Below the pieces are notes generated by a model. That model did not search any database. It saw only the letters and a program-made list of their open reading frames with translations, and had not been told where the DNA came from. The translations under genes were made by a program, and so were the position numbers. From contig CAZFPK010000011.1 in assembly GCA_964521025.1 (NCBI GenBank), positions 16,033 to 80,032 of the forward strand: a stretch of DNA of 64,000 nucleotides. The letters are read 5' to 3'. Each line of letters starts with the position of its first letter. Within the stretch, counting starts at the first letter, position 1. Positions 1 through 64,000 of the stretch are shown one piece after another. The DNA is from an uncultured Candidatus Cloacimonadota bacterium. Lineage in GTDB: Bacteria > Cloacimonadota > Cloacimonadia > Cloacimonadales > TCS61.

Positions 1-1
1 G

Positions 2-226
2 GTCAAAGAAACCGGAAATATCGATCTTTCTATCTTTAATATCAAGGGACAGAAAATCAGAACTCTGGTAAATCGAGATATTTCCGAAAATGAACTAAAT
101 ACATTCATTTCTGCTATTTGGGATGGTAAGAATAATCTGGGTGATGAGGTAAATCCCGGAATTTATCTTTATAAACTAACGTTTGGTTCAAAAACTGTTA
201 CCAGGAAAATGATCCTGACGCGATAA
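2..226 (+). CDS. 3' fragment of a secreted protein ending in a T9SS-type C-terminal sorting domain (5' end outside the window)
   Basis: The frame is open from the window edge to TAA at 224-226. The translation ...DLSIFNIKGQKIRTLV...GIYLYKLTFGSKTVTRKMIL matches the CTD pattern repeated in other genes here. Confidence 0.7.
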   Translation, partial: VKETGNIDLSIFNIKGQKIRTLVNRDISENELNTFISAIWDGKNNLGDEVNPGIYLYKLTFGSKTVTRKMILTR

Positions 227-291
227 CATCCCCTTGTTACCAATCCCCTGATTGGTAACACAATTAACCTTTCATCAAAAAAAAAATAATA

Positions 292-322
292 AATTGCCCT
301 TAATTTCAAGGGCAATTTTATT
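292..322 (+). terminator. Rho-independent terminator-like hairpin
   Basis: The stem aattgccctt/aagggcaatt (10 bp, 6-nt loop) is followed by a T-rich tail, downstream of the partial CDS. Confidence 0.6.
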
Positions 323-347
323 ATAAAACAAATTTTTGGAGGAAAAA

Positions 348-3300
348 ATGAAAACTGTAAAAACAGTTTTATTCTTTGCTTTTATCCTGATTGGAACATT
401 ATCCATTTTCGCTGACAATCCTTATGCGATCAGTCTCGACGGAGGAGAATCATTTTATGTGAACGACGGCAATAATGCTCTCGATGTTTCGGCTCATTGG
501 ACTTTTGAAGCCTGGATAAAGGTCGGAAGTTATGTTTCCGGAGATTGGGATTGCATTATGGATCGGAGAACCGTGTTTTCATTCTATTTGATCGACGATA
601 TAACCGAACCGGTTGGAGATTATGCCGTGAAATTTGCGGCTCGGGATGGCTCCACGATCGTTGCATCCATGCAATCGGATTCGCTGGCAACCATGAATTT
701 CGGTACCTGGTATCATGTCGCGGCAAATTATGATTCCACGGAAGCAAAACTTTTTGTTAATGATACGGAAGTCGATACAAGTTCCGATTCTCTCTGGTCA
801 TTGACTTCCTCGACAAATGCGATAAATTTAGGAGGTCGCTGGTGGGGTTCCTATTCCCGTCAAATGACCGATACAGATATCGATGAAATTAGAGTATCGA
901 ATGTAGCGAGAGCGATCGGTGAAATGCAGACTAATGTCGATGATGACCCGTACACAGTCGATACCAATACGGTTTTATTAATGCATCTGAATGACGAGGG
1001 AAATCCCCCGACTTATGAATCCGGAACTGATCCTGTTTTAGACGGTTTCACCGGAGATGATGATATCTCCACAGCGGATTATGTCGATCCGGGTACTTTG
1101 ACTTTCGGTGATCAATCTGCCCCGGTTTTTGCTTCCACTTATCCGAAAGTCCAGAATGAAACCGGAACGAGTATGGAACTCGCAGTTCAGATCGATGAAG
1201 ATGGAACTGCCTATTATGTCGTATTGGCAGATAGTGCCGCTGCTCCGACAGTTGCGGAAGTAAAAGCAGGAACAGGAAGCGGAGGAACTCCTGCAATCGA
1301 GAATGGTGATATTTCCTTACTCGCCGATACGGAAAATACGGATTTGATCGAAGGTTTGACGCAAAATACTCAGTACGATATTTATGTTGTCGCCGAAGAT
1401 GATGAAGTTCCGCCTAATGTGCAGGACGCGGTTACGAAAATCGATGCGGGTACCATTATCGAAGATGAAGATCCGCCAGTGTTCGTGGAAAATTATCCGA
1501 TGATCATCGATACAACCGCAACTACCCTGGAATTAGCCGCCAAGATAGATGAGAATGGTATCGCTTATTTTGTCGTATTGGAAAATGATGCGGCCGCACC
1601 GACAGTTCAGGAAGTGAAAGCAGGAACAGGCAGCGGTGGTTCGGAAGCGATCGATTCCGGTGATATTCCTCTCACAGCAGATTCAGAGAATTCAGTAGTT
1701 ATCGATAGTTTGGGAGAAAGCACGGATTTTGATATTTATGTCGTTGCCGAAGATGATGCTGTTCCTCCCAATTTACAGGATACGGTTTCCAGGATCGATG
1801 CAAATACTCTTCTTAATTATCGAACTCAACGCACCGGGTTCTGGTCAAATCATTCGAGCTGGGAAAGATACAACGGAACCAGCTGGATCAATGCCGACAA
1901 TCCTCCGACTTTTCTGGACAATACGATTTCCATCCTGTCTTCTCATACATTAACTTTATCCGATACAACCAAAATCGATCAAATGACTATCGAAGCGAAT
2001 GCTCAATTAACAGTTGCAGAAAACGGATATTTTACCGTTAATAACGGTTCAGGGATCGATCTTTCGGTCTTTGGAATTTTAAGAAAAGAAGGGAACGGGA
2101 TAATAACCAGGTTGGACGATCCGGTAATTGAATTCACCAGCGGAAGTAAATTTGAACTTGCCGGTACAAATAGATACATAATTGTTGCTGATTGGAATGA
2201 GAATTCGACCTGTGAAATCAACGGTGAAATTGGTGGAGATATGTCCGCAACTTATCATACGGATCAGGCTTTCGGGAATTTTGTCTGGAATTGCCCGACT
2301 CAGACAGATAATGTGTATTTTTCCGGAGCTTTGGATGATATAAACGGAGATTTCCAATTAATAGATACGAACGGATATGAATTCAGGTTAACCGGAACTG
2401 CCGGAGATGATCCTGCTGTTTATATCGAAGGAAATGCGACGATTTCCGGAGGAATTCTCAATCTCACAAGCGGAGATAACAACATTTTCTTTATCTGTGA
2501 CAGCAATTTTGTCCAAACCGGTGGAGAAATAAAAGCAACAGGAACAGGATCGGGAAATTTAAGATTCGGACCGATGACAGGTTCCGGATATGAAGGAACA
2601 TTCACTCATTCCGGCGGAACATTCACTCCCGATGATATCCGGATCAGGGAAAGTTATGCGTTAACTTTAAACTCCAACATGAATATCGGAACTGCTCCTT
2701 TCACCATTAACGGAGATCTTATATGCGGAAACTACGACATCGAGGGTACCGGATTAGTAACTCTTGGAAATAGCGGACAGATCGCTCTTACTTCCGACCT
2801 CGATCTCGATGAAGCCGGATTTGTGGTCGATGGAATTTTGGAATGCGGAATTTATACGATCTCGGGAGACAGCACTTTCACCATCAATTCTTCCGGAATA
2901 ATCAGAACCGGACACACGCAAGGTTTGAACGGAACTATCCTGCTCAACGGTACAAAAACTTTCAATCCGAATGCAGATTATGAATTTAACGGTACATCTC
3001 CGCAAGTAACCGGTTCGTATCTTCCTCCTGAAATTTCCGACGGTTTATGGATCATCAATCCAACCGGAGTTTCTCTGTCGGACAGCACCATGATCAGCGG
3101 TGGAAATACAGGTTTGGTCTTGCGGGATGGAAAATTGATTACATCTTCCGAAAATACCCTTACCTTCGCAACCGACGGCGGATGGACAGAAGCCAGTGAC
3201 AGTAGCTTCATCTCCGGTCCGGTTATCAAAATTAGAAGCTCGACTACCGGATTTTTATTCCCACTTGGAAAAGATGATATTTACGCTCCTCTCCAAATCT

Positions 3301-3860
3301 TCCCGGAATCTGCCGATGAAACAATTTTCCAGGCAGAATATTTTGACGAATCTTATTCCGATACATCGACCTGCGAAGATAGTCTGGGAGAGATAAGTAC
3401 AGTCGAATACTGGACTCTGGACAGGTTGGAAGGAATTGCAGATGCAAAAGTCAGGTTATATTGGGGAGACCATAGTTTCGGAACGATTCCCGATTCTCTC
3501 GTTGTTGCCAGATGGGACAGCACTTTATGGGTCGATGCCGGACAATACGAGATCGATTTAACCGACCAATGGATCACATCGGAAACTGTCGAAGAATTCA
3601 GTCCATTTACTTTTGGAGCAATTCAGACGGGAACTCCGCAACCTCCCGACACTCCGGCAAATGTTCAGATAACGATTGCCAGAACAGAAGTTACAATTTC
3701 CTGGGATGAAGTCACCGCAGCGACTTCTTATTCGGTTTACAGTTCGGATGATCCTTATGCGGAAACCTTCGATCTCGAACAAGCAGGTATAACCGAACTT
3801 AATTGGACAGGTACAATTTCTGACGACTTGAAGTTTTATCGGGTTACTTCGAGCAATTGA
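348..3860 (+). CDS. Large secreted surface protein: N-terminal LamG/concanavalin-like domain, two tandem ~118-aa repeats, a long beta-rich module and a C-terminal FN3-like domain
   Basis: The ORF-track frame is 336..3860. ATG at 348 follows GGAGG and gives the signal peptide MKTVKTVLFFAFILIGTLSIFA. LamG-like motifs are HWTFEAWIKVGS...WYHVAANYD...KLFVND. The gene ends with TGA. Confidence 0.8.
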   Translation: MKTVKTVLFFAFILIGTLSIFADNPYAISLDGGESFYVNDGNNALDVSAHWTFEAWIKVGSYVSGDWDCIMDRRTVFSFYLIDDITEPVGDYAVKFAARDGSTIVASMQSDSLATMNFGTWYHVAANYDSTEAKLFVNDTEVDTSSDSLWSLTSSTNAINLGGRWWGSYSRQMTDTDIDEIRVSNVARAIGEMQTNVDDDPYTVDTNTVLLMHLNDEGNPPTYESGTDPVLDGFTGDDDISTADYVDPGTLTFGDQSAPVFASTYPKVQNETGTSMELAVQIDEDGTAYYVVLADSAAAPTVAEVKAGTGSGGTPAIENGDISLLADTENTDLIEGLTQNTQYDIYVVAEDDEVPPNVQDAVTKIDAGTIIEDEDPPVFVENYPMIIDTTATTLELAAKIDENGIAYFVVLENDAAAPTVQEVKAGTGSGGSEAIDSGDIPLTADSENSVVIDSLGESTDFDIYVVAEDDAVPPNLQDTVSRIDANTLLNYRTQRTGFWSNHSSWERYNGTSWINADNPPTFLDNTISILSSHTLTLSDTTKIDQMTIEANAQLTVAENGYFTVNNGSGIDLSVFGILRKEGNGIITRLDDPVIEFTSGSKFELAGTNRYIIVADWNENSTCEINGEIGGDMSATYHTDQAFGNFVWNCPTQTDNVYFSGALDDINGDFQLIDTNGYEFRLTGTAGDDPAVYIEGNATISGGILNLTSGDNNIFFICDSNFVQTGGEIKATGTGSGNLRFGPMTGSGYEGTFTHSGGTFTPDDIRIRESYALTLNSNMNIGTAPFTINGDLICGNYDIEGTGLVTLGNSGQIALTSDLDLDEAGFVVDGILECGIYTISGDSTFTINSSGIIRTGHTQGLNGTILLNGTKTFNPNADYEFNGTSPQVTGSYLPPEISDGLWIINPTGVSLSDSTMISGGNTGLVLRDGKLITSSENTLTFATDGGWTEASDSSFISGPVIKIRSSTTGFLFPLGKDDIYAPLQIFPESADETIFQAEYFDESYSDTSTCEDSLGEISTVEYWTLDRLEGIADAKVRLYWGDHSFGTIPDSLVVARWDSTLWVDAGQYEIDLTDQWITSETVEEFSPFTFGAIQTGTPQPPDTPANVQITIARTEVTISWDEVTAATSYSVYSSDDPYAETFDLEQAGITELNWTGTISDDLKFYRVTSSN

Positions 3861-3861
3861 T

Positions 3862-4344
3862 TATTCGACTCGTAAGGAGGAAGGACAACGAGTTGAAACC
3901 ATTCTTCCTTTTACTTGTTCCCACGCTCACGCGTGGCAACACACTTTTATTACGCTCTGCGTAAGTTCATTCGACGCTGGAGCATCCGATCAGCATTCCA
4001 CGCAGGAGCGTTGGAACGAGGAACGTAGGAGGGAGTGTTCGATCAGCATTCCAACGCAGGAGCATTGGAACAAGGAAAAAAACTCTGAAAGAGTTTAATA
4101 TCAATAACCACAAGAGAATCTTGTGGAAAAATGAATATCATGAAACAACTCCGAAGGAGTTGAACATAAGAGAAACATAATATCAAATTATTAGTCTATT
4201 TATTCAATCCTTTCAGGATTATTATCTTTTAGAATCTCATTTCCGGAGATTCCATCTCCGGTTATTCACATTTGATCAGGCAGCTGCCTGATTGAAGGAA
4301 TTCAACTTCGATTTCGACTCGTCGCTGCGCTTACGAGTCGAATA
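3862..4344. repeat. Hairpin-rich intergenic island bounded by perfect 15-bp inverted repeats (MITE-like)
   Basis: tattcgactcgtaag (3862-3876) is the reverse complement of cttacgagtcgaata (4330-4344). At least 9 short perfect stem-loops and one 34-35-nt direct repeat pair lie inside. Confidence 0.6.
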
Positions 4345-4353
4345 GGTTAAATT

Positions 4354-7300
4354 ATGAAAAAATTAAGTTTATACATTTTATCGATCATATTAACAACTTC
4401 GTTATTTTCCTTCCCGCAGGATTTCCAAACTGCAAAAAAAGTCGCAGAAAATTTCCTGGAAAGCAGATCTCGAGAAAAGCAATTTTCCGCACATTTTGTT
4501 TTAGAAGAAAATAACCGAGTTCTCTGCTACATTTTCAATTACGAACCGGAAACTTTTATCGCAGTAACAGCAGATAATGATATTTTTCCAATCATTGCTT
4601 ATTCTCTCCAAAACAAGTTTTTCCAAAAAGAGAGCATCATCGCAGAATTTTTGATCCATGATATTTCTTCAAAACTGGATTTTTACAGAAACAATCCTGA
4701 ATCAGCCGCGATCAATCATTTAAAATGGGAACAATATCTCGAGGGAAATATCACTGCGAGAGATTTCCAGCAATGGCCCGCAGCCGGCACAACAGAAACC
4801 GGAGGCTGGGTAGAAACAAATTGGGATCAATATGCACCTTACAACAATTTCTGTCCTCTCGATGATCTCGATGAGCGCTGTAAAGTCGGTTGTGTGGCAA
4901 ATGCCATGTGCCAGATCATCAATTTTCATGAATACATCGGCACCCCTTTTTTTGATGATGACGATGATTATGATGCCGGAGACGGGATCGATATCGACGA
5001 TGATCACGATACTCGCGATTTTCCATCTTTCCCGGAACTGAACGATTATCTGGATACTCTCGCAACCCGTTATGAAAACGGTGATTCTTTAACTGACAAC
5101 GATATTGCTGCTTTAAATTTTGCCGGTGCTGTTACTTGTGAGATGCAGTTCAGTTCGACAGGTTCGGGTTCTTCCACCGGGTTTGTGGATAATGCTCTCA
5201 CCGAAAAATTTGATTATCTTTATGCTCAATATTTTTATGAAGAAACCAGCGATTTTTATGAAAAACTGAAACAGAATATGATCCATCGAAAACCTGCACA
5301 ACTATCGATCTGGCGAAGTTATCGTGGTGGACATTCGATCGTCTGTGATGGCTATAACACCGATGATTATTATCATCTTAATATGGGCTGGGCAACTACT
5401 GACAGCACTTTCTGGTTTTATCTTCCCGATTCACTTCCCAATAATTATGAATCGATCGTAGGAGCAGTTTTGGATATTACTCCGCAATCACTGGAATTTC
5501 GTTCCGTTACTTCCGGAAATTGGTATGATCCGGATGTTTGGGAAGTTTACGAAAATGGGAGTTGGATTCCTGCAACTTCCTTACCGACTTCCTTTTCTCA
5601 AACGATCACGATCCGGGATGGAGACGAAGTCACGGTCAGCCAAAATGTCCGGGCAGATGAGATCATTGTCAATTCCGGAGGGCAATTAAATATCGCTGAA
5701 AATATGATTTTGTATTTGAATAATGGAGCCGGAACAGACCTGGAAGTTTATGGAATCATTAAAAAAAGCGGCAGCATCACGAGAAGCAGCGGAGCAACAA
5801 TTTCCATAAAAGACGGAGGAATTTATCGACACAACACTGATTTATCTGTCTCAACTGCAACCTGGGAAAGCGACTCGACTTGTGAAATTATCGGAGTTGG
5901 AGAAGGAACGAGTTATCTGACGCTGGAAAATGTCGATCAGGAATTTTATCATTTTGCTTGGAATTGTCCCTCTCAAGCGAGGAATGTTGGTTTTCTTGGG
6001 AATCTGACGCACTTAAACGGTGATTTCCAAATAATCGATTCCAACCAGAAAGATGTTCGGTTGGTTCATGATTATAACACAGAAATAATTGTGGAAGGAA
6101 ATATTGAGATTTCCGGTGGAGTTCTGGAATTGACCAACGGAGATGGTGATTGCGATCTTTTTTGTTATGGAGATTTCAATTTATCAGATGGAATTGTCAG
6201 ATTAAAAAGCGGAAGTTCAGGAAGTGTTTGGGCTTACGGAGTTCTTATCTGTCACGGAAATTACATCCAGACAGGAGGAGAAATTTCTCAAGACGGAACC
6301 GGAAACGGAGAAGGAAGATTAAGATTTGAAGGTGCGGAAGGAAGTTATTTCAGTCATTCGGGAGGAACTTTCGATCCGGAGAATATTGCAGTTCGCTCCA
6401 CGGAAGATTCGAGATATTTGACTTTACAAACAGATATAAATATTGGCAGCAATCTTTTTACAGTTTTTGGAACTTTAGATTGTGAAAATTATTCAATTAT
6501 CGGTTCCGGAGAATTCGATTTACGGTCTTCAGGAGTTTTTAAAACTTCTAATCAAAACGGAATAAACGGATCGGTGCAAGTTAGCGGAACAAAAACTTTT
6601 AACGCTGATGCTGATTATGAATTTTCCGGAAATTACGCACAAATAACCGGAACTTATCTTCCAACCGAAATCACAGACGGATTATTCATAGAGAATTCAA
6701 CAGGAGTAACTTTATCCCAAAACACAACCATCAGCAGCGGAAATTCCGGACTGAATCTTATCGATGGAAAACTGTTTACTACTGATTCTACTTTATTTAC
6801 TTTCGCACCTGATGGAGATTGGACTGCAACTTCAGACAGCAGTTTTATTTCCGGACCTGTAAAAAAAATATCCAATTCGACAGATTCTTTTAAATTTCCA
6901 ACCGGAAAAGATTCTATTTTCGCTCCTCTCGAAATTATTCCCGAATCATCTTCGGAAGCAACTTTCCAGGCAGAATATTTCTCTGAAACTTTCGGAGATT
7001 TAACAACCTGCAATGACAGCCTGACAAATATCAGTTCAGTCGAATATTGGAATTTGGACAGAATTTCCGGAAATGCGGATGCGAAAGTCAGGTTATATTG
7101 GAATGAGTATAGTTTTGAAGAAATCCCGGATTCGCTGGTTGTCTGTAGATGGAATGATTCTTGTTGGGAAAATGCCGGTCAGTATGAAATCGATTTTGAA
7201 AATTGGTGGATAACTTCCGAAACTGTTTCCGAATTTTGTCCTTTCACTTTCGGAGAGATTTTATTGGAAATTCCGCGACCGGAAAATGTTCAGATTTCTG

Positions 7301-7485
7301 TGTCGGATTCGGTTGTTACAATTCAATGGAATGAAGTTCCGGAAGCAACTTCCTACAAAATCTACAGTTCGGAAAATCCTTATTCTGAAGTTTGGGATTT
7401 GGAACAATCTGGAATAACAGATACTATTTGGAGCGAAAGCATTTCGGGTTTGAAAAAATTCTATTATGTTACCGGGAATAATTGA
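4354..7485 (+). CDS. Secreted C10-family (streptopain-like) cysteine protease fused to a ~680-aa module shared with the upstream gene
   Basis: Signal peptide, then an N-terminal propeptide/inhibitor-like region. The catalytic Cys context is CKVGCVANAMCQIINFHEY and the His context is GGHSIVCDGYNTDDYYHLNMGW. The C-terminal two-thirds are alignable by eye to 1824-3860. Confidence 0.8.
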   Translation: MKKLSLYILSIILTTSLFSFPQDFQTAKKVAENFLESRSREKQFSAHFVLEENNRVLCYIFNYEPETFIAVTADNDIFPIIAYSLQNKFFQKESIIAEFLIHDISSKLDFYRNNPESAAINHLKWEQYLEGNITARDFQQWPAAGTTETGGWVETNWDQYAPYNNFCPLDDLDERCKVGCVANAMCQIINFHEYIGTPFFDDDDDYDAGDGIDIDDDHDTRDFPSFPELNDYLDTLATRYENGDSLTDNDIAALNFAGAVTCEMQFSSTGSGSSTGFVDNALTEKFDYLYAQYFYEETSDFYEKLKQNMIHRKPAQLSIWRSYRGGHSIVCDGYNTDDYYHLNMGWATTDSTFWFYLPDSLPNNYESIVGAVLDITPQSLEFRSVTSGNWYDPDVWEVYENGSWIPATSLPTSFSQTITIRDGDEVTVSQNVRADEIIVNSGGQLNIAENMILYLNNGAGTDLEVYGIIKKSGSITRSSGATISIKDGGIYRHNTDLSVSTATWESDSTCEIIGVGEGTSYLTLENVDQEFYHFAWNCPSQARNVGFLGNLTHLNGDFQIIDSNQKDVRLVHDYNTEIIVEGNIEISGGVLELTNGDGDCDLFCYGDFNLSDGIVRLKSGSSGSVWAYGVLICHGNYIQTGGEISQDGTGNGEGRLRFEGAEGSYFSHSGGTFDPENIAVRSTEDSRYLTLQTDINIGSNLFTVFGTLDCENYSIIGSGEFDLRSSGVFKTSNQNGINGSVQVSGTKTFNADADYEFSGNYAQITGTYLPTEITDGLFIENSTGVTLSQNTTISSGNSGLNLIDGKLFTTDSTLFTFAPDGDWTATSDSSFISGPVKKISNSTDSFKFPTGKDSIFAPLEIIPESSSEATFQAEYFSETFGDLTTCNDSLTNISSVEYWNLDRISGNADAKVRLYWNEYSFEEIPDSLVVCRWNDSCWENAGQYEIDFENWWITSETVSEFCPFTFGEILLEIPRPENVQISVSDSVVTIQWNEVPEATSYKIYSSENPYSEVWDLEQSGITDTIWSESISGLKKFYYVTGNN

Positions 7486-7573
7486 GTTATATTGTTTTAG
7501 ATGATTTGAAACCCACTGGCCTTCATAGGGTTTCTAACGGGTGGAGTTCAGTATAATAGATTGAGTGAAGAAA

Positions 7574-10216
7574 ATGAAAAAACCAATCATTCTTATAATT
7601 TTATCGATACTATCGATACAACTAATTTCCAAAACGCAAAACATAATTAATTCCAAAACAGTCGCAAACAACTTCTTTCATAGCAAATCCCAAAACCTGA
7701 AACTTACAGATTCGTATCCAATCAAAAAAATAAATAAAAACCTTTTTTACATTTTCAATTACGAACCTTCATCTTTCGTAGCCGTCAGTGCCGATAATGT
7801 TATTTTCCCAATAATCGCTTATTCATTCAAAAATTCTATTCAAAAAAAAGACATCGAACAAAGTCTGCTTATAAAAATTCTCAAACAAGATATTTCCCGA
7901 AGATTAAAATACTTCCAAAATTTTCCAGCTGCTGCTGAAAAGAATCAACAAAAATGGAAAGAATTTTTATCCGGAAATACCCACAACCGTGATTTCCAGC
8001 AGTGGCCCGTTCCCGGCTCGACCATAACCGATGGCTGGATCGAGACCAGATGGACTCAAGAAGGAATTTATGATAATTTCTGTCCGCTGGATAATGAAGA
8101 CGAACGCTGTAAAGTCGGATGTGTGGCAACTGCTATGGCTCAAATCGTCAATTTTCATGAATATCTGGGGAATATTTCATTTGATAATTCCGACGATTAT
8201 TATGCCGGAAATGGAATAGATATCGACGATGATCATAATACGCGGGATTTCCCTTCCTTCCCGGAATTGAACGGCTATCTTCTCGATCTCTGGAATCATT
8301 ACGAACACGGAGTCGAACTGACGGATGATGATAAAGCCGCTCTTTCATTTGCTTGCGGAGTTACGGTGGAAATGCAGTTCAGTGCAAATGGTTCGAGTGC
8401 TTCCACAACCGATGTTGTTCCTGCTTTACTGAACAAATTCGATTTTGATTCTGCCGAATACCTGAATATGTACTGGAATTTTTATCCTGAACTCGCGGAA
8501 AATATGATAAATATGCAACCGGTGCAGCTTTCCATCTATAATCCTGCCGAACAGATTGGTCATTCGATAATTTGTGACGGTTACAATACTGACGAATATT
8601 TTCATCTCAATCTGGGTTGGGGAAGTTCCGATGAAACCTGCTGGTATCTGCTTCCGGATGAAATTCCGGATGGATATTCCATCGTCAACGGCGGTGTTTT
8701 TAATATCGAAGGGGGAGAGACTCCTTTTATTGTGAGTGGAAATATCGAAGTTCAGGGGGTTTCTACTATCGGAACTTACATCAAATTGGAAGGTGAATAT
8801 TCTTACGAAACATATTGCGAATTATTGAGCGGAGACTTCGAATTTCCTGCAGTAATGGAAGGATTTTATACTGCAACTGCTATTCTTGATGAAAGAGTTT
8901 ATTTTGAATCTTTCGATATTTATTTGGATGAGAATAACGATTATATCCAATTCGATCTCGGGCATTTTGAAGCAGTTACCGGAACTATTTCCGCTCCTGT
9001 AAATCCGGAAAATTGTTTCATTTCTTTATATCAGGATGAGACGATGCTTTATTCCGGAATTACTGGTGAGAACGGAGAATTTTCCATTCCGGATGTTCTT
9101 CCCGGAGAATATTTGGCAACCGCATGTTTAGATGGGAATTATTTCCAATCGCAAAATGTTACAATTACTTTGGAAAACCAGACTATCGATTTTGTTTTGG
9201 ATGAATATCCCGGAAATTTAGCGATTTCTTATTCCGGATATGTGGACGATGTCTGGAATTTTGTCCCGAATTATACGCTGACTTGTGCCATTAAATTAAC
9301 TCCTGAAGAACTCATTGAACATGAAAATGACCTCATTTCAAAAATCAGATTCAAATCTCCGATAAATCCGGAAGACGGTTTTTTATTCGCCCAAGTCTGG
9401 AATGAAGATGATCTTATTTCCGAGAAAGAAATTACAGATTTTTCAGCAGGAGAGTGGTTGGAAGTTGTTCTGAATAATTACATCATGATCGAAACTTCTT
9501 ATGAATATTATATTGGCTATAAAATTCAATCTGCAACCGGAGTTTTTTCTTATCACGACGCGAATCCGAGAGTTGTAGGAAAAGGAGCATTTACACGCAG
9601 CGGCGGTTGGACCGAACTTCCTCTTCAAAATGATTTCAATTTCTGTATCGATGCGATTTTGGTCAGTCAGGAATTTGGAACAATTCAGGGAAACATCGAG
9701 TTATCAAGCGGAAGCGGAGATATTATCGATGCTGTAATCAAAACTCAAAATTATATTTCTCATCCCGCTGAAAATGGATTTTATTCCTTTGACCTGAAAT
9801 CCGGAATTTATGATCTGACAGCTTCTCTGAAAGGTTATTCTTCCGCTACGATCGAGAATATAACCCTCCAGAATGATGAACTTGTTGAAAACCAGGATTT
9901 TGTTTTAGATAATACACATTCCGATGAAAGTTTTATTATCGATGATGAAAATTTAATTAGAATTTTTCCAAATCCTGCTCTCCAACAAATCGAAATAAAT
10001 TATTATTTGAAAGAGGATGCTTTTGTATGTTTGGAAATCTTTAATTTGAAAGGTCAGAAAATCAAAACTCTTGTATCCGAAAAACAAAATAAAGGAAATT
10101 ATAATGTGCAATTCGATGGTTTAAATAATCTTGAGAAAACAGTTTCTTCCGGGATTTATTTCATAAAATTATCTTTAAATAAAAACACTACTTTCAGAAA
10201 AATCGTAATATTTTAA
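7574..10216 (+). CDS. Secreted C10-family cysteine protease with CarboxypepD_reg-like beta-sandwich repeats and a T9SS C-terminal domain
   Basis: The ORF-track frame starts at GTG 7565; ATG 7574 gives MKKPIILIILSILS. It has CKVGCVATAMAQIVNFHEY and GHSIICDGYNTDEYFHLNLGW. The C-terminus is IFPNPALQQIEINYYL...SGIYFIKLSL...RKIVIF. Confidence 0.8.
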   Translation: MKKPIILIILSILSIQLISKTQNIINSKTVANNFFHSKSQNLKLTDSYPIKKINKNLFYIFNYEPSSFVAVSADNVIFPIIAYSFKNSIQKKDIEQSLLIKILKQDISRRLKYFQNFPAAAEKNQQKWKEFLSGNTHNRDFQQWPVPGSTITDGWIETRWTQEGIYDNFCPLDNEDERCKVGCVATAMAQIVNFHEYLGNISFDNSDDYYAGNGIDIDDDHNTRDFPSFPELNGYLLDLWNHYEHGVELTDDDKAALSFACGVTVEMQFSANGSSASTTDVVPALLNKFDFDSAEYLNMYWNFYPELAENMINMQPVQLSIYNPAEQIGHSIICDGYNTDEYFHLNLGWGSSDETCWYLLPDEIPDGYSIVNGGVFNIEGGETPFIVSGNIEVQGVSTIGTYIKLEGEYSYETYCELLSGDFEFPAVMEGFYTATAILDERVYFESFDIYLDENNDYIQFDLGHFEAVTGTISAPVNPENCFISLYQDETMLYSGITGENGEFSIPDVLPGEYLATACLDGNYFQSQNVTITLENQTIDFVLDEYPGNLAISYSGYVDDVWNFVPNYTLTCAIKLTPEELIEHENDLISKIRFKSPINPEDGFLFAQVWNEDDLISEKEITDFSAGEWLEVVLNNYIMIETSYEYYIGYKIQSATGVFSYHDANPRVVGKGAFTRSGGWTELPLQNDFNFCIDAILVSQEFGTIQGNIELSSGSGDIIDAVIKTQNYISHPAENGFYSFDLKSGIYDLTASLKGYSSATIENITLQNDELVENQDFVLDNTHSDESFIIDDENLIRIFPNPALQQIEINYYLKEDAFVCLEIFNLKGQKIKTLVSEKQNKGNYNVQFDGLNNLEKTVSSGIYFIKLSLNKNTTFRKIVIF

Positions 10217-10278
10217 ATAACCAACTAAAAAAGTTTTAATCTAACTTACTAAAATATTAAAAAATCTTCCATAAATTC

Positions 10279-10307
10279 TTGACACCAAATCTGTCATTTT
10301 AAGTTTT
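10279..10307 (+). promoter_or_regulatory. Candidate housekeeping promoter (TTG-N18-TAAGTTTT, Bacteroidota-like -33/-7 layout)
   Basis: ttgacaccaaatctgtcattttaagtttt lies about 20 nt upstream of the RBS gaggagg and ATG 10329. This is a motif match only. Confidence 0.3.
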
Positions 10308-10328
10308 CACACACGAGGAGGTCGTCAG

Positions 10329-13304
10329 ATGAAAAAAGATCATTTATTTTTTGTTATTATTTTAGCAGTTTTTTTTAATCCATTATCTGCCGTAGGAACC
10401 GGGAATATTGCCGGAAAGGTTTCCGATAGTCAAAGCAAAGAACCGATCGGTTTTGTCAGTGTATTTTTAGATGTTGGCGATAAAGGAGTCTACACCAAAG
10501 AGAACGGCAGTTTCTATCTTAAAAATATCCCCATTGGAAAACATACAATCAATGTCAGTTTTATCGGGTACCATAATCAAACAAGAGAAATTGTGGTTGA
10601 AGAAAATATTACGACAATGGCCAATTTTGCTTTGGAAATGCAAGCCGTCGAATTATCCGGGTTTGTTGTTTCGGCAAATCGAGCTAAAACAAGAGAAACA
10701 CCGATTGCCTTCACAAACATCGATCGTGAAAAAATATCCGATAAATACACAACGGAAGATATGCCCCAACTACTCGACGATGTTCCGGGATTATTCGCAA
10801 ATACAACCGGGATCGGTGATGCCCAAATCACGATGAGAGGTTTTGAAGCAGATAAAATACAGGTTTTGATCAATGGTATTCCGGTCAATGACCCCGAAAG
10901 CCAGAAAGTTTATTGGTCGAATTGGACCGGACTTTCATCCAATGTAACTTCCGTGCAGGTGCAGAAAGGAGCAGGTTCTTCTTTGTATGGCTCCGGTGCT
11001 TTCGGTGGCTCTCTCAATATCGAAACTATCGGTTCTCAACCGGGAAGATCGTTCACTGTCCGTTCATCATACGGAAAATATTTAACTTCGGAAAATTCAT
11101 TAGTAGCCGATGGAAAAGGTCATCTCGACACTTATCATCCATCTAATTATAATCTTCTGTTCAGGTACAATTCCGGGAATATCTTTAAAGGAAAATTTAA
11201 TTATAATTTGATGGTCGAGAAAAAAGCAGGAGATTATTATCTGATCGGCACAAATTATGACGGCTATTCTTTTGGTTTGGAAACCCAGACTTCACTCGGT
11301 CCGCATAAAGTAAATTTGAGTTTTATCGGTGCTCCGCAAAGTCATAACCAGGTTTATTTCAAATCCGACAGGGATTTATTCGATCTTCTGGGAAGAGAAT
11401 ATAACCGGAATAATCACGAATATCAGGAAAATTATTATTTCAAACCGCAAATATCTTTACGCGACGAGTGGAAAATATCCGAAAATCAAATATTGATGAG
11501 TAACTTTTTTGTTACGAAAGGAGATGGCGGCGGGAAATATTTGAACCAGGATAAATTCGATATCGAAAGCGGCGCGATTTATTTTCGGGACGAATTTCTC
11601 GATGCGGATGATCCCGCAGGATTTGAGCATCAGGAGTTTGCCAAACACGCTCTTTATCTTTATGAAAATTATGATCTTATCGTGGAAGGATTCAATCCGC
11701 AGGATACGATCTGGATCGGTCCGATCCCGGTCGAAGGTCCTTCTTATCATGGTGAATTGATCGGTGGTGAAGGTAAGGACTTCTTTAAATCGAGATATGA
11801 TTACAGCTGGCAGAACAACAGGATCAGCGATCATTTTCAATTAGGATTCAATACCTATTATCAATACGAGATTAATTCCATATTCAATTTAGTTGTAGGT
11901 GGTGAATTGAGAAATTGGAATGCCGATCATATCGGCAAAAGAGAGAATTTCCGACATTTTAATCCCGATTTCCCGGATAGTGTCGAAACTTACGATAAAA
12001 TGCAAAAAACTTATGATTATTCCTCTACTGTTTTGAATATGTCCGCTTTCGCCCGAACCCAGATCAAACCCTTTTCCAAAATGAATATTATGATCGACGG
12101 ACAATATGCAAGTTATACCTCGAAAGTCGATGAAAATCCGGTTGAAATTTATGATCTCGGTAATGGAGAACCGACCAGTTATTATTTTTATGCAACAAAA
12201 GAAATGACTGAAACCGATACTTCCGGAGTAGAAACATTGAAATTTACTCGTGATGATTATCAAAAAACATTCAATTTTTTTTCACCAAAATTCGGAATAA
12301 ATTATAATCTGTCGCAATATTTCAATATACTCACAAACTATTCAATTGCATATAAAGAACCAAAAACACGGGATTGGTACAGCGGTTATGACGGTCCGGA
12401 CGGAAACCAGATGTATGAAATCGACCTGGTCGATGAACAGAACAATGAATATTCAGAAGAAACATTTTATGGAGAATTAAAACCGGAAAAGATAAATACT
12501 GTAGAATTTGGTATCGGTTATGAAGGTGCTTTTTTTGATATGAACGCCAATTATTATATCAGTGATTATGTCGATAAGATCGAGTATGTCGATGTTCCGG
12601 TTACTAATTATTATTATGATGCGGATAATGATTCGATCTATACCGTGCAGAGAGACGAATCACTTACACTCAATGCAGGACAGGCAAGACACCAGGGATT
12701 GGAATTAAGTGCAAATGCAAAATACGAAAATATCGATGCGTCATTATCGGTAACTTATGCCAAGAATCGCTGGGTCGAGATGAATGTTGACCAGATTTTT
12801 GGTGGAGATGCGGAAGATATGAAAGGGAAAATTGTTCCCTTTTCACCTGAAAAAATGGCTAATGCTTCTCTTGGTTATACTTTCCGAAATCTCCCCTTAA
12901 GGGGAAAACTCCGAATGGGATTAACTGCTAAATACTGGGATGATTATTTTGCGAATTATACGAATGAATATTACAGCAATTATATCGATGACGGCAGCGG
13001 TGGATTTGAAGCAGATTCTACTTCTATAACCAGTTCAAAATTACCCTATTTTTTTGAACTTGGAGGAAATCTCAAATATTCTTTTTATCTCGGTAATAAA
13101 GAATTTTTTGTCAGGTTGGATTTGAACAACATCACTAATAAGGAAGATAATTTCTCTTCTGCTAATGTTAAAAAAGACTACAACCGCGGGTATTTCGACG
13201 ATGAAGGAAAATTCATCGATGATTATTTGACCGGAAACAATTATATGTATGTAACTCCATCCCCGTTATTGAATGTATTCTTAACAGTTGAAATGAAGTT
13301 TTAG
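10329..13304 (+). CDS. TonB-dependent outer-membrane receptor with an N-terminal CarboxypepD_reg-like domain
   Basis: Signal peptide, then GKVSD...GYHNQTREIVV (Cna/CarboxypepD_reg-like). The plug motif is DMPQLLDDVPGLFANT...ITMRGFEADKIQVLINGIPVND. It is a long beta-barrel ending in a C-terminal Phe (VEMKF). Confidence 0.85.
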   Translation: MKKDHLFFVIILAVFFNPLSAVGTGNIAGKVSDSQSKEPIGFVSVFLDVGDKGVYTKENGSFYLKNIPIGKHTINVSFIGYHNQTREIVVEENITTMANFALEMQAVELSGFVVSANRAKTRETPIAFTNIDREKISDKYTTEDMPQLLDDVPGLFANTTGIGDAQITMRGFEADKIQVLINGIPVNDPESQKVYWSNWTGLSSNVTSVQVQKGAGSSLYGSGAFGGSLNIETIGSQPGRSFTVRSSYGKYLTSENSLVADGKGHLDTYHPSNYNLLFRYNSGNIFKGKFNYNLMVEKKAGDYYLIGTNYDGYSFGLETQTSLGPHKVNLSFIGAPQSHNQVYFKSDRDLFDLLGREYNRNNHEYQENYYFKPQISLRDEWKISENQILMSNFFVTKGDGGGKYLNQDKFDIESGAIYFRDEFLDADDPAGFEHQEFAKHALYLYENYDLIVEGFNPQDTIWIGPIPVEGPSYHGELIGGEGKDFFKSRYDYSWQNNRISDHFQLGFNTYYQYEINSIFNLVVGGELRNWNADHIGKRENFRHFNPDFPDSVETYDKMQKTYDYSSTVLNMSAFARTQIKPFSKMNIMIDGQYASYTSKVDENPVEIYDLGNGEPTSYYFYATKEMTETDTSGVETLKFTRDDYQKTFNFFSPKFGINYNLSQYFNILTNYSIAYKEPKTRDWYSGYDGPDGNQMYEIDLVDEQNNEYSEETFYGELKPEKINTVEFGIGYEGAFFDMNANYYISDYVDKIEYVDVPVTNYYYDADNDSIYTVQRDESLTLNAGQARHQGLELSANAKYENIDASLSVTYAKNRWVEMNVDQIFGGDAEDMKGKIVPFSPEKMANASLGYTFRNLPLRGKLRMGLTAKYWDDYFANYTNEYYSNYIDDGSGGFEADSTSITSSKLPYFFELGGNLKYSFYLGNKEFFVRLDLNNITNKEDNFSSANVKKDYNRGYFDDEGKFIDDYLTGNNYMYVTPSPLLNVFLTVEMKF

Positions 13305-13334
13305 ATCCTGTAAAAGCAACATTTTAGGAAAATA

Positions 13335-13372
13335 AAAAACAGGTCTTGCAGATCAAGACCTGTTTTTTTATT
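13335..13372. terminator. Bidirectional rho-independent terminator between convergent genes
   Basis: aaaaaacaggtcttgcagatcaagacctgttttttt has a 9-bp stem flanked by an A-run and a T-run. Confidence 0.8.
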
Positions 13373-13410
13373 ATTATTTTATCTTGATTTATCCAATGTA
13401 GTATCGAAGA

Positions 13411-14394
13411 TTACTTCATCAAGATCATTTTCTTGGTCGAAGTATATCTTCCACCATGTTTCAGTTTATAAAAATAAACTCCGGCTGCAACATCGTTTCC
13501 TTCATCGTTTGTCCCATCCCAGGAAATATTGTAATTAGCAGCATCTTTATTTTCGTTCAATAAAGTTTTGACTTTCTTTCCGGCTGCATTAAATATTTCC
13601 AATTTTGTATGACCGGACTTTTTAATGTTGAAACGGATAGTTGTTCCTGAAGTAAATGGATTGGGAAAGTTTTGCGTTGTGATAATGTTTTCAATATTTT
13701 TTTCATCGATTGAAACAGTAACCATATCATCTGGAGTTCTGGGACTTAATTCATACTCATCATAAGAATAAGCAACTATTCCTGCTAAAAAAACCCAAAA
13801 ATCACCTAAATTTATTTCAATGGGTGGATCCACATCATCGAGAAAAAAGAAACTGTCATCGATCTGACCGAGAGTTGCAGAAGTATCGACAACATACCAT
13901 TGACCGTAACCATCAGGAACCTGAGAAACATATACATCGCTTAGTTGGACTAAAACTCCTTCATACTCCTCGCTGGATGATAGTTCGTCGGTTGTGAGAG
14001 CAACAGGGTTCGGTAGAGGATTCCCGGAACTTAAATGAGTAACACTGATAAAAGTATCATCATAACCTGATATTTCGGTTAGTCCATAATATTCTCGAAC
14101 TGTTCCTGTAATTTCTACTTCATCTCCTAACGCACATGTTTCATCTCCGGACATATAAATTAAAATACCTTTCCAGGCACCTCCCTCGGGCATTGATATG
14201 ACAAAATTATCCGGATAATGGTTATAATTTAATGCTGTTACAATACCTTCGACAGTAACTTCCTGATCAACTAATGGTGAAGGATAAGTTCCATCACCTC
14301 CAGGTTCGGTCGTATATTGGATATCATAAATCGTTGTGGAATTCAGAATTAATGATAATCCAATAACCAAAATAGAAACTAATAACTTATTCAT
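13411..14394 (-). CDS. Secreted protein with an OB-fold-like N-terminal region and a T9SS C-terminal domain
   Basis: The ORF-track frame is 13411..14502. The probable start is internal Met37 (MNKLLVSILVIGLSLILNS, signal peptide, preceded by GGAGG), because the upstream extension overlaps the neighbour's terminator. The start coordinate is accurate to about 1 codon. The C-terminus is FPNPF...AAGVYFYKLKHGGRYTSTKKMILMK. Confidence 0.7.
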   Translation of the reverse strand: MNKLLVSILVIGLSLILNSTTIYDIQYTTEPGGDGTYPSPLVDQEVTVEGIVTALNYNHYPDNFVISMPEGGAWKGILIYMSGDETCALGDEVEITGTVREYYGLTEISGYDDTFISVTHLSSGNPLPNPVALTTDELSSSEEYEGVLVQLSDVYVSQVPDGYGQWYVVDTSATLGQIDDSFFFLDDVDPPIEINLGDFWVFLAGIVAYSYDEYELSPRTPDDMVTVSIDEKNIENIITTQNFPNPFTSGTTIRFNIKKSGHTKLEIFNAAGKKVKTLLNENKDAANYNISWDGTNDEGNDVAAGVYFYKLKHGGRYTSTKKMILMK

Positions 14395-14497
14395 AGTAAC
14401 CTCCATTTTTTTTATGTAACAAGAAAAAAAATAAGCTGTTTTTGGTGTCAAGCATTTATTTTTTTTTAATATTTTTTTTATCTTTAACGAAAAATAA

Positions 14498-14520
14498 CGC
14501 ACAAGAAAATCCTTGTGCGT
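14498..14520 (-). terminator. Rho-independent terminator of the 14549..17008 gene
   Basis: The stem is cgcacaag/cttgtgcg (8 bp). On the minus strand it is followed by ttatttttcg. Confidence 0.65.
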
Positions 14521-14548
14521 TACATACTTTCGATAGTTAATTCCTTGA

Positions 14549-17008
14549 TCATTGCACGAAAATCATTTTTTTAAAATCCGTAAATTCCCCGGTTTTCATC
14601 TTAAACAAATAAATTCCGGAAGAAACCGGATGATCATTATTATTTTTACCGTTCCAAAATAAATTATGAGAACCCTTATCTTTTTCTTCGTCGATCAGGG
14701 TGTTTATCAATTGACCTTTCACATTGTAGATATCGATTCGAACATGGTCTTTTTCTTTTAATGTGAAACTGATTGTTGTTAACTCGTGAAATGGATTAGG
14801 AAAATTCTGATGTAATCTATTTAAAAGAGACAATCCTTCATTTTCATCGATACTGTTCAAAGGAGTCAGGAAAATATTTTGGATAACATCATTATCAATT
14901 ATTTCAATATCTTCGAGATGAACAGGTTCATATCCTTCTTTCCAGGCATCGAGCCAATAAATTCCATTGATAAGATCAATGCTATAAAATCCGTCTTGAT
15001 CTGTCATTGTTTCTGACCAGTAAAGATCGCTGTTGACCCAGATATTTACCTCTCCAATCGGATTACTCGTTCCTTCTTCATAAACATAACCCGATAATGA
15101 ACCGGTGAAAACCATTGGTGTTAAATAAAAATCTTGTTGAACATCATCATCATTGATGATAATATCTTCCAAATGATAACCAAAATAACCTTCTCTCCAG
15201 ACATCCACCCAATAAGTTCCGTTAGGCAGGTCGATATAATAAAAGCCGTTTCCATCTGTGAATGAGTTGTTCCAATATCCTTCGGTATTAGCCCAAACTT
15301 CAGCGTTATGGATAGGAATTTGCGACAACGCATCATAAACATATCCATAAAGAGCTCCATTAAAAGAAACCGGTTCCAGGTAAAACTCAAGGTAAACAAT
15401 TTCATCCTGAACAACTATATCAGAAATTTCTTCAAAGTAATAGCCATCTGAATTTCCCTGAACATAATAAGTTCCGTTCGGCATCGGTAAATTGAAATAT
15501 CCGTCTTGATGAATTCCTGTATTAAACCAGTTTTCAAAATCCTGGGTAGCCGATATCCAGCCTTCATTCAATGGCTGCTGAGTTTCGGAATCATAAAGGT
15601 AACCTTCGATACCACCGGTTGCAGTATGAAGATGGAAATCGATATTAGTCGAGCCGGAATAAATATTATGATACTGTTCATCGACATAAGTTCCCTCCGG
15701 CAGTTCCCAGATCTCGATATGATAACCCTCGAATTGATCGGCTAAACTGGATACGGATAATGTGTAATTCCCATCGATCTCGCTTTCAGTTTCCGTCTGT
15801 CCCAGAGGACTCCCACAACCGACCTGAACACCTGAAACAGGAATGTCATCGAGATAAACAGTTCCTGTTATGGCTGCATCTGTTGAAAAAGCGACAAAAT
15901 CGACAGTTTCCGTTTCTCCTTCCGCCACAAATAATTCCGTATCGTGCGGTACGAGATGATCCGGGATCAGGTCATCTCTATTCACCCGGATGTTCCAGGA
16001 ACCCTCTATAACTCCCAGCAAGTAATATCCGTCTTCATCTGTTTCCGTCCAGAGTGCCATTCCCCCTTCCAACGGATTTGCATTAACCTGAACTGCTTCC
16101 AGCGGTCCTTCGTTTTCATCGAGAACTGTTCCTTCGACAAAAGAAGTAGGAGCAAGATATTCAAAATCGTAGCCTGTCAGATGACCATCGATGTAAACAT
16201 CAAAATAAAGTGTATCCGGAAACATTCCTCCGGTCAAACCTAAAGGATCAAAAGTCATAACGGTATAAGTTCCGATTTCAGGAATAAAATCCTGGTAATG
16301 ACCTGCATCGTCCGTCATCACCATCCAGGGAATTTCTTCATCGACCGGGAATGCACCGACAATCAGGTTTGCTATTGCCGGAATTATATCACCGGAAACC
16401 GAATAGTCACTTGTTATCGCTTCAATAAAGAGATAAGCGACATCTGTTCCGCCGGCATCGACAGCAACATAAAACAGTCCGAGATTTCCAACATTGTTCG
16501 GTCCGTCATCTTCCGCATAAACAGTACTCTGATAAACTCCGTCTGCTGGATCTTCATCATCGATATCGTTATCTACTATTTCAACATCGTCTTCCAGGTT
16601 AAAATCGACATCTTGTTCCCAGGTTCCGTTATCGTTCATATCGATCCAGCCTTGTAAAATTGCTTCACTGCTTCCATCGGAAAAATAGACCGTAACTATA
16701 AAATCTTCACCTTGAGTTATAGTCGCAGCTTCTTCCCCATTGATGAAAATCTCGATTTCATCCCTGGAATGAGATGGAATTCGATTTTTCAAATGAGTAT
16801 GTGCCGGATGAGTAGATGATATTAGCGATCGGAAGGGATTTTTTAAAGTTTGAGATTTGTGCGATCGATTTTTTTCATAAATCGATTTAAACACCTCTAA
16901 TTTCTTCAATTTTTTGATTTCTTTTTTTGCAGGAACTTTTTGTTCTGCTAATAGAAATGTAACCATTAAAATGGCGATAATGGTGTTAGTAACTTTGATC
17001 AGTTTCAT
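14549..17008 (-). CDS. Large secreted protein with multiple CarboxypepD_reg-like repeats and a T9SS C-terminal domain
   Basis: Signal/anchor MKLIKVTNTIIAILMVTFLLA. Repeated units have the form GYVYD..S..PI....VW.N....W...TD..GFY.IDL.NG.YW.D.W.EGY. The C-terminus is FPNPFHELTTISF...SGIYLFKMKTGEFTDFKKMIFVQ. Confidence 0.8.
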   Translation of the reverse strand: MKLIKVTNTIIAILMVTFLLAEQKVPAKKEIKKLKKLEVFKSIYEKNRSHKSQTLKNPFRSLISSTHPAHTHLKNRIPSHSRDEIEIFINGEEAATITQGEDFIVTVYFSDGSSEAILQGWIDMNDNGTWEQDVDFNLEDDVEIVDNDIDDEDPADGVYQSTVYAEDDGPNNVGNLGLFYVAVDAGGTDVAYLFIEAITSDYSVSGDIIPAIANLIVGAFPVDEEIPWMVMTDDAGHYQDFIPEIGTYTVMTFDPLGLTGGMFPDTLYFDVYIDGHLTGYDFEYLAPTSFVEGTVLDENEGPLEAVQVNANPLEGGMALWTETDEDGYYLLGVIEGSWNIRVNRDDLIPDHLVPHDTELFVAEGETETVDFVAFSTDAAITGTVYLDDIPVSGVQVGCGSPLGQTETESEIDGNYTLSVSSLADQFEGYHIEIWELPEGTYVDEQYHNIYSGSTNIDFHLHTATGGIEGYLYDSETQQPLNEGWISATQDFENWFNTGIHQDGYFNLPMPNGTYYVQGNSDGYYFEEISDIVVQDEIVYLEFYLEPVSFNGALYGYVYDALSQIPIHNAEVWANTEGYWNNSFTDGNGFYYIDLPNGTYWVDVWREGYFGYHLEDIIINDDDVQQDFYLTPMVFTGSLSGYVYEEGTSNPIGEVNIWVNSDLYWSETMTDQDGFYSIDLINGIYWLDAWKEGYEPVHLEDIEIIDNDVIQNIFLTPLNSIDENEGLSLLNRLHQNFPNPFHELTTISFTLKEKDHVRIDIYNVKGQLINTLIDEEKDKGSHNLFWNGKNNNDHPVSSGIYLFKMKTGEFTDFKKMIFVQ

Positions 17009-17205
17009 TTGATCCTCCTTAACACTGCCTATCCAGTGATTTAGTTTTGACCCACCTATTAAACACTTCCTTTATAATTCAAAAAGAAAAAAAAGAAAAC
17101 CAAGTGTCAAGTTTTTTAAAAAACTATTTGACTTTAAAAGGCTTCTCATATTATTTATTTTTAGATTTAATAAGAGTCAATAGAAAAGAACCGGATGAGG
17201 AAATT

Positions 17206-19476
17206 GTGGAGTCGAGAAAAAAGAAGATACTTATCATTGAAGATGAAAAAATCGTAGCTCGTCATATTCACAGAACTTTGATAAATTTGGGATATGATAT
17301 TTCCGGTATCGTTACTTGTGGTGAGGATGCTGTTGAAAAAGCAACAAGCGATCCTCCGGATCTTATCCTGACAGACATTATGCTGGAAGGTCAAATGAGT
17401 GGGATCGAAGCAGCAGATATTATCAGGAGCAATTTTGGTACTCCGGTTATTTATTTGACTGCTTATACAGATGAAAAAATTATCCAAGAAGCTAAAATAG
17501 CAGAACCTTTTGGTTATATCCTGAAACCATTTGAAGAAAGAGAACTGCATGCAACAATTGAAATGGCATTTTACCGGCAAAAAGTGGAGAACGAACTTCG
17601 TGAAAGTGAAAAGAAATATCGCACACTTGTAGAACAGATTGAAGAAGGAATCCTGGTTGTTGATGAAAATGAAAATTTTACTTTCGTGAATCCGGCTACA
17701 TCAGAAATATTCGGTTACTCGGTTGCAGAATTGATTGGAAAAAATTTAAGTAAATTCATCTCTACCGAAGAATTAAAAAAGATATTGGAGCAAACAGTAA
17801 TTCGAAGAACAGGGAAATCGAGTAAATATGAAATGAAAATATTTCGGAGTGATGGTCAGGAACGGATCCTTGAAGTCAGAGCCAGTCCAATGTTTGAAAA
17901 AGGACAATATTTTGGTTCATTTGGAATTATTACTGATGTCACAGACACAATTAAAACTGAAGAAACAATTCAGGAATTGAAAAAAGCCGTGGAAACAATG
18001 CAACTCGGAGTTACAATCACGGATATGAACAGGAAAATTATATATTCGAATCCAGCCGATGCTAAAATGCATGGTTATGAAGTAAAAGAATTAATTGGTA
18101 AGGATGTCAAAATTTTTGCACCTCCAACAGCGAGAAAAAGCATATCTCTGGAACAAATCAGGGAATGGAAAGGTCTGATCAGAGAAAGTCTTAATATCCG
18201 TAAAAATGGTTCAACTTTTCCGGTTAGATTGATAACAGATATTGTTAAAGTTGGAGATGAACCTATTGCCATTGTTACGACTTGTGAAGATATCACCCAG
18301 CAAAAGGAAGCTGAAAAAGAAAGAAATAAGATCCAATCTCAATTAGTACAGGTTCAAAAAATGGAGATTGTGGGTCAATTAGCCGGAGGGATAGCTCACG
18401 ATTTTAACAATCTTCTGACTGTGATCAATGGCTACGCTGACAGGATATTATCCAAAATATCAAAGACCGATCAATATTATGGAAGTATCCTGAACATCAA
18501 TAAATACGGGAAAAAAGCAGCAAATCTAACAAAACAACTTCTCGCATTTTCACGAAAGGAAATAATCGAACCGAAATTGTTGGATCTTAATAAAATTATT
18601 TTCGAAATCGAAAATATGCTGAAAAGTCTGATCGGAGATGATATTAATTTAATCTACAATTTAGAAGAAAGTATCTATTCTATCAAAGCAGATGCCGTAC
18701 AGATGGAACAGATATTGACAAATCTGGTTTTAAATGCCAGAGACTCATTTTCCGGCAACGGTGAGATCAAGATCAAGACAGAAAATATAGAAATTGAAAG
18801 ACCGTTGAATTCTGTTTATGGTAAGATAGAACCTGGAAAATATGCTGTTTTAACTATACAAGATAATGGATGCGGAATGAATGAAGAAGTTTTAAGACAC
18901 ATTTTTGAACCTTTTTATACAACCAAAGAACCTGGTAAAGGAACTGGATTAGGTTTATCAACCGTTTTCGGTATCGTCAAACAAAACAATGGTTTAATCT
19001 TGATTGAAAGTAAACCGGGCAAAGGTTCTACCTTTAAAATATATTTCCCTGGTTTAATAAAGGAAGAAATAATCCACGAAAAAGTCGATGATGATGATAA
19101 ACTCCCAAAGGGAAATGAGACAATTTTGTTGGTCGAAGACGAACCGAGTGTACGAGAGTTTGTCAGCTCGATTCTTGAAGAATACGGATATAATGTTGTG
19201 GAAGCTGTCAATGGCGTGGAAGCTTTGGAAAAAATAAAAAAATTCCATGGAATTGTTCATTTATTAGTCACAGATGTTCATATGCCGAAAATGAATGGTT
19301 TTAAGTTAGCTGAAAATATTCAGAGAATTTATCCCGAAATTAATGTTCTCTATGTTTCAGGATATACTGAAGATGATGCGATTAAAAAAGGAATGGAAGG
19401 ATTCAATGCAGGTTTTTTAAAAAAACCTTTTTCCTTTTCCGAACTTATTATCAAAATTAGAGATCTTTTGGATTAA
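17206..19476 (+). CDS. Hybrid sensor histidine kinase (REC-PAS-PAS-HisKA-HATPase_c-REC)
   Basis: The ORF-track frame starts at TTG 17047. GTG 17206, after GGATGAGG, starts right at the receiver domain (KKILIIEDE...LTDIML). The H-box is GGIAHDFNNLLTVINGY and the G-boxes are DNGCGM / GKGTGLGLS. The C-terminal REC is ILLVEDEPSVRE...VTDVHMPKMNG. Confidence 0.8.
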   Translation: MESRKKKILIIEDEKIVARHIHRTLINLGYDISGIVTCGEDAVEKATSDPPDLILTDIMLEGQMSGIEAADIIRSNFGTPVIYLTAYTDEKIIQEAKIAEPFGYILKPFEERELHATIEMAFYRQKVENELRESEKKYRTLVEQIEEGILVVDENENFTFVNPATSEIFGYSVAELIGKNLSKFISTEELKKILEQTVIRRTGKSSKYEMKIFRSDGQERILEVRASPMFEKGQYFGSFGIITDVTDTIKTEETIQELKKAVETMQLGVTITDMNRKIIYSNPADAKMHGYEVKELIGKDVKIFAPPTARKSISLEQIREWKGLIRESLNIRKNGSTFPVRLITDIVKVGDEPIAIVTTCEDITQQKEAEKERNKIQSQLVQVQKMEIVGQLAGGIAHDFNNLLTVINGYADRILSKISKTDQYYGSILNINKYGKKAANLTKQLLAFSRKEIIEPKLLDLNKIIFEIENMLKSLIGDDINLIYNLEESIYSIKADAVQMEQILTNLVLNARDSFSGNGEIKIKTENIEIERPLNSVYGKIEPGKYAVLTIQDNGCGMNEEVLRHIFEPFYTTKEPGKGTGLGLSTVFGIVKQNNGLILIESKPGKGSTFKIYFPGLIKEEIIHEKVDDDDKLPKGNETILLVEDEPSVREFVSSILEEYGYNVVEAVNGVEALEKIKKFHGIVHLLVTDVHMPKMNGFKLAENIQRIYPEINVLYVSGYTEDDAIKKGMEGFNAGFLKKPFSFSELIIKIRDLLD

Positions 19477-19613
19477 TAGAATACTGAATGTTAGTACTTT
19501 CCGGAATATTTTTTGAATAATCATGTTAATTTTGAGATACCGACATTATATCATTTGGGAAATCAATTACTTTGTATAGCATTAATCCGCCAGCTACCAA
19601 ATGAGGAGAATAG

Positions 19614-21758
19614 ATGACGAAAAAAAAAGCAGGTCTTGAGAAAAGGATTTTTTTATCATTTTTTGTTATATCACTGTTACTGGTGCTTTTTTTAACATTT
19701 TTACAATGGATGCTTGCCAGAAATATTATCAAACAGTTTGAAAACGAGAACATACTGAAGTCCTTATCTTCTATCAAATTGGCACAATCCGAATTTAAAG
19801 ATAGCTCTCTAAGCCTTCTAAATCTGATAACAAATGATAAAGAAATTATCAAGAGTATTCTTGACCTTGATTCTCTAAAAATATCCGAAAAAATTAATCC
19901 TTATTTAACAGATCCTAAAGCAGAACATATAGTTATTTATAATAATGAAAATAAGTTGATTTATGGAATTGCCTGGGATTTGATCCAAAACTATGTCAAT
20001 AAAATGTACCAATTATTTTATATTAAAGACTTCGGATCTTATTTAGCAAGTTTTGGTGATAAACTTTACCAAATCTCATATTCTTCCTTTTATGAAGATG
20101 ATGAAAAAGAAAAATTCATTGGAATCGTGATTAATGTTGAATCCATTTCCAGACAATCCTATAATCTGAAACAATTGAATGAGATAATTTTGATCCCTAA
20201 CTCTGAAGAACTTCGAAAAGATTTTTTTCCTGAAAACATTTCTCACCTAAAAGATATGATTTCTGAAAAAATAAATAATATGGTTGAAGATGATGTGAAT
20301 GAATCGATTTTTCGTCTGAATTCGGAAATTGCAACAGGAATATATATTAATTATGACCTAAATAACGAACCATCTGCTTTTTTCATAATTCCCTATAACA
20401 GGAACTTTAATCAATTCGCACAGCAGAGTATATTATTTTTCCTGATTATATTATTGGGAATTATACTTGTCACAATCGTCTTGATTGGTTCCTGGTTCAG
20501 GCAGACAATATTACATCCGATAAAAGAAATTCGTGATAGAATGCAAGAAGTTGCCAAAAATCCTTCAATTATAGAACCTATAGAAATCAGGTATTATGGT
20601 AAAATTGGAGATTTTATTGAGAAATTGGAAAACAGGTATTCGGGAGTTCTCGGAGATATGATCGAAACCTTCAATATGATGAATAGGTCTCTTGCTGAAT
20701 ACAGCAGTTCCCATAAAGGTTATAAATTCCTGGTTGAACATCTGAATTCCGGAGTATTCTGGTTGGATTCGAAATACAAGATAATCTTATGTAATCCCGG
20801 TTTTAGAGAATTACTGGAATTAAAGGAGCAAGATAAAGTTCTTGGAGTTAACTTGTTAGAATTTTTACATTTCAGTCCCCGCATTTTGGAAAAAGCAAAA
20901 GTTGAAGCAATAACGATTTTAAGTGTAAGAGTAAAAATAAAAGAAAAAGTTAAATATTTGATTTTCAATGTCAGACCGGTCGAGGATAAATCCGGGAACA
21001 GGCTGGTCGGAAGCATCTCAGATATTACAAAAGAAGTTACTGAAAAAAAAGCTCGCGAATCTCTGGAAATGGAATTGATAAAAAGCAATAAATTGGCTGA
21101 AATCGGGAGAAGAGTAGAAGGAATTATTCACAATCTGAATTCCCCTCTCAATTCCATCCTGGGTTATGCTCAATTGTTGAAAAAAGAATTTTCAAAACAC
21201 AAAGATCTTGAAAAAATACTGGAATCAGGAAAAATTATTTCTCACTATGTTAAAGTTTTACAAACAAAGATCCAGAAAGATAATGTTTATATGACCCAAC
21301 CAATTGATATCAATGAACTCGTTTCACAGGAATTGGAACTTTGTAATCACAACCTTTTCTTTAAGCATTATGTCATTCTGGATACAAATTTTGACACCGA
21401 ACTTCCCGAGATTTTGGCAGTTTTTGGGGATATTAGTTTATGCGTGGCTAATTTATTAAATAATGCTATCGAATCCCTCAAAGATAGTACTGAAAAACAA
21501 ATTGGAATTCGAACTTATCAAACCAGTGAAATGATAGCAATCGAAATAAAGGATACAGGTTCCGGTATTGAAGAAAAGAATTTGCATAAAATATTCGAAC
21601 CGTATTTCACTACAAAAAAACACAAGGATGCAATCGGTTTCGGATTAGGATTAGCTATCGGAAAAAACATTACTGATAAATATAACGGCAGGATTGAAGT
21701 CAAATCTACTTTAGGACATGGAAGCACATTTACGATATTTCTACCAATCAGTAGCTAA
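19614..21758 (+). CDS. Membrane sensor histidine kinase (PilS-position)
   Basis: Two TM segments flank a ~230-aa extracytoplasmic region, followed by a PAS-like region. The H-box is IHNLNSPLNSILGYAQLL and the HATPase motifs are NNAIESL...DTGSGI...GFGLGLAI. RBS aggag precedes ATG. Confidence 0.8.
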   Translation: MTKKKAGLEKRIFLSFFVISLLLVLFLTFLQWMLARNIIKQFENENILKSLSSIKLAQSEFKDSSLSLLNLITNDKEIIKSILDLDSLKISEKINPYLTDPKAEHIVIYNNENKLIYGIAWDLIQNYVNKMYQLFYIKDFGSYLASFGDKLYQISYSSFYEDDEKEKFIGIVINVESISRQSYNLKQLNEIILIPNSEELRKDFFPENISHLKDMISEKINNMVEDDVNESIFRLNSEIATGIYINYDLNNEPSAFFIIPYNRNFNQFAQQSILFFLIILLGIILVTIVLIGSWFRQTILHPIKEIRDRMQEVAKNPSIIEPIEIRYYGKIGDFIEKLENRYSGVLGDMIETFNMMNRSLAEYSSSHKGYKFLVEHLNSGVFWLDSKYKIILCNPGFRELLELKEQDKVLGVNLLEFLHFSPRILEKAKVEAITILSVRVKIKEKVKYLIFNVRPVEDKSGNRLVGSISDITKEVTEKKARESLEMELIKSNKLAEIGRRVEGIIHNLNSPLNSILGYAQLLKKEFSKHKDLEKILESGKIISHYVKVLQTKIQKDNVYMTQPIDINELVSQELELCNHNLFFKHYVILDTNFDTELPEILAVFGDISLCVANLLNNAIESLKDSTEKQIGIRTYQTSEMIAIEIKDTGSGIEEKNLHKIFEPYFTTKKHKDAIGFGLGLAIGKNITDKYNGRIEVKSTLGHGSTFTIFLPISS

Positions 21759-21897
21759 CTTTTAATTATTTATTCGGTTTATAGAACAGATGGTTTTTAG
21801 AAGTTGCATCATTCTGAGTCCTGAGTCTTTACCCAGTAAAGATTCTTTACCTCTATTTGTTCTGGAAGACAGATTTTTAAAGTATAAACTTATTTGA

Positions 21898-23331
21898 ATG
21901 AGGAAAATAATGAGTAAACAGGAAATTTATTCTGAATATTCAAAAAAAAGAGCAAGAATCCTGATCGTCGATGATGAGCAGGATGCTCTTGATATTTTCA
22001 GCAGACAGCTGAAAGATGATTATGATATCGATATTGCTAATTCGGCAGCTGCTGCTTTAGAAAAACTCAAAAAAAAATCGTATCATATTACGATGACTGA
22101 TGTTGTCATGCCCGATATGGATGGAATTGAACTCATGCAGGAAATTAAAAAAAAATGGCCTCATGTATCGGTTGTTGTTATCAGTGGGAAAGCATCTATA
22201 GAAATGGCTGTCAGGGCAATGAAGTTGGGAGCAGAAGATTTTATTGAAAAACCGGTTGAAGATCTTGAACTTTTAAAATTAATGATCGAGAAAATTCTCA
22301 GATTAAAATGGCAAGCGGAAGAAATCAAAAGATTGCGAAATATTTTAGCTCAGGGATTTGATAGAACTAATATTGTTGGAAATAGTCTTATTATCCAGAA
22401 AATAATGGCAAAAGTTAAACTGATTGCCCCTCTTGATACAACCGTCTTGATTACAGGGGATACAGGTGTTGGAAAAGAACTTTTTGCAGAATTGATCTTC
22501 AAGAACAGCAAAAGGAAAGATAAGAAATTTGTAGCGGTAAACTGTGGTGGAATTCCGGAAAACCTTCTGGAAAGCATGCTTTTCGGTCATAAAAAAGGAG
22601 CATTTACCGATGCTATCAGAGATAAAATAGGATATTTCCAGGAAGCCGATGGTGGAACTCTTTTTCTGGATGAGATCACCGAGACTTCTCCTTCTTTTCA
22701 AATAAAGCTGCTCAGAGTATTGGAAAAAGGCGTTATCAGACAAGTCGGAGGGGATAAAGATATTGAAGTCGATGTCAGGATAATTGCAGCTACAAATAAA
22801 CAGATAAAAGAAGAAGTCGAAGAAAATAATTTTAGAGAAGACCTCTATTATCGTTTAAATATTATTAATCTTAATATCCCACCGTTAAAGGATAGGATCG
22901 AAGATATAAAAATTTTGGCAAATGCTTTTATGAATGAATTTTCACAAAAATATGGAAAACATGATTTGACTTTTTCCGAACCTGTGATGTCAATCCTACT
23001 AGCCAATGAATGGAAAGGTAACGTCCGCGAATTAAAAAATGCTATTGAACACGCTGTTGCTCTTAGTTCTCATACAAAAATAATGCCGGAAGACCTGCCC
23101 GAAAATATTTATGATGTTCAAAATATTGATATAAAAGATCTTTTACAGAATTTTCTCCAGATGCCTTTCAACCTGGCAAAAGAAAGTTTTGAAAAAACAT
23201 ATATCGTAGAATTATTAAGTAAACAAAAAGGTGATGTAAAAAATGTTTCTACTATTTCACAAATTAAAAGACAAAATCTCTATGAAAAATTCAAAAAATA
23301 TGACATCGACCTAAATGAATTCAGAAAATAG
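21898..23331 (+). CDS. pilR: Sigma-54-dependent response regulator (NtrC/PilR family: REC + AAA+ + Fis-type HTH)
   Basis: REC is ILIVDDEQD...MTDVVMPDMDG. Walker A is GDTGVGKE. The sigma-54 contact loop reads GAFTDA (canonical GAFTGA). Also present are GGTLFLDEI and RVIAATN. ATG 21910 (MSKQ) is an alternative start. The symbol is given by position and family only. Confidence 0.8.
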   Translation: MRKIMSKQEIYSEYSKKRARILIVDDEQDALDIFSRQLKDDYDIDIANSAAAALEKLKKKSYHITMTDVVMPDMDGIELMQEIKKKWPHVSVVVISGKASIEMAVRAMKLGAEDFIEKPVEDLELLKLMIEKILRLKWQAEEIKRLRNILAQGFDRTNIVGNSLIIQKIMAKVKLIAPLDTTVLITGDTGVGKELFAELIFKNSKRKDKKFVAVNCGGIPENLLESMLFGHKKGAFTDAIRDKIGYFQEADGGTLFLDEITETSPSFQIKLLRVLEKGVIRQVGGDKDIEVDVRIIAATNKQIKEEVEENNFREDLYYRLNIINLNIPPLKDRIEDIKILANAFMNEFSQKYGKHDLTFSEPVMSILLANEWKGNVRELKNAIEHAVALSSHTKIMPEDLPENIYDVQNIDIKDLLQNFLQMPFNLAKESFEKTYIVELLSKQKGDVKNVSTISQIKRQNLYEKFKKYDIDLNEFRK

Positions 23332-23383
23332 AGAACTAAAATACCGGGAATTTCAGTGTCATTTTCGATAGCTCATTTTTAAT

Positions 23384-23399
23384 TGGTACGATTATTGCA
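23384..23399 (+). promoter_or_regulatory. Sigma-54 (-24/-12) promoter of pilin-like gene 1
   Basis: TGGTACGATTATTGCA matches TGGYACG-N4-TTGCW with exact GG-N10-GC spacing. It lies 41 nt upstream of ATG 23439. Confidence 0.75.
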
Positions 23400-23438
23400 A
23401 AGTTTCCTCTCGGGTAGGTTTTATAAAAGGAGTTGATT

Positions 23439-23861
23439 ATGGGAACACAGCAAATCCTTTTAATTGTTATTGGTGTCATTGTTGTTGGAGTGTCTGTATC
23501 CGTCGGGATAACAATGTTTAACAATCAGTCGGCAGGTTCTAATCGGCAGGCTGTTATTCAAGACCTAAATACTTTTGCAGGAAATGCTTTAGCATATTAT
23601 AAAGCTCCATCAAGCTTTGGGGGAGGTTCTCGTTCATGGAGCAATATTGATAAATTGGGAATTTGGATCGGTCATAGTTTTAATCCTGATACTGATTCTT
23701 TATCAAATGAAAATGGTGAATTTGGGCTTTCTTATTCAGGGGACGATCTGACAATTGTCGGGATAGGTTTCGAAATTGGAAACGACGGTACAAATAAAGT
23801 TAAAGCAACAATCGTCGCGACAGGCAGTTCGGGAAACCTTGATCTAACGGTAAATAATTAG
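23439..23861 (+). CDS. Pilin-like protein 1 (non-canonical, leaderless type IV pilin-like)
   Basis: The ORF-track frame starts at TTG 23433; ATG 23439 follows AAAGGAG. The N-terminus is MGTQQILLIVIGVIVVGVSVSVGITMFNNQ followed by an amphipathic helix (NRQAVIQDLNTFAGNALAYY). It is a small ~140-aa protein and a paralog of the next two genes. Confidence 0.7.
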   Translation: MGTQQILLIVIGVIVVGVSVSVGITMFNNQSAGSNRQAVIQDLNTFAGNALAYYKAPSSFGGGSRSWSNIDKLGIWIGHSFNPDTDSLSNENGEFGLSYSGDDLTIVGIGFEIGNDGTNKVKATIVATGSSGNLDLTVNN

Positions 23862-24086
23862 TCGAAGCATAATTGAGAATACTGAAACAATTCATATTAT
23901 TTCATATTATGCATGAATGATTACATAATAATTGAACATTTATTCTATAATTAATAGCAAATCTTAAATTACATATACAGCGAAACTCGACAATCCAAAC
24001 TGGAAGAATTCCATAATATAATACTTTTAGAACACTTCTTACCAATTGATTGATGCACTCATAAAAAGTTAAAAAATTCTTATAAC

Positions 24087-24161
24087 TGTCATCTTGAGCG
24101 TGGTCGAAAAATCATTTGTACCAACATTTTATGAGATTCATCGACTACGCTCAGAATGACA
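24087..24161. repeat. Palindromic intergenic repeat element (TGTCATYYTGAGCGTRGTCGA family)
   Basis: tgtcatcttgagcgtggtcgaaaaatc ... gattcatcgactacgctcagaatgaca are imperfect inverted arms. Related copies or half-copies occur at 45039-45156, 53461-53524 and 58890-58925. Confidence 0.65.
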
Positions 24162-24383
24162 TAAAATGACTTTTTACGAAACCATCATAATTATAATTGA
24201 GATTAAATTCTTAAGATGGTAATTTTCTTCAAAATCAGAATAATCTTACGATTAGATCAGGGCTGTCATAAATTTATGATACCAGAATCTAATTTTATTA
24301 TAGTTAAATGAAGATTTTATTATATTTCTAACCTTTTGGAAATCAAATAGATAAGACCTTATTCTGAATTATTGTAAAGTGCT

Positions 24384-24399
24384 TGGTTCATAGATTGCT
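24384..24399 (+). promoter_or_regulatory. Sigma-54 (-24/-12) promoter of pilin-like gene 2
   Basis: TGGTTCATAGATTGCT has GG-N10-GC spacing identical to the consensus. It lies 71 nt upstream of ATG 24469. Confidence 0.7.
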
Positions 24400-24460
24400 T
24401 AATTTACCATTTTGTATCGCAGAGAAGCGATAAAAAAACGAAATCTATTTCTAAAAAAAG

Positions 24461-24893
24461 GAGGAGAAATGGGAACACAACAAATCTTGCTCATTGTATT
24501 GAGCGTAATCATCGTAGGAATCGCAGTTGCTGTTGGTATTTCTATGTTTAACAGTCAGGCAGTTAATGCAAATCGTCAGGCGATCGTATCTGATATGAAC
24601 AATTTCGGAGCTCAGGCAATGGCTTATTACAGAAGTCCGGCAAGTCATGGAGGAGGAGCCGGTACCTGGACTCTCGATGATGTTGGTCAATGGTTAGGTT
24701 ATAATTATGATCCGGATGGTGATTCACTTTATACTGATAACGGAACATTCCACTTATCTGTTAATGGTGATGATTTCGAAATCAATGGTATGGGAACAGA
24801 AACAGGAAATGATGGAACCAATCCGGTTGAAGCAACTGCCACTGTAACCGGTGCGACTGGTGCAATTTCCACTGTGATCGACAACTAAAGAAA
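24461..24893 (+). repeat. 433-bp perfect direct repeat, copy A (pilin gene with RBS)
   Basis: It is identical by eye to 25289..25721. The ORF track gives identical proteins on both strands. The flanks diverge immediately outside. Confidence 0.85.
24469..24888 (+). CDS. Pilin-like protein 2 (139 aa), identical to copy 3
   Basis: The ORF-track frame starts at 24412; ATG 24469 follows AAAGGAGGAG. The N-terminus is MGTQQILLIVLSVIIVGIAVAVGISMFNSQ. Confidence 0.75.
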   Translation: MGTQQILLIVLSVIIVGIAVAVGISMFNSQAVNANRQAIVSDMNNFGAQAMAYYRSPASHGGGAGTWTLDDVGQWLGYNYDPDGDSLYTDNGTFHLSVNGDDFEINGMGTETGNDGTNPVEATATVTGATGAISTVIDN

Positions 24894-24961
24894 CAAGATG
24901 TAAAGTTAAATCGAAATCTGAAGGAGATCATTCTGATTTCCATGGTAGTTGTATTTTTTTG

Positions 24962-25076
24962 AAAGTGTTTTGAAAAGGCGAATTTTAGGGAATTATTAGC
25001 AAGGTTAAAAGTATCGTATATTTAACTTTAATAATTCCTTTTAAAAATTTAACAACTTTTTAAAACACTTTTTTTA
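24962..25076 (+). terminator. Long composite hairpin (~110 nt) followed by a T-run between the two identical pilin copies; possible terminator or attenuator
   Basis: The outer arms are aaagtgttttgaaaa / tttttaaaacacttt, the middle arms ggaattatta / taataattcc and the inner arms gttaaa / tttaac, followed by ttttttat. Confidence 0.45.
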
Positions 25077-25288
25077 TATTATTAAGATTAAATTAATTAG
25101 ATGGTAATTTTCCATATCACAAAATAATTTTACGATTAGTTCCGGACTGTCATAAATTTATTATACCAACATTAAATGTGTCATTAATTTATGACAATTA
25201 TTTTCTAATTTTATTAATTATTAGGACCTAAATTCAGCACTATTAAAAAGATTTTTTCTTATATTTTATCTAACTCTTTGAAAATTAA

Positions 25289-25721
25289 GAGGAGAAATGG
25301 GAACACAACAAATCTTGCTCATTGTATTGAGCGTAATCATCGTAGGAATCGCAGTTGCTGTTGGTATTTCTATGTTTAACAGTCAGGCAGTTAATGCAAA
25401 TCGTCAGGCGATCGTATCTGATATGAACAATTTCGGAGCTCAGGCAATGGCTTATTACAGAAGTCCGGCAAGTCATGGAGGAGGAGCCGGTACCTGGACT
25501 CTCGATGATGTTGGTCAATGGTTAGGTTATAATTATGATCCGGATGGTGATTCACTTTATACTGATAACGGAACATTCCACTTATCTGTTAATGGTGATG
25601 ATTTCGAAATCAATGGTATGGGAACAGAAACAGGAAATGATGGAACCAATCCGGTTGAAGCAACTGCCACTGTAACCGGTGCGACTGGTGCAATTTCCAC
25701 TGTGATCGACAACTAAAGAAA
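25289..25721 (+). repeat. 433-bp perfect direct repeat, copy B
   Basis: See copy A. Confidence 0.85.
25297..25716 (+). CDS. Pilin-like protein 3 (139 aa), identical to copy 2
   Basis: RBS GAGGAG precedes ATG 25297. The protein string is identical to the 24469 gene. Confidence 0.75.
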   Translation: MGTQQILLIVLSVIIVGIAVAVGISMFNSQAVNANRQAIVSDMNNFGAQAMAYYRSPASHGGGAGTWTLDDVGQWLGYNYDPDGDSLYTDNGTFHLSVNGDDFEINGMGTETGNDGTNPVEATATVTGATGAISTVIDN

Positions 25722-25734
25722 ACAAAAATTGAAA

Positions 25735-25768
25735 AAAAGAGGGAGACACAACCGGTCTCCCTTTTTTC
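25735..25768 (+). terminator. Rho-independent terminator after pilin copy 3
   Basis: aaaaaagagggagacacaaccggtctcccttttttc has the stem gggagac/gtctccc followed by a T6 run. Confidence 0.8.
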
Positions 25769-25935
25769 ACTTAAACAAGAGTTCTGAAAACTGAGTTATT
25801 TCTGTAAAATAACTGAATTTCTCTCATCTTTTTCTTTATATTTTTTTAATTATTGAGATTGTTCACAAAAGATTTTATAGAAAGACTCCATGATCATTTT
25901 CAAAAAAATATCAGAACTCTTGAAGTCAGGTAAAT

Positions 25936-27279
25936 ATGTTAAAAGAATTTTTTTATTCCGGTGTATCGCAATTTGGTAAACCCGTGCAAGGGGTTGTTTT
26001 AGCATATAGCAGCTCCAAGGCGAAACAACTCGTTCATCAACTCGAAGAAAAACATAAATTCAAAGTAAAAAATATAATACCCAAAAAAATATTTCTCTAT
26101 ACAATTAAACTTCCTAATGGAAAAAAAATAACTCGCAAACAAACAGCATTTACCAAGAAAGATCTTGCTAATGCCTTAAATAAAATGGGTTACGCAAATG
26201 CAAAGATTCAGCCTGCTTTATTCGATTTCAAGTTCAGACCATCCTTTGCCAGCATTTTGATGTTTGTGAATCTTAGTTCATTCATGCTTAAAGAAAAAAT
26301 GAGTTATGATAAAATTTTAAGGATGTTGGCTGAAGAAGAATCGAATGCAACTTTAAAAGAAACACTGAAAAATATTGAAGGAGATTTGAAAAAAGGGAAA
26401 GAAGGAACAGAAGTTTTCTCCAGATATATCGATGTATTTGGTAAATTTCCTGCTTATATGCTTGGATTAGCAACAAAAAGCGGTAATATGGCAGAAGTTT
26501 ATGATGCTACAGCCAAATTCATGGAACGGGATATGGAATACAGGAAAAGTATTAAACAAGCATTGCTTTCTCCTCTCCTCACAATTATTGCTATGGTTTC
26601 AGCCGTGTTATATTATGTGATATCTATCTTCCCGGCAACTGCGAGATTATTTGTGAAATTTGGCATGGAATTACCACCGTTAACAGATGCAACTTTAAAA
26701 CTAAGCGCTTATTTAGGAGCAAATTGGTGGTGGATGTTTTTGGTAGTAATTATTCCCATGGGAATTATTGCTTTATGGTGGAGAACAAAAAAAGGTCGAG
26801 TTTGGAGAGATCATTTCATTATAAAACTGCCTGTAATCGGTCATCTTTTGCACAAATCCAGCATTGAGATTTTTTTCAGAGTTTTTTCCGCAGTATATGC
26901 AGGTGCGGATAATAACATCGAAACTTTACAGGCATCTGCGGAAGCCTGCCGTAACGGATACATTGAAAAAAAAGTGAAAGAAATAACAATTCCTTCTATG
27001 TTGACCAAAGGTGATACTCTGGTTAGTGCTTTAGCACAAGCAAAAGTCTTTAATAGAACGACTTTAAGCAGACTAAAAACAGGTTCTGAAACAGGGAATG
27101 TTTTATCTGCTGCTAAACAGATATCTTCCTTTTACGAAAAAGAGACAACCTATAAACTTCAAAACATCATTCAATCCATACAGATGTTTGTCGGAGCATT
27201 TATCGCTATTGTTATAACCGCTCTGACAATTGTTTCGGCAGAAATTGCCATGGTCTCACCGACAGGACCTGGTATGTAA
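25936..27279 (+). CDS. pilC: Type IV pilus/T2SS inner-membrane platform protein (GspF/PilC family)
   Basis: 447 aa with two T2SSF-like repeats and three TM segments (LLSPLLTIIAMVSAVLYYVISIF, WWMFLVVIIPMGIIALWW, FVGAFIAIVITALTIV). It lies immediately upstream of the GspE-like ATPase. Confidence 0.75.
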   Translation: MLKEFFYSGVSQFGKPVQGVVLAYSSSKAKQLVHQLEEKHKFKVKNIIPKKIFLYTIKLPNGKKITRKQTAFTKKDLANALNKMGYANAKIQPALFDFKFRPSFASILMFVNLSSFMLKEKMSYDKILRMLAEEESNATLKETLKNIEGDLKKGKEGTEVFSRYIDVFGKFPAYMLGLATKSGNMAEVYDATAKFMERDMEYRKSIKQALLSPLLTIIAMVSAVLYYVISIFPATARLFVKFGMELPPLTDATLKLSAYLGANWWWMFLVVIIPMGIIALWWRTKKGRVWRDHFIIKLPVIGHLLHKSSIEIFFRVFSAVYAGADNNIETLQASAEACRNGYIEKKVKEITIPSMLTKGDTLVSALAQAKVFNRTTLSRLKTGSETGNVLSAAKQISSFYEKETTYKLQNIIQSIQMFVGAFIAIVITALTIVSAEIAMVSPTGPGM

Positions 27280-27293
27280 TTTTCGGAGTTAAA

Positions 27294-29075
27294 GTGTTAA
27301 GAAAATCAAGATTTGGACAATTATTAGTTGAAAGAGGTATTATCGATAAACCAACTCTCGATAAAGCCCTCCTTTATCAGGCTGATGAGGATCCGTCCAA
27401 TCCAAGAATGCTGGGAGATATCCTGGCTTCTGATTTTAAAATAGACCATGATAAAATATTTAGTTTGGTAGCTGACCTTTATGCTTTTAGAACCGTCGAG
27501 ATCGAACCTGAAAAATTTGAAGAAAAAAGAATAACCTATATCAATGATATATTCTCAAAATTCCACGATGAATTCTTAAACAAGTTATTGTTCAAAAAAA
27601 TTGTCCCCTTTAAAGTTCAAAAAAACAGAAAAAACTCTCTCCTGATGTTAGCAGCTAATCCTACCGATAGTCTCGTAGAAGAAATCCCTAAATTTTCCGA
27701 ATTCAAAAAATATGAGGTTGCGTATTGTCGTCTCGAATCGATCCAGGCTCTGATAAATATCATTGCTCCCCAGAAAAACGAATTCCTGGAATTGTTAGAA
27801 GAAGCTGCAGGACAAATGCAGGAAGTTGCTGACATCGATGAGAATGAAATCGATGAATTTGCTTTAGACGAGGAAATCAATAAAAGCCTTCTGGTTAATC
27901 TTTATGAAGGATGCTTGATCGAAGCGGTTCGCAAGGGATCAAGCGATGTTCATATCATCCCATTTCAGCATTCGTGTGTAGATATCATTTTTAGGATAGA
28001 TGGAAATCTGCATCGCTGGCACAGACAGGAAAATACTTCGCCTGAAGCAATGGCAGCCGTGGTCAAAGATAGAGCTTCCGGAATCGATAGATTTGAAAGA
28101 GGTACTGCTCAAGACGGATTTGCACAGAGAGCCGTTGACGGTCATTTGATCAGGTTCAGAATATCTATCATACCGATTGTATCTTCAGAATTTGAAAGAA
28201 GATTTGAGAGTATTGTTATCAGGATCGTCGATGATAGAAATGTTATTACCGATCTGAAAAAACTCGGGTTACAAATACAAGCTGAGAAAGATTTTGTCAA
28301 AGCCATCACTAAATCAAAAGGAATCGTCCTTTTAACCGGACCAACCGGCAGCGGAAAAAGTACAACTTTGATGGCTGCTTTTCACCATACTATCGATCCA
28401 ACCAAAAATGTCCTCACTTGCGAAGATCCGGTTGAATATGTTATTAAAGGCGCCAGACAATTAAAGATCGGTCGTAAGTTCAGTTTCGAGCTGGCGATCA
28501 GGTCTATTCTCAGGCATGATCCGGATATAGTTATGGTCGGTGAAATCAGAGATAAAATTACGGCAGATGTTGCCATTAAATTAGCAAATACCGGTCATCT
28601 GACTTTTTCTACGCTTCACACAAATGATGCTCCCAGTGCTATTTCCCGTTTATTTAAAATTGGAGTCGAACCCTTTCTCCTGGCTTATGCAATGAATCTT
28701 ATCGTAGCTCAGAGATTAGTGAGAAGACTTTGCCCTGAATGTAAAGTTCCTCTTACAAAAGAAAAATACCAATCTGCACTCGATATCGGACTGACCGAAG
28801 ATGATCTGAAATCAAAATTGATTTATGAGGCTGGTCCGGGTTGTAAAAAATGTTTAGATGGTTATAAAGGAAGAGTGAATATTTGCGAAGCTCTCTATTT
28901 TACACCTGAGATCAGAAAAGCAATCGTCGAATCCGGGGAAGAGATCGATGAAGAAAATATCAGGCAAATTGCCGAAAAGCAGGGAATGTTATCCCTGCTG
29001 CAATCCGGTCTGGATAGAGTCAGGAATTCCCTGACTACAATATCGGAAGTTACTTATGCAACTTCGGGAGATTAA
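27294..29075 (+). CDS. pilB: Pilus/T2SS assembly ATPase (GspE/PilB family)
   Basis: GTG start. The N-terminal T2SSE_N-like region is FGQLLVERGIIDKPTLDKAL. Walker A is GPTGSGKSTT, Walker B is DPDIVMVGEIRD and the His box is TGHLTFSTLHTNDA. The tetracysteine motif is CPECK...CKKC. Confidence 0.9.
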   Translation: MLRKSRFGQLLVERGIIDKPTLDKALLYQADEDPSNPRMLGDILASDFKIDHDKIFSLVADLYAFRTVEIEPEKFEEKRITYINDIFSKFHDEFLNKLLFKKIVPFKVQKNRKNSLLMLAANPTDSLVEEIPKFSEFKKYEVAYCRLESIQALINIIAPQKNEFLELLEEAAGQMQEVADIDENEIDEFALDEEINKSLLVNLYEGCLIEAVRKGSSDVHIIPFQHSCVDIIFRIDGNLHRWHRQENTSPEAMAAVVKDRASGIDRFERGTAQDGFAQRAVDGHLIRFRISIIPIVSSEFERRFESIVIRIVDDRNVITDLKKLGLQIQAEKDFVKAITKSKGIVLLTGPTGSGKSTTLMAAFHHTIDPTKNVLTCEDPVEYVIKGARQLKIGRKFSFELAIRSILRHDPDIVMVGEIRDKITADVAIKLANTGHLTFSTLHTNDAPSAISRLFKIGVEPFLLAYAMNLIVAQRLVRRLCPECKVPLTKEKYQSALDIGLTEDDLKSKLIYEAGPGCKKCLDGYKGRVNICEALYFTPEIRKAIVESGEEIDEENIRQIAEKQGMLSLLQSGLDRVRNSLTTISEVTYATSGD

Positions 29076-29078
29076 ATT

Positions 29079-29513
29079 ATGGGCAACGGTCAAATGCTAC
29101 AAATCCTGCTTGCTTTAATACTTTTTTCAACTACTCTAATTACTATTTACAATAGTTTATATGACCAGGCTGAATTTGTTTATAGCGGAATGTATTATAT
29201 CCAGGGACAGAAAATTGTTGATAAATATTTAATGAAGCTCGAGTCTGAACTTATCGGCGATGTTAGTACCTATCTGGATATCTATTCTGATTATCACGAT
29301 TCTACTACAACGATGAATGTAAATACTGTTACTTATAATATTCATATCACAACTGTTTTTTGTGACTCGACAGGAATGATACATTATCCTTATTCTCCAT
29401 ATGAACCATATCAAAAAGTTAATTTGAGCATTTGGTGCAAAGCAACTATTACTGATACTTTATATATTGGAACGGATACAAATCCAATAAGTGAAGTTTT
29501 TAAAGATTTGTAA
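29079..29513 (+). CDS. Minor pilin-like protein
   Basis: The N-terminus is MGNGQMLQILLALILFSTTLITIYNSL (same M-G-x3-[IVM]-L plus hydrophobic helix as the major pilin-like genes). The start is 3 nt after the pilB stop. Confidence 0.6.
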   Translation: MGNGQMLQILLALILFSTTLITIYNSLYDQAEFVYSGMYYIQGQKIVDKYLMKLESELIGDVSTYLDIYSDYHDSTTTMNVNTVTYNIHITTVFCDSTGMIHYPYSPYEPYQKVNLSIWCKATITDTLYIGTDTNPISEVFKDL

Positions 29514-29525
29514 AAAAAGGAAATC

Positions 29526-30125
29526 ATGGGAACAACAGGTGTTTTAGAATCGATAGGTGCTTTGATAATCGGAGGAATATTTCTGGTTATGATATTCAAT
29601 GCTTACTCAAATGTCAATGTTATGAGTCATAATATCAACATGCAGGTAACAGCTAATCAAATATCGGAAAGTGTTTCTTCTCTGCTGGGTTCTGTCTATC
29701 TTTCAAAGGTTGGTGCAGGTGTTGATACTTCGGCTGTTGCTATCACATTAGCTAAAAAAAGGAGATTTAAATTTTTAGGAAAAATCAATCCTGATGATGA
29801 AACCGATAGCGAGATATTCATATATCAATCAGGATATAATGAGACTTACGGTGGTTATGCTTTAAGAGTTAAAATTAACGGGTCTGTGGATGCCGGTCCT
29901 TTCTGGATGTCCACAAAGATTGTTTTCAAATATTATGATGTAAATGAGAATCAATTTACATATTCCGAACTAAATAATGCGGCAAATAGAGATTTAGTTC
30001 GCTCGGTTAGAATCCAGTTCGAATTATTTCAGAATCCTCTGTCATTGGATGGTCAACCAGCCGAGATCAAACAAAAAATGGTATTCTGGAAATATTTCAA
30101 GAATCTATATTTAGGTAGTTCTTAA
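29526..30125 (+). CDS. Minor pilin-like protein
   Basis: The N-terminus is MGTTGVLESIGALIIGGIFLVMIFNAY. An RBS aaggaaa is present and the gene is in the operon. Confidence 0.6.
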   Translation: MGTTGVLESIGALIIGGIFLVMIFNAYSNVNVMSHNINMQVTANQISESVSSLLGSVYLSKVGAGVDTSAVAITLAKKRRFKFLGKINPDDETDSEIFIYQSGYNETYGGYALRVKINGSVDAGPFWMSTKIVFKYYDVNENQFTYSELNNAANRDLVRSVRIQFELFQNPLSLDGQPAEIKQKMVFWKYFKNLYLGSS

Positions 30126-30190
30126 GAAGGTTTTGGTAAGTATGATGTTTGAGGGAGACTTTAATCTGATAAAAATAATAGGAGGTTATC

Positions 30191-31366
30191 ATGAGTAAAA
30201 TCATTGTTTTATCAGTGGTTGTGGCTGCAGCGGTTTTTGCTTCTGTTGCCGTAACAGTCCAGAAAAGAACATCAGAAGTGTCGGATGTGATTTCCGCAGA
30301 TCTCAACGAAATTCAAGGAAGAGCATGTGGAAATCTGGCAATGTCTTATGCTATTAAACAAGTACAGGACGGGTTTATTCCTTTTACTCAAGAGGGTTAT
30401 TTGGAAACATTCCCCAATTTTAATGTGTTAAGCGGTAGTATCGATAGTATCCGGTATACTACCAATGCAGCTCAAGATACGATCCAGATAATTTCTTATG
30501 TGAATACATCTTATATGGGTCAGGATATTTTTCATAAAAGTCAGGCTGGTATTGGTTTACAAGGTGGTTCTCTTCCCGGAATTGTCGCACACTGGTTGAT
30601 GGATGATGATTATTGGAGCGGTACGAATAATGATGTTATCGACGGCACAAATTTTCATCATCATGGAATTGCTTATAGTGGTGCTCATACTGTTGAAGAC
30701 TCACCCGGTTATCCATTCGATAAAGTCGGTAAATTCGATGGTTATAACGACTATGTTGAAATGCCTGTCGGTGTTTGTGACAAATATAATGATGAGATGA
30801 CCGTGACTGTAGGTGTAAAAATCGAAAGACTACCTCTTTTTGATATCGATTGGGGAATCCTGGCTACTGAATACCGGACTACTGATTGGGGTTTTGTTCC
30901 CGTCTGGAGTATGAGAGCTTTTACTTTTAGATTTTTGTGGTGGTATTATGTCAGGTGTTACCTTTTTGTGTTCACTGATAATGGTATAAAATATACCGGA
31001 ATTCAAAAATGCGGAAGTCAAGGTCAAATTTACAAATGGCACAGTGTTGCTGCCATTTATGACGGCAGTACTTCCAATCCTACTATTACTGTAAAAGTCG
31101 CTCATACGGGTTTAAAGGGTACAACTACGATCGGAGAAGGTAATCAATGGACAGGAAGAAATCCTGATAATATTATCTCGGTTGGTGGAAGGGACGGGAT
31201 TATTCCGCCGTTAGCCTGTTTCGACGGTAAATTAGCCGGAGTGGGTATTTGGGATCGAGCTTTGACCGATTTGGAAATCGATGATCTGTTCGATGAATAT
31301 GCTCAAGGGAATACACCTGTTAATGCAGATGGAATTACCATCAATATAGTTTATTGGAGCGAGTAA
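30191..31366 (+). CDS. Pilin-like protein with a C-terminal LamG/concanavalin-like lectin domain (candidate tip adhesin)
   Basis: The N-terminus is MSKIIVLSVVVAAAVFASVAVTV. LamG_3-like motifs are HWLMDDD...GKFDGYNDYVEMP...WHSVAAIYDG...FDGKLAGVGIWDRALTDLEIDDLF. RBS AGGAGG. Confidence 0.65.
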   Translation: MSKIIVLSVVVAAAVFASVAVTVQKRTSEVSDVISADLNEIQGRACGNLAMSYAIKQVQDGFIPFTQEGYLETFPNFNVLSGSIDSIRYTTNAAQDTIQIISYVNTSYMGQDIFHKSQAGIGLQGGSLPGIVAHWLMDDDYWSGTNNDVIDGTNFHHHGIAYSGAHTVEDSPGYPFDKVGKFDGYNDYVEMPVGVCDKYNDEMTVTVGVKIERLPLFDIDWGILATEYRTTDWGFVPVWSMRAFTFRFLWWYYVRCYLFVFTDNGIKYTGIQKCGSQGQIYKWHSVAAIYDGSTSNPTITVKVAHTGLKGTTTIGEGNQWTGRNPDNIISVGGRDGIIPPLACFDGKLAGVGIWDRALTDLEIDDLFDEYAQGNTPVNADGITINIVYWSE

Positions 31367-31522
31367 TTCTATTAAAAAGTAAACACAAAACTGTGTAAAT
31401 GAAAAATCAGGTTTTGGCAGTATAAAAAATATTGTCTGTCAAAATCTCGGCATTTCGTTTTGCGGGAGAATGGGTGATTTCTATATCTATTTCTTCATTT
31501 GAGAATTCGAGTAGGAGGATGA

Positions 31523-32458
31523 ATGGACAAAAAAATATATGATAATGAAAGAATAATGAAATTCTGGTGGGGAAAAATCCGATGGTTTATGGTTGTCGTA
31601 CTTTTTGCAATTGGAATATTACAAATGCAGAAAAGTCCGCAATCTTTCCCGGCTGTTATTTTTATAGCAGTATTTGCCGGAACACTGGTTTTGAATATTT
31701 TATTCCATCTCAATATCATCAGAATCAACAACCTGATCGCTGCGATCCAAATAACTCTCGATATTGTTTTCTCAACTATTGTCGTTCACTTGACAGGAGG
31801 ATTAGAAAGTTCATTCGTCTGGATCTATCTATTAGGTGTAATAACTGCCAGTTTATCGATCGAAAAAACAGGGGGATTCATCGCTTCATTGATCAGTTCT
31901 CTTTCTCTTCTGGGACTGATCTTGCTTTATAATTATAAATGGCTGATCCCGATGAGTGATGCGGAACATATTGTTGACTATCCTGTACAGACAATTTTTC
32001 TCATTTCTTATACAGGATTGATGATAGCAGTTGCTTTTATGGCTAATTATTTTAGTGACCTGGTCAAAAGACTGAATTCTAATAAATTTATTAACCAGGA
32101 AAAAATAAAGAAACTGAATGAGGACAAATCAAAATTAGAAACCTTTAAAATCGAACAAGAAAGAAAAATTAAAGAAAACAATCAGCTAATTAAGGCAGCT
32201 ACTTCAGTAGCAGTTATCGATCATAAACTGAATAATCACCTGACTATTATTTCATTAGCAGTGAAGAGAATAAAAAGAGCAGGAATGGAATATAAAGATG
32301 AAAAATTAGAAAAATACGGTAATCAAATGACAGATGCACTGAATAAAATCGAAGAAGTTTTGAAAAGTGTGCAAAAGTTGAAACAATTAAAAGTAATCAA
32401 AGAAGCTCGAAAAAAAGAGCAAGGATTATCAGATGAAGAAGAATATTTTAATAGTTGA
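31523..32458 (+). CDS. Polytopic membrane protein with a coiled coil and an H-box-like helix but no ATPase domain
   Basis: About 6 TM segments, then a Lys/Glu-rich coiled coil, then AVIDHKLNNHLTIISLAVKRI (dHp-like). The protein ends 60 aa later. It overlaps the downstream REC gene by 26 nt. Confidence 0.55.
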   Translation: MDKKIYDNERIMKFWWGKIRWFMVVVLFAIGILQMQKSPQSFPAVIFIAVFAGTLVLNILFHLNIIRINNLIAAIQITLDIVFSTIVVHLTGGLESSFVWIYLLGVITASLSIEKTGGFIASLISSLSLLGLILLYNYKWLIPMSDAEHIVDYPVQTIFLISYTGLMIAVAFMANYFSDLVKRLNSNKFINQEKIKKLNEDKSKLETFKIEQERKIKENNQLIKAATSVAVIDHKLNNHLTIISLAVKRIKRAGMEYKDEKLEKYGNQMTDALNKIEEVLKSVQKLKQLKVIKEARKKEQGLSDEEEYFNS

Positions 32459-33287
32459 TGACGAACCAAGTGTAAGAGATATCTGCAAAGATATTCTCGA
32501 AGATGAGGGTTATCGAGTAACTGTTGCAGTCGATGGTCAGGATGCTATCGATAAAATGGATTATTTTGATTTTGATCTTTTTCTGGTAGATTTGTCTATG
32601 CCCAGGATAAGCGGTCTGGAATTAATGAAAGTCATCAAAAATAAACAACCTTTTGCTGTTATTATCATCTTGACCGGATTTGCCAGTGTCCATGGAGCTG
32701 TCAAAGCAATCCATGAAGGAGCTTTCCATTACATCGCCAAACCTACTGATCCTGATGAACTAATCTATGTTGTGAAAAAAGGATTGCAATATTCCGATGA
32801 CCTATATGGTCCCTTGCAAAATGCATTCGAACCCGCAACTGATAATGAATTAAAGCGAAAACCGATTATCCTGAATGGTTTCAACCAGAAAGACAGGGAT
32901 GATTTTATTGAATTAGGAAATTTCCGAAAATATGATCTCGGAATGCATATACCGATCAGTGAAGAAATCGAAGGGCAGATCATTTTAATAGAAGACGGAG
33001 AAGTTTCAGTCTGGCTGAATAATACGATCATCGATTATCTCGAGAAAATGGACTCTTTCGGAGAAGAAACATTGATCTTAAAACAACCTTCTATCACAAA
33101 ATTGAGAGCTGAAACGCTTGTTAAGATCCGGCATTTTAACAGGCAGAAATTACTTGATTTCTTTTCTTATAAAGGAGAAAAACTTTTTAAGAGATTTATG
33201 ATAAATCTGATCAATAATTCATTTTATAAATGGCGAAAATCCGTGCAAAGAATAGTTATGTTAAAACTTTCAACCGGTGAAAAATAA
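32433..33287 (+). CDS. Response regulator receiver fused to a cyclic-nucleotide-binding-like (Crp-type beta-barrel) domain
   Basis: REC is ILIVDDEPSVRD...LFLVDLSMPRISG...IILTGF...KP. The C-terminal GQIILIEDGEVSVWLN...FGEETLIL...AETLVKIRHF resembles cNMP-binding folds. Confidence 0.65.
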   Translation: MKKNILIVDDEPSVRDICKDILEDEGYRVTVAVDGQDAIDKMDYFDFDLFLVDLSMPRISGLELMKVIKNKQPFAVIIILTGFASVHGAVKAIHEGAFHYIAKPTDPDELIYVVKKGLQYSDDLYGPLQNAFEPATDNELKRKPIILNGFNQKDRDDFIELGNFRKYDLGMHIPISEEIEGQIILIEDGEVSVWLNNTIIDYLEKMDSFGEETLILKQPSITKLRAETLVKIRHFNRQKLLDFFSYKGEKLFKRFMINLINNSFYKWRKSVQRIVMLKLSTGEK

Positions 33288-33454
33288 AAAAAATCTATTT
33301 TTATCGATGAAAATATTTTATAATTTTATATATTATTTAATAAGTATCAAGGTGAAAAAACAAACTGAAATGTATATTAAATTCAGATTAAACAAAATAG
33401 ATGTTGCCTTAAATTTCAAGAAAATTAATTTTGACTCTGAATATTGGGTGAGCA

Positions 33455-34666
33455 ATGAATTTGTCATTTATTGAAGAATTACAGGTAAATCTGTCCGATT
33501 TTATTACAGGTCTGAACCGTTTTCAGCGAATCGATAAATTATTATATGAAAATGTAAACTGGAGGAAAGAAACTCACGAACATTTCAGATACCTGCTTTC
33601 TTATATGAAAAAAAAAAATGCTTCTGATATGGATGTCGGAGGACCAGGAACTAATGGAAAAATCTGGCTAAGGATTTATGGAAACAAAACACCTTGTGAT
33701 GATATGCCCCTTTATCATGATGATGAAATTATTGTTCTTCTGTTAAATGCTTTAAATGAAACACAGAAAAAAATCCTGTTTGAAAAGAAAAATATAGATT
33801 TCTCCGTAGAATTGTTATTCGACGGTGAGGAGCGAGCTAATCGTTTCAGAGGTGATGTATATTTTGACAGAAATTGTATCGCGGCAAATTTTAGAAAAAT
33901 AGACCAAAAAGTTCGAAATATTAAACGGTTAAGTTTCCCGGATAATATTACGAAAAGATTAAATCTTTATTATGAAAAATCCGGTTTATACCTGATAACA
34001 GGTATTTCGGGTTCAGGTAAAAGTGCTACTCTCGACTCTATTGTCGATATGAACAATCGTACCAATAAAGCACATATCGTGATTATCGGGGATCCTATTG
34101 AATTTATTCATGAATCTGTTAAATGTATTATCAGGCATAGAAATGTGGGTGACGATGTCTTGAGTTTTAGAGAGGGAACAATTCAAGCATTAAGACAGGA
34201 TCCGGATATAATTATCGTGGGTGAGATGAGAGATCCTGAAACCATCGATACAGTTATTGAAGTTACCGATAGCGGTCATAAAGTATATACAACATTACAC
34301 ACCAGCTCGGCAATCGACAGTATTCACAGGATAATTGGGGAATTTCAACCAACTGAACAGGACAGGATAAGAATGAGATTGGCTGATGTTCTCAAAGTAT
34401 GTATTTCCCAGAAATTGATTCCGGATAATAAAGGAAAATTGATCCTATCCAAAGAGATTCTTTCTGTGGATAGTTCCGTGAAAGCTGCAATCAGGAATAA
34501 AAATATCGGTGAGATATATCAAATGATGGTAGAAGGAAAAAGAAAGGGAATGATGACTCTTGAACAGGATCTTCTAAATTTATATAAAAAAAATGTGATT
34601 TCCAGAGATACGCTATTAAATTATTCAAATAACAGGAAAATAATGTCTCAAATGCTGCAAATTTAA
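33455..34666 (+). CDS. pilT: Twitching-motility-type retraction ATPase (PilT/PilU family)
   Basis: Walker A is GISGSGKSATL. Also present are DPDIIIVGEMRD, SGHKVYTTLHTSSA and an AIRN-type motif (AAIRNKNIGEIYQMM). It has a ~150-aa N-terminal extension. Confidence 0.85.
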   Translation: MNLSFIEELQVNLSDFITGLNRFQRIDKLLYENVNWRKETHEHFRYLLSYMKKKNASDMDVGGPGTNGKIWLRIYGNKTPCDDMPLYHDDEIIVLLLNALNETQKKILFEKKNIDFSVELLFDGEERANRFRGDVYFDRNCIAANFRKIDQKVRNIKRLSFPDNITKRLNLYYEKSGLYLITGISGSGKSATLDSIVDMNNRTNKAHIVIIGDPIEFIHESVKCIIRHRNVGDDVLSFREGTIQALRQDPDIIIVGEMRDPETIDTVIEVTDSGHKVYTTLHTSSAIDSIHRIIGEFQPTEQDRIRMRLADVLKVCISQKLIPDNKGKLILSKEILSVDSSVKAAIRNKNIGEIYQMMVEGKRKGMMTLEQDLLNLYKKNVISRDTLLNYSNNRKIMSQMLQI

Positions 34667-34683
34667 ACGAGAATTGGTGAATT

Positions 34684-37020
34684 ATGAGTAAAAAAGAACA
34701 ATTTGCTTTCGGTATTTTTCAGGATGGATTAACCATTAAAGTAGCTCAATTGGTTTCAGCCAAAGGGGATGTAAAAATTCAACAATTATTAGACACAACT
34801 TTGTCATATCATCTGTTTTTGAGCGATAAAACCGAAGGAAAAGGATTCCACGAGCTTACTGATTATGAGGATGACGAATTTTCCGGGGAAGTGCAAACAC
34901 CGGAAGAAATATCAGAATTTGAAATTACCGAAGAAGTTAAAGAAGAAGAAGAAGAAATTGAAAAATCAGGCAAAAGTGAATTACAGAGTCTGCTTGTAAA
35001 TTTTCCTCTGGATCGGGGAAAGCTCTCACTGAATACAAATGAAGAGCAGATTTCATATCATAAATTTGATAAGAGTTTTACGAAAACAAAAATCATCAAA
35101 TACTTGAAAAAAGAAGTCCTTTCAAAGGAAGACATCAAGAAAAATAATTACACTCTCGGCATGATCTTCAACAAAGACAAATCGAGTCTGGCTTTTGTTC
35201 ACAAAGGAGAAAATGATCTTTTAAATGCTGTGCAGGACCTGAATTTCCAGTATTCCAGGAAAAAATATTTTTATAGTTATATCGACACTAACGAAATATC
35301 GCTGATGAATCTGGTTAGACACAACTATGATTATACTGATGAAGATTTTGTGATGATCTTATACATCGGAAAAGAGTTTAAAACAGCTATCATAATGCGC
35401 GGAAAAGAACATTTCAAAACTTTACCCATAATCATTCCCGATGTTGACCAGGAAAAAACGAGACAATCTATATTTTCCAAAATATTATTAGAACAGGATA
35501 TATCTAATTTTCCTATTACGCAGAATATTCTGATAGCCGGCGAATTTGTAACTCCTGATGATATTGAATTCTTCTCCAAAAATTTCGGAACCATGTCTAA
35601 GGTAAGTCGCCTGGAACTTTCTCAGATCGATACGGTTGAAGTATCAGAAGCAGAAATAACAGAAGAGACAAAAGCTGCTTTTGCTATTCCGATCGCTTTA
35701 GCCTGGAAAACTCTTACCCCAAAGAACAAGAATTTTTATTCGACTAACCTGCTTCCAAAAGATATCATTGAAAGACAAAAACATTTTAAAATTGCCTGGC
35801 ATGGATTTGTCTTGCTTGCTGCTATCTTCTTTTTTGCTCTCATCGGAACGATGAAAAATCTTCAATTAAAAAGGGATATACTTGAAATCGACAAAACTGT
35901 AATTACTTTGGATGGAGAACTCAGCCAGACAAAAGAATTGATCCTTAAAATTAACGAAGTTAAAGAAAGACGAGGGCATTTTGAAAAGAACCTGGAATTA
36001 ATAGAGGGTATTACCGGTAGCAAAAATCAATGGTTTTACATCCTGAATGTTATTTCTGAAGCTTTTAACAGAAATCGCATTAGCTGGCTGAATGACCTGA
36101 AAAGCTTAGCTAATAAATTTCAAATAACAGGTTATACAAGCAATAGACGGCATATTTTAAAGTTTACAAAATTATTTCCTGATGGACGGATATCAAAGAT
36201 TATTAAAGAAAAAATTGAAGATGTGGAAGTATGGAAATTTGATATATCTTTTTCTTATCCTGATCCGAAATTATCCTCCGCAAAAAATCTGAATATTCCT
36301 AAGAAAAAGTCAGCGACAATTGATTTGTTTGAAAAATCGGATAAAGAAAGAGAAGATAAAACTGAGATTCCTGAATCAAGCAATCTTATCACAAACGATT
36401 TGTACGCAATAAAATTCTATGCAGGCGATGATTACGACCAGGCAAAAAAGACAAAGAAAAAATTTGAAGATGCCGGTTATAAATCAAGAATAGAAGATTT
36501 TTCTGATGCCGGCGGAATCGTTTATGAAATAGTATTAAATAAATATCTTCCCAAAAAAAGAGCAGAAGAAATGGGAAATCAAATAAAAAAGCAGTTCAAT
36601 GAGGTCGATTATTACAATATTTCAAAAATAGATTTAGCTGATCCGGCAGATATACCTGAAATATATAACAACATCGCTGAACTTTATTTTGCCGGGATGA
36701 TCGATGAAACTTTTGATAAATTGAAAGACTTCACTGATAATTTTCCTGAACATTCACTCGTTTATAACGCAAACTATCTCAAAGGCGAATGTTTATATTT
36801 TCAAAAGGAATATGGGCAAGCTCGTGAAATCTTTCAGGAAATCATCCGGCAGAAAGGTATAAAAAAACCCGATGCTCTAATGATGATGGGAAATTCTTAT
36901 AAAAAAGAAAATAATACCGAACAAGCTGTTCATTTCTGGAACAAGCTGATCAACGAATTTCCGGAAAATGAGCTGACTGAAATAGCAGAAAATAAAATAA
37001 AAGATTTAAGGGAAAATTAA
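34684..37020 (+). CDS. Fusion protein: PilM-like actin-fold domain, TM/PilN-like segment, SPOR domain and TPR/YbgF-like repeats
   Basis: The N-terminus is FAFGIFQDGLTIKVAQL...VMILYIGKEFKTAIIM...ILIAGEF (PilM-like) with an acidic insert (EEVKEEEEEIEK). The TM segment is WHGFVLLAAIFFFALIG. The SPOR-like region is YAIKFYAGDDYDQAKKTKKKFEDAGYKSRIE...YEIVLNKY. TPR repeats lie at the C-terminus. Confidence 0.6.
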   Translation: MSKKEQFAFGIFQDGLTIKVAQLVSAKGDVKIQQLLDTTLSYHLFLSDKTEGKGFHELTDYEDDEFSGEVQTPEEISEFEITEEVKEEEEEIEKSGKSELQSLLVNFPLDRGKLSLNTNEEQISYHKFDKSFTKTKIIKYLKKEVLSKEDIKKNNYTLGMIFNKDKSSLAFVHKGENDLLNAVQDLNFQYSRKKYFYSYIDTNEISLMNLVRHNYDYTDEDFVMILYIGKEFKTAIIMRGKEHFKTLPIIIPDVDQEKTRQSIFSKILLEQDISNFPITQNILIAGEFVTPDDIEFFSKNFGTMSKVSRLELSQIDTVEVSEAEITEETKAAFAIPIALAWKTLTPKNKNFYSTNLLPKDIIERQKHFKIAWHGFVLLAAIFFFALIGTMKNLQLKRDILEIDKTVITLDGELSQTKELILKINEVKERRGHFEKNLELIEGITGSKNQWFYILNVISEAFNRNRISWLNDLKSLANKFQITGYTSNRRHILKFTKLFPDGRISKIIKEKIEDVEVWKFDISFSYPDPKLSSAKNLNIPKKKSATIDLFEKSDKEREDKTEIPESSNLITNDLYAIKFYAGDDYDQAKKTKKKFEDAGYKSRIEDFSDAGGIVYEIVLNKYLPKKRAEEMGNQIKKQFNEVDYYNISKIDLADPADIPEIYNNIAELYFAGMIDETFDKLKDFTDNFPEHSLVYNANYLKGECLYFQKEYGQAREIFQEIIRQKGIKKPDALMMMGNSYKKENNTEQAVHFWNKLINEFPENELTEIAENKIKDLREN

Positions 37021-37887
37021 ATGGAATATGCTGTAAGAAATACGATTGTTTTAGCGGTTCTGCTTTTGCTGGTAATTGGCGGTTCATACTGGAGGAACAG
37101 AGGATCAAATGTGATCTTACAGGAAAAAACAACGACTTATAATGATCTCAGAGAGACCGTGGACGGACTAAAAAGAGCAAATCCGGATCTGGTAAATGAA
37201 GATATGATCATTTCTGCATTAGAACGCATGGAAGCATCAGCCAGGAAAAATGTAAAAATCATTCTTAAAGAGGATAATCCAACGATCACTTATAAGTATC
37301 TGGTCGATATTGTAGATCGCTATTGTCCGGGATTGGTCTTTAATTTTGTCGTTGAAAAATCCGGGCAACAGGAAATATTTAACTACAATTCCTACAAGAT
37401 CGATGGAAGTGCCAGTTTCGGTGATTTTTATAGATTTGCCGATCACCTGGAAAATGAAGGTCCTTTACTGACGATCGAATCTATTCTCATCAAGGAAAAA
37501 TATAATGCGGTTTCAGACACTATTCAATTCCATCTCTCGTTCAAATCTTATTTTGAGGATAACGGTATTCCTTATGAAGATTTATCTATGAAAAATCTCA
37601 AGCATCTCAATTTCAATTATAATCCTTTTCGGACCAGAATTCACGGACCTTTGAGATATTCGGGACAGGATGAAGCAATAATCCTGGAAAAATCCGTTAT
37701 GATCGGATTAACTCCTGAAAAAGTTTTTATGCGTGATCATCGTGGTAAATTCAGGATCCTTTTACCGGGTGACAAGATCGTCTTTGGAAATTTAACTTCG
37801 ATTAATTGGGAGGAGCAATATGCATCCTTTACGATTAATAAGACCGGGGTAAACGAAGAAAAAATAATATATTTAAAAAAGGAATAA
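37021..37887 (+). CDS. Single-pass membrane protein in the PilO/PilP position
   Basis: ATG directly abuts the upstream TAA. The TM segment is NTIVLAVLLLLVIGGSYW. The assignment rests on synteny only. Confidence 0.45.
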   Translation: MEYAVRNTIVLAVLLLLVIGGSYWRNRGSNVILQEKTTTYNDLRETVDGLKRANPDLVNEDMIISALERMEASARKNVKIILKEDNPTITYKYLVDIVDRYCPGLVFNFVVEKSGQQEIFNYNSYKIDGSASFGDFYRFADHLENEGPLLTIESILIKEKYNAVSDTIQFHLSFKSYFEDNGIPYEDLSMKNLKHLNFNYNPFRTRIHGPLRYSGQDEAIILEKSVMIGLTPEKVFMRDHRGKFRILLPGDKIVFGNLTSINWEEQYASFTINKTGVNEEKIIYLKKE

Positions 37888-37889
37888 TT

Positions 37890-39071
37890 ATGAAAAAAAT
37901 ATCACTATTATTAATTATTTTTATTGTAGGCAGTAGTTTAATAACGCAAATCTCAAAAATTTCGAGTAAGGGATTGGTTTCCATTCCCAAGGATACAAAA
38001 TTTGTTGAGGTCGTAAATACGCTGGAAGTATTATCTCAACAATATGCAGGCAAAAAGATCATCAATTCCAGTATTTTTAATCAGGAGATCGGTGTTCCTA
38101 TCAAGGAAATTCACTGGCTGGAAGCTTTAAATCTGATCACAAGTTATAACAACCTGATTTTGGAGGAATTACCCGGTGCTTTTATTATCAAAGACTTTAC
38201 TGAAGAAGCCGAAGCAGAAGAGGAAGAAAAAAAGGTATCTCCCGATACCAAACAGATCAGGATCAGTTCGATATTCTTCAAAGCAGATAAATCATTTCTG
38301 AACAGTATCGGGATCGATTGGACAACTCTGTATAGAGGAAAAGTCGATGTTGACCTGGGTTTTCTGGGAGCATCCAATGTCTCGGATGAACTATTTAAAG
38401 CTACAGCTACTCATAAAATAGAATCTGCTTCAGCATCTCTCGACCTGAATACTCTCCTGAAAATCATCGAAGCAAAACAAAAAGGTTCGATCATTGCTCG
38501 TCCGAATATTGTTGTCATTTCCGGCAAGGAAGGATTTATCCAGGTTGGTGAAGATTTCTCCATTAAAACCACAGATGAAGACGGTAATATTTTTGATCGC
38601 TTTTTCTCTACCGGAATTATTATGGAAGTTCTTCCTGAAGTGGTTGAAAAAGACGGAGAGGAAGCGATTTATTTGAAGGCTAAAGTCGAGAAAAGTGCTG
38701 CTACTCCCGGTGAACTCAGCACGATCATCGCAAAAAGTACATCTACGACCGAAATTCTGTTATTCGATGGTGAAGAAACTGTAATTGCCGGACTTTACAG
38801 CACAGACGATACAAAGATCAGATCAGGAATACCAATTTTGAAAGATCTTCCCTGGTGGGTTTTCGGGATTCGTTATCTAACCGGTTATAATCGAACGGAA
38901 TCCAAAGTAGGTGAAATGATCATCGTGATCAAAGCAGAAATCGTCGAATCTTTACAGAATAGAATGACTAAAGCGATAACAACAAAGGAAAAAGTTAAAG
39001 AACTCAGAGATTCGAGATCAGAAATAAAAAATTATTTTGAAGAAAATGGAAAGGATATATTCAATGAATAA
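37890..39071 (+). CDS. pilQ: Outer-membrane secretin (PilQ/GspD family), unusually short (393 aa)
   Basis: Signal peptide. Secretin-domain motifs are ARPNIVVISGKEGFIQVGEDFSI...GIIMEVLPEV...TTEILLFDGEETVIAGL...SGIPILKDLPWWVFGIRYL...EMIIVIKAEIV. Confidence 0.8.
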   Translation: MKKISLLLIIFIVGSSLITQISKISSKGLVSIPKDTKFVEVVNTLEVLSQQYAGKKIINSSIFNQEIGVPIKEIHWLEALNLITSYNNLILEELPGAFIIKDFTEEAEAEEEEKKVSPDTKQIRISSIFFKADKSFLNSIGIDWTTLYRGKVDVDLGFLGASNVSDELFKATATHKIESASASLDLNTLLKIIEAKQKGSIIARPNIVVISGKEGFIQVGEDFSIKTTDEDGNIFDRFFSTGIIMEVLPEVVEKDGEEAIYLKAKVEKSAATPGELSTIIAKSTSTTEILLFDGEETVIAGLYSTDDTKIRSGIPILKDLPWWVFGIRYLTGYNRTESKVGEMIIVIKAEIVESLQNRMTKAITTKEKVKELRDSRSEIKNYFEENGKDIFNE

Positions 39072-40728
39072 AAATAAAATAAATTCTATTTTTGTTTCGA
39101 TATCTTCACTGATATTGCTCACATTCTTGATCAGTATTTGCAGTTGTGACTTAAAACTTACAGAGGGTCAACCTTCAGAAGATATCCCTCCCGATTCTGC
39201 CGAGGTTTTGTTATTTGCACCTTCGGATGTGCTGATCGAACAGCTCTCTGCCAATAGTCTCAAATTGAATTGGACAGATAATTCCTGGAATGAACAGGGA
39301 TTCAAAATCGATAAAAAAGTCGGAACAGCATCCTGGCTAACTTCTTACGGAATTGTCGATACGAACATGACTCTCTGGTATGATCAAAATGCTGAAAATA
39401 ATATTCTTAAATACCGTGTTTACGCCTATCTTGGCGAAGCAAAATCAGATTATGCGGAATCCGAAGATTTTCAAAATCTAATTCCCTCTCCCACTTACCT
39501 GGTCCTCACGATAATGGATAATACAAAAATCAAACTGACCTGGGAAGATGTATGTCAAACTGAAGATGGTTATCATATTGATAAGAAGATCGGAGGTCTG
39601 GAATGGGTAGAATCTTATTCTGTTCTCGACAGTAATGTTACTTCGTATTTAGATGAGATCGACCAACCATGCGGTACATTTTCGTATCGTGTTCGGGCAT
39701 TTCAAGGTGAGAATCTATCAGGCTACAGTGATATTGAAACGATCAACATCAACCTGGAGTTGACGGGTTCAATCGGTAGCGGAGGTAGCTTCGCTGCTAA
39801 TGATGTTTTTATCTCGGAAACAACAAACTGGTGGTTGTTTGCGGCAGATCATTATGCTGGTTTAACTATCATTGACGCTTCTGATCCCAGTTTTAACAGC
39901 GGTCTTGATTATGCTTCCTTTAATCTTGGCGGTTTACCTGATAGAACACTCTCTGTTTTTGTTATTGGAGTTTTGGCTTATGTTGCTACACATTCCGGTT
40001 TGGATGAACACGGTTGGCTTAATATAATCGATATGAGTGAATTCATGTTTGTTTACCCGAGAGAACTACCGGAAGATATCCCTATTGTCGGAATGTGTCC
40101 GATCCAGGCAAATCCGGATGATACATATATTCCTAAAGATATTTTTGTCGAAGGTGATTTTGCTTACATCGCCAATGAATATAACGGACTCTCCATTTAC
40201 GATGTTTCTAATTATTCTAATCCTTTTTTCGTCGGAAATTGCAGTACAAATGGAGATGCCAGGCATATCCATGTTAAAAATGATCTGGCTTATATTGCTA
40301 ATGGTTTATCAGGAATTGTTGTGGTCGATGTTTCGGATAGAGAAAATCCTGTTGTGATTGAAACTTATCCGACAACAGGACTTTCTAATGAGATTTCTGC
40401 TTTAGGAGATTTTATTTTTATTGCAGACGGGGAGAATGGTTTGAAAATTATCGAGCGTTCAACAGGAGACATTCAATACATCGATACGGATGGATTTGCT
40501 TACAGCGTTTCCGTACAGGGACAGGACAGGTTCGAGGAAGACCATGTTTACCTGGCAGACAAAGAAAACGGTCTGTTTGTGATAGATATTTCAGATATTT
40601 ATGAACCGTATATTCTGGGAATCCTGGAAATGAATACGGAACCGGTTACAATCCATAAATTCTTCCAGAGCAGTTATGCGTTTGTAGCGGACAATTATGG
40701 AGTAAGAACAGTTCAGGTTGCTCCGTAA
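39064..40728 (+). CDS. Lipoprotein with two FN3 domains and LVIVD-repeat beta-propeller
   Basis: ATG 39064 overlaps the secretin stop (ATGAATAA). The lipobox-like sequence is LISICSC. FN3 regions are LKLNWTDNSWNEQGFKIDKK and IKLTWEDVCQTEDGYHIDKK. The repeated AY[IV]A...NGL.[IV][IV]D[IV]S motif is typical of LVIVD repeats. Confidence 0.7.
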   Translation: MNKNKINSIFVSISSLILLTFLISICSCDLKLTEGQPSEDIPPDSAEVLLFAPSDVLIEQLSANSLKLNWTDNSWNEQGFKIDKKVGTASWLTSYGIVDTNMTLWYDQNAENNILKYRVYAYLGEAKSDYAESEDFQNLIPSPTYLVLTIMDNTKIKLTWEDVCQTEDGYHIDKKIGGLEWVESYSVLDSNVTSYLDEIDQPCGTFSYRVRAFQGENLSGYSDIETININLELTGSIGSGGSFAANDVFISETTNWWLFAADHYAGLTIIDASDPSFNSGLDYASFNLGGLPDRTLSVFVIGVLAYVATHSGLDEHGWLNIIDMSEFMFVYPRELPEDIPIVGMCPIQANPDDTYIPKDIFVEGDFAYIANEYNGLSIYDVSNYSNPFFVGNCSTNGDARHIHVKNDLAYIANGLSGIVVVDVSDRENPVVIETYPTTGLSNEISALGDFIFIADGENGLKIIERSTGDIQYIDTDGFAYSVSVQGQDRFEEDHVYLADKENGLFVIDISDIYEPYILGILEMNTEPVTIHKFFQSSYAFVADNYGVRTVQVAP

Positions 40729-40733
40729 AGTAA

Positions 40734-40752
40734 CACAAAGCTCTGCTTTGTG
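40734..40752 (+). terminator. Stem-loop downstream of the pilus cluster (8-bp stem, 3-nt loop)
   Basis: cacaaagc tct gctttgtg starts 6 nt after the stop, between convergent genes. No clear T-run follows. Confidence 0.4.
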
Positions 40753-40829
40753 GCGATTATATTAAAAATCCCATCCGGAATTTTTTGAATGGAATTTTAA
40801 TGAATTAGAAAAAAAAATTGTTATAAATC

Positions 40830-41147
40830 CTAATTATTGATCAAAACCAATCCCAGCGAAATACCGGCAGCATCATAAACCAGATCCTGCCAGCTCCATT
40901 TTGACTTCTTCAAATATCTATCACTCGTCTCTTTCCCGATCCCTAATATCGATGTAATACTGACGGAAATAACAATGCTGTTCTTTTTCGGATTATAGAA
41001 TATATCATGACTGATTCCGTAATTCCAGTAAGTGATAAAAGCGCTTCCTGTCAGGTGCAGGATTTTATCTTTTCCAAGCCAGTTCGATCTTGCCTGGATA
41101 GTTGAACAGAAAAGCAGGATAAAGAAAATGACGATTAATTTTTTCAT
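40830..41147 (-). CDS. yfiM: YfiM/DUF2279-family lipoprotein
   Basis: Internal Met26 gives MKKLIVIFFILLFCSTIQA. The pattern W.GKDK..H..GSA...GIGKE..D...KSKWSWQDLVYDAAG matches the E. coli YfiM layout. Confidence 0.6.
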   Translation of the reverse strand: MKKLIVIFFILLFCSTIQARSNWLGKDKILHLTGSAFITYWNYGISHDIFYNPKKNSIVISVSITSILGIGKETSDRYLKKSKWSWQDLVYDAAGISLGLVLINN

Positions 41148-41202
41148 TTTTAGACACGACTGGACTTCATCAACTTCAATCTGATGGAATTGAGATAGGA
41201 AT

Positions 41203-42036
41203 TTAAAAAGTCTTGTTTTCATTGTTTATCAATTTGGCAAATTGATTTACTTTTCCTATCTCATAAACACCGGAAAATACGAAGCCCACTTCGCCAATCA
41301 GATAAATACAGTTCCGATCAAACTCGACTTTTAATTCTCCGCCCGGAACTTTAACATTAACTCGATGTTTGAGAAAACTTCGCTTTATCCCGGAAAAAAC
41401 AGCAGCACAAGTTCCGGTGCCGCAGGCAAGAGTTACTCCCGCTCCTCTTTCCCAGAATTTGATCTCGATATTTTCTTGATTAATTATCTTTACAAATTCG
41501 ACATTCGTTCCATTAGGAAAATGCAGGTCTGTTTCTATTTTTCTACCGATTTCGGATAAATTCAGTACATCGAAATTCTCGATGAAAGTTACTAAATGAG
41601 GATTTCCCAGCGAGATGTGATCTCCTGGAAAATTTTGGATAAAGAGATTTTTTTCGATCATTTCCGGTTTTCCCATCTCGACTTTTACGATAGGGTTTTT
41701 TCCAGCTTTGATGATCTTTCCTTTTTTTATGCCGGACTTTGTATTTATAGAAAAATTCTTCCGGCTTTTCTGTGAATGTAAATATGCAACCAGACAGCGC
41801 AGAGCAGTTCCGCACATTTCCGCTTCGGAACCATCCGGGTTGAAGATGCGCATAAAAGCATCATTTCCAGGATCATCGATAATGAGCACAATTCCGTCTG
41901 CTCCGACTCCGAACTGACGGCTGCAGATATTTTTTGCTAATTCGGGAAAATCTATTTCCGGAAATTTCTTATTTAGAAAATCGAAGAACAGGTAATCATT
42001 GCCCTGTCCCTGCATTTTGAAAAAGTTCAGTTTCAT
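41203..42036 (-). CDS. dapF: Diaminopimelate epimerase
   Basis: The ORF-track frame extends to 42126; Met31 gives MKLNFFKMQGQGNDYLFFD. Catalytic Cys contexts are EAEMCGTALRC and LACGTGTCA. Also present is GNPHLV. Confidence 0.9.
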   Translation of the reverse strand: MKLNFFKMQGQGNDYLFFDFLNKKFPEIDFPELAKNICSRQFGVGADGIVLIIDDPGNDAFMRIFNPDGSEAEMCGTALRCLVAYLHSQKSRKNFSINTKSGIKKGKIIKAGKNPIVKVEMGKPEMIEKNLFIQNFPGDHISLGNPHLVTFIENFDVLNLSEIGRKIETDLHFPNGTNVEFVKIINQENIEIKFWERGAGVTLACGTGTCAAVFSGIKRSFLKHRVNVKVPGGELKVEFDRNCIYLIGEVGFVFSGVYEIGKVNQFAKLINNENKTF

Positions 42037-42115
42037 ATTTGTTTCTATGCTTTTAAAATGACTGGACTTCATAATCCCGATTTGACAGGAGGATGGAATT
42101 CGGTTATTTGGAGTT

Positions 42116-42379
42116 TTATTCTTCAATTCCCAATAAATTCAACAAATTCAAATTCACCATAAAATCATCTTTGGTTTGATACTTTTGCAGGCCACCACCA
42201 GGTGATTGAGACCAATTATATTGGAGATGAACTAAATCTTTGAAGCGAAAATTTAGTCCGATTCCGGAACTATTTCCTGCGATATGTCCTCTCATATCAG
42301 TATAACTTCCGGACCTGAAAGAGATAAGATCGAGCAAAGTAAATTCAATTCCTTTTCCCCAGGTACTGTATTCTTCCAT
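42116..42379 (-). CDS. Short hypothetical ORF (87 aa), possibly a gene remnant
   Basis: It fills the dapF-peptidase gap. The frame stays open upstream of the Met into the neighbour's stop. There are no recognisable motifs. Confidence 0.25.
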   Translation of the reverse strand: MEEYSTWGKGIEFTLLDLISFRSGSYTDMRGHIAGNSSGIGLNFRFKDLVHLQYNWSQSPGGGLQKYQTKDDFMVNLNLLNLLGIEE

Positions 42380-42446
42380 GAAAAATTCATTATCATAACT
42401 GGTATAAACCGAAAAAATATCGCGGCAGAAAATAGAAAATATTAAA

Positions 42447-43568
42447 TCACTTTGAGTATTCCCGGATAATCTCCTTGATCCATTTAATCCCGTTTTCCAG
42501 ATCTTTGATCAAAATAAATTCATCGGTCGTATGAACTTTACTCATGCCGGTACCGAGAACTCCCATTTTCAAACCGTTTTGATTAAAAATATTCGCATCG
42601 CTGCCGCCGCCGCCGATGGTTGTTTTATCTTCAATCCTGCAATTAGCGGAAGCCTTTTTGACCAATTCCACGATTTGATCATCTTCGGTTAATTTAAAAG
42701 CCCGGTATTCTTCGCTGACATCGATCTTAACATTAGCCTGGAAATCGTCCAATTTGTATTCAGCCGCGGTTTCACGGAAAGCAGCGGACATCCTTTCGGT
42801 CAGATCATGTAGTTTTTTTTGATCATGACTTCTCGCTTCTGCTTTTACTTCCACTTCATTGGGGACGATATTCGTCGCTCTGCCGCCATCGATCATTCCG
42901 ATATTGCAGGTTGTTTCCGGATCGATCCGTCCCATCGGCATTTTGGAGATGGCTTCGGAAGCGATCTTGATGGCGTTCAAACCTTTTTCCGGTTCTGCTC
43001 CGGCGTGGGCTTCTTTACCGAAAACCGTGTATTTCATACTGTTCTGGGCAGGTGCGGCAATAGTAATTTCTCCTATTTCGTGGGCATCGAGAGCAAAACC
43101 GAATTTTGCTTTCAAAAGGGAATAATCGAGATATTTTGCTCCTAATAATCCAATCTCTTCCGAGATGGTAAAGAGAACTTCGATGGGAGCGTGTTCTTCC
43201 TTGTTTTCTTTTATTTCTTTGATCGCCCAGATAATCTCCGCTATTCCGGATTTATCATCTGAACCGAGAATCGTTGCACCATCCGCAGTTATCCGGTCTT
43301 CCCTGATCTTTGGTTTGATATTTTTTCCGGGTACGACCGTATCCATGTGAGCACAAAACAGGATTGGTTCTTTATCTGTTTTTCCTGGGAAATACGCATA
43401 AAGATTACCGACATTTCCTGCGGTTTTCTTATTTGCTTTATCAAATTGAACAGTTGCTCCAAGTTTCTTCAAGTCTGATTCCAAACGCAAAGCAAGTTCT
43501 TTCTCATTCTTTGACTCGCTGTCGATTTTAACCAATGAAATAAAATAATCGATGATCGTCGAATTCAT
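42447..43568 (-). CDS. M20-family metallopeptidase (peptidase T-like)
   Basis: Motifs are CAHMDTV, GSDDKSGIA, TISEEIGLLGA and GGGSDAN. Confidence 0.8.
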   Translation of the reverse strand: MNSTIIDYFISLVKIDSESKNEKELALRLESDLKKLGATVQFDKANKKTAGNVGNLYAYFPGKTDKEPILFCAHMDTVVPGKNIKPKIREDRITADGATILGSDDKSGIAEIIWAIKEIKENKEEHAPIEVLFTISEEIGLLGAKYLDYSLLKAKFGFALDAHEIGEITIAAPAQNSMKYTVFGKEAHAGAEPEKGLNAIKIASEAISKMPMGRIDPETTCNIGMIDGGRATNIVPNEVEVKAEARSHDQKKLHDLTERMSAAFRETAAEYKLDDFQANVKIDVSEEYRAFKLTEDDQIVELVKKASANCRIEDKTTIGGGGSDANIFNQNGLKMGVLGTGMSKVHTTDEFILIKDLENGIKWIKEIIREYSK

Positions 43569-43692
43569 TTTTATCCTTTCAAAATAAATTTAAGTATAAC
43601 TTGTTCTCAGTTAAAAATCTGTCAACCGGAAAAAATAATGGACAGTATATGGAAAGTAAAAATTCTTTGCTTTTAAAAAAACAGGAGATGTT

Positions 43693-44130
43693 TTGAAGAT
43701 AGTTTTTTTTGTTTTGATTTTATCTTTTCTGCTGGGATGTGCTTCCGGTTCCGGTTACACGACCAAAGGAGCTTCCAAAAAACCTTTTCATCAGAAGTTT
43801 GGAACTGTGAAATCAAAGCAGATCGATCATCAAAAGGGAAATTCTCTTTATATGGTAACCTCGTATTACGGGAAGAAATTTCACGGTAAACCGACATCTA
43901 ACGGTGAGACCTTTGATATGAACGGATTGACAGCGGCTCACAAAACTCTTCCTTTCGGGACGGTCCTGAAGGTTACGAATGAAGATAACGGGAAATCTGT
44001 TACTGTGCGTATCAATGATCGCGGACCATTTGTAGCCGGAAGAGACCTCGACCTATCGTTTGGAGCTGCAAAAAAAATCGAAATGATCACTGCCGGAGTG
44101 AAAACTCTGAAAGTAGAGATTTTGGAGTAA
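43693..44130 (+). CDS. rlpA: RlpA-family lipoprotein (DPBB lytic transglycosylase-like domain)
   Basis: TTG start, lipobox LLGCASG. The DPBB region is SYYGKKFHGKPTSNGETFDMNGLTAAHKTLPFGTVLKVTN...VTVRINDRGPF. Confidence 0.85.
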   Translation: MKIVFFVLILSFLLGCASGSGYTTKGASKKPFHQKFGTVKSKQIDHQKGNSLYMVTSYYGKKFHGKPTSNGETFDMNGLTAAHKTLPFGTVLKVTNEDNGKSVTVRINDRGPFVAGRDLDLSFGAAKKIEMITAGVKTLKVEILE

Positions 44131-44134
44131 GGAA

Positions 44135-45034
44135 ATGCAGGATTTTCTGGAAATTTCAAAAAAAGTTCAGGAAGCATTGGATAACAGGAAGCCGGTAATT
44201 GCTCTCGAATCGACAATTATTGCGCATGGTTTACCTTATCCTCAAAACCTGGAGGTTGCTCGAAGCCTGGAAAAAATCGCTTTTGATAATGGAGTTGTTC
44301 CGGCAACAATTTGTTTGATGAACGGCAAAATCAAGATCGGATTGGAAGAAAATGAATTGAAGATTTTAGCAGAAAATAATACTGTCAAAAAAGTATCGAG
44401 TCGTGATATCGGAAGAATTATAGTAAAGAAAGAAATCGGGGCTACAACTGTTTCCGCAACTATGAAATGTGCTTTTCTTACCGGCATAAAAGTTTTTGCT
44501 ACCGGCGGGATCGGAGGTGTTCATCGCAATGCTGAAAACAGTTTCGATGTTTCTACCGATTTGCTCGAACTTTCCCGAACTCCGGTGATCGTTGTCTCAG
44601 CCGGAGCAAAAGCCATTCTCGATCTTCCAAAAACTCTGGAGATGCTGGAAACTTCAGCAGTTCCGGTTTTTGGTTATCGAACAGGTTTCTTTCCTGCTTT
44701 CTATTCAGCAAAAACAGATTTGAAGATCGACAGGATCGATTCAACAAAGCAAATTTCAGATATTTTCAAGACAAATCGAGAACTCGGTTTTTCGAGCGGA
44801 ATTTTAGTTGCAAATCCGATCCCTGAAATGGATGAAATTCCTTTTAAGGAAATGGAAAAATATATCGAAAAAGCACTCCGGGAAGCGGATTTGAATGGAG
44901 TGAAAGGAAAGGATGTTACTCCTTTTTTACTTTCAAAATTAGTCGAATTGACTGAAGGGAAATCCCTTGCAGCAAATATAAAACTGGTCGAAAATAATGT
45001 CAAACTCGCGTGTAAGATCGTGAAGAATTTGTAA
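44135..45034 (+). CDS. psuG: Pseudouridine-5'-phosphate glycosidase
   Basis: KPVIALESTIIAHGLPYPQN, GATTVSATM, FATGGIGGVHR, VVSAGAKAILDL and VANPIPE are co-linear with E. coli PsuG/YeiN. Confidence 0.9.
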   Translation: MQDFLEISKKVQEALDNRKPVIALESTIIAHGLPYPQNLEVARSLEKIAFDNGVVPATICLMNGKIKIGLEENELKILAENNTVKKVSSRDIGRIIVKKEIGATTVSATMKCAFLTGIKVFATGGIGGVHRNAENSFDVSTDLLELSRTPVIVVSAGAKAILDLPKTLEMLETSAVPVFGYRTGFFPAFYSAKTDLKIDRIDSTKQISDIFKTNRELGFSSGILVANPIPEMDEIPFKEMEKYIEKALREADLNGVKGKDVTPFLLSKLVELTEGKSLAANIKLVENNVKLACKIVKNL

Positions 45035-45038
45035 TTTC

Positions 45039-45156
45039 TGTCATTCCGAGTTTTCTTTCAACGGCATTGATCGAGGAATCTTCAGCAAATAAAAAAATGT
45101 GATTAAAAACTGGGGATTCTTCGAGAGATAAGCAAGTCGAATTTCTCAGAATGACA
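45039..45156. repeat. Palindromic intergenic repeat element, same family as 24087-24161
   Basis: The arms are tgtcattccgag...cgaggaatcttc // gattcttcgag...tcagaatgaca. Confidence 0.6.
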
Positions 45157-45418
45157 GAATATTTGATATAGAAGAACAGAATTGGACAAAATAATTTTTT
45201 GTCATCATTCCCAATCCCAGATTGGGAATGCAATATAAAACCAAACCCAGTTTGAAAAGCAATATTTGAAACACCATTTGATGCTTGACTTAACACTCGT
45301 TGATCGTGAAAAATGAAAACAAAGATAAAATCGGTAAAACAAATTAAGTTTAAATCTAAGTTGAAGAGTCGGAGACTCTTCATGACAACGATTCGGAGAA
45401 TCGTGATAAAGGAGAAAA

Positions 45419-46657
45419 ATGGATAAAATAATTTTCCGAAAATACAATATGGAAAAGGACAAAAAAGCAGCTCACCGGCTTTGGAAAGAAATCGGCTGGT
45501 TGGAAAAAGGTAAAGAAAAACAGATGGACCTGATGCTGAAGGCAGCAAATGTCCTGGTTGCTGATGTGAACGGGGAAATTGAAGTTCTGGCAAAAACAGT
45601 TCCCGGAACAATCAAATATCTCGATGAAGAACTCAAATTTTCCGGAGTAACAGCAGTTACGACCAGCAGGATCGCGCGTAAAAAAGGTCTGGCGTCGGAA
45701 TTGACTGCAAAGGTAATTGCCGAATCAGCAGAAAAAGGAGCATTGGTTTCCGGTTTGGGAATTTTCGAGCAGGGATTTTACGATAAACTAGGTTACGGAA
45801 CAGGTTGTTACGAGCATATAATTTACTTTGATCCGGCTGACCTGAAAGTGAATTCCGATTTCCGTATCCCGAAACGATTGACCAAAAAAGACTGGAAAGC
45901 GATCTATAAATCCCGTCTGAACCGGAAAAGATTTCATGGAGCTGTCAATTTCAACAAACCCGAAACAACTCATGCGGAAATGATCTGGGATGATAAAAAC
46001 TTCGGACTCGGATATTTTGATGAAAAAAGTGGTGAATTAACGCATCATATCTGGTTTTATGTCAAAGATGTCGAGCAAGGACCTTATTGGATAAACTGGA
46101 TATGCTTCCGGAATTCTACTCAATTCCTGGAATTGCTGGCTTTGATCCGCAGTCTTGGCGATCAAGTTAGATTGATCAGTTTGGTTGAGCCGCCAAATAT
46201 TCAACTGCAGGATTTTCTCAAACAACCTTTTCGATTCAGACAGTTAACTGAAAAATCCAAGTTCGAGAATAAGATGAAGGCAACGGCTTTCTGGCAGATG
46301 AGGATTCTAAACCTGAAGAAATGTATAGCGATAACTCATTTGAATTGCGAGGATATAAAGTTCAATTTAGAATTAACCGATCCGATTGAGAATTATCTTG
46401 AACAGAATTCCAAATGGAAAGGAATTTCCAGCAATTATGTCATTGCTCTCGGGAAAAATTCCAAAGCAGAAAAAGGAAAAAATAGAAATTTACCGACTTT
46501 AAGATCGTCGGTCGGTGCTTTTACGAGAATGTGGCTGGGAGTTCGTCCTGCCAGTGGTTTAGCAGTTTCGGATGAACTGTCCGGTACGGAAGAATTATTG
46601 GAAAAACTGGATAAGGCTTTTTGTATCCCGGAGCCGAAACCGGATTGGGAGTATTAA
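45419..46657 (+). CDS. GNAT-family N-acetyltransferase with a C-terminal SCP2-like domain (Eis-like architecture)
   Basis: 412 aa with an N-terminal GNAT fold (VTTSRIARKKGLASELTAKVI) and a length and C-terminal region typical of Eis-type proteins. The call rests on pattern recognition only. Confidence 0.5.
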   Translation: MDKIIFRKYNMEKDKKAAHRLWKEIGWLEKGKEKQMDLMLKAANVLVADVNGEIEVLAKTVPGTIKYLDEELKFSGVTAVTTSRIARKKGLASELTAKVIAESAEKGALVSGLGIFEQGFYDKLGYGTGCYEHIIYFDPADLKVNSDFRIPKRLTKKDWKAIYKSRLNRKRFHGAVNFNKPETTHAEMIWDDKNFGLGYFDEKSGELTHHIWFYVKDVEQGPYWINWICFRNSTQFLELLALIRSLGDQVRLISLVEPPNIQLQDFLKQPFRFRQLTEKSKFENKMKATAFWQMRILNLKKCIAITHLNCEDIKFNLELTDPIENYLEQNSKWKGISSNYVIALGKNSKAEKGKNRNLPTLRSSVGAFTRMWLGVRPASGLAVSDELSGTEELLEKLDKAFCIPEPKPDWEY

Positions 46658-46737
46658 GAATTTAATTTGGCAGGGAAGCAGGGATAGTAAACAGGAAATA
46701 GGTAAAAAAATCTTATAGTTTTTCTTTATTTGTTCAT

Positions 46738-48357
46738 TTACCTTTTTGTGTTCTCATCAACCTCTGCCTTCCGTTTCTCCCAACAATCTTCCCATCTCTT
46801 CTCTTTCTCATTTCTCCATTTATCAGCTTTTTTCTTACCGGTTGCGGAATTCAAGGTTTCACCAGTTCCGTCAATGATATTTCCTCCGGCATCGAGTACT
46901 GTTTTTCCTGCTTCCGAGACAGTTCCGACAGTCGATTCTTTCAAGCCTTCTCCGACTTCCTTCAAATCCGCAGTTACGACTCCTTTCACAGTTTTGAAAA
47001 CACCTTTCCCTAAAGATCCTGCTACATTGGTTGCTCCTTTTCCCAGACCGAGAGCAACATTCAAACCGGTTTTGGCAGCATCGATCGTTGTTCCCCCGAT
47101 TTTAAGGATACTGCTGCCGATTCCACCTCCCAACCTGCTGACAACATTGAAAAGAATAGAAGCAGTCTCGAATTGAGGTTTTTCAGGAGTTCCTCCAATC
47201 TTCATCCCGAGTTTGCTGCCCTGGATCATATCGATGCTAACATCACAATCGAGAGAATCTTCCGAAATTTTGATTTCCGATATCAGATCGAAAGCATCTC
47301 CGCCCAAAGCCTGATAAGTTCCGGGAGGAAGGATGAATTCGAAAGGTTCGAGTTCGAGACCGATTACCTGGAATATTGCATTTACGGATGGAATTTTTTC
47401 ACCTATCGTTCCGATTCGAGCATAAATGCCAATCAAATTGTCTTTGCATTTCTGATCCCGGATTTTTCCGGTGAATTCAAATTTTGCAGGACCGTCATTA
47501 TTCATTTCCGGATCATTACTAACAGCCATTCCGGTAAGAAGTAAATGTAAATCAGAAAGTGAGATATTTAATGAATCCTTCCGGTTTTCCAGGGAAGAAA
47601 AGAGGACATTAAAATTATTTGATTCTACTTTCTGTAATCGGATATTTTCATTCTCTTGAAGAATATTTTGCAGATCGATCTTGAAATCATTACAAACGAT
47701 ATTCATACTTTTAGATGTTTCAGTATCGATAAGACTTGTCTGCAAAAAGTCCAATATGACCGATTCAACCTGACTTTTTGTATTGTAAATTTTTGCCCTT
47801 TTCAGTTTAAAATTAAGATCAGAAACGGATAATTCGGTTTTTTTACCTGCTGAATCGATCTCCGTATAATTCACAAAAATATTCTGCAGATCGATTCGTT
47901 TGATAAATATTTCAGGAATCGGCTTTTTCACATCTTTCTCAGGATCTTCAGCACTCTCAGATTGCAAAATATTGAGTAAATTCATTTCATTGTTCATTTT
48001 TTTGCGAATATTCAGTTGCAAGTTATTCAGGTAGACTTTTCCGATTGAAATTTTCTTTCTCAATAAAGGTAAATATCGAATGCTGATCTTTAATTTTGAT
48101 AAAAGAAGCAAGTTTTCATCCGGGAAACCTTCCGGTTGTCTGATCTTCAAATCCCTGACAGTTACTGAACCGTCTAAAAGATTTACCCGGATTTTATTGA
48201 TCGATGCTTCCGGTTTGAGATAAACGGGCAACTTATCGTTCACGATCTTAGTGAGTATAATAGAAAAGAAAAACTGGAATAGACTAATGATCAGAACGAT
48301 GATCAATAGAAGGATCAATAATATTCTGACAGGTCTGCTTTTGATTTTTGAGAACAT
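46738..48357 (-). CDS. AsmA-like/DUF748-like membrane-anchored protein with a Gly-rich C-terminal region
   Basis: The N-terminal TM segment is ILLILLLIIVLIISLFQFFF. Repeated beta-rich segments follow (IRVNLLDGSVTVRDLKI, LNNLQLNI), then a GxG-rich tail. Confidence 0.45.
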   Translation of the reverse strand: MFSKIKSRPVRILLILLLIIVLIISLFQFFFSIILTKIVNDKLPVYLKPEASINKIRVNLLDGSVTVRDLKIRQPEGFPDENLLLLSKLKISIRYLPLLRKKISIGKVYLNNLQLNIRKKMNNEMNLLNILQSESAEDPEKDVKKPIPEIFIKRIDLQNIFVNYTEIDSAGKKTELSVSDLNFKLKRAKIYNTKSQVESVILDFLQTSLIDTETSKSMNIVCNDFKIDLQNILQENENIRLQKVESNNFNVLFSSLENRKDSLNISLSDLHLLLTGMAVSNDPEMNNDGPAKFEFTGKIRDQKCKDNLIGIYARIGTIGEKIPSVNAIFQVIGLELEPFEFILPPGTYQALGGDAFDLISEIKISEDSLDCDVSIDMIQGSKLGMKIGGTPEKPQFETASILFNVVSRLGGGIGSSILKIGGTTIDAAKTGLNVALGLGKGATNVAGSLGKGVFKTVKGVVTADLKEVGEGLKESTVGTVSEAGKTVLDAGGNIIDGTGETLNSATGKKKADKWRNEKEKRWEDCWEKRKAEVDENTKR

Positions 48358-48391
48358 ATTTCCTGCTGATTTTCCGGTCTTATTGGTTCTT

Positions 48392-48793
48392 CTATTTCAT
48401 TTTTAAAAGAGGTAAAAACGGACTTTCCGGTCTTACTCCAAGTTTCTGTTCTTTCATATCGATTATTAAATCCAATTCTTCTAAAACGATCTGTCCAATC
48501 AAAGGTTCGCAATTCGGAGGACCTAAAACACAATCAAAATTACCGGTTCGATCACCGATCTGAATTTTTATCGGTCCGACTTTAGTTAATTCCTCCTTTC
48601 TCTCACCCGCAAAACTGACAATAACTTTTCCTGTTTTTGGAATATCGAGTAGTTCGATAACTTCTTGTGGTAATAGAGTTAAAGTTGCTCCACTACCGAT
48701 CAAACAATCTAATTCGATTTGTCTGATTTTTTCTTTTTTAAGATATTCATCAAAAACATTTACAAATTTCACATTTGTTTTTACTTCGCCCAT
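48392..48793 (-). CDS. Retropepsin-like (clan AA aspartic protease-like) small protein
   Basis: 133 aa. LIGSGATLTLLP occupies the position of the hhD[ST]GA motif, with Gly replacing the catalytic Asp. A second beta-rich half is present. Confidence 0.45.
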   Translation of the reverse strand: MGEVKTNVKFVNVFDEYLKKEKIRQIELDCLIGSGATLTLLPQEVIELLDIPKTGKVIVSFAGERKEELTKVGPIKIQIGDRTGNFDCVLGPPNCEPLIGQIVLEELDLIIDMKEQKLGVRPESPFLPLLKMK

Positions 48794-48855
48794 AAAATCT
48801 CCTTTGCTGGTTATATAAAATGATTAATCTGATTTATAGTCAAGTTTTATAACAG

Positions 48856-49695
48856 TCATTTATTTTTTTGTTTCCATAATGAAATTACTTTTTCCATCGG
48901 CTTCAATATCTCCTCTAACATCTGAAAGTCGATCGTTTGCCTGCTGTCGCAAATGGTTGTATCCGGTGAAAAATGAGTTTCGATCATTAGACCGTCAGCA
49001 CCTGCTGCCATTGCTGCCCAACTTAAAGATTTGATCATTTCCCGTTTGCCGGAACTGTGAGAAGGATCGACGATAATAGGAAGATTGCTCAGACTTTTAA
49101 CGGCTGGAATCGCGGAAATATCGAGAGTATTCCGCGTGTAATTCTCAAAAGTCCTGATCCCTCTTTCGCAAAGAATTACATTTCTGTTTCCTGCGTCCAT
49201 TAGATGTTCTGCTGCTAACAACCATTCTTTGATCGTACTGCTCATTCCCCTTTTCAGGATGATCGGATTCGAGATTTTCCCGAGTTTTTCCAGTAGAGGA
49301 TAATTGTGCATATTGCGTGTTCCGACCTGCAGAATATCGACAAATTCGGACATTTCACCGACATCCTCAGGGGAAATAATTTCAGAAACAGAGATCAATC
49401 CTGTTTTTTCACTTACTTTTTTGATTATTTCCAAACCTCTTCTTCCCATTCCCTTAAAATCATAAGGAGAAGTTCTTAATTTATATGCTCCACCGCGGAA
49501 GAAATTGATACCCATTTCCTTCAATTTAATTACTATTTTCAGCAAGTCTTCATAATTCTCGATCGTACAGGGTCCGGCAATGAAAGTGAAATCATTTCTG
49601 CTGATGATTTGATCTTTTATTTTGATCTCGATATTTTCAGAATTTTGATGTTTCAGGTTTTCTATTTCTTTCTGCATATTTTTTTCCTGAATCAC
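48856..49695 (-). CDS. 3-deoxy-7-phosphoheptulonate (DAHP) synthase, type I-beta
   Basis: Motifs are IAGPCTIENYEDL, FRGGAYKLRTSPYDFKG, LQVGTRNMHNYPLL, ILKRG, LCERGIRTF and VDPSHSSGKR. Confidence 0.85.
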   Translation of the reverse strand: MIQEKNMQKEIENLKHQNSENIEIKIKDQIISRNDFTFIAGPCTIENYEDLLKIVIKLKEMGINFFRGGAYKLRTSPYDFKGMGRRGLEIIKKVSEKTGLISVSEIISPEDVGEMSEFVDILQVGTRNMHNYPLLEKLGKISNPIILKRGMSSTIKEWLLAAEHLMDAGNRNVILCERGIRTFENYTRNTLDISAIPAVKSLSNLPIIVDPSHSSGKREMIKSLSWAAMAAGADGLMIETHFSPDTTICDSRQTIDFQMLEEILKPMEKVISLWKQKNK

Positions 49696-50609
49696 AACAT
49701 TTTTCGTAACTCACTCTGTTTTAATTTTAAAACACCAAACTGCAATCCTCGATCACTGACATAGATCTTGTCGGTTTGGAAATGATCGACAATTTCCTTG
49801 ATGATCATCGTTCCGGTCTGGATTATTTCCGCTCCGGAAGGTTCGAACGGCACTATTTCTGTAATTTCTTCTCCATCCACTTTTTGAAATCGCTGATATA
49901 AATCGTAAATATCTTCTTTCTTCAGAATACACTTATGAACCTTTTCGGAATTGTATTCTTTTAGGTTCTGATTTGCTGCTGAGAGATTGGTTACAATTCC
50001 ACCGATGCCGATGAAAACCGGATTCTCAAAATTTTTCAAATCGATCTTTTTCAAAATATTACGGGTGAAATATATCCTCTTTTCCAGACAATTAGGAAAT
50101 TTATTAAAGAGTCTTCTTATCCCCAGATCGATACTCTCGGTGGAGATTATTTTTTTATTTCTGATCAAAGTAAATTCAGCGCTTCCTCCTCCGACATCGA
50201 ATAAAATGATCTCAGAAAATTGAGGAAATTCGTCGATATTCGCTATTCCGTTCAGATAAGCTTCCTTATCCCCGGAAATAATATTGAATTTACACTTCAA
50301 AACCTTTTCGATCCAATTCGCAAGTATCTGAATATTCCGGGCGTCTCGAGAACAACTCGTACCAATGATAATAATATTTTCTGTATGAACGAGTGAAAAT
50401 TGGTAGCTCTCTTTGATTATTTTTTTCGTTTTCTCGATACTTTCCGCTGATAGACATTTGGAAACCATGCCTTTTGCTAATTCCGATGTGAATGACATTC
50501 TTTTCAGAATGTTGAAACTTTGCTGTTTTTTTTTTGCGATCAGAACGAGGATATTATGCGAACCGACATCGATAATAGCATAGATATTACTCGGATTTCT
50601 TCCTTCCAT
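49692..50609 (-). CDS. Ppx/GppA-family phosphatase (N-terminal actin-fold domains)
   Basis: Motifs are IIDVGSHNILVLI and FDVGGGSAEFTL. There is a 4-nt overlap with the downstream gene. Confidence 0.7.
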   Translation of the reverse strand: MEGRNPSNIYAIIDVGSHNILVLIAKKKQQSFNILKRMSFTSELAKGMVSKCLSAESIEKTKKIIKESYQFSLVHTENIIIIGTSCSRDARNIQILANWIEKVLKCKFNIISGDKEAYLNGIANIDEFPQFSEIILFDVGGGSAEFTLIRNKKIISTESIDLGIRRLFNKFPNCLEKRIYFTRNILKKIDLKNFENPVFIGIGGIVTNLSAANQNLKEYNSEKVHKCILKKEDIYDLYQRFQKVDGEEITEIVPFEPSGAEIIQTGTMIIKEIVDHFQTDKIYVSDRGLQFGVLKLKQSELRKML

Positions 50610-50627
50610 TTTCAGAATTTCCTAATT

Positions 50628-51455
50628 TTAATAACGATAAACAGATTTAATATTATCGGCTTGCCAGCCTTTTTCTTTCCCTTTCTTTAATTCAAATTCA
50701 AAGATCTGTTCCCGATTCGGTAAAGTCGTAATATCGATGTTATCAAGAAGTTGACTGCTATGAAAAAAAGCGGTCTCGTACGGAGATTCGTTTTTCCGGG
50801 AGTCGGTTATCCATAAACCTCCGCTGATATCTTTCATAAAACGCATAAATCCGTAGCCTTTATAACCATTTTCGGGATGAAAAGAATAGCATACACCTCT
50901 TACGATTTTTTTATCTTGATTTTTATAACTATATTCTACCGGCAGAAGTTCAGGTACTAAATAACCTGATGTAAAAACATCTGCTTCATTTTTCAAAACA
51001 TGAGCAACATTGTTAAATGCCAGAACCTCAACTCGACAACCCTTATTCTGTAATGCTCGTACAACTTGCACAAAGTCGCCGTCACCGGTTACCATCAGAA
51101 CATAATCCAACCTTTCAGACTGCATCAGTGTATCGACAGCCATATCCAGGTCGGCATTTGCTTTTCCGTATTTATTCCCCTGTTCATCATGGAACCAGCG
51201 CACTTGTTTGACGATAATTTTATAACCGAAATCTCTTAAAGACGAATGAAACCTATCCTGTTTTTTTTTATATTCCAGATTTACCCTTGCCATTTCTTCA
51301 TCATAAGCAACATAAGCATTCAAACGAACAGCAACTCCATTATTCCGACAGGCAAATTCCCGCAGAACATCATATTGCATTCCAAATCCACCATTCATAG
51401 CAATATTCTGTACATCGACATAAACTCCGACTTTGATCGGACCTTTTGCTTCCAT
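50628..51455 (-). CDS. NYN/LabA-like domain protein with a C-terminal OB/cold-shock-like region
   Basis: The ORF-track frame extends to 51491; Met13 gives MEAKGPIKVGVYVDVQN. The NYN-like region is ADLDMAVDTL...LMVTGDGDFVQVVRALQNKG. The C-terminal region has GYGFMRF. Confidence 0.6.
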   Translation of the reverse strand: MEAKGPIKVGVYVDVQNIAMNGGFGMQYDVLREFACRNNGVAVRLNAYVAYDEEMARVNLEYKKKQDRFHSSLRDFGYKIIVKQVRWFHDEQGNKYGKANADLDMAVDTLMQSERLDYVLMVTGDGDFVQVVRALQNKGCRVEVLAFNNVAHVLKNEADVFTSGYLVPELLPVEYSYKNQDKKIVRGVCYSFHPENGYKGYGFMRFMKDISGGLWITDSRKNESPYETAFFHSSQLLDNIDITTLPNREQIFEFELKKGKEKGWQADNIKSVYRY

Positions 51456-51738
51456 AAAACCTCCAAAAATTATTTTACATTTTCCAGACAAATAATTTCA
51501 ATGCTGATAATTTAAAAAATATTTACCGATTTCCTAATTTTATCTTGTTAGAAGTATATTAAAAGGAATAATAGATTAGAAAGGTCATTCCCAATCAGGG
51601 GATTGGGACCGATGAAAATCTGCACCTCACTCCTCGCACTTCGCAACTCGCACCGTACCTTTCTATTTTTCTCTTATTTCCTTTTTTTTTCTTTCTCCTT
51701 TCTCCATTTTCCTTTTTCCCTTTTCCCTTGTCCCTTCT

Positions 51739-53445
51739 TTACATCTTCATTTCAATCCCGAAATGGATGATACCATCGAAAGGATTCCTGAACTCCCCGC
51801 TTTGATATCTTAAACCGTAATCGATCCTGAGAAGTCCGAGTTTTGTCTCGACTCTTAGACCGAATCCAAATCCGAAAAGCAGACCGAATTTATATTCTTC
51901 ACTCTCAACATAACCATAATCAGAAAACAAGAAAACTCTGGAATTTCGGGATAACAAATATCTCAATTCCAGGTTCGACCAGCCGACACGATAACCGTAA
52001 AATTGCTTTTCGTTAAAACCTCGCAGGTTGGAATTTCCTCCTAAATAATAATATTCGAGTTCTGATAAGTTCTTATTTTCCAACACATTGGCATTAAGAG
52101 CGACAGCAAAAATGAGTTTCCCTGATATTCTTCTGAAATTCGTAAAACTTGTTTCGACTGCTTGCCTGGAATTCTTATCGTTATTAAATTTATTGAAAAT
52201 ATAAAAATACTTTATCCGGAGATCATTTCCTGTTGTTGGGTTCAGATAATAATCCGTATTATTGAAATTCCAGAAAATACCTGCTTTCTTATAAGAAGCT
52301 TTCTCTATGATAATTGGTCTTCTCGAACCAGGGAAAATTTCGTCTATACCGAGAAAGATTCCATATTTATTGATCAAATTATAGAAATAAATCTCAGATT
52401 CAAAAGTCGATTTCGTATATGTTGAATCTACTTCCTCCCTGAAAATCAGGAAATCTCCGCTGATCGGGTAAGAAAAAGGTCCCGATTCATGGTATTTCAA
52501 TTCGATTTGACTCCTGTCGAAAGATAATCTTTGCCATCTTAAAGAGATCGACCTGTCTGTCCCGAAAAGATTCAGAAAATCGAGATTCACAAAACCGGTT
52601 AAACGATTTTTCTTATCCTGGGAATTATCATAACCTAAAATTCCCGAAAGAAAGGTCATCCTGTCTTCATCGATATTAAAGAGCAATTGTTTATGATTTA
52701 ATGGAATTAAACTGCAATCGCGAATGTATTCCTTTTTCCGAACCAGTTCTGCTGCTCGATCCAGAACCATCGGATTTACTTTCTCTATCTTATCGATTTG
52801 GGAAATCTTCAGAAGTGTTCTGCTTCTCGTTGTTTCATTTCCTTTGAATTTATATTCCTCAAATTCACAGAAATCACCTTCGGAAATTGAAACAAAAGCC
52901 CTGACTCCGTCATTTTCCCAAACCAGACTATCGAGTTGAACATCGACAAAAAGAAAACCATTAAAAGCATAATATTCCGTAAGATTTTGCATGAGAAGGG
53001 AAAGCTGTTTTATATCGATATTCTTTGTTGGATTCGATTCCAGTATTTTATTTCGGGAAATATATCGGTTACCGGATAAGACCACATCCTGGATGATCAC
53101 TTTCTCGTTTTCTTCGATCCTGAAAAGAACATCGATATGTTCCGGACTAATAGTATTGATCTCAGGAAAATGTACTTTTACCCGGTAGAATCCTTTCTTA
53201 ACATAAAATGCGGAAATTCTTTGTACATCTTCATTCAGCGTTTTCTGATTGAAATATCCACCCGGTTCGGAAGATATCGCAGAAAGAAGTTCTTTATCGG
53301 TTATAAAATAATTTCCTTCGAAATGAATATCGCCGATCAATAATTCAGTGCAGTAAATTGGAGAAAAAGCAAGAAAGATGATCAAAAGAAAGGAAATAGG
53401 AAATCGGAAATTGGAGATAGGAAAATTTTTAATTTCTAATTTCAA
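51739..53445 (-). CDS. bamA: BamA/Omp85-family outer-membrane protein (POTRA + surface-antigen barrel)
   Basis: The POTRA region is IHFEGNYFITDKELL... The barrel ends ...GIIHFGIEMKM. The ORF-track start at 53529 translates a repeat element. A TTG at about 53445, preceded by AAGGGAG, is a more plausible start but is uncertain. Confidence 0.7.
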   Translation of the reverse strand: MKLEIKNFPISNFRFPISFLLIIFLAFSPIYCTELLIGDIHFEGNYFITDKELLSAISSEPGGYFNQKTLNEDVQRISAFYVKKGFYRVKVHFPEINTISPEHIDVLFRIEENEKVIIQDVVLSGNRYISRNKILESNPTKNIDIKQLSLLMQNLTEYYAFNGFLFVDVQLDSLVWENDGVRAFVSISEGDFCEFEEYKFKGNETTRSRTLLKISQIDKIEKVNPMVLDRAAELVRKKEYIRDCSLIPLNHKQLLFNIDEDRMTFLSGILGYDNSQDKKNRLTGFVNLDFLNLFGTDRSISLRWQRLSFDRSQIELKYHESGPFSYPISGDFLIFREEVDSTYTKSTFESEIYFYNLINKYGIFLGIDEIFPGSRRPIIIEKASYKKAGIFWNFNNTDYYLNPTTGNDLRIKYFYIFNKFNNDKNSRQAVETSFTNFRRISGKLIFAVALNANVLENKNLSELEYYYLGGNSNLRGFNEKQFYGYRVGWSNLELRYLLSRNSRVFLFSDYGYVESEEYKFGLLFGFGFGLRVETKLGLLRIDYGLRYQSGEFRNPFDGIIHFGIEMKM

Positions 53446-53529
53446 ATTTCTAACTCCCTTGTCATTCTGAGTTTTTTTCTTGTCTTTCTCACGACCGTGT
53501 CCGGCTTCTGACGGAAGAATCTTCAACAA

Positions 53530-54636
53530 TTAATTTTTTCCGGTAAGAGATTTCTCGTTCAAAGCCGTTGAATGTGACCTCGGAATGACAGAAGTTTTAA
53601 TATGTCCAATCAGCTCATCTACCAATTTACTTTCAGGCACTTTTTTCAGGATTTTTCCCTTTTGGAATATCAGCCCTTCTCCTTTTGCTCCTGCCATGCC
53701 AAAATCCGCTTCTCTTGCTTCTCCCGGACCATTCACAACGCAGCCCATCACTGCAATTGTCAAATCTTCCTCAGAAAAGGACCTCAACCTTTTTTCTACT
53801 TCTTTAGCGATCTTTATCAGATCGATTTCAGTCCTGCCGCAAGTCGGACAGGAAATAACCTGTAAACCTTTTCTCAAATTCAAAGATTTCAGGATTTCTT
53901 TTGCTACAATAACTTCCCGGATTGGATCGGCAGTCAGAGAAACTCTGATCGTATCGCCGATTCCTTCTGACAGCAAAGTTCCGATCCCAATCGATGATTT
54001 GATCGTGCCGGCAAATTCTGTTCCTGCTTCCGTTATACCAAGATGCAGCGGATAATCTACTCTTTCGCTTAAAAGATGATACGAATCGATTGTTAGAGGA
54101 ACTGAAGATGCTTTCACGGAGATTTTCATTTCATAATATTTTTCTTTTTCCAGGATGGAAACATGTTCGAGCGCACTTTCCACAATTCCTTCTGCAGTAA
54201 CACCATATTTTCGCAGTTTCTCTTTTGATAACGAACCGCTGTTCACGCCGATCCTGATCGGGATTTTTCGCTCTCTGGCAGCAGCCACAACTTCCCGAAC
54301 TTTCTGCTCCGAACCAATATTTCCCGGATTCAAACGCAATCCGTCCACTCCGTTTTTTATGCTTTGTAATGCTAATTTATGATCAAAATGGATATCAGCG
54401 ATCAGAGGAATGGAAATTGATTTTCTTATTTCTTTTAAAGATTCTGCTGCTTTTTGGTCGGGAACAGCAACTCGAATGATTTCACATCCAGCCGGAATCA
54501 ACTCGCGAATTTGCTGCACAGTTTTCTCGATATCACGCGTATCCGTATTCGTCATGGATTGGATGGAAATTGGATGATTGCCGCCGATCCGGATATTTCC
54601 GAGTTTGATGGTTTTGGTTTTTTTTCTTTTTATCAT
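53530..54636 (-). CDS. ispG: 4-hydroxy-3-methylbut-2-en-1-yl diphosphate synthase
   Basis: Motifs are IGGNHPISIQSMTNTDT, CPTCGRTEIDL and VMGCVVNGPGEA. Confidence 0.9.
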   Translation of the reverse strand: MIKRKKTKTIKLGNIRIGGNHPISIQSMTNTDTRDIEKTVQQIRELIPAGCEIIRVAVPDQKAAESLKEIRKSISIPLIADIHFDHKLALQSIKNGVDGLRLNPGNIGSEQKVREVVAAARERKIPIRIGVNSGSLSKEKLRKYGVTAEGIVESALEHVSILEKEKYYEMKISVKASSVPLTIDSYHLLSERVDYPLHLGITEAGTEFAGTIKSSIGIGTLLSEGIGDTIRVSLTADPIREVIVAKEILKSLNLRKGLQVISCPTCGRTEIDLIKIAKEVEKRLRSFSEEDLTIAVMGCVVNGPGEAREADFGMAGAKGEGLIFQKGKILKKVPESKLVDELIGHIKTSVIPRSHSTALNEKSLTGKN

Positions 54637-54671
54637 ATATTATTCTTTTTCAAAATTTAGGAAGGCAAAAT

Positions 54672-54747
54672 CTTCAAGGTTTGCCAAACCTTGAAGGTTT
54701 GAGCCATTTTTTAACTATTCGACTCGAAAGCACAGCGTCGAGTCGAA
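54672..54747 (-). terminator. Two perfect stem-loops downstream of the 54870 gene
   Basis: cttcaaggttt/aaaccttgaag (54672-54697) and ttcgactcga/tcgagtcgaa (54718-54747). The latter belongs to the TTCGACTCG hairpin family also seen at 4308-4342. Confidence 0.4.
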
Positions 54748-54869
54748 ACAATGCTATATCTGAAAACTCAGTTTATTTATTTGGAATTATGTCCCAAAAT
54801 AAGTTTTGGAACAAGAAAAAAATATCTATCTCTGTGTCCTCTGCGTCTCTGTGGCAAGCAAATCCGCAA

Positions 54870-55589
54870 CTATTTCAACACCAGCATTTTCTTAACCTGC
54901 GAAACACCTTCTGATTCTAATTTGTAGAAATAAGTTCCTGATGCCGGAGTATTCCAGACAATTTCAGCACCATTTTCTCCAGTTTCAGATAAACCAAAAG
55001 AATCGACGAGTTGACCTTTACTATTGCAAATGGTCAGTGTTGCTGTTTGCTTTTCTTTTACGACATATTTAATAGTAGTAGAACCTTTGAACGGATTCGG
55101 ATAATTGTCATACAGCACCGTAATTTCTGATATTTCCTCCGGTTCGGGAATATCGATAGTTAAAGTAGTCGAACCGATTATTACCGCACTTCCATCCAGA
55201 TCAACTGCTTCCAGGTCGTAGATGTAAGTTTCTCCATCTACAACTTCCGTATCGAGGAATTCGTAACTTGTTGTTTGTGAGCTGTTCGTAGCATATTCTG
55301 TATGGATCAAAAGATCATTGCGATAAATATTAAAAACACTTAAATTACTTTCTGTTTCCGTTATCCAGGAAATGGCTGCAAATTCCTCCTGCATTACTGC
55401 TTGGAAAATGGATAACTCAATCGGAACTGGACAGTCTGATAAAGTTAAAGTTCCATATGTCATACCACTTGACATTATTATATTTGTATAGCCCTCTCTA
55501 TCCATAGGTAACAAACTACAATAATTTTCAACAATCAGATTATCTCCAGCAGATGGTTCTATATTAAATGCACATCTATCAATATCCAA
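54870..55589 (-). CDS. C-terminal part of a T9SS cargo protein (no signal peptide of its own)
   Basis: TTG start in the ORF track. It ends with YPNPFKGSTTIKYVV...SGTYFYKLESEGVSQVKKMLVLK. It is in frame with 55722..56231 across a single TGA. Confidence 0.6.
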   Translation of the reverse strand: MDIDRCAFNIEPSAGDNLIVENYCSLLPMDREGYTNIIMSSGMTYGTLTLSDCPVPIELSIFQAVMQEEFAAISWITETESNLSVFNIYRNDLLIHTEYATNSSQTTSYEFLDTEVVDGETYIYDLEAVDLDGSAVIIGSTTLTIDIPEPEEISEITVLYDNYPNPFKGSTTIKYVVKEKQTATLTICNSKGQLVDSFGLSETGENGAEIVWNTPASGTYFYKLESEGVSQVKKMLVLK

Positions 55590-55721
55590 TAAACCTGAAT
55601 CATAGTAGAAACAATTAGGATTTGTAATATCAATAATATCATCGGGTCTTATTTCTATCCATGCTCTGAAATCAAAATCACCAAAACTTGGTGCCGTTGT
55701 TACCGTTATTTCAATATGATT

Positions 55722-56231
55722 TCAAGCAAAACCTTCCCATGCTTCCCAATTGCTTATTTCTAATTCACTTGTTCCGGAACCGCAAGCAGGACTTGTGATA
55801 AATTCACTATGTCTCCACATACCAGCCAGTGTCCAGTCAGCATTATCGAAAATTCTCAAATAGATTTGATCGGTAGTACAGTTAGCAACCGGTTCAGGTG
55901 GACTTCCGGCATCATCTTCCCAATTAAAATATGCGTTTGTCAGAAAAAAACCTTCTCCAATGCCAACCGAACTACCATTCATAAAATCTTCACCCCAGTT
56001 GTTATTGAGTTCAGTTCCGTGCGGATCGTTCATTACATCATAAAAACCTGGTATTGTCGGAATACAGACATGAATTGCCCAACCATCAGGAATCGGAGTT
56101 ACACCATCCGGGGCATAAAGCGGTGTAACCAGGTTGAAATCGTCTGTGTACATGAATTGCTGGAGAACATCCTGTCCGAATACAAAATACGCAATCAATG
56201 TAAATGAGAGAATAATCAATAATTTTTTCAT
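55722..56231 (-). CDS. N-terminal part of the same T9SS cargo protein (signal peptide, no CTD)
   Basis: The signal peptide is MKKLLIILSFTLIAYFVFGQ. It stops at TGA 55722-55724, and the 44 codons downstream are open in the same frame. Confidence 0.6.
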   Translation of the reverse strand: MKKLLIILSFTLIAYFVFGQDVLQQFMYTDDFNLVTPLYAPDGVTPIPDGWAIHVCIPTIPGFYDVMNDPHGTELNNNWGEDFMNGSSVGIGEGFFLTNAYFNWEDDAGSPPEPVANCTTDQIYLRIFDNADWTLAGMWRHSEFITSPACGSGTSELEISNWEAWEGFA

Positions 56232-56279
56232 TTCGTTAACCTACTTTTAACGAACCGTTAGTTTCTCAAATTTCTTAAC

Positions 56280-58760
56280 TTAATGAATTAACAAAATTTT
56301 ATTTATTAAAGATTTTTTTCCGGTTTTCAATTCATAAAAATATATCCCGGATTGGACAGGATTTCCGGATTCGTCTGTTCCATCCCAGTTAATTGTGGAA
56401 AGCGACTCCGTCGCTTTTGTATTAACACGGTTAATGCACTCCAAAGATTTCACTTTCTGCCCTTTAACATTATATATAATGATCTTTGCATTCTTTGCGT
56501 CTTTACGGTTAATAAAAGAAATCGTTGTTTCGGAACTGAAAGGATTGGGAAAAGAACGCAGAACAAGTTCTGCACTACCGATATCATTTTCTTCGACATT
56601 TGTGAACTCTTTTTCGAGAGAATTGGAAAATCCTGGGACCGATTCCACATCATTAGTATAAACAGATGTAATGGCAAATTTATAAGTTCCGAGTTCCTGT
56701 CCAGCCCATTCATAATCGATAAAAGTCGTGTCTGCTATCCCGGAAAATATCTGCGTCCATAAATCAGGATAATCCTCGTGTTCTTCCAACAAACGATAGC
56801 CTTTATAAGATTCGAAGATCCTAAAATTCAAAGGAGGTTGCCAGCTGAGTTCTGCTTCTGTTTGTTCTTCATTCTGAACGGCGAGTACATTTTCCGGAGT
56901 AAAAGCCAATTCCGAGAGCACGATCGTTCCCAGATCGAGATCGGTTGCACCAACCGTGATCGTTGTTGAATAACTTGCATAACCTCCGTAAAATATATTG
57001 AGGAAATAATCGTTATTTGCATAAACATCCATCGTAAAATCCCCGTTGAAATCAGAAACCAGCGAATAATCATCATAACCTGAAATATTAATCGCTGCTC
57101 CTTCCAGACCGGTTTCCGGGAAATCGCTGCCAACGATATGTCCGTTTACTTGAACCAGGGGCAGCGGAGTCAGGTTAAAATCGAGTTGCGTAGTCTCGTC
57201 TTCGATGATAGTTGCTTCCTGGGTTTGCGGGGAATAGCCGAATGCCGAAGCAGTGAAATTATGTATTCCCTGGATAATATTTCCCTTTAAATAATATCCC
57301 TCGGAATTAGAAATGGTGCTGATAGAACTTTCTTCAACAACAATATCAGCATCGATAAGCGGCAGACTTTGCTCATCATAAACATATCCTTCTATTGCTC
57401 CCAATCCGGTAATTGCAATAAAAAATGTTGTATTCGGGATCCTGTTGAAAAGGTATCCGTCCTGAGGGGAAAGAGAAGCAGGATTAATATTGGAATTACT
57501 GTTCCAAGCCCTGGTTCTATCAGGATATATTGTGTTATGAGTGGAAATAAATTCGGTATTTTCTGTATAGACATTGTTATCCCAGGGTCTGTTTGCCATC
57601 ACGATCAGGTTCGCTCCCGTATATTCAAACGGCGGATCCAACTGGAGAAGGATCTCATTACTCCCGGAAGGGAAATCGAGAACATCGTCGAAAACAGGAG
57701 TCAAAGCCGTCGAGGGAATCCAGTTATTTGTCAGGTTGGATTGATAAGTCTCACTCATCCATAATTTCATTTGTTTATCAAAAAGACTGATCTCAAAACT
57801 ATTTTGATAGGAAACTGCATAGATAATTCCTGTATAAATAAGTTCGTTAGAATAGTAAATCGATTCGGAAAGACTGTTATGAAAATGGAAATTGATCGGA
57901 ATCCAGGGCGATGGATCTGTTCCCGTGCCAACGGTTATCTCGACAGCCTGAAATGCCAGAACTTCGATGGGTACGATAGAAGATGAATTATTCTCAAGGT
58001 CGTCATCGAATAAAGGTTCGATCAGAGCATGCAAATAAGTCTCACCGGTTGGTTCATCTTCCGGAATTATCCAGACAATACGATGAATTTTTTCCTCTTC
58101 GGATAGAATTGTCTCTTCCATCTGAATTGTTTCCAAAACAGTGTCTTCATTCTGGATCAGTTTAACAGTATAATCATTTTGCTCGTTTGTTCCGTAGTTT
58201 TTCACGGTAACTTCATAAACTGCGGAATCGTGAGTATAAACGAATCCCGGACCGGAGAAAGATTTAACTGCCAGGTCATAATCGGAAGTTGTGGTCGGTG
58301 GGAAAGTTATGTTATCGATCCAACCTGTATCGGAATGCTGGGAAATATCATCATTTTTCTCATATTTCCAGGTAAATTCATGCTCTCCGGGTGCGACCGG
58401 AAATGATTCTTCATTCCAGGGAAAAATCCCGGCAATATATGACATTTCTTCTCCATCGATATAAAAATACAATCTATCGAAATGATTTTGACTGCTGACT
58501 TTCCAGGAAAAACTGAGATCTCCGGTTTGAGTCGTTTCGATATGCACAGATAAAGAGGTCGATTCATCATCACCGATAGCTCCGGCTTGAGCACAATAAT
58601 AACCTTCATAAGGTTCGATATTGCTGACGAACCAATCGGAGTCTCCGCTGAATTCCCAGTTATAAGAAGAAAAATCTCCTGATTCAAAACCTTCGAAATT
58701 TTGGGTGTAAAGGATCAAAAACAAGGAATAGAAGATCATCGATAATATTTTTTTTTTCAT
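56280..58760 (-). CDS. Large T9SS cargo protein (MAM/choice-of-anchor-J-like N-terminal domain, CarboxypepD_reg-like and FN3-like domains, T9SS CTD)
   Basis: The ORF-track frame extends to 58862; Met35 gives MKKKILSMIFYSLFLILYTQN. The N-terminal domain has FEGFESGDFSSYNWEFSGDSDWFV. The C-terminus is FPNPFSSETTISF...SGIYFYELKTGKKSLINKILLIH. Confidence 0.8.
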   Translation of the reverse strand: MKKKILSMIFYSLFLILYTQNFEGFESGDFSSYNWEFSGDSDWFVSNIEPYEGYYCAQAGAIGDDESTSLSVHIETTQTGDLSFSWKVSSQNHFDRLYFYIDGEEMSYIAGIFPWNEESFPVAPGEHEFTWKYEKNDDISQHSDTGWIDNITFPPTTTSDYDLAVKSFSGPGFVYTHDSAVYEVTVKNYGTNEQNDYTVKLIQNEDTVLETIQMEETILSEEEKIHRIVWIIPEDEPTGETYLHALIEPLFDDDLENNSSSIVPIEVLAFQAVEITVGTGTDPSPWIPINFHFHNSLSESIYYSNELIYTGIIYAVSYQNSFEISLFDKQMKLWMSETYQSNLTNNWIPSTALTPVFDDVLDFPSGSNEILLQLDPPFEYTGANLIVMANRPWDNNVYTENTEFISTHNTIYPDRTRAWNSNSNINPASLSPQDGYLFNRIPNTTFFIAITGLGAIEGYVYDEQSLPLIDADIVVEESSISTISNSEGYYLKGNIIQGIHNFTASAFGYSPQTQEATIIEDETTQLDFNLTPLPLVQVNGHIVGSDFPETGLEGAAINISGYDDYSLVSDFNGDFTMDVYANNDYFLNIFYGGYASYSTTITVGATDLDLGTIVLSELAFTPENVLAVQNEEQTEAELSWQPPLNFRIFESYKGYRLLEEHEDYPDLWTQIFSGIADTTFIDYEWAGQELGTYKFAITSVYTNDVESVPGFSNSLEKEFTNVEENDIGSAELVLRSFPNPFSSETTISFINRKDAKNAKIIIYNVKGQKVKSLECINRVNTKATESLSTINWDGTDESGNPVQSGIYFYELKTGKKSLINKILLIH

Positions 58761-59010
58761 CTTAACCTCTTGTGTTTTACGGTTTCGTTTTCTTTCCGCA
58801 GATTCCCGCAGAAGAAATTCTCTCAACTGAATTGCGGAAAGTTCTAGTACACAACCAAACAAATTCTGCGTCTGGGTTTTTTCCTATCCTCGAGGTTTAT
58901 CCTTCGACTACGCTCAGGATGACAGGGTTATTCGTTCAACCTGCAGAATCCTTTGACGGAAGAAAATTTGAAAGAAGGCTTCGGAAGGGGAAATTTGTAT
59001 TTCTCTTTTT

Positions 59011-62000
59011 TCAAGTAGATGATTTTGTCTTAAATGTGATATTGTATAATGCTCCTTCTTCTTTCAGGAGAGATATTTCCCCGCTGATCTGTTGCGTTAA
59101 CATATTGATCAGTTGTATTCCCAGTGTATTAGTTGTTTTATGATCGATATTATCGGGTAAACCAATACCGTTGTCTTTGTAGATCAGAGAACAGTTATTT
59201 TTTTTGATCTCTTTCAATACAATTTTGATCTCACCTCTTTTGTCTTCCGGGAAAGCATATTTTAAAGAATTTGAAATTAATTCGTTCAGGATCAGTGCTA
59301 TCGGGATGGCGCGCGAAATATCCAGCGCAATATTCTGAATTTCCAGTTCCAGTTTTATTTTTGCCGGACTAATTTCATACGAACCAAAGAGCATTTTCGA
59401 CAAGCCCTTAATATAACTTTCAACATCGATATGCACAAAATCCCGGGTTTCATAGAGTTTCTGATGGATCAAAGCCATCGATCTGATCCTGTTTTCGCTC
59501 TTCCGGAAAATCTCCAGTACTTTTTTATCCTTCATATAATATTCCTGAAGTTTGAGTAAACTGGAGATCACCTGCAGGTTATTCTTTACGCGATGATGAA
59601 TTTCATTAAGCAGGATTTCTTTTTCATGCAGATCATTTTTTATCTGCTCGCTTGCTTTTTTACGTTCGGAAATATCTTCCGTTAAAATAACTACTCTCTG
59701 CACCTTACCTTCATCATCCGTGATCGCATAAAAGAGTTGTGAAATCCAATTTGCTTTATCCTTTTTAGGAATTGAGAGTTTAAGTTCGGGGATATAATAC
59801 TCACCCCCTTTTTCATAAACTCGACGGATTTCTTCAAAGTGAGCTGACAGGTATTTATCCTTGTCATCAAAAACCAGTTTTTCCCTGGTTTTACTGTAAG
59901 CAACAATCTCGGTTTTTGTTAATCCCCAGATCTTTTGCCAGGCTTCATTTGATAATATAAGTGTGCCGTGCATATCTCTGATCGAGATACCGATAGGAGA
60001 ATTTTCGATCACAGTTCTGGTTAATTGTTCATTTGCTCGTAAAATCTCTTCTGCTTTTTTACTTTCCGTAATATCAGAATCCGCTCCTCTGTATCCGGTG
60101 AATCTGCCTTTCTCATCGTAGGTGGGAACTCCGCTCGTTAAAAGCCAGACAATATTTCCATTTTTATGAACATTACGGTTGGGAAATTTTTTGAACGGCT
60201 GCCGTTCCGCAAAAGCTGCCAGTGCCGCTTTTTTCAGAGCTTCTCTATCTTCCGGGTGAAACAGGTCATAAAAATGTTTTTTCCCGACAATTTCTTCCGG
60301 CTTGTAACCAAGAGTCGTTTCGATGATCGGACTGGCATAAGTATATAAACCGTTTTCATCTACTTCCCAGATCCATTCCAGGGCATTCTCGGCAACTTCT
60401 TTAAAACGCTGTTCACTTTCTCTTAAAGAACTTTCCGCCTGTTTTCGCTGTTCCTCCGTTTCGATATTATAAAGAGCATAAGCAATATCTCCGGCAACTT
60501 CATCGAATAACGAATGTTCTTCTTCATCATCGATAAACCTTGTTTCCAGGGATACATTAATCACGCCGTAAATTTTATCTTCATATTTCAGACTTCTCGA
60601 TAATGCACTCCACCCTTTGGGTTTTAATTTTTTGTACCTGGGACAATCCTGACATTCCGATTCACCATCCCGGATCAGGATCACATCATCCGTGTTTAGA
60701 GATTTTACAACACAAGGTGGAATATAAGTCTTCAAAAATTTCGCATCGAGTACGGGAAGATCTGCTTTCGAACCATCCTCGATAAAGTCGATGCATTTCC
60801 CCTGATCATCGAAAAGAGCTATCCAGGCATTACGGAATCCTCTTGTTTCAATGAAATTCCTGCATGCTTCTCTGATCAGCTGATGACGGTCTCTTTCCTG
60901 CACGATAAGTTGATTTACATTACGGATGGCTAGTAAAACTGCATTTAGATGTTCTGCTCTTTCCTCTGCGTGTTTACGCTGTTCTTCCAATTCGATATTA
61001 TAAAGTGCATAAGCAAGGTCTCCGGCAACCTCTTCGAACAATGAATGTTCAGCTTTATCATCGATAAACCTTGTTTCCAGGGAAACATTAATCACGCCGT
61101 AATTCTTGCCTTCATAATTGAGACTTCTCGACATCACACTGCAGTTTTTAGTTTTATAATCTGCAAATCTGGGACAATTTTTACATTCGGATTCAATATC
61201 CCGGATCAGAACTACTTCCCCTGATTTTAGAGATCTGGTAAAACACGGAGGGAAAAAATCTTTTATCAATTTATTATCCAGGTTGGGAAGATCCAATTCC
61301 AAACCTTGTTCCACAAAATCGATAATTTTTTCCCGGTCATCAAAAAGAACGATCCAGGCGCTGTGAAATCCTCTGGTCTCTATGAAATCTTGACATGCTT
61401 TCTGGATCAGGAGATGAGGATCTTTTTCCTGCACGATGAGTTGATTTACATTCCGGATCGCACGCAGAATAGCGTTCAGATGCTCTTCTTTTTCTGTTGC
61501 TCGTTTGCGGGCAATGGCAACTGCAACCTGGTCCGAAACATATTCCAAAAGCGAAAGGTCATTTTCCGAAAATACAGGCTCATCTTTATAAGTGCGAACA
61601 ACAATACAACCGACCACTTTATTTTCGATTTTCAGAGGGGTTCCCAACAAGATTTTGCTTTTCCACTTATAATCGGCTATCTCTCCTTTTTCGATCAATT
61701 TCTTGCGCAGTTCCTCCGTTAAAAACAAAGGTTTACCGTTTCTGATAATATAATTTGTAACTCCCTTTTTTCTTAAAAGATGAGGAGTTTTTACCTCAAA
61801 TTTTTCATCGAAGAAATAGGGAGAAACGATCTCCCCGGTTTCTTCATTATAATTAGCAATATAAAAATTCGAAGCATCGATTATCTGCCCGAGTTCTTGA
61901 TGGATAATCTGATAAAGTTTGTCTATGTTTTCGGTTGTATTAACAGCATTGGAAATATGATAGAGAACAGTCCGGATATTTTCCGCTTTCTTACGCTCTG

Positions 62001-64000
62001 TGATATCCTGGGTCGTACCGATCATTTTAACCGGTTCGCCGTTTTCATCCAAAATCACTTCACCCAGTTCATGCACAAACCTGACTTCCCCGTCCTGTCG
62101 GATAATACGATGATCGATACTGTAAGGTTTATGCTCGGATAAAGCGGTTTCAACTGATTTTTTGACAAATTCACGATCCTCGGGATGAATTGAATTCAGA
62201 AAACCGGAATATGTTAATTTTGTCTTACCATCATGTATTCCGAAAATTTTGTAGGTCTCTTCGGACCAGTAATCGGTATCGGTTTCCAGCTCCCACTCCC
62301 AGCTTCCCAAATGAGCTATTTGCTGAACCCGTTCAAGATTGGCTTCACTCGTGCGCAGTTCTTGTTCCGCTTTCTTGCGCTGTGTGATATCGCGAATTAT
62401 TGCCAGGAGCCGTTCTTCACCTTTAATGGTAGCTTTTTTAAGACTGACTTCGGTTGGATGTTTTTCACCATTTTTCCTGATATATGCCCATTCAAAAACT
62501 TGAGGTTGACCCGCTGCCGCTTTCGCCATGTATTCTTTAATTTTTTCTTCAGAATACGCCTTTTCTTTGGGACTGTATCCGACAACTCCCATTTCTTTAA
62601 TTTCTTTTAGTGTATATCCCGAAAGATCAGAACTTGTTTTGTTAACATCGAGAATAGCACCGGTTTTGATGTCATGCACAACGATCATATCATGAGCAGC
62701 ATTAAAAATCTCCTGATAATTTTTTTCCGATTCCCGAAGAGCTTTTTCCGCTTCTTTTCTTTCCGTAATATCATGGGCAATATATAAAATCGTATTCTTA
62801 TCTTTGGGAGTTGCCCGACCTTCAAACCAGTAAAGTTTTCCATTTATTTGCAGAGGATATTCTATCTTCACAAGTTTTTTTTCATCCAAACATTTTCGCA
62901 CTACTTCCAGGAATTTATCTGCTTCGGATTTGGGAAACACTTCATGCAGAGTTTTTCCCAAGACTTCAGCAGCCGGTTTAAATAGCAGGTTCGGTGAGGT
63001 TGGAGCAATATTGATATATGTTCCGTTATAATCGAGTTCCAGGACAACATCGGTCATGGCATTAAAAAGAGCGCGTAAATTATTTTCCGAATTTTGAAGA
63101 GTTTGTTCCGCTTTCTTGCGTGCGGTAACATCCCGTGAGACAAAAAGTAAATTATTTTCATCGAGGATATTTGCCCTACTTTCAATATCACGCCATTCTC
63201 CGGACTTATTTTTAAATCGAAATTCCAGGTTCTCGCTGAACTCCCTGATATCTTTTTTTAAGAACTTTTTTGCTTTTAAGGCGATATACTTTTTTAATAA
63301 TGGTAACAGTTTTAACCTATCTTTGGGATGTACAAAATCGAAACCGTGTTTACCCAGTAAATCCTGCTGTTCATAACCTAATATTTTTTTATGAGAAGGA
63401 CTGACATATTTGTGTTTGGGATTGAGACTGAAGGAAATTATGGAAATCAAATCGCTGGTATTATCGCCGATCAAGCGATATTTTTCTTCACTTTTCCGAA
63501 GTGCTTCTTCCATATTTTTGCGTTCGGTAATATCGGTATCTGTTCCTAATACCCGGTACGGAGTATTATCTTCCTTTCGTTCGGCAACACCGCGGGCAAA
63601 AAACCAGCGAATACTACCGTCTTTATGCAGCATCCTGTGTTCCACAACAAATTGTCCGGCTTTTCCTTCAAAATGAGCCTGAGCTGCTGCTCCAACTTTA
63701 TCTCTATCATCCGGATGCACTAATTTTCCCCATTCATCGAGATGATTTTTGATTTCATGATCTTCATAACCGAGTATTTTTTTCAAAACCGGATCGACAT
63801 AAATTTCATTGGTCTCCAGATCCAAATCCCAGATCCCGGATTGTCCTGCTTTTGCAGCCAGATTATAGCGTCGTCGATTTTCCTGCAGAGCCAGTTCTGC
63901 TTGTTTGCGTTCAGTAATATCTCTCGTATGAACGATCACGCCGCTGAAATTCCCTTGATCATCATATAGTGCTGTTGCCGACCGCTGTACCGGAATTTCG
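59011..64000 (-). CDS. Giant cytoplasmic multi-PAS/GAF sensor histidine kinase (HisKA_2-type), N-terminus beyond the window
   Basis: At least 8 PAS-boundary signatures (DITERK/DVTARK/DISERK). The HisKA_2 H-box is EIHHRVKNNLQVISSLLKLQ, followed by HATPase (NELISNSLKYAF...DNGIGLP). The frame stays open from GTG 63939 to the window edge. Confidence 0.85.
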   Translation of the reverse strand, partial: EIPVQRSATALYDDQGNFSGVIVHTRDITERKQAELALQENRRRYNLAAKAGQSGIWDLDLETNEIYVDPVLKKILGYEDHEIKNHLDEWGKLVHPDDRDKVGAAAQAHFEGKAGQFVVEHRMLHKDGSIRWFFARGVAERKEDNTPYRVLGTDTDITERKNMEEALRKSEEKYRLIGDNTSDLISIISFSLNPKHKYVSPSHKKILGYEQQDLLGKHGFDFVHPKDRLKLLPLLKKYIALKAKKFLKKDIREFSENLEFRFKNKSGEWRDIESRANILDENNLLFVSRDVTARKKAEQTLQNSENNLRALFNAMTDVVLELDYNGTYINIAPTSPNLLFKPAAEVLGKTLHEVFPKSEADKFLEVVRKCLDEKKLVKIEYPLQINGKLYWFEGRATPKDKNTILYIAHDITERKEAEKALRESEKNYQEIFNAAHDMIVVHDIKTGAILDVNKTSSDLSGYTLKEIKEMGVVGYSPKEKAYSEEKIKEYMAKAAAGQPQVFEWAYIRKNGEKHPTEVSLKKATIKGEERLLAIIRDITQRKKAEQELRTSEANLERVQQIAHLGSWEWELETDTDYWSEETYKIFGIHDGKTKLTYSGFLNSIHPEDREFVKKSVETALSEHKPYSIDHRIIRQDGEVRFVHELGEVILDENGEPVKMIGTTQDITERKKAENIRTVLYHISNAVNTTENIDKLYQIIHQELGQIIDASNFYIANYNEETGEIVSPYFFDEKFEVKTPHLLRKKGVTNYIIRNGKPLFLTEELRKKLIEKGEIADYKWKSKILLGTPLKIENKVVGCIVVRTYKDEPVFSENDLSLLEYVSDQVAVAIARKRATEKEEHLNAILRAIRNVNQLIVQEKDPHLLIQKACQDFIETRGFHSAWIVLFDDREKIIDFVEQGLELDLPNLDNKLIKDFFPPCFTRSLKSGEVVLIRDIESECKNCPRFADYKTKNCSVMSRSLNYEGKNYGVINVSLETRFIDDKAEHSLFEEVAGDLAYALYNIELEEQRKHAEERAEHLNAVLLAIRNVNQLIVQERDRHQLIREACRNFIETRGFRNAWIALFDDQGKCIDFIEDGSKADLPVLDAKFLKTYIPPCVVKSLNTDDVILIRDGESECQDCPRYKKLKPKGWSALSRSLKYEDKIYGVINVSLETRFIDDEEEHSLFDEVAGDIAYALYNIETEEQRKQAESSLRESEQRFKEVAENALEWIWEVDENGLYTYASPIIETTLGYKPEEIVGKKHFYDLFHPEDREALKKAALAAFAERQPFKKFPNRNVHKNGNIVWLLTSGVPTYDEKGRFTGYRGADSDITESKKAEEILRANEQLTRTVIENSPIGISIRDMHGTLILSNEAWQKIWGLTKTEIVAYSKTREKLVFDDKDKYLSAHFEEIRRVYEKGGEYYIPELKLSIPKKDKANWISQLFYAITDDEGKVQRVVILTEDISERKKASEQIKNDLHEKEILLNEIHHRVKNNLQVISSLLKLQEYYMKDKKVLEIFRKSENRIRSMALIHQKLYETRDFVHIDVESYIKGLSKMLFGSYEISPAKIKLELEIQNIALDISRAIPIALILNELISNSLKYAFPEDKRGEIKIVLKEIKKNNCSLIYKDNGIGLPDNIDHKTTNTLGIQLINMLTQQISGEISLLKEEGALYNITFKTKSST

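Follow-up and report, generated by a model that had tools for sequence, protein, structure and literature searches.

Introduction

Type IVb mature pilins often start with Met, archaeal pilins commonly lack Glu5, and some type IV pilins are modular and bear a lectin or another adhesive module, for example among the minor pilins of Streptococcus sanguinis. For Cloacimonadota we know of no pure culture, and the literature searched describes enrichments and MAGs only. Type IV pilus genes have already been noted in the phylum, at annotation level only (bioRxiv 10.1101/2021.10.08.463351; PMC13082233; PMC8892533). Canonical pilA and gspG are seldom annotated there (PMC13082233), and canonical gsp genes occur in only about 1-6% of the genomes. 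No pili have been observed; what looks undescribed is the anatomy of the Cloacimonadota pilus locus, not its existence.

Results

Extent and conservation of the locus

The window, i.e. the whole stretch of DNA analysed, comprises 64,000 nucleotides and stems from a Cloacimonadota bacterium. The original prediction described a complete type IV filament machine on one strand, and this machine is present: all genes listed were found on the + strand at 23.4-40.7 kb, and ATPases, platform and secretin are recognisable with Pfam and NCBIfam models (Table 1). The conserved unit begins further 5' with two histidine kinases and an NtrC-type sigma-54 activator (17.0-23.3 kb; 17047-23331). The hybrid kinase is the first gene of this regulatory block, and synteny of the trio with the pilin genes extends to many related loci. 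The unit hence spans about 17.0-40.7 kb, and the 5' boundary drawn originally was too narrow. Comparison of synteny across the phylum recovered the same order (kinase-kinase-NtrC-pilin(s)-PilC-PilB-mp1-mp2-mp3-6TM-RR-PilT-PilMN-PilO position-secretin) in 79 + 5 loci (L001-L079 and L081-L085). The 23.4-40.7 kb segment and its 5' regulators are probably a type IVa pilus gene cluster common to Cloacimonadota.

Table 1. Features of the pilus locus, in window coordinates.
Feature	Position	Strand	Evidence
Hybrid sensor histidine kinase (PAS, HisKA, HATPase_c, two receiver domains)	17047..19476	+	Pfam; located 5' of the pilin genes in numerous related loci
Membrane sensor histidine kinase (PAS, HisKA, HATPase_c)	19614..21758	+	Pfam; synteny
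NtrC-family sigma-54 activator (receiver, Sigma54_activat, HTH_8), PilR counterpart	21898..23331	+	Pfam Sigma54_activat 227.7 bits
Sigma-54 -24/-12 promoter element TGGTACgattaTTGCA	23384..23399	+	Pattern match; 39 nt 5' of pilin gene 1
Pilin-like paralogue 1, 140 aa, MGTQQILLIV start	23439..23861	+	ORF; Shine-Dalgarno AAGGAG just upstream
Palindrome TGTCATaaatttATGATA, candidate enhancer (UAS) for NtrC-type activator	24264..24281	+	About 120 nt 5' of second sigma-54 element
Sigma-54 -24/-12 element TGGTTCatagaTTGCT	24384..24399	+	Pattern match; 69 nt 5' of pilin gene 2
Pilin-like copy 2, 139 aa, major type	24469..24888	+	ORF
Palindromes TGTCATaaatttATTATA and (perfect) TGTCATtaatttATGACA, 31 nt apart, candidate UAS before copy 3	25148..25196	+	Motif enrichment
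Pilin-like copy 3, protein identical to copy 2	25297..25716	+	ORF; AlphaFold
G+C-rich hairpin then T run, intrinsic terminator ending the pilin gene array	25740..25770	+	Terminator prediction and sequence
PilC/GspF platform protein	25936..27279	+	T2SSF 85.7 bits; PilC is best NCBIfam model
PilB-type extension ATPase	27294..29075	+	T2SSE 309 bits; PilB model 394 bits, GspE 363 bits
mp1, minor-pilin-like, 144 aa, MGNGQMLQILLALILFST	29079..29513	+	Homologue alignment; hhalign
mp2, minor-pilin-like, 199 aa	29526..30125	+	Homologue alignment; weak hhalign
mp3, large minor-pilin-like, 391 aa: N-terminal membrane helix and LamG/concanavalin-like module	30191..31366	+	Laminin_G_3 E 1.4e-5
PilS-type 6TM membrane domain and coiled coil, no ATPase domain	31523..32458	+	6TM_PilS E 2e-9; position conserved
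Response regulator, cNMP-binding-like output domain	32433..33287	+	Response_reg and cNMP_binding; position conserved
PilT retraction ATPase	33455..34666	+	TIGR01420 302 bits
Fusion protein, 778 aa: PilM, PilN, SPOR-like, YbgF-like TPR	34684..37020	+	AlphaFold, Foldseek, profile searches
Bitopic protein, 288 aa, PilO/PilP position	37021..37887	+	Position conserved in related loci
Short PilQ-type secretin, 393 aa, without AMIN domains	37890..39071	+	Secretin 90 bits
FN3-like and LVIVD beta-propeller protein	39037..40728	+	LVIVD x4 109.5 bits; fn3 match weak

Control elements of the pilin genes

Homologues of the activator (44-68% identity) lie directly 5' of the pilin genes in many loci, and we infer from its position that the kinase at 19614..21758 is the PilS counterpart. 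A relaxed sigma-54 pattern was not enriched window-wide (19 occurrences, 14.9 expected by chance); the evidence for the sigma-54 elements is their placement before pilin genes, not this count. In the related loci an element was found 39-98 nt 5' of 65 of the 85 pilin genes, as against 0.6% of shuffled upstream regions, so that the predicted sigma-54 control was borne out phylum-wide. The palindrome motif is about 100-fold enriched within 400 nt upstream of pilin genes, and the kinase(s) and the PilR-like activator would switch on the pilin array from these upstream enhancers. The terminator was assigned to the - strand by the prediction tool; with an A run before the stem and a T run after it, the hairpin can work in both directions.

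The presumed filament subunits

All three pilin-like genes (23439, 24469, 25297) share the MGTQQ start, and paralogue 1 is 53% identical to copies 2 and 3. Genes of this type lie directly 5' of pilC-pilB, i.e. in the classical pilA position, and occur as several paralogues and tandem copies with their own sigma-54 promoter and terminator. We infer that the 139-aa MGTQQ protein is the filament subunit. The AlphaFold model of the copy 3 protein (pLDDT 91.5) has a lollipop shape, with a 53-residue N-terminal helix (3-55) and a five-strand sheet head. A Foldseek search with the subunit model gave no significant structural match (best E 0.1); A. baumannii PilA was a weak Foldseek match (probability 0.82) and the geopilin N-terminal helix another weak match (E 0.076). 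None of the six pilin-like proteins matched an N_methyl or pilin HMM (PF07963, TIGR02532) even at E<=10, and canonical G|FTLIE or G|FxxxE ORFs were absent from the window and from 79 related loci (about 1.1 Mb flanking sequence), in line with the earlier claim that the filament subunits are non-canonical.

The head domain of the MGTQQ proteins is also found in non-pilin contexts, namely lipoprotein-like proteins, tandem arrays and a kinase fusion. Together with the missing pilin HMM and fold matches, this would suit proteins that do not form a filament at all, but are abundant membrane-anchored surface or sensor proteins or cargo in the regulon of the machine, the true pilins being canonical, PilD-processed prepilins encoded elsewhere. 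PilD is present in the phylum, and GhostKOALA assigned K02650 (pilA) in 203 of 558 genomes (PMC13082233). However, the share of genomes with a pilA call is 0% in clades 1 and 3, where PilB, PilC, PilT, PilM and PilQ are near-universal (PMC13082233), and the K02650 calls may themselves be MGTQQ family members, two of which carry the JGI names 'PilE' and 'PulG'. Prepilins encoded elsewhere are further at odds with the absence of G|FxxxE ORFs from the window and from about 1.1 Mb around the 79 loci. A role outside the filament would also hardly account for a gene position like that of pilA, for the sigma-54 promoter and for the three minor-pilin-like genes conserved alongside, and we regard it as very improbable. 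In the homologue P0319 a Ser/Thr kinase lies N-terminal to the same membrane helix and head domain, which fits an N-in, C-out topology.

The N-termini of mp1 and mp2 carry acidic or amide residues at positions resembling those of pilins. Of 25 mp1 homologues, 24 have Gln or Glu at residue 4 or 5; the mp1 N-terminal helix gave a weak hhalign match to that of E. coli GspI (E 6.5e-4, probability 28%), and no solved relative was detectable by sequence. In mp2, Asp or Glu is found at position 6 in 23/25 homologues (Glu8 here), and in a weak hhalign match to GspJ this acidic residue aligns with Glu5. No acidic residue is present near the N-terminus of mp3, whose homologues start with MG[KR]; its Laminin_G_3 match lies just below the cut-off, and the homologues score stronger.

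Start site and processing of the MGTQQ subunits

The MGTQQ subunits appear to start at their first Met, without a leader peptide and without the conserved Glu5. A Shine-Dalgarno motif is located 4-16 nt 5' of Met1 in 87/87 MGTQQ-type genes (loci and window), which argues for the absence of a leader, and in 80 of these genes an alternative upstream start codon is lacking. A leader is impossible for copy 3, since an in-frame stop lies 6 codons 5' of the ATG with no start codon in between. The M-G start with Q4 and Q5 is shared by 89 of 90 MGTQQ-type sequences, Gln4-Gln5 being near-invariant, and the match starts at residue 1 in about 138 of the best 150 family representatives. No description of leaderless, Glu5-less bacterial type IV pilins was found in the literature searched. 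Gly2 is nearly invariant in the MGTQQ subunits, like Gly-1 of prepilins.

The original prediction that a prepilin peptidase is missing held for the window, where a profile search did not find the Peptidase_A24 family among the large ORFs and tblastn with E. coli GspO gave no match, but it is true only locally: K02654 (PilD) was assigned in 451-475 of 558 Cloacimonadota genomes, about 80-85% (PMC13082233 Table S11). The MGTQQ subunits may therefore be proteolytically processed. In that case the same machine and subunits would be at work, with an unlinked PilD cutting after Gly2 (between Met-Gly and Thr-Gln-Gln) and perhaps N-methylating the new end, and the mechanism would be canonical, unusual only in leader length and the missing Glu5. 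With PilD in about 81-85% of the genomes and canonical pilA and gspG rare, the MGTQQ proteins would be its obvious clients, and Gly2 is found in 89/90 major subunits and in the mp3 homologues. No general Gly-1 rule emerges, however, as position 2 is G/N/T/A in mp1 and mostly S or N in mp2, and a divergent subfamily (P0254, P0305) starts with MQQILL, i.e. without Gly. Moreover, mp1 of the Cloacimonas clade (MNLMEMVLAL) and mature GspI (FTLLEVLLAM) align at offset 0, pairing Met1 with Phe1 and Glu5 with Glu5, and no PilD gene lies within 10 kb of the 79 pilin loci. To our knowledge, there is also no characterised prepilin with a two-residue uncharged leader. We consider such a short leader unlikely and favour the leaderless subunit.

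The assembly machine

Against solved structures, the extension ATPase scored best with Geobacter PilB (6olj, 296 bits, full length), followed by Myxococcus PilB (280) and GspE (243); its N-terminus carries a weak MshEN-like c-di-GMP motif. Family models of FlaI and TadA scored only 44-49 bits. The retraction ATPase matched Aquifex PilT (222 bits) and Geobacter PilT (210 bits), and the best solved relative of the secretin is M. xanthus PilQ (3jc8, E 2e-10). By these sequence comparisons, motors and secretin are of the ordinary type IVa kind.

The alignment subcomplex departs from the textbook layout, as had been proposed, in that PilM and PilN are joined and extended by SPOR (weak) and YbgF-like TPR domains. 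The fusion consists of an actin-like PilM domain (1-345), the PilN motif 'NLLP' (355-358), a membrane helix (about 368-392), a coiled coil and ferredoxin-like domain (to 524), a SPOR-like domain (573-648; weak match, E 0.014) and a YbgF-like TPR domain (654-777; E 1e-18). In the AlphaFold model, Foldseek recognised the PilM fold from P. aeruginosa PilM (5eou, E 4e-13), with a target-normalised TM-score (TMt) of 0.65-0.68 for this fold, and it matched the fusion also to GspL (4pht_X, E 1.3e-4). The NLLP motif is near-invariant among fusion homologues, and PilN (3jc8_Na) was a weak profile match (E 0.031). The adjoining 288-aa protein gave no family match and no PDB sequence match; solely from position and sequence pattern, it is a putative PilO/PilP counterpart.

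The GspL-like architecture of the fusion and the short secretin could point to a job other than adhesion or twitching, i.e. T2SS-like protein secretion with the help of a short pseudopilus, DNA uptake or e-pili/DIET, in which electrons pass to syntrophic partners. The literature on the phylum has proposed DIET through type IV pili (PMC8892533, PMC13082233). A dedicated PilT is nevertheless conserved in the operon, ATPase and secretin are closer to PilB/PilQ than to GspE/GspD, and neither GspC nor GspM was detected. Protein export in this lineage runs through T9SS, as anticipated, with the C-terminal sorting domain on five window proteins. Regarding e-pili, aromatic residues make up 7.9% of the MGTQQ subunit and are missing from a stretch of 36 residues, which falls below heuristic thresholds for e-pilins. 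Such other jobs are, in our judgement, quite unlikely.

The coiled coil of the 6TM protein contains, on inspection, an H-box-like 'DHKLNNHLT'. Together with the receiver/cNMP regulator, the 6TM protein may act as a reporter of the pilin pool in the membrane. The LVIVD protein, a probable lipoprotein judging by its Cys-containing signal peptide, is encoded 3' of the secretin in L081, L083 and L084, and not in L082 and L085.

Proposed mechanism

We favour a Cloacimonadota type IVa pilus machine that likely builds a retractile surface filament from the leaderless MGTQQ subunit. The MGTQQ N-terminus would represent an already 'mature' pilin end, with Gln4/Gln5 replacing the usual Glu5, and the subunit would reside in the inner membrane, its N-terminus facing the cytoplasm and its C-terminal part lying outside. 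PilC and PilB would extract it into a helical fibre that exits through the short secretin, and PilT would pull the fibre back. The leaderless minor subunits mp1, mp2 and mp3 would prime or cap the fibre, and mp3 probably mediates adhesion via its LamG lectin-like module. The alignment complex would be condensed into two polypeptides (PilM-PilN-SPOR-TPR and the PilO/PilP-position protein) and probably tied to the cell wall via SPOR and TPR rather than via secretin AMIN domains.

Comparison with known systems

The fusion shares its layout with GspL of the T2SS, namely a PilM-like cytoplasmic domain followed by a membrane helix and a PilN-like periplasmic domain; as in GspK, no acidic residue stands near the N-terminus of mp3, the largest minor subunit, and mp1 and mp2 weakly match the N-terminal helices of GspI and GspJ. 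In contrast to T2SS, PilT is present, GspC and GspM were not found, ATPase and secretin score higher against PilB/PilQ, and the cytoplasmic domain of the fusion matches full PilM far better than GspL. With modular type IV pilins, mp3 appears to share an N-terminal pilin-like membrane helix joined to a LamG/concanavalin-like module, but it lacks a class III signal peptide and Glu5. As in many type IVb pilins, the assembled subunit may begin with Met, here Met1, and as in many archaeal pilins Glu5 is missing. Type IVb and archaeal pilins, however, still have a leader cut by a dedicated A24 peptidase, and PilB and PilT, the motors of this locus, belong to the type IVa class and not to the Tad, type IVb or archaeal ATPases.

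Compared with the type IVa pili of Myxococcus xanthus, Geobacter and Pseudomonas aeruginosa, the Cloacimonadota subunits lack a class III signal peptide, Phe1 and Glu5, have Gln4-Gln5 instead and match no pilin HMM. PilM and PilN are merged into one chain that also carries SPOR-like and YbgF-like TPR domains, a single 288-aa protein takes the place of PilO and PilP, the 393-aa secretin has no AMIN domains, three minor subunits are present instead of four or more, PilD is unlinked to the locus, and an LVIVD/FN3 protein lies 3' of the secretin in many loci. Shared with these pili are PilB, PilT, PilC, a PilQ-type secretin, the PilM fold, the PilN NLLP motif, the PilS-type 6TM domain, and a major-subunit gene 5' of the assembly genes with a sigma-54 promoter and an adjoining NtrC-type activator and kinase.

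Gene content and organization of the pilus locus

Gene content was established by ORF listing and translation, followed by Pfam and NCBIfam scans. Every gene named in the original prediction, which had proposed a type IV pilus- or T2SS-like machine with non-canonical pilins under sigma-54 control, was recovered on the forward strand by these means (table below), and this reading of the locus was supported overall.

Features of the pilus locus in window coordinates
Feature	Position	Strand	Remarks
Hybrid kinase	17047-19476	+	immediately 5' of the pilin-to-secretin genes
Second kinase	19614-21758	+	between hybrid kinase and NtrC-type activator
NtrC-type sigma-54 activator	21898-23331	+	adjoins pilin genes
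Three pilin-like genes	starts 23439, 24469, 25297	+	
Palindrome sites	24264, 25148, 25179		
PilC/GspF	25936-27279	+	T2SSF 85.7 bits, two repeats; top NCBIfam model PilC
PilB/GspE ATPase	27294-29075	+	T2SSE 309 bits
mp1	29079-29513	+	hydrophobic N-terminus
mp2	29526-30125	+	hydrophobic N-terminus
mp3	30191-31366	+	hydrophobic N-terminus; weak LamG match
6TM_PilS protein	31523-32458	+	no ATPase domain
Receiver + cNMP-binding regulator	32433-33287	+	
PilT	33455-34666	+	TIGR01420 302 bits
778-aa protein (PilMN)	34684-37020	+	
288-aa protein	37021-37887	+	no family match
Secretin, 393 aa	37890-39071	+	Secretin domain 90 bits
LVIVD/FN3 protein	39037-40728	+	

The protein products of pilin copies 2 and 3 (24453-24888 and 25281-25716) are identical. 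At the DNA level the two copies agree to 99-100%, starting with the ribosome-binding site, and their upstream regions have only short blocks in common. Their near-identity could be due to a recent duplication, to gene conversion or to an assembly effect. Among the related loci, L031 contains up to six tandem pilin paralogues, and orphan pilin copies lie away from the machine in L001, L017, L019, L023, L032, L056 and L057. A short palindromic repeat, GTCATCTTGAGCGTGGTCGA, with an inverted partner 34 nt away (24088-24160) lies between pilin genes 1 and 2; the repeat occurs again at 58904-58923, with 2 mismatches, in another intergenic region (none expected by chance) and may represent a REP- or MITE-like element. 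The PilS-type 6TM protein encoded within 31523-33287 keeps an H-box-like 'DHKLNNHLT' despite its missing ATPase domain, its partner being the receiver/cNMP-binding regulator. This pair keeps its place in the operon, with the minor-subunit genes on one side and PilT on the other, and may serve as a sensor of the membrane pilin pool.

Translation start, sequence and fold of the presumed major subunit

A GGAG-type Shine-Dalgarno sequence was found 4-16 nt 5' of the Met1 ATG in all 87 MGTQQ-type pilin genes of the loci and the window, and in 80 of the 87 the stretch from the preceding in-frame stop to Met1 offers no other start codon; in pilin copy 3 this stop lies six codons upstream. Met1 of the MGTQQ protein, the presumed major pilin, is undoubtedly the translation start. 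The aligned family members begin with Met-Gly in 89/90 cases and carry Gln at positions 4 and 5 in 89/90, and approximately 138 of the best 150 family representatives matched the profile from their own residue 1. Type IVa pilins, in contrast, carry a class III signal peptide with a basic leader, Gly-1, Phe/Met+1 and Glu+5, which these proteins do not have. A regular-expression scan for G[FMILV][ST]L[IL]E and G[FM][ST]L[IL]E frames returned none in the window or in approximately 1.1 Mb of sequence from the 79 loci. With the threshold relaxed to E<=10, PF07963, TIGR02532 and other pilin models still matched none of the six pilin-like proteins, in agreement with their description as non-canonical.

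Two relationships were considered and set aside. The hhalign alignment of the MGTQQ family with E. coli GspG, which covered only 25 residues at 2.5% probability, is not relied on, and a strict positional equivalence of Gln5 to Glu5 was rejected as a firm reading, given a subfamily starting with MQQILL and HMM and hhalign registers that lie 1-3 residues apart.

In the type IV pilin fold, a long N-terminal alpha-helix is packed on a head made of an antiparallel beta-sheet. The AlphaFold model of the MGTQQ protein (pLDDT 91.5) displays the 'lollipop' outline of a pilin, with a helix comprising residues 3-55 followed by a five-stranded sheet. Foldseek returned no significant match for this model in the PDB, so the assignment of a pilin fold refers to the predicted shape; the best pilin matches, none of them significant, were A. 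baumannii PilA (5ihj; probability 0.82, E 0.27, query-normalised TM-score 0.46), 8tob and 8v7p. The pilin profile searched against PDB sequences gave a weak match to the N-terminal helix of Geopilin (E 0.076) and an unrelated match to RavD. In one homologous protein (P0319) a Ser/Thr kinase lies N-terminal to the same membrane helix and head, which argues that the pilin helix would insert N-in, C-out as pilin helices do. The head domain also occurs in P0239, P0243 and P0342, where lipoprotein-like N-terminal domains precede it, and three times in tandem in P0331, so filament subunits are not the only proteins with this fold. We consider the MGTQQ protein likely to be the filament subunit.

Presumed minor subunits

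The three minor-pilin-like proteins mp1, mp2 and mp3 are leaderless too. Gln or Glu occupies position 4/5 in 24/25 mp1 homologues, and in the Cloacimonas clade the start of mp1, MNLMEMVLAL, aligns position by position with that of E. coli GspI in its mature form (FTLLEVLLAM); the mp1 profile found nothing among PDB sequences. In mp2, Asp or Glu is present at position 6 in 23 of the 25 homologues, and a weak hhalign alignment places it opposite Glu5 of GspJ. The third protein, mp3, starts with MG[KR], has no acidic residue near the N-terminus and contains a LamG module; it is reminiscent of tip subunits of the GspK/PilX type and of modular adhesive pilins.

Alignment complex

In the AlphaFold model of the 778-aa protein (pLDDT 78.6), an actin-like domain (1-345) is followed by a long helix, which includes the membrane segment, and by a small ferredoxin-like domain. 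A disordered linker then leads to a beta-alpha-beta-beta-alpha-beta domain (573-648), and TPR repeats (654-777) are the last of the six parts. In Foldseek searches, residues 1-345 matched PilM of P. aeruginosa, M. xanthus and T. thermophilus (5eou, 3jc8_Ma and 2ych; E 4e-13 to 3e-9) and the TPR part matched YbgF/CpoB (TMt 0.87-0.89). Between the PilM fold and the membrane helix, N355-L-L-P358 is nearly invariant; in established work on PilM-PilN complexes, NLLP marks the PilM-binding N-terminus of PilN. The family profile also matched M. xanthus PilN weakly (E 0.031), and residues 573-648 gave a sub-threshold SPOR match (E 0.014), with precomputed SPOR matches on some homologues. The predicted PilM-PilN-SPOR-TPR fusion was thereby borne out strongly for PilM and TPR, moderately for PilN and weakly for SPOR. 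Residues 353-486 additionally showed a weak NCBIfam match (E 2e-4) to the Akkermansia 'PilM-like pilus complex protein' Amuc_1101, which may connect it with a further pilus-like gene cluster that is poorly understood as well.

At the PilO/PilP position lies a conserved bitopic protein of 288 aa. It had no match in Pfam, NCBIfam or PDB sequences; in the profile search against the latter, in which one alignment row (L036) was contaminated by an upstream receiver domain, nothing relevant was matched. Its position and C-terminal sequence pattern make it a putative PilO/PilP. The condensed alignment complex together with the short secretin suggests another mode of cell-wall tethering.

Regulation of the pilin genes

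In the window, -24/-12 elements are located 39 and 69 nt 5' of pilin genes 1 and 2. Using GG-N10-GC with at least 9/11 consensus positions matched as the criterion, a sigma-54 element was detected 39-98 nt upstream of 65/85 pilin genes of the loci and the window, versus 0.6% of shuffled upstream regions; a relaxed pattern was not enriched over the window as a whole. These elements and the adjoining NtrC-type activator substantiate the proposed sigma-54 control. Control of the major pilin gene by sigma-54 and a PilR-type activator is common in type IVa pili, yet not universal. For pilin copy 3, inspection of the sequence turned up no proper element, just a GG...GC pair one nucleotide away from the required spacing, so this copy may be read through or use another promoter. 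A scan for sigma-70-type promoters did not exceed chance (80 found, 68 expected).

Within 400 nt 5' of the pilin genes, the palindrome TGT(C/A)AT-N6-ATGACA is enriched approximately 100-fold (0.52 versus 0.005 per kb), usually 195-250 nt before the ATG and often paired 31 nt apart. The palindromes are candidate enhancers (UAS) for the adjacent NtrC-type activator, an arrangement that would correspond to the expected layout. The pilin array closes at 25740-25770 with a strong hairpin and a T run behind it. With promoters and candidate UAS in front and a terminator hairpin behind, the pilins constitute a highly regulated transcription unit of their own, similar to pilA in Pseudomonas, Myxococcus and Geobacter, where PilS/PilR and RpoN control that gene.

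Conservation and host range

The 139-aa pilin-like protein has 794 homologue clusters, all named ones being 'hypothetical protein' entries of Candidatus Cloacimonetes/Cloacimonadota, and an exhaustive HMMER search extended the family to 1,842 clusters at 50% identity; the names in a divergent branch (query P0305) were likewise Cloacimonadota only. One genome per species was scanned with the two most conserved peptides of the family, which returned 79 loci, 77 titled Cloacimonadota or unclassified and 2 Neomarinimicrobiota. According to tblastn with the window proteins, the order kinase-kinase-NtrC-pilin(s)-PilC-PilB-mp1-mp2-mp3-6TM-RR-PilT-PilMN-PilO position-secretin is the same almost everywhere the contigs reach in these loci, and it recurs in five more contigs reached through homologues of the 778-aa protein. 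The same gene order was observed under Neomarinimicrobiota/Marinimicrobia record labels (loci L054 and L079 and the PilMN homologue P0198), which are either mis-binned Cloacimonadota contigs or an extension of the system into a neighbouring FCB phylum.

The LVIVD protein lies 3' of the secretin in 3/5 of the extra contigs. In L081, L083 and L084, large Beta_helix/CarboxypepD_reg proteins that bear T9SS sorting domains are encoded 3' of the LVIVD gene; in the window this place is taken by dapF on the opposite strand. T9SS cargo is thus variably linked to the pilus locus. The supposed T9SS-bearing host agrees with five T9SS-sorted proteins in the window. Two adjacent large C10 (streptopain-like) cysteine peptidases, each with an Inhibitor_I69 propeptide, are encoded at 4354-10216, and the second also has a T9SS sorting domain; other T9SS cargo lies at 13411-17008, 54870-55589 and 56280-58862. 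The reverse strand encodes a 1,642-aa cytoplasmic sensor kinase (59011-63939) with a HisKA_2-type core, at least 9 PAS and three GAF domains (Pfam stretch counts).

Prepilin peptidase and subunit maturation

Type IV filaments (pili, T2SS pseudopili, competence pili and archaella) are defined by a class III signal peptide that is removed by a dedicated A24 peptidase, and Glu5 of the mature subunit is held essential for membrane extraction and fibre packing. A tblastn search with E. coli GspO identified no PilD in the window or the 79 pilin loci, and the Pfam results for the large ORFs of the window contained no A24 peptidase. The original statement that no prepilin peptidase is present therefore stands for the window, as it does for the 79 loci, but it does not extend to the phylum, in which K02654 (PilD) was annotated in 475 (eggNOG-mapper) or 451 (GhostKOALA) of 558 Cloacimonadota genomes (PMC13082233 Table S11). 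The same survey called pilA in 13 (eggNOG-mapper) or 203 (GhostKOALA) of the 558 genomes, none of them in clades 1 and 3; gspG was called in approximately 1-2% (PMC13082233). A peptidase homologue thus exists with almost no annotated canonical clients.

This homologue either acts on the leaderless subunits, cutting after Gly2 or only methylating them, or has other substrates. Cleavage according to the Gly-1 rule is at odds with the MQQILL subfamily, which has no Gly, and with the variable position 2 of mp1 and mp2. As the major and minor pilins are translated without a leader, cleavage by a prepilin peptidase, the step that defines how type IV filaments are made, would not be needed if the subunits were 'born mature'. 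We tentatively propose, at slightly less than even confidence, that Cloacimonadota assemble a type IVa pilus from such leaderless major and minor pilins, with Glu5, elsewhere nearly universal, changed to Gln in the major pilin. That the subunit is used without proteolytic maturation is close to an even call. The proposal of leaderless subunits is computational throughout, and the PilD homologue, as yet unexplained, counts against it.

If the proposal is true, bacterial type IV pilins that have no leader and do not depend on Glu5 would find their first natural example in this family, which comprises approximately 1,800 clusters at 50% identity and whose source-named members are Cloacimonadota save for two Neomarinimicrobiota-titled loci. 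If the pilus operon of a whole phylum encodes only leaderless, Glu5-less subunits, neither leader nor Glu5 would be mechanistically obligatory, and a natural system would be at hand for membrane orientation and subunit-subunit registration without them.

Relation to earlier reports

Type IV pili have already been stated for Cloacimonadota, with a major pilin, assembly and retraction ATPases, platform and alignment protein (bioRxiv 10.1101/2021.10.08.463351); the pilin accession given in this 2021 preprint is WP_133201237.1, with Dyksma & Gallert 2019 as the source. 'The entire operon' was reported in Ca. Digestoria delfossei, with speculation on e-pili and direct interspecies electron transfer (DIET) (PMC13082233, PMC8892533). 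The missing leader, Gln4-Gln5, the PilM-PilN-SPOR-TPR fusion and the sigma-54/UAS layout are unmentioned in all three (bioRxiv 10.1101/2021.10.08.463351, PMC13082233, PMC8892533), and full-text literature searches found no account of leaderless pilins, nor one of Cloacimonetes under the term 'type IV filament'. These pilins escape standard annotation: for two of the four Cloacimonadota clades the rate of pilA calls is 0%. This gap bears on the e-pili/DIET arguments for anaerobic digesters, where Cloacimonadota are abundant. The window pilin contains 7.9% aromatic residues and a 36-residue aromatic-free stretch, a composition that, judged by heuristic e-pilin thresholds, does not appear to favour the e-pilin idea.

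Comparison with known systems

The long ATPase aligned over its full length with PilB of Geobacter (296 bits) and Myxococcus (280 bits) among solved structures, ahead of GspE (243 bits); its top model was TIGR02538 at 394 bits, below the equivalog cut-off of 676. The short ATPase matched Aquifex, Geobacter and Pseudomonas PilT at 186-222 bits, with the Aquifex and Geobacter proteins closest, fell below the cut-off of TIGR01420 (319) and is kept within the operon across the related loci. Among PDB entries the secretin came closest to M. xanthus PilQ (E 2e-10); its 393 residues showed no AMIN domain. Residues 1-50 of PilB (27294-27440; RFGQLLVERGIIDKPTLDKALLYQ) gave a sub-threshold match to the MshE-type c-di-GMP-binding motif NF053729 (22.8 bits), and the distant homologue in contig L082 a weak MshEN Pfam match; this suggests a possible c-di-GMP control of pilus extension.

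The hallmarks of T2SS are a GspC/L/M platform, GspG-K pseudopilins, a GspD with N0-N3 domains and no retraction ATPase. Here, in contrast, PilT is present, PilB outscores GspE and PilQ outscores GspD; Pfam and NCBIfam scans returned no GspC or GspM, and the only GspL-like element is the fused PilM-PilN architecture. Tad, type IVb and archaeal filaments combine an ATPase of the TadA/CpaF, BfpD or FlaI type with Flp-type or archaeal-type pilins. The TadA-family and FlaI models reached 44-49 bits on the locus ATPase, compared with 394 for the PilB model, and among solved structures the type IVb protein BfpD scored 108 bits against 296 for PilB. Because of the PilB/PilT pair, PilM/PilN and the PilQ-like secretin, the machine is assigned to type IVa rather than to T2SS, Tad, type IVb or archaeal systems, and we are highly confident that the locus encodes a type IVa pilus machine. 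This kind of machine and its presence in the phylum are known. Its anatomy, undescribed as far as can be told, is that of a distinct variant, with leaderless Glu5-less subunits, an alignment complex of two polypeptides bearing cell-wall-binding domains (weakly supported for SPOR), a short secretin and an LVIVD protein.

Follow-up and report, generated by a model that had tools for sequence, protein, structure and literature searches.

How can a bacterial pilus locus supply its filament with pilins that begin, with no leader peptide, almost directly at their membrane helix? The question is raised by six pilin-like genes in a 64-kb stretch of Cloacimonadota DNA (the window, by which we mean the whole stretch analysed), in which we found a type IVa-like pilus operon on the + strand with regulators, pilins, ATPases, PilC and a secretin. 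Its features are the following.

19614..21758, + strand: sensor histidine kinase (PAS, HisKA, HATPase; Pfam), 5' of the pilin genes in 22 loci
21898..23331, + strand: PilR-like sigma-54-dependent response regulator (REC, Sigma54_activat, HTH_8; Pfam E 8.6e-68)
23384..23399, + strand: sigma-54-type promoter TGGTAC-N5-TTGCA, from sequence, 40 nt 5' of the first pilin gene
23439..23861, + strand: major pilin paralogue 1, 140 aa, N-terminus MGTQQILLIVIGVIVVG (ORF and ribosome-binding site)
24384..24399, + strand: sigma-54-type promoter TGGTTC-N5-TTGCT, from sequence, 5' of the second pilin gene
24469..24888, + strand: major pilin paralogue 2, 139 aa, N-terminus MGTQQILLIVLSVIIVG (ORF and ribosome-binding site)
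25297..25716, + strand: major pilin paralogue 3, 139 aa, the query for homolog searches and the structure model
25740..25770, strand not assigned: GC-rich hairpin followed by a T-run, from sequence, a terminator 3' of the major pilin genes
25936..27279, + strand: PilC/GspF platform protein (Pfam T2SSF 3.2e-24; NCBIfam PilC 2.2e-40)
27294..29075, + strand: PilB/GspE extension ATPase (Pfam T2SSE 3.8e-92; TIGR02538 PilB 1.2e-117)
29079..29513, + strand: minor pilin m1, 144 aa, N-terminus MGNGQMLQILLALILFS (ORF and orthologue alignment)
29526..30125, + strand: minor pilin m2, 199 aa, GspJ/PilW-like, N-terminus MGTTGVLESIGALIIGG (alignments and AlphaFold)
30191..31366, + strand: minor pilin m3, N-terminus MSKIIVLSVV, 391 aa including a concanavalin/LamG-type domain (Pfam Laminin_G_3 1.4e-5)
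31523..32458, + strand: PilS-type six-helix membrane protein without ATPase domain (Pfam 6TM_PilS 2.1e-9), kept in 45 loci
32433..33287, + strand: response regulator with a cNMP-binding-like domain (Pfam), position conserved
33455..34666, + strand: PilT-family retraction ATPase (TIGR01420 5.8e-90)
34684..37020, + strand: putative PilM/N/O-like alignment protein, large, with C-terminal TPR repeats (NCBIfam Amuc_1101 PilM-like 2e-4; TPR/YbgF)
37021..37887, + strand: 288-aa single-helix protein, its gene adjoining the secretin gene, conserved
37890..39071, + strand: secretin, the outer-membrane channel (Pfam Secretin 1.3e-25)

The six open reading frames that the earlier note had singled out stand with their N-termini, and its description of the proteins as pilin-like is upheld by the complete PilB/PilC/PilT/secretin operon and by AlphaFold models with a long N-terminal helix and a beta-sheet head. 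The markers of a type IVa machinery, a PilB-type ATPase, a PilC platform protein and a PilT retraction ATPase, are present. The Pfam matches to T2SSE and T2SSF exceed the gathering threshold, those to TIGR02538 and NCBIfam PilC lie below the equivalog cut-offs, and the PilT-family ATPase scores 302 bits on TIGR01420, slightly under the 319-bit cut-off. The protein at 34684..37020 has one membrane helix and is kept in 31 loci; its weak Amuc_1101 match and its architecture suggest a PilM/N/O identity. A Pfam search with the 288-aa protein returned no match, and judged by position it could be PilO/PilP-like; no PilP was identified in the operon. The secretin measures 393 aa. Across related loci, the sigma-54 regulator gene keeps its position directly 5' of the pilin genes, and the sensor histidine kinase is its likely partner. 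The gene order is shared by about 60 Cloacimonadota loci and occurs also in Calditrichia, Neomarinimicrobiota and one Bacteroidota-labelled genome.

The missing leader, likewise pointed out in the earlier note, proved to be real and conserved throughout the family. In all six genes, a Shine-Dalgarno-like sequence lies 5-9 nt 5' of the ATG, and the hydrophobic helix begins 1-4 residues after the start. Genes 1 and 3 have an in-frame stop 2-6 codons upstream of the ATG (in gene 3, a TGA six codons upstream), which leaves no room for a leader. Paralogues 2 and 3 are a tandem duplicate with the same protein sequence and a DNA repeat that is 99-100% identical, while paralogue 1 shares 53% identity with them. 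For gene 2, a start at TTG 24412, adding a basic 19-residue extension, was rejected because the identical gene 3 protein lacks this option, because the GGAGGAG ribosome-binding site falls within the extension, and because an alternative in-frame start is absent in 87 of the 97 orthologous genes. A Shine-Dalgarno sequence was found in 94/97 major pilin genes, and a sigma-54-type element, mostly TGGCAC-N5-TTGC[AG], precedes 65/97 of the orthologous pilin genes.

Using paralogue 3 as query, we obtained 794 homologs. The family comprises 1,828 clusters (50% identity, E<=1e-3) from Cloacimonadota, Calditrichia, Marinimicrobia and Bacteroidota-labelled genomes, with an alignment that starts at residue 1 in nearly all of those listed. 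Upon counting conservation in 262 relatives, a sample of about 1,800 clusters, we found the N-terminus MG[T/Q]QQ[I/L]LLIV to be nearly invariant (G2 in 262/262, Q4 in 255/262, Q5 in 260/262), with positions 1-24 uncharged throughout save for E5 in 2/262 and with residues 6-27 uncharged and hydrophobic; this conservation lies far beyond chance. No Cys is present in 159 of the 262 sequences. A hydrophilic leader ending in Gly/Ala was not seen, 1-4 residues preceding the helix and stops lying upstream, nor did any homolog carry a normal G-F-T-L-I-E leader that would have called for other start codons. The canonical class III signal peptide is absent, as had been claimed: PF07963 and TIGR02532 match none of the six proteins at E<=1, and no Pfam or NCBIfam model recognises paralogue 1 or the major pilin family. 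The major pilins can be read as carrying a two-residue 'MG' leader; many orthologues of m1 and m2 lack Gly/Ala at that point. In the major pilins, Q4-Q5 is followed by Ile/Leu, no Glu was found at mature position 5, and the earlier note's 'no Glu5' holds; of the pilins, m2 alone shows a conserved Asp/Glu.

The same claim fails for the 199-aa m2: in the alignment, E8 of this protein pairs with a D/E6 conserved in its orthologues. These begin M-x-x-L-L-[D/E]-x-x-G-A (e.g. MSSLLD..), those of m1 begin M-x(2-3)-[Q/E] followed by the helix (MNIQM.., MTYGQ.., MNMME..), and those of m3 begin M-G-[K/R]. With four distinct N-terminal types among the orthologues of the six proteins, the common motif M-[GS]-x3-[IVM]-L turned out to be a coincidence in one genome. 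Since Gly is often missing ahead of the helix in orthologues of m1 (MNIQMLL..) and m2 (MSSLLD..), there is no common Gly(-1) site, and cleavage after Gly2, which had also been raised, is no common rule. The m2 acid sits at precursor position 6 in the orthologues, equal to +5 if Met1 alone is removed, and this register points to the removal of Met1 only. In a weak profile alignment with E. coli GspJ, Met1 falls opposite Gly(-1) and D6 opposite Glu5. The m3 protein is a possible tip adhesin.

AlphaFold modeled paralogue 3 (pLDDT 89.7) with a helix at 4-55 and a five-strand sheet, and gave m2 a helix of the same span; the type IV pilin pattern, an alpha1-N of 20-25 hydrophobic residues continued by an amphipathic alpha1-C, is recognisable. 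The comparison with pilin folds that the earlier note had proposed came out divided, in that the lollipop topology was obtained while the best solved-pilin match of the major pilin in Foldseek, A. baumannii PilA (TM 0.45, E 0.33), was not significant, and the best Foldseek hit of m2, 9a1f_S (probability 0.99, E 0.026), was marginal. This chain has 198 residues, the length of GspJ, and belongs to an XcpGHIJK type II secretion pseudopilus model. Weak alignments of the family profile were obtained to Geobacter PilA, over its alpha1 helix, and to E. coli GspG, over alpha1-C, and the LLIV block pairs, in a weak profile alignment, with classical L6-V9 only when Met1 is left uncounted.

No PilD-like peptidase gene lies in the 64-kb window, in line with the earlier note: tblastn with E. 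coli GspO gave no match, and apart from PilC and the PilS-type protein the window has no polytopic membrane ORF. In 1.2 Mb of DNA flanking 80 related loci (within 10 kb of the loci), no A24 prepilin peptidase was found by tblastn with GspO, Pfam scans of representative polytopic ORFs other than PilC and PilS, and a GxGD motif search, with GspO as a control passing the membrane-helix filter. The same flanking DNA held no classical G-F-T-L-I-E ORF. In many bacteria, pilD is sited away from the pilus locus. A phylum-wide survey lists the pilin, both ATPases and the platform and alignment proteins, and the peptidase is not on that list.

We consider it probable, if only just, that the locus encodes a retractile type IVa-like pilus under sigma-54/two-component control, and that the six proteins belong to a so far unannotated family of pilins in which the class III leader has been lost and the subunits are made essentially mature, with at most Met excision. 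Translation of the pilins would start one to four residues ahead of the alpha1 membrane helix, and general methionine aminopeptidase would remove at most the initiator Met, Gly2 being invariant in the major pilins. The pilins would then enter the inner membrane, in a presumed N-in topology, already 'mature' and so would need no dedicated prepilin peptidase. PilB and PilC would extract and polymerise them, an m1-m2-m3 complex may prime assembly, and the filament would exit via the secretin and be retracted by PilT. The Gln-Gln near the N-terminus of the major pilin may take the place of the classical Glu5, and the GspJ-like m2 would retain Asp/Glu at +5, counting from the residue after Met1. 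Some observations sit uneasily with this reading. A Gly(-1)-specific peptidase would call for just such an invariant Gly2, and Met excision alone would also tolerate Ala, Ser or Thr at position 2. There is no basic leader to set N-in topology, the absence of a peptidase covers only DNA within 10 kb of the loci, the Foldseek matches of the major pilin are non-significant, and the profiles align weakly with classical pilins.

The proteins could instead be ordinary prepilin peptidase substrates with the enzyme encoded elsewhere, Met-Gly being the shortest known leader, cut after Gly2 to give a mature Thr-Gln-Gln, which we regard as unlikely though still plausible. In classical systems every subunit retains Gly(-1), whereas many minor pilin orthologues here have no Gly before the helix (MNMMEMV, for example, besides the MNIQMLL and MSSLLD above); moreover, the m2 acid reaches +5 only with Met1 alone removed, and the 1.2 Mb of flanking DNA yielded neither peptidase nor classical prepilin. 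This alternative gains from Gly2 in all 262 major pilins, which fits the Gly/Ala(-1) rule of class III signal peptides, and from the MSH pilus loci, which also have no prepilin peptidase gene and are thought to borrow one from another locus. Quite unlikely, in our judgement, is the absence of any processing, with (formyl-)Met kept, Met1 acting as residue +1 like the classical Met/Phe, and Gln5 at the Glu5 site. Counted from Met1, Gln5 is indeed found in 260 of the 262 sequences and Glu5 in the other two, Glu is the fifth precursor residue in some m1 orthologues (e.g. MNMME), and several minor pilins carry Asn, Gln, His or Ile at position 2, before which Met is normally retained. However, Gly at position 2 favours Met excision, being the best context for methionine aminopeptidase, the m2 acid lies at precursor position 6 and not 5, and LLIV matches classical L6-V9 only with Met1 left uncounted.

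A further alternative touches function only and leaves the leaderless feature in place: the operon would make a short periplasmic pseudopilus for protein secretion, similar to type II secretion, and not a surface pilus. PilB and PilC also score on the GspE and GspF models, the top structural match of m2 sits in a T2SS pseudopilus model, the secretin is small, and Bacteroidetes are known to have a divergent secretion system derived from T4aP. We nonetheless hold it to be very improbable in view of the PilT-family retraction ATPase within the operon, the several highly conserved major pilin paralogues that, like pilA, are transcribed separately and have sigma-54 promoters and a terminator, the PilB score, which is higher against the PilB model than against the GspE one, and the failure to detect GspC, GspL or GspM. 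That wrong start codons or a chance likeness had made pilins of ordinary small membrane proteins was tested and rejected, and we give it hardly any credence: the upstream TTG of gene 2 and the non-significant Foldseek matches of the major pilin are outweighed by the in-frame stops, Shine-Dalgarno sites and residue-1 alignment in hundreds of homologs, by the conserved place of the pilin genes between the sigma-54 regulator and pilC-pilB, and by the confident AlphaFold lollipop.

Leaderless pilins in >1,000 relatives contradict a rule treated as universal for type IV filaments, and known systems resemble the Cloacimonadota locus only in part. The Cytophaga hutchinsonii 'T2SS' (CHU_3191-3202) is similarly divergent, T4aP-derived and of the FCB superphylum, with pilins that are hard to recognise, but its cluster has an A24 peptidase (CHU_3197) and a PF08334 pseudopilin, and the Cloacimonadota operon has neither. 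In archaeal type IV pilins and archaellins the major subunits have no Glu5 either. The archaeal subunits still carry a basic leader, however, which A24 peptidases of the PibD/FlaK type cut off, and the Cloacimonadota machinery is bacterial T4aP-like, including the secretin. MSH pilins retain normal class III signal peptides. Their locus is alike in its missing peptidase gene, and the genomes that harbour MSH loci have a peptidase encoded alongside a different system. Compared with the GspI-GspJ-GspK tip of the T2SS (XcpV-W-X), the Cloacimonadota minor subunits are leaderless, m3 has a LamG-type domain and PilT is present, and neither GspH, GspC, GspL and GspM nor a PF08334 pseudopilin was detected in the operon; the likeness lies in three minor subunits rising from 144 to 199 and 391 aa directly 3' of the ATPase gene, in the N-terminal LL[D/E] of m2, which aligns with TLLE of E. 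coli GspJ, and in a largest subunit (m3) without the acid, as in GspK. The type IVa pili of Pseudomonas and Myxococcus (PilA, PilB, PilC, PilD, PilMNOPQ, PilT, PilS/PilR) differ in that the Cloacimonadota pilins have no hydrophilic leader and no Phe1, with Gln-Gln replacing Glu5 in the major pilin, no C-terminal disulphide in the latter, a hydrophobic segment about 2 residues longer, no match to Pfam N_methyl or TIGR02532, and no pilD beside pilB-pilC. What the two share are the ATPases, the platform protein, the secretin and a putative PilM-like protein, the sigma-54/PilR-type control of the major pilin with a PilS-type six-helix domain, and a small pilin modeled with an alpha1 helix and a beta-sheet head.

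The N-termini of the six pilin-like proteins are real, and they lack a leader. The genes of interest all share the + strand of the window and follow one another as a pilus operon, whose machinery we identified by matches to Pfam and NCBIfam models:

Pilus operon of the window, in gene order
19614-21758, + strand, sensor kinase, the first gene
21898-23331, + strand, sigma-54-dependent response regulator (Sigma54_activat, 8.6e-68, Pfam)
23439-23861, 24469-24888 and 25297-25716, + strand, three small ORFs, the major pilin genes 1, 2 and 3
25936-27279, + strand, PilC (PilC model, 2.2e-40, NCBIfam)
27294-29075, + strand, PilB (T2SSE, 3.8e-92, Pfam; TIGR02538 PilB, 1.2e-117, NCBIfam)
29079-29513, 29526-30125 and 30191-31366, + strand, three genes with N-terminal hydrophobic helices, the minor pilins m1, m2 and m3
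31523-33287 together, + strand, PilS-type six-helix membrane protein (6TM_PilS, 2.1e-9), then response regulator
33455-34666, + strand, PilT (PilT family, 5.8e-90)
between PilT and the 288-aa protein, + strand, PilM/N/O-like protein with TPR repeats, 778 aa
between the PilM/N/O-like protein and the secretin, + strand, 288-aa single-helix protein
37890-39071, + strand, secretin (Secretin, 1.3e-25, Pfam)

The order regulator - pilin(s) - pilC - pilB - m1 - m2 - m3 - PilS-type - regulator - pilT - pilMNO-like - secretin was seen in about 60 loci. Sigma-54 promoters (mostly TGGCAC-N5-TTGC[AG]) lie 5' of 65 of 97 major pilin genes; the window has two promoters of this type (23384-23399 and 24384-24399) as well as a hairpin with a T-run 3' of its last major pilin gene, which is how a pilA with strong expression and PilR-type control is arranged. 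Genes 2 and 3 form a tandem duplicate (99-100% identical, spacing 828 nt), the product of gene conversion or of a duplication that is very recent. The duplicated unit (24453-24888 and 25281-25716) comprises the whole major pilin gene and its ribosome-binding site, while the sigma-54-type promoter is present only at the upstream duplicate, gene 2. The intergenic regions that precede genes 2 and 3 (24192-24293 and 25077-25177) have two conserved AT-rich elements in common, of 36 and 58 nt and 83-86% identical, which could be regulator-binding sites or a duplication remnant. In related loci, orphan major pilin copies are found outside the operon, always immediately after a gene for an ABC transporter permease (L009 2128-3490; L018 6546-7901; L020 9204-10423; L021 2296-3726; L025 3307-4674).

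The PilS-type protein has a His-box-like segment and no ATPase domain, its gene overlaps that of the response regulator, which has a cNMP-binding-like domain, and the pair is kept in 45 loci. In Pseudomonas, the membrane helices of PilS sense pilin in the membrane, and by analogy the pair may monitor the pilin pool. Residues 6-46 of PilB (N-terminus, 27294-27430) weakly match the MshE-type cyclic-di-GMP-binding motif, scoring 22.8 bits where the cut-off is 38. The secretin gene is directly followed, with an overlap, by a gene for a beta-propeller protein of LVIVD repeats that also has an fn3 domain (39037-40728); this gene neighbours pilus genes in only two loci. Pairs of GT87-family glycosyltransferases (7-9 helices), which could glycosylate pilins or other envelope components, lie upstream of the kinase gene and pilus operon in many Cloacimonadota loci (L003 5264-7675; L006 3252-5680; L008 5301-7705; also L011-L016), with none at the window locus. 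Cargo genes of type IX secretion are all that the left flank contains. A cluster of large type IX cargo proteins (Por_Secre_tail) is encoded at 336-17008 and 54870-55589; among its members are LamG-domain proteins, a TonB-dependent receptor and two Peptidase_C10 proteins that are streptopain-like and have inhibitor prodomains. A look-up of the 1642-aa ORF at the right window edge gave no match.

A Shine-Dalgarno-like sequence precedes the ATG of each of the six pilin-like genes, and for major genes 1 and 3 a leader is impossible because in-frame stops lie a few codons upstream. Among 97 orthologous major pilin genes from 80 loci, 94 have a Shine-Dalgarno site at most 18 nt upstream and 87 have no alternative in-frame start, and the claim of the earlier note that these proteins carry no leader is thereby upheld. 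For gene 2, an alternative TTG start at 24412, giving a basic 19-residue extension, was rejected since the identical protein of gene 3 has no such start; the ribosome-binding site of gene 2 lies within the putative extension, and the orthologue comparison speaks against it too. The basic leader that would set an N-in topology is absent, and Lys/Arg at position 3 occurs only in m3. What the six proteins have in common is the missing leader and not a motif: the pattern M-[GS]-x3-[IVM]-L, previously read across all six N-termini, dissolved upon comparison of orthologues, where the major pilin, m1, m2 and m3 each show a pattern of their own.

For the major pilin, this pattern is strict. A homology search with the 139-aa gene 3 product yielded 794 homologs; among the matches listed with a source name, nearly all are a 'hypothetical protein' of Cloacimonadota, which assigns the organism to this phylum, and the homologs listed start MGTQQILLIV.. 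or a close variant, apart from one protein with an N-terminal extension and a few whose start codons are evidently miscalled. When 1.84 billion cluster representatives were searched with a profile, 1,828 clusters matched at E<=1e-3 and 1,075 at E<=1e-10, and nearly all of the matches listed align from the first residue, starting MG[T/Q]QQ. Homologs with G-F-T-L-I-E leaders, which would have pointed to wrongly chosen start codons, were not seen. Upon counting residues in 262 non-identical family sequences, we found Gly at position 2 in all 262, Gln at position 4 in 255 and at position 5 in 260 (the remaining two have Glu), Gly at positions 17 (244) and 23 (253), Phe at position 27 (248) and Arg at position 36 (235), with no charged residue in the first 24 positions besides Glu5 in the two. 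Scanning one genome per species brought up 304 relatives; the majority belong to Cloacimonadota, and some to Calditrichia (L051, L054) and Neomarinimicrobiota (L061). The same operon, with a pilin of an MGQQQ subfamily, is present in a Bacteroidota-labelled genome. The head domain conserves P57, an H-G-G-G-G loop, of which G61 and G62 are invariant in the family, and a G-x-G-x-E-x-G-N-D motif (residues 57-64 and 107-115 of the 25297-25716 product). Cysteine is missing from most members, and with it the disulphide loop that is usual at the C-terminus.

None of the six proteins matched a Pfam or NCBIfam family, class III signal-peptide models included. The structural check gave a divided answer: in the AlphaFold model of the major pilin (pLDDT 89.7), residues 4-55 form a helix that packs against a sheet of five strands, but Foldseek of the full-length model against the PDB gave no significant match, the best pilin matches, themselves not significant, being A. 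baumannii PilA (TM 0.45, E 0.33) and an Acinetobacter pilus. Running the family profile against PDB sequences with hmmsearch produced a weak alignment (E 0.17-1.4) to the alpha1 helix of Geobacter PilA that pairs family G17 with G14 and F27 with F24, and hhalign against the single sequence of E. coli GspG aligned it, not significantly, to alpha1-C. In the head domain (residues 34-125, about 90 of them aligned), the profile also matches Legionella RavD (PDB 6njd/6nii, E 0.002) and Pfam DUF2026 (E 0.025), which may be chance. With a moderate model of m2 (199 aa, pLDDT 70), Foldseek gave as best match, over the full length, a chain of 198 residues in a model of the XcpGHIJK pseudopilus (probability 0.99, E 0.026, TM 0.49), which the tool leaves unnamed and which we take, from its length, to be XcpW/GspJ.

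Orthologues of m1 begin M-x(2-3)-[Q/E] and then enter the helix (MNIQMLLVLL, MGTGQMLLVL, MTYGQIFLIL, MNMMEMVLAL), those of m2 begin M-x-x-[L/I/M/F]-[L/I/F]-[D/E]-x-x-G-A (e.g. MSSLLDVLGA), and those of m3 begin M-G-[K/R] before the helix (MSK in the window). The window m2 N-terminus, MGTTGVLESIGA, has two extra residues relative to its orthologues. Hence, the reported lack of Glu5 holds for the major pilins, which have Gln-Gln near this place, but not for m2, whose E8 corresponds to the conserved D/E6. This acid is at position +5 when Met1 alone is removed, and an hhalign comparison of m2 with E. coli GspJ, although not significant, shows the same register (sLLDviGA opposite TLLEVMAA), in which the mature major pilin G1-T2-Q3-Q4-I5-L6-L7-I8-V9 stands against the classical F1-T2-L3-I4-E5-L6-L7-I8-V9. 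The largest minor subunit, m3, has a LamG-type domain; the window has a single 391-aa copy, many relatives have two tandem paralogues of about 300 aa (e.g. L008 14780-16632, L012 14705-16542), and L081, a locus of Bacteroidota label, encodes a DUF4900 protein there.

We found no A24 peptidase in the window or in the flanks of 80 related loci. The earlier observation that the window has no PilD-like gene was confirmed by tblastn, by Pfam/NCBIfam searches and by inspection of polytopic membrane ORFs. In the window and the 80 loci (1.2 Mb), tblastn with E. coli GspO gave only two antisense chance matches, in a PilT gene and a kinase gene. Setting aside PilC and the PilS-type protein, the loci contain 35 polytopic membrane ORFs of a few recurrent types; ten representatives, when scanned with Pfam, proved to be ABC permeases, GT87 glycosyltransferases or members of further unrelated families, none of them an A24 peptidase. 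Within the 1.2 Mb around the loci, the GxGD[hydrophobic][K/R] motif was present in no ORF with at least two membrane helices, a filter that GspO itself passes, and no classical G-[F/M]-T-L-I-E prepilin was found. One recurrent candidate for a new peptidase was discarded: the 240-250-aa membrane protein encoded just upstream of orphan pilins is an ABC transporter permease. The paired 7-9-helix proteins upstream in many loci are the GT87 enzymes. A 133-aa non-membrane ORF (48392-48793, - strand), 17 kb from the operon, weakly matches a retropepsin-like aspartic protease (PF13975, E 9e-4), with no link to pilin processing seen. Among pilus components, a survey of the whole phylum Cloacimonadota names pilin, the ATPases for assembly and retraction, and the platform and alignment proteins, but not the peptidase.

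Methionine aminopeptidase favours Met excision when Gly is at position 2 and also accepts Ala, Ser and Thr. We tentatively propose, with a confidence somewhat short of an even chance, that several FCB phyla run a type IVa-like pilus without any prepilin peptidase, in which the start codon of the pilin genes took the place of the former Gly(-1) and the initiator Met alone serves as 'leader'. Its general excision would stand in for PilD, N-methylation would be gone, and the uncharged Gln-Gln would have replaced the Glu5 of the major subunit. The pilins would be translated without a leader, and general Met excision, favoured by Gly2, would yield the final N-terminus with neither a dedicated peptidase nor N-methylation. 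PilB and PilC would then assemble the filament on an m1-m2-m3 primer, the filament would exit through the secretin, and PilT would retract it. The Gln-Gln may hydrogen-bond the buried N-terminal amine, replacing the salt bridge that Glu5 makes with this amine in classical pili (2023 review).

The main rival is a peptidase, encoded elsewhere in the genome, that cuts after Gly2. Such an enzyme would fit the Gly2 of all 262 major pilins, an invariance that seems stricter than Met excision needs, and there is a precedent in MSH loci, which have no peptidase gene and are believed to use that of another system. Against it, many m1 and m2 orthologues have no Gly/Ala ahead of the helix; cleavage after Gly(-1) is therefore not a common rule, and the cleavage after Gly2 that the earlier note had considered is not borne out as one shared by all subunits.

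If the filament is indeed built without a peptidase, leader peptide and dedicated peptidase would be dispensable for type IV filament assembly, and confirmation would give this high significance. A large natural family of leaderless pilins would show which parts of the leader/peptidase rule are mechanistically necessary, as a natural experiment that separates four roles: the basic leader (topology, blocking of premature assembly), the peptidase, N-methylation and Glu5. In the literature, we found no description of leaderless pilins or of this family, and nothing relevant on methionine aminopeptidase with pilins or on a Cloacimonadota prepilin peptidase. Searches that rely on the class III motif will probably overlook these pilins, Pfam and NCBIfam models miss them and most entries read 'hypothetical protein', so pilus inventories of Cloacimonadota, Calditrichia and Marinimicrobia are probably incomplete. 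Published claims of conductive pili and direct electron transfer for Cloacimonadota from anaerobic digesters depend on poorly characterised pilin genes.

According to the 2023 review, type IV pilins 'invariably' have a class III signal peptide, which has to be processed by a dedicated prepilin peptidase before assembly. The divergent 'T2SS' of Cytophaga (Bacteroidetes) is not the same system as that of the window, as it has its own A24 peptidase and a PF08334 pseudopilin. The three minor subunits of the window (144, 199 and 391 aa) appear to recall the GspI-J-K tip complex. Overall, judged by its genes, the system would work like a type IVa pilus, whereas its subunits have neither a leader nor a match to the curated signal-peptide models, both of which define type IV pilins.
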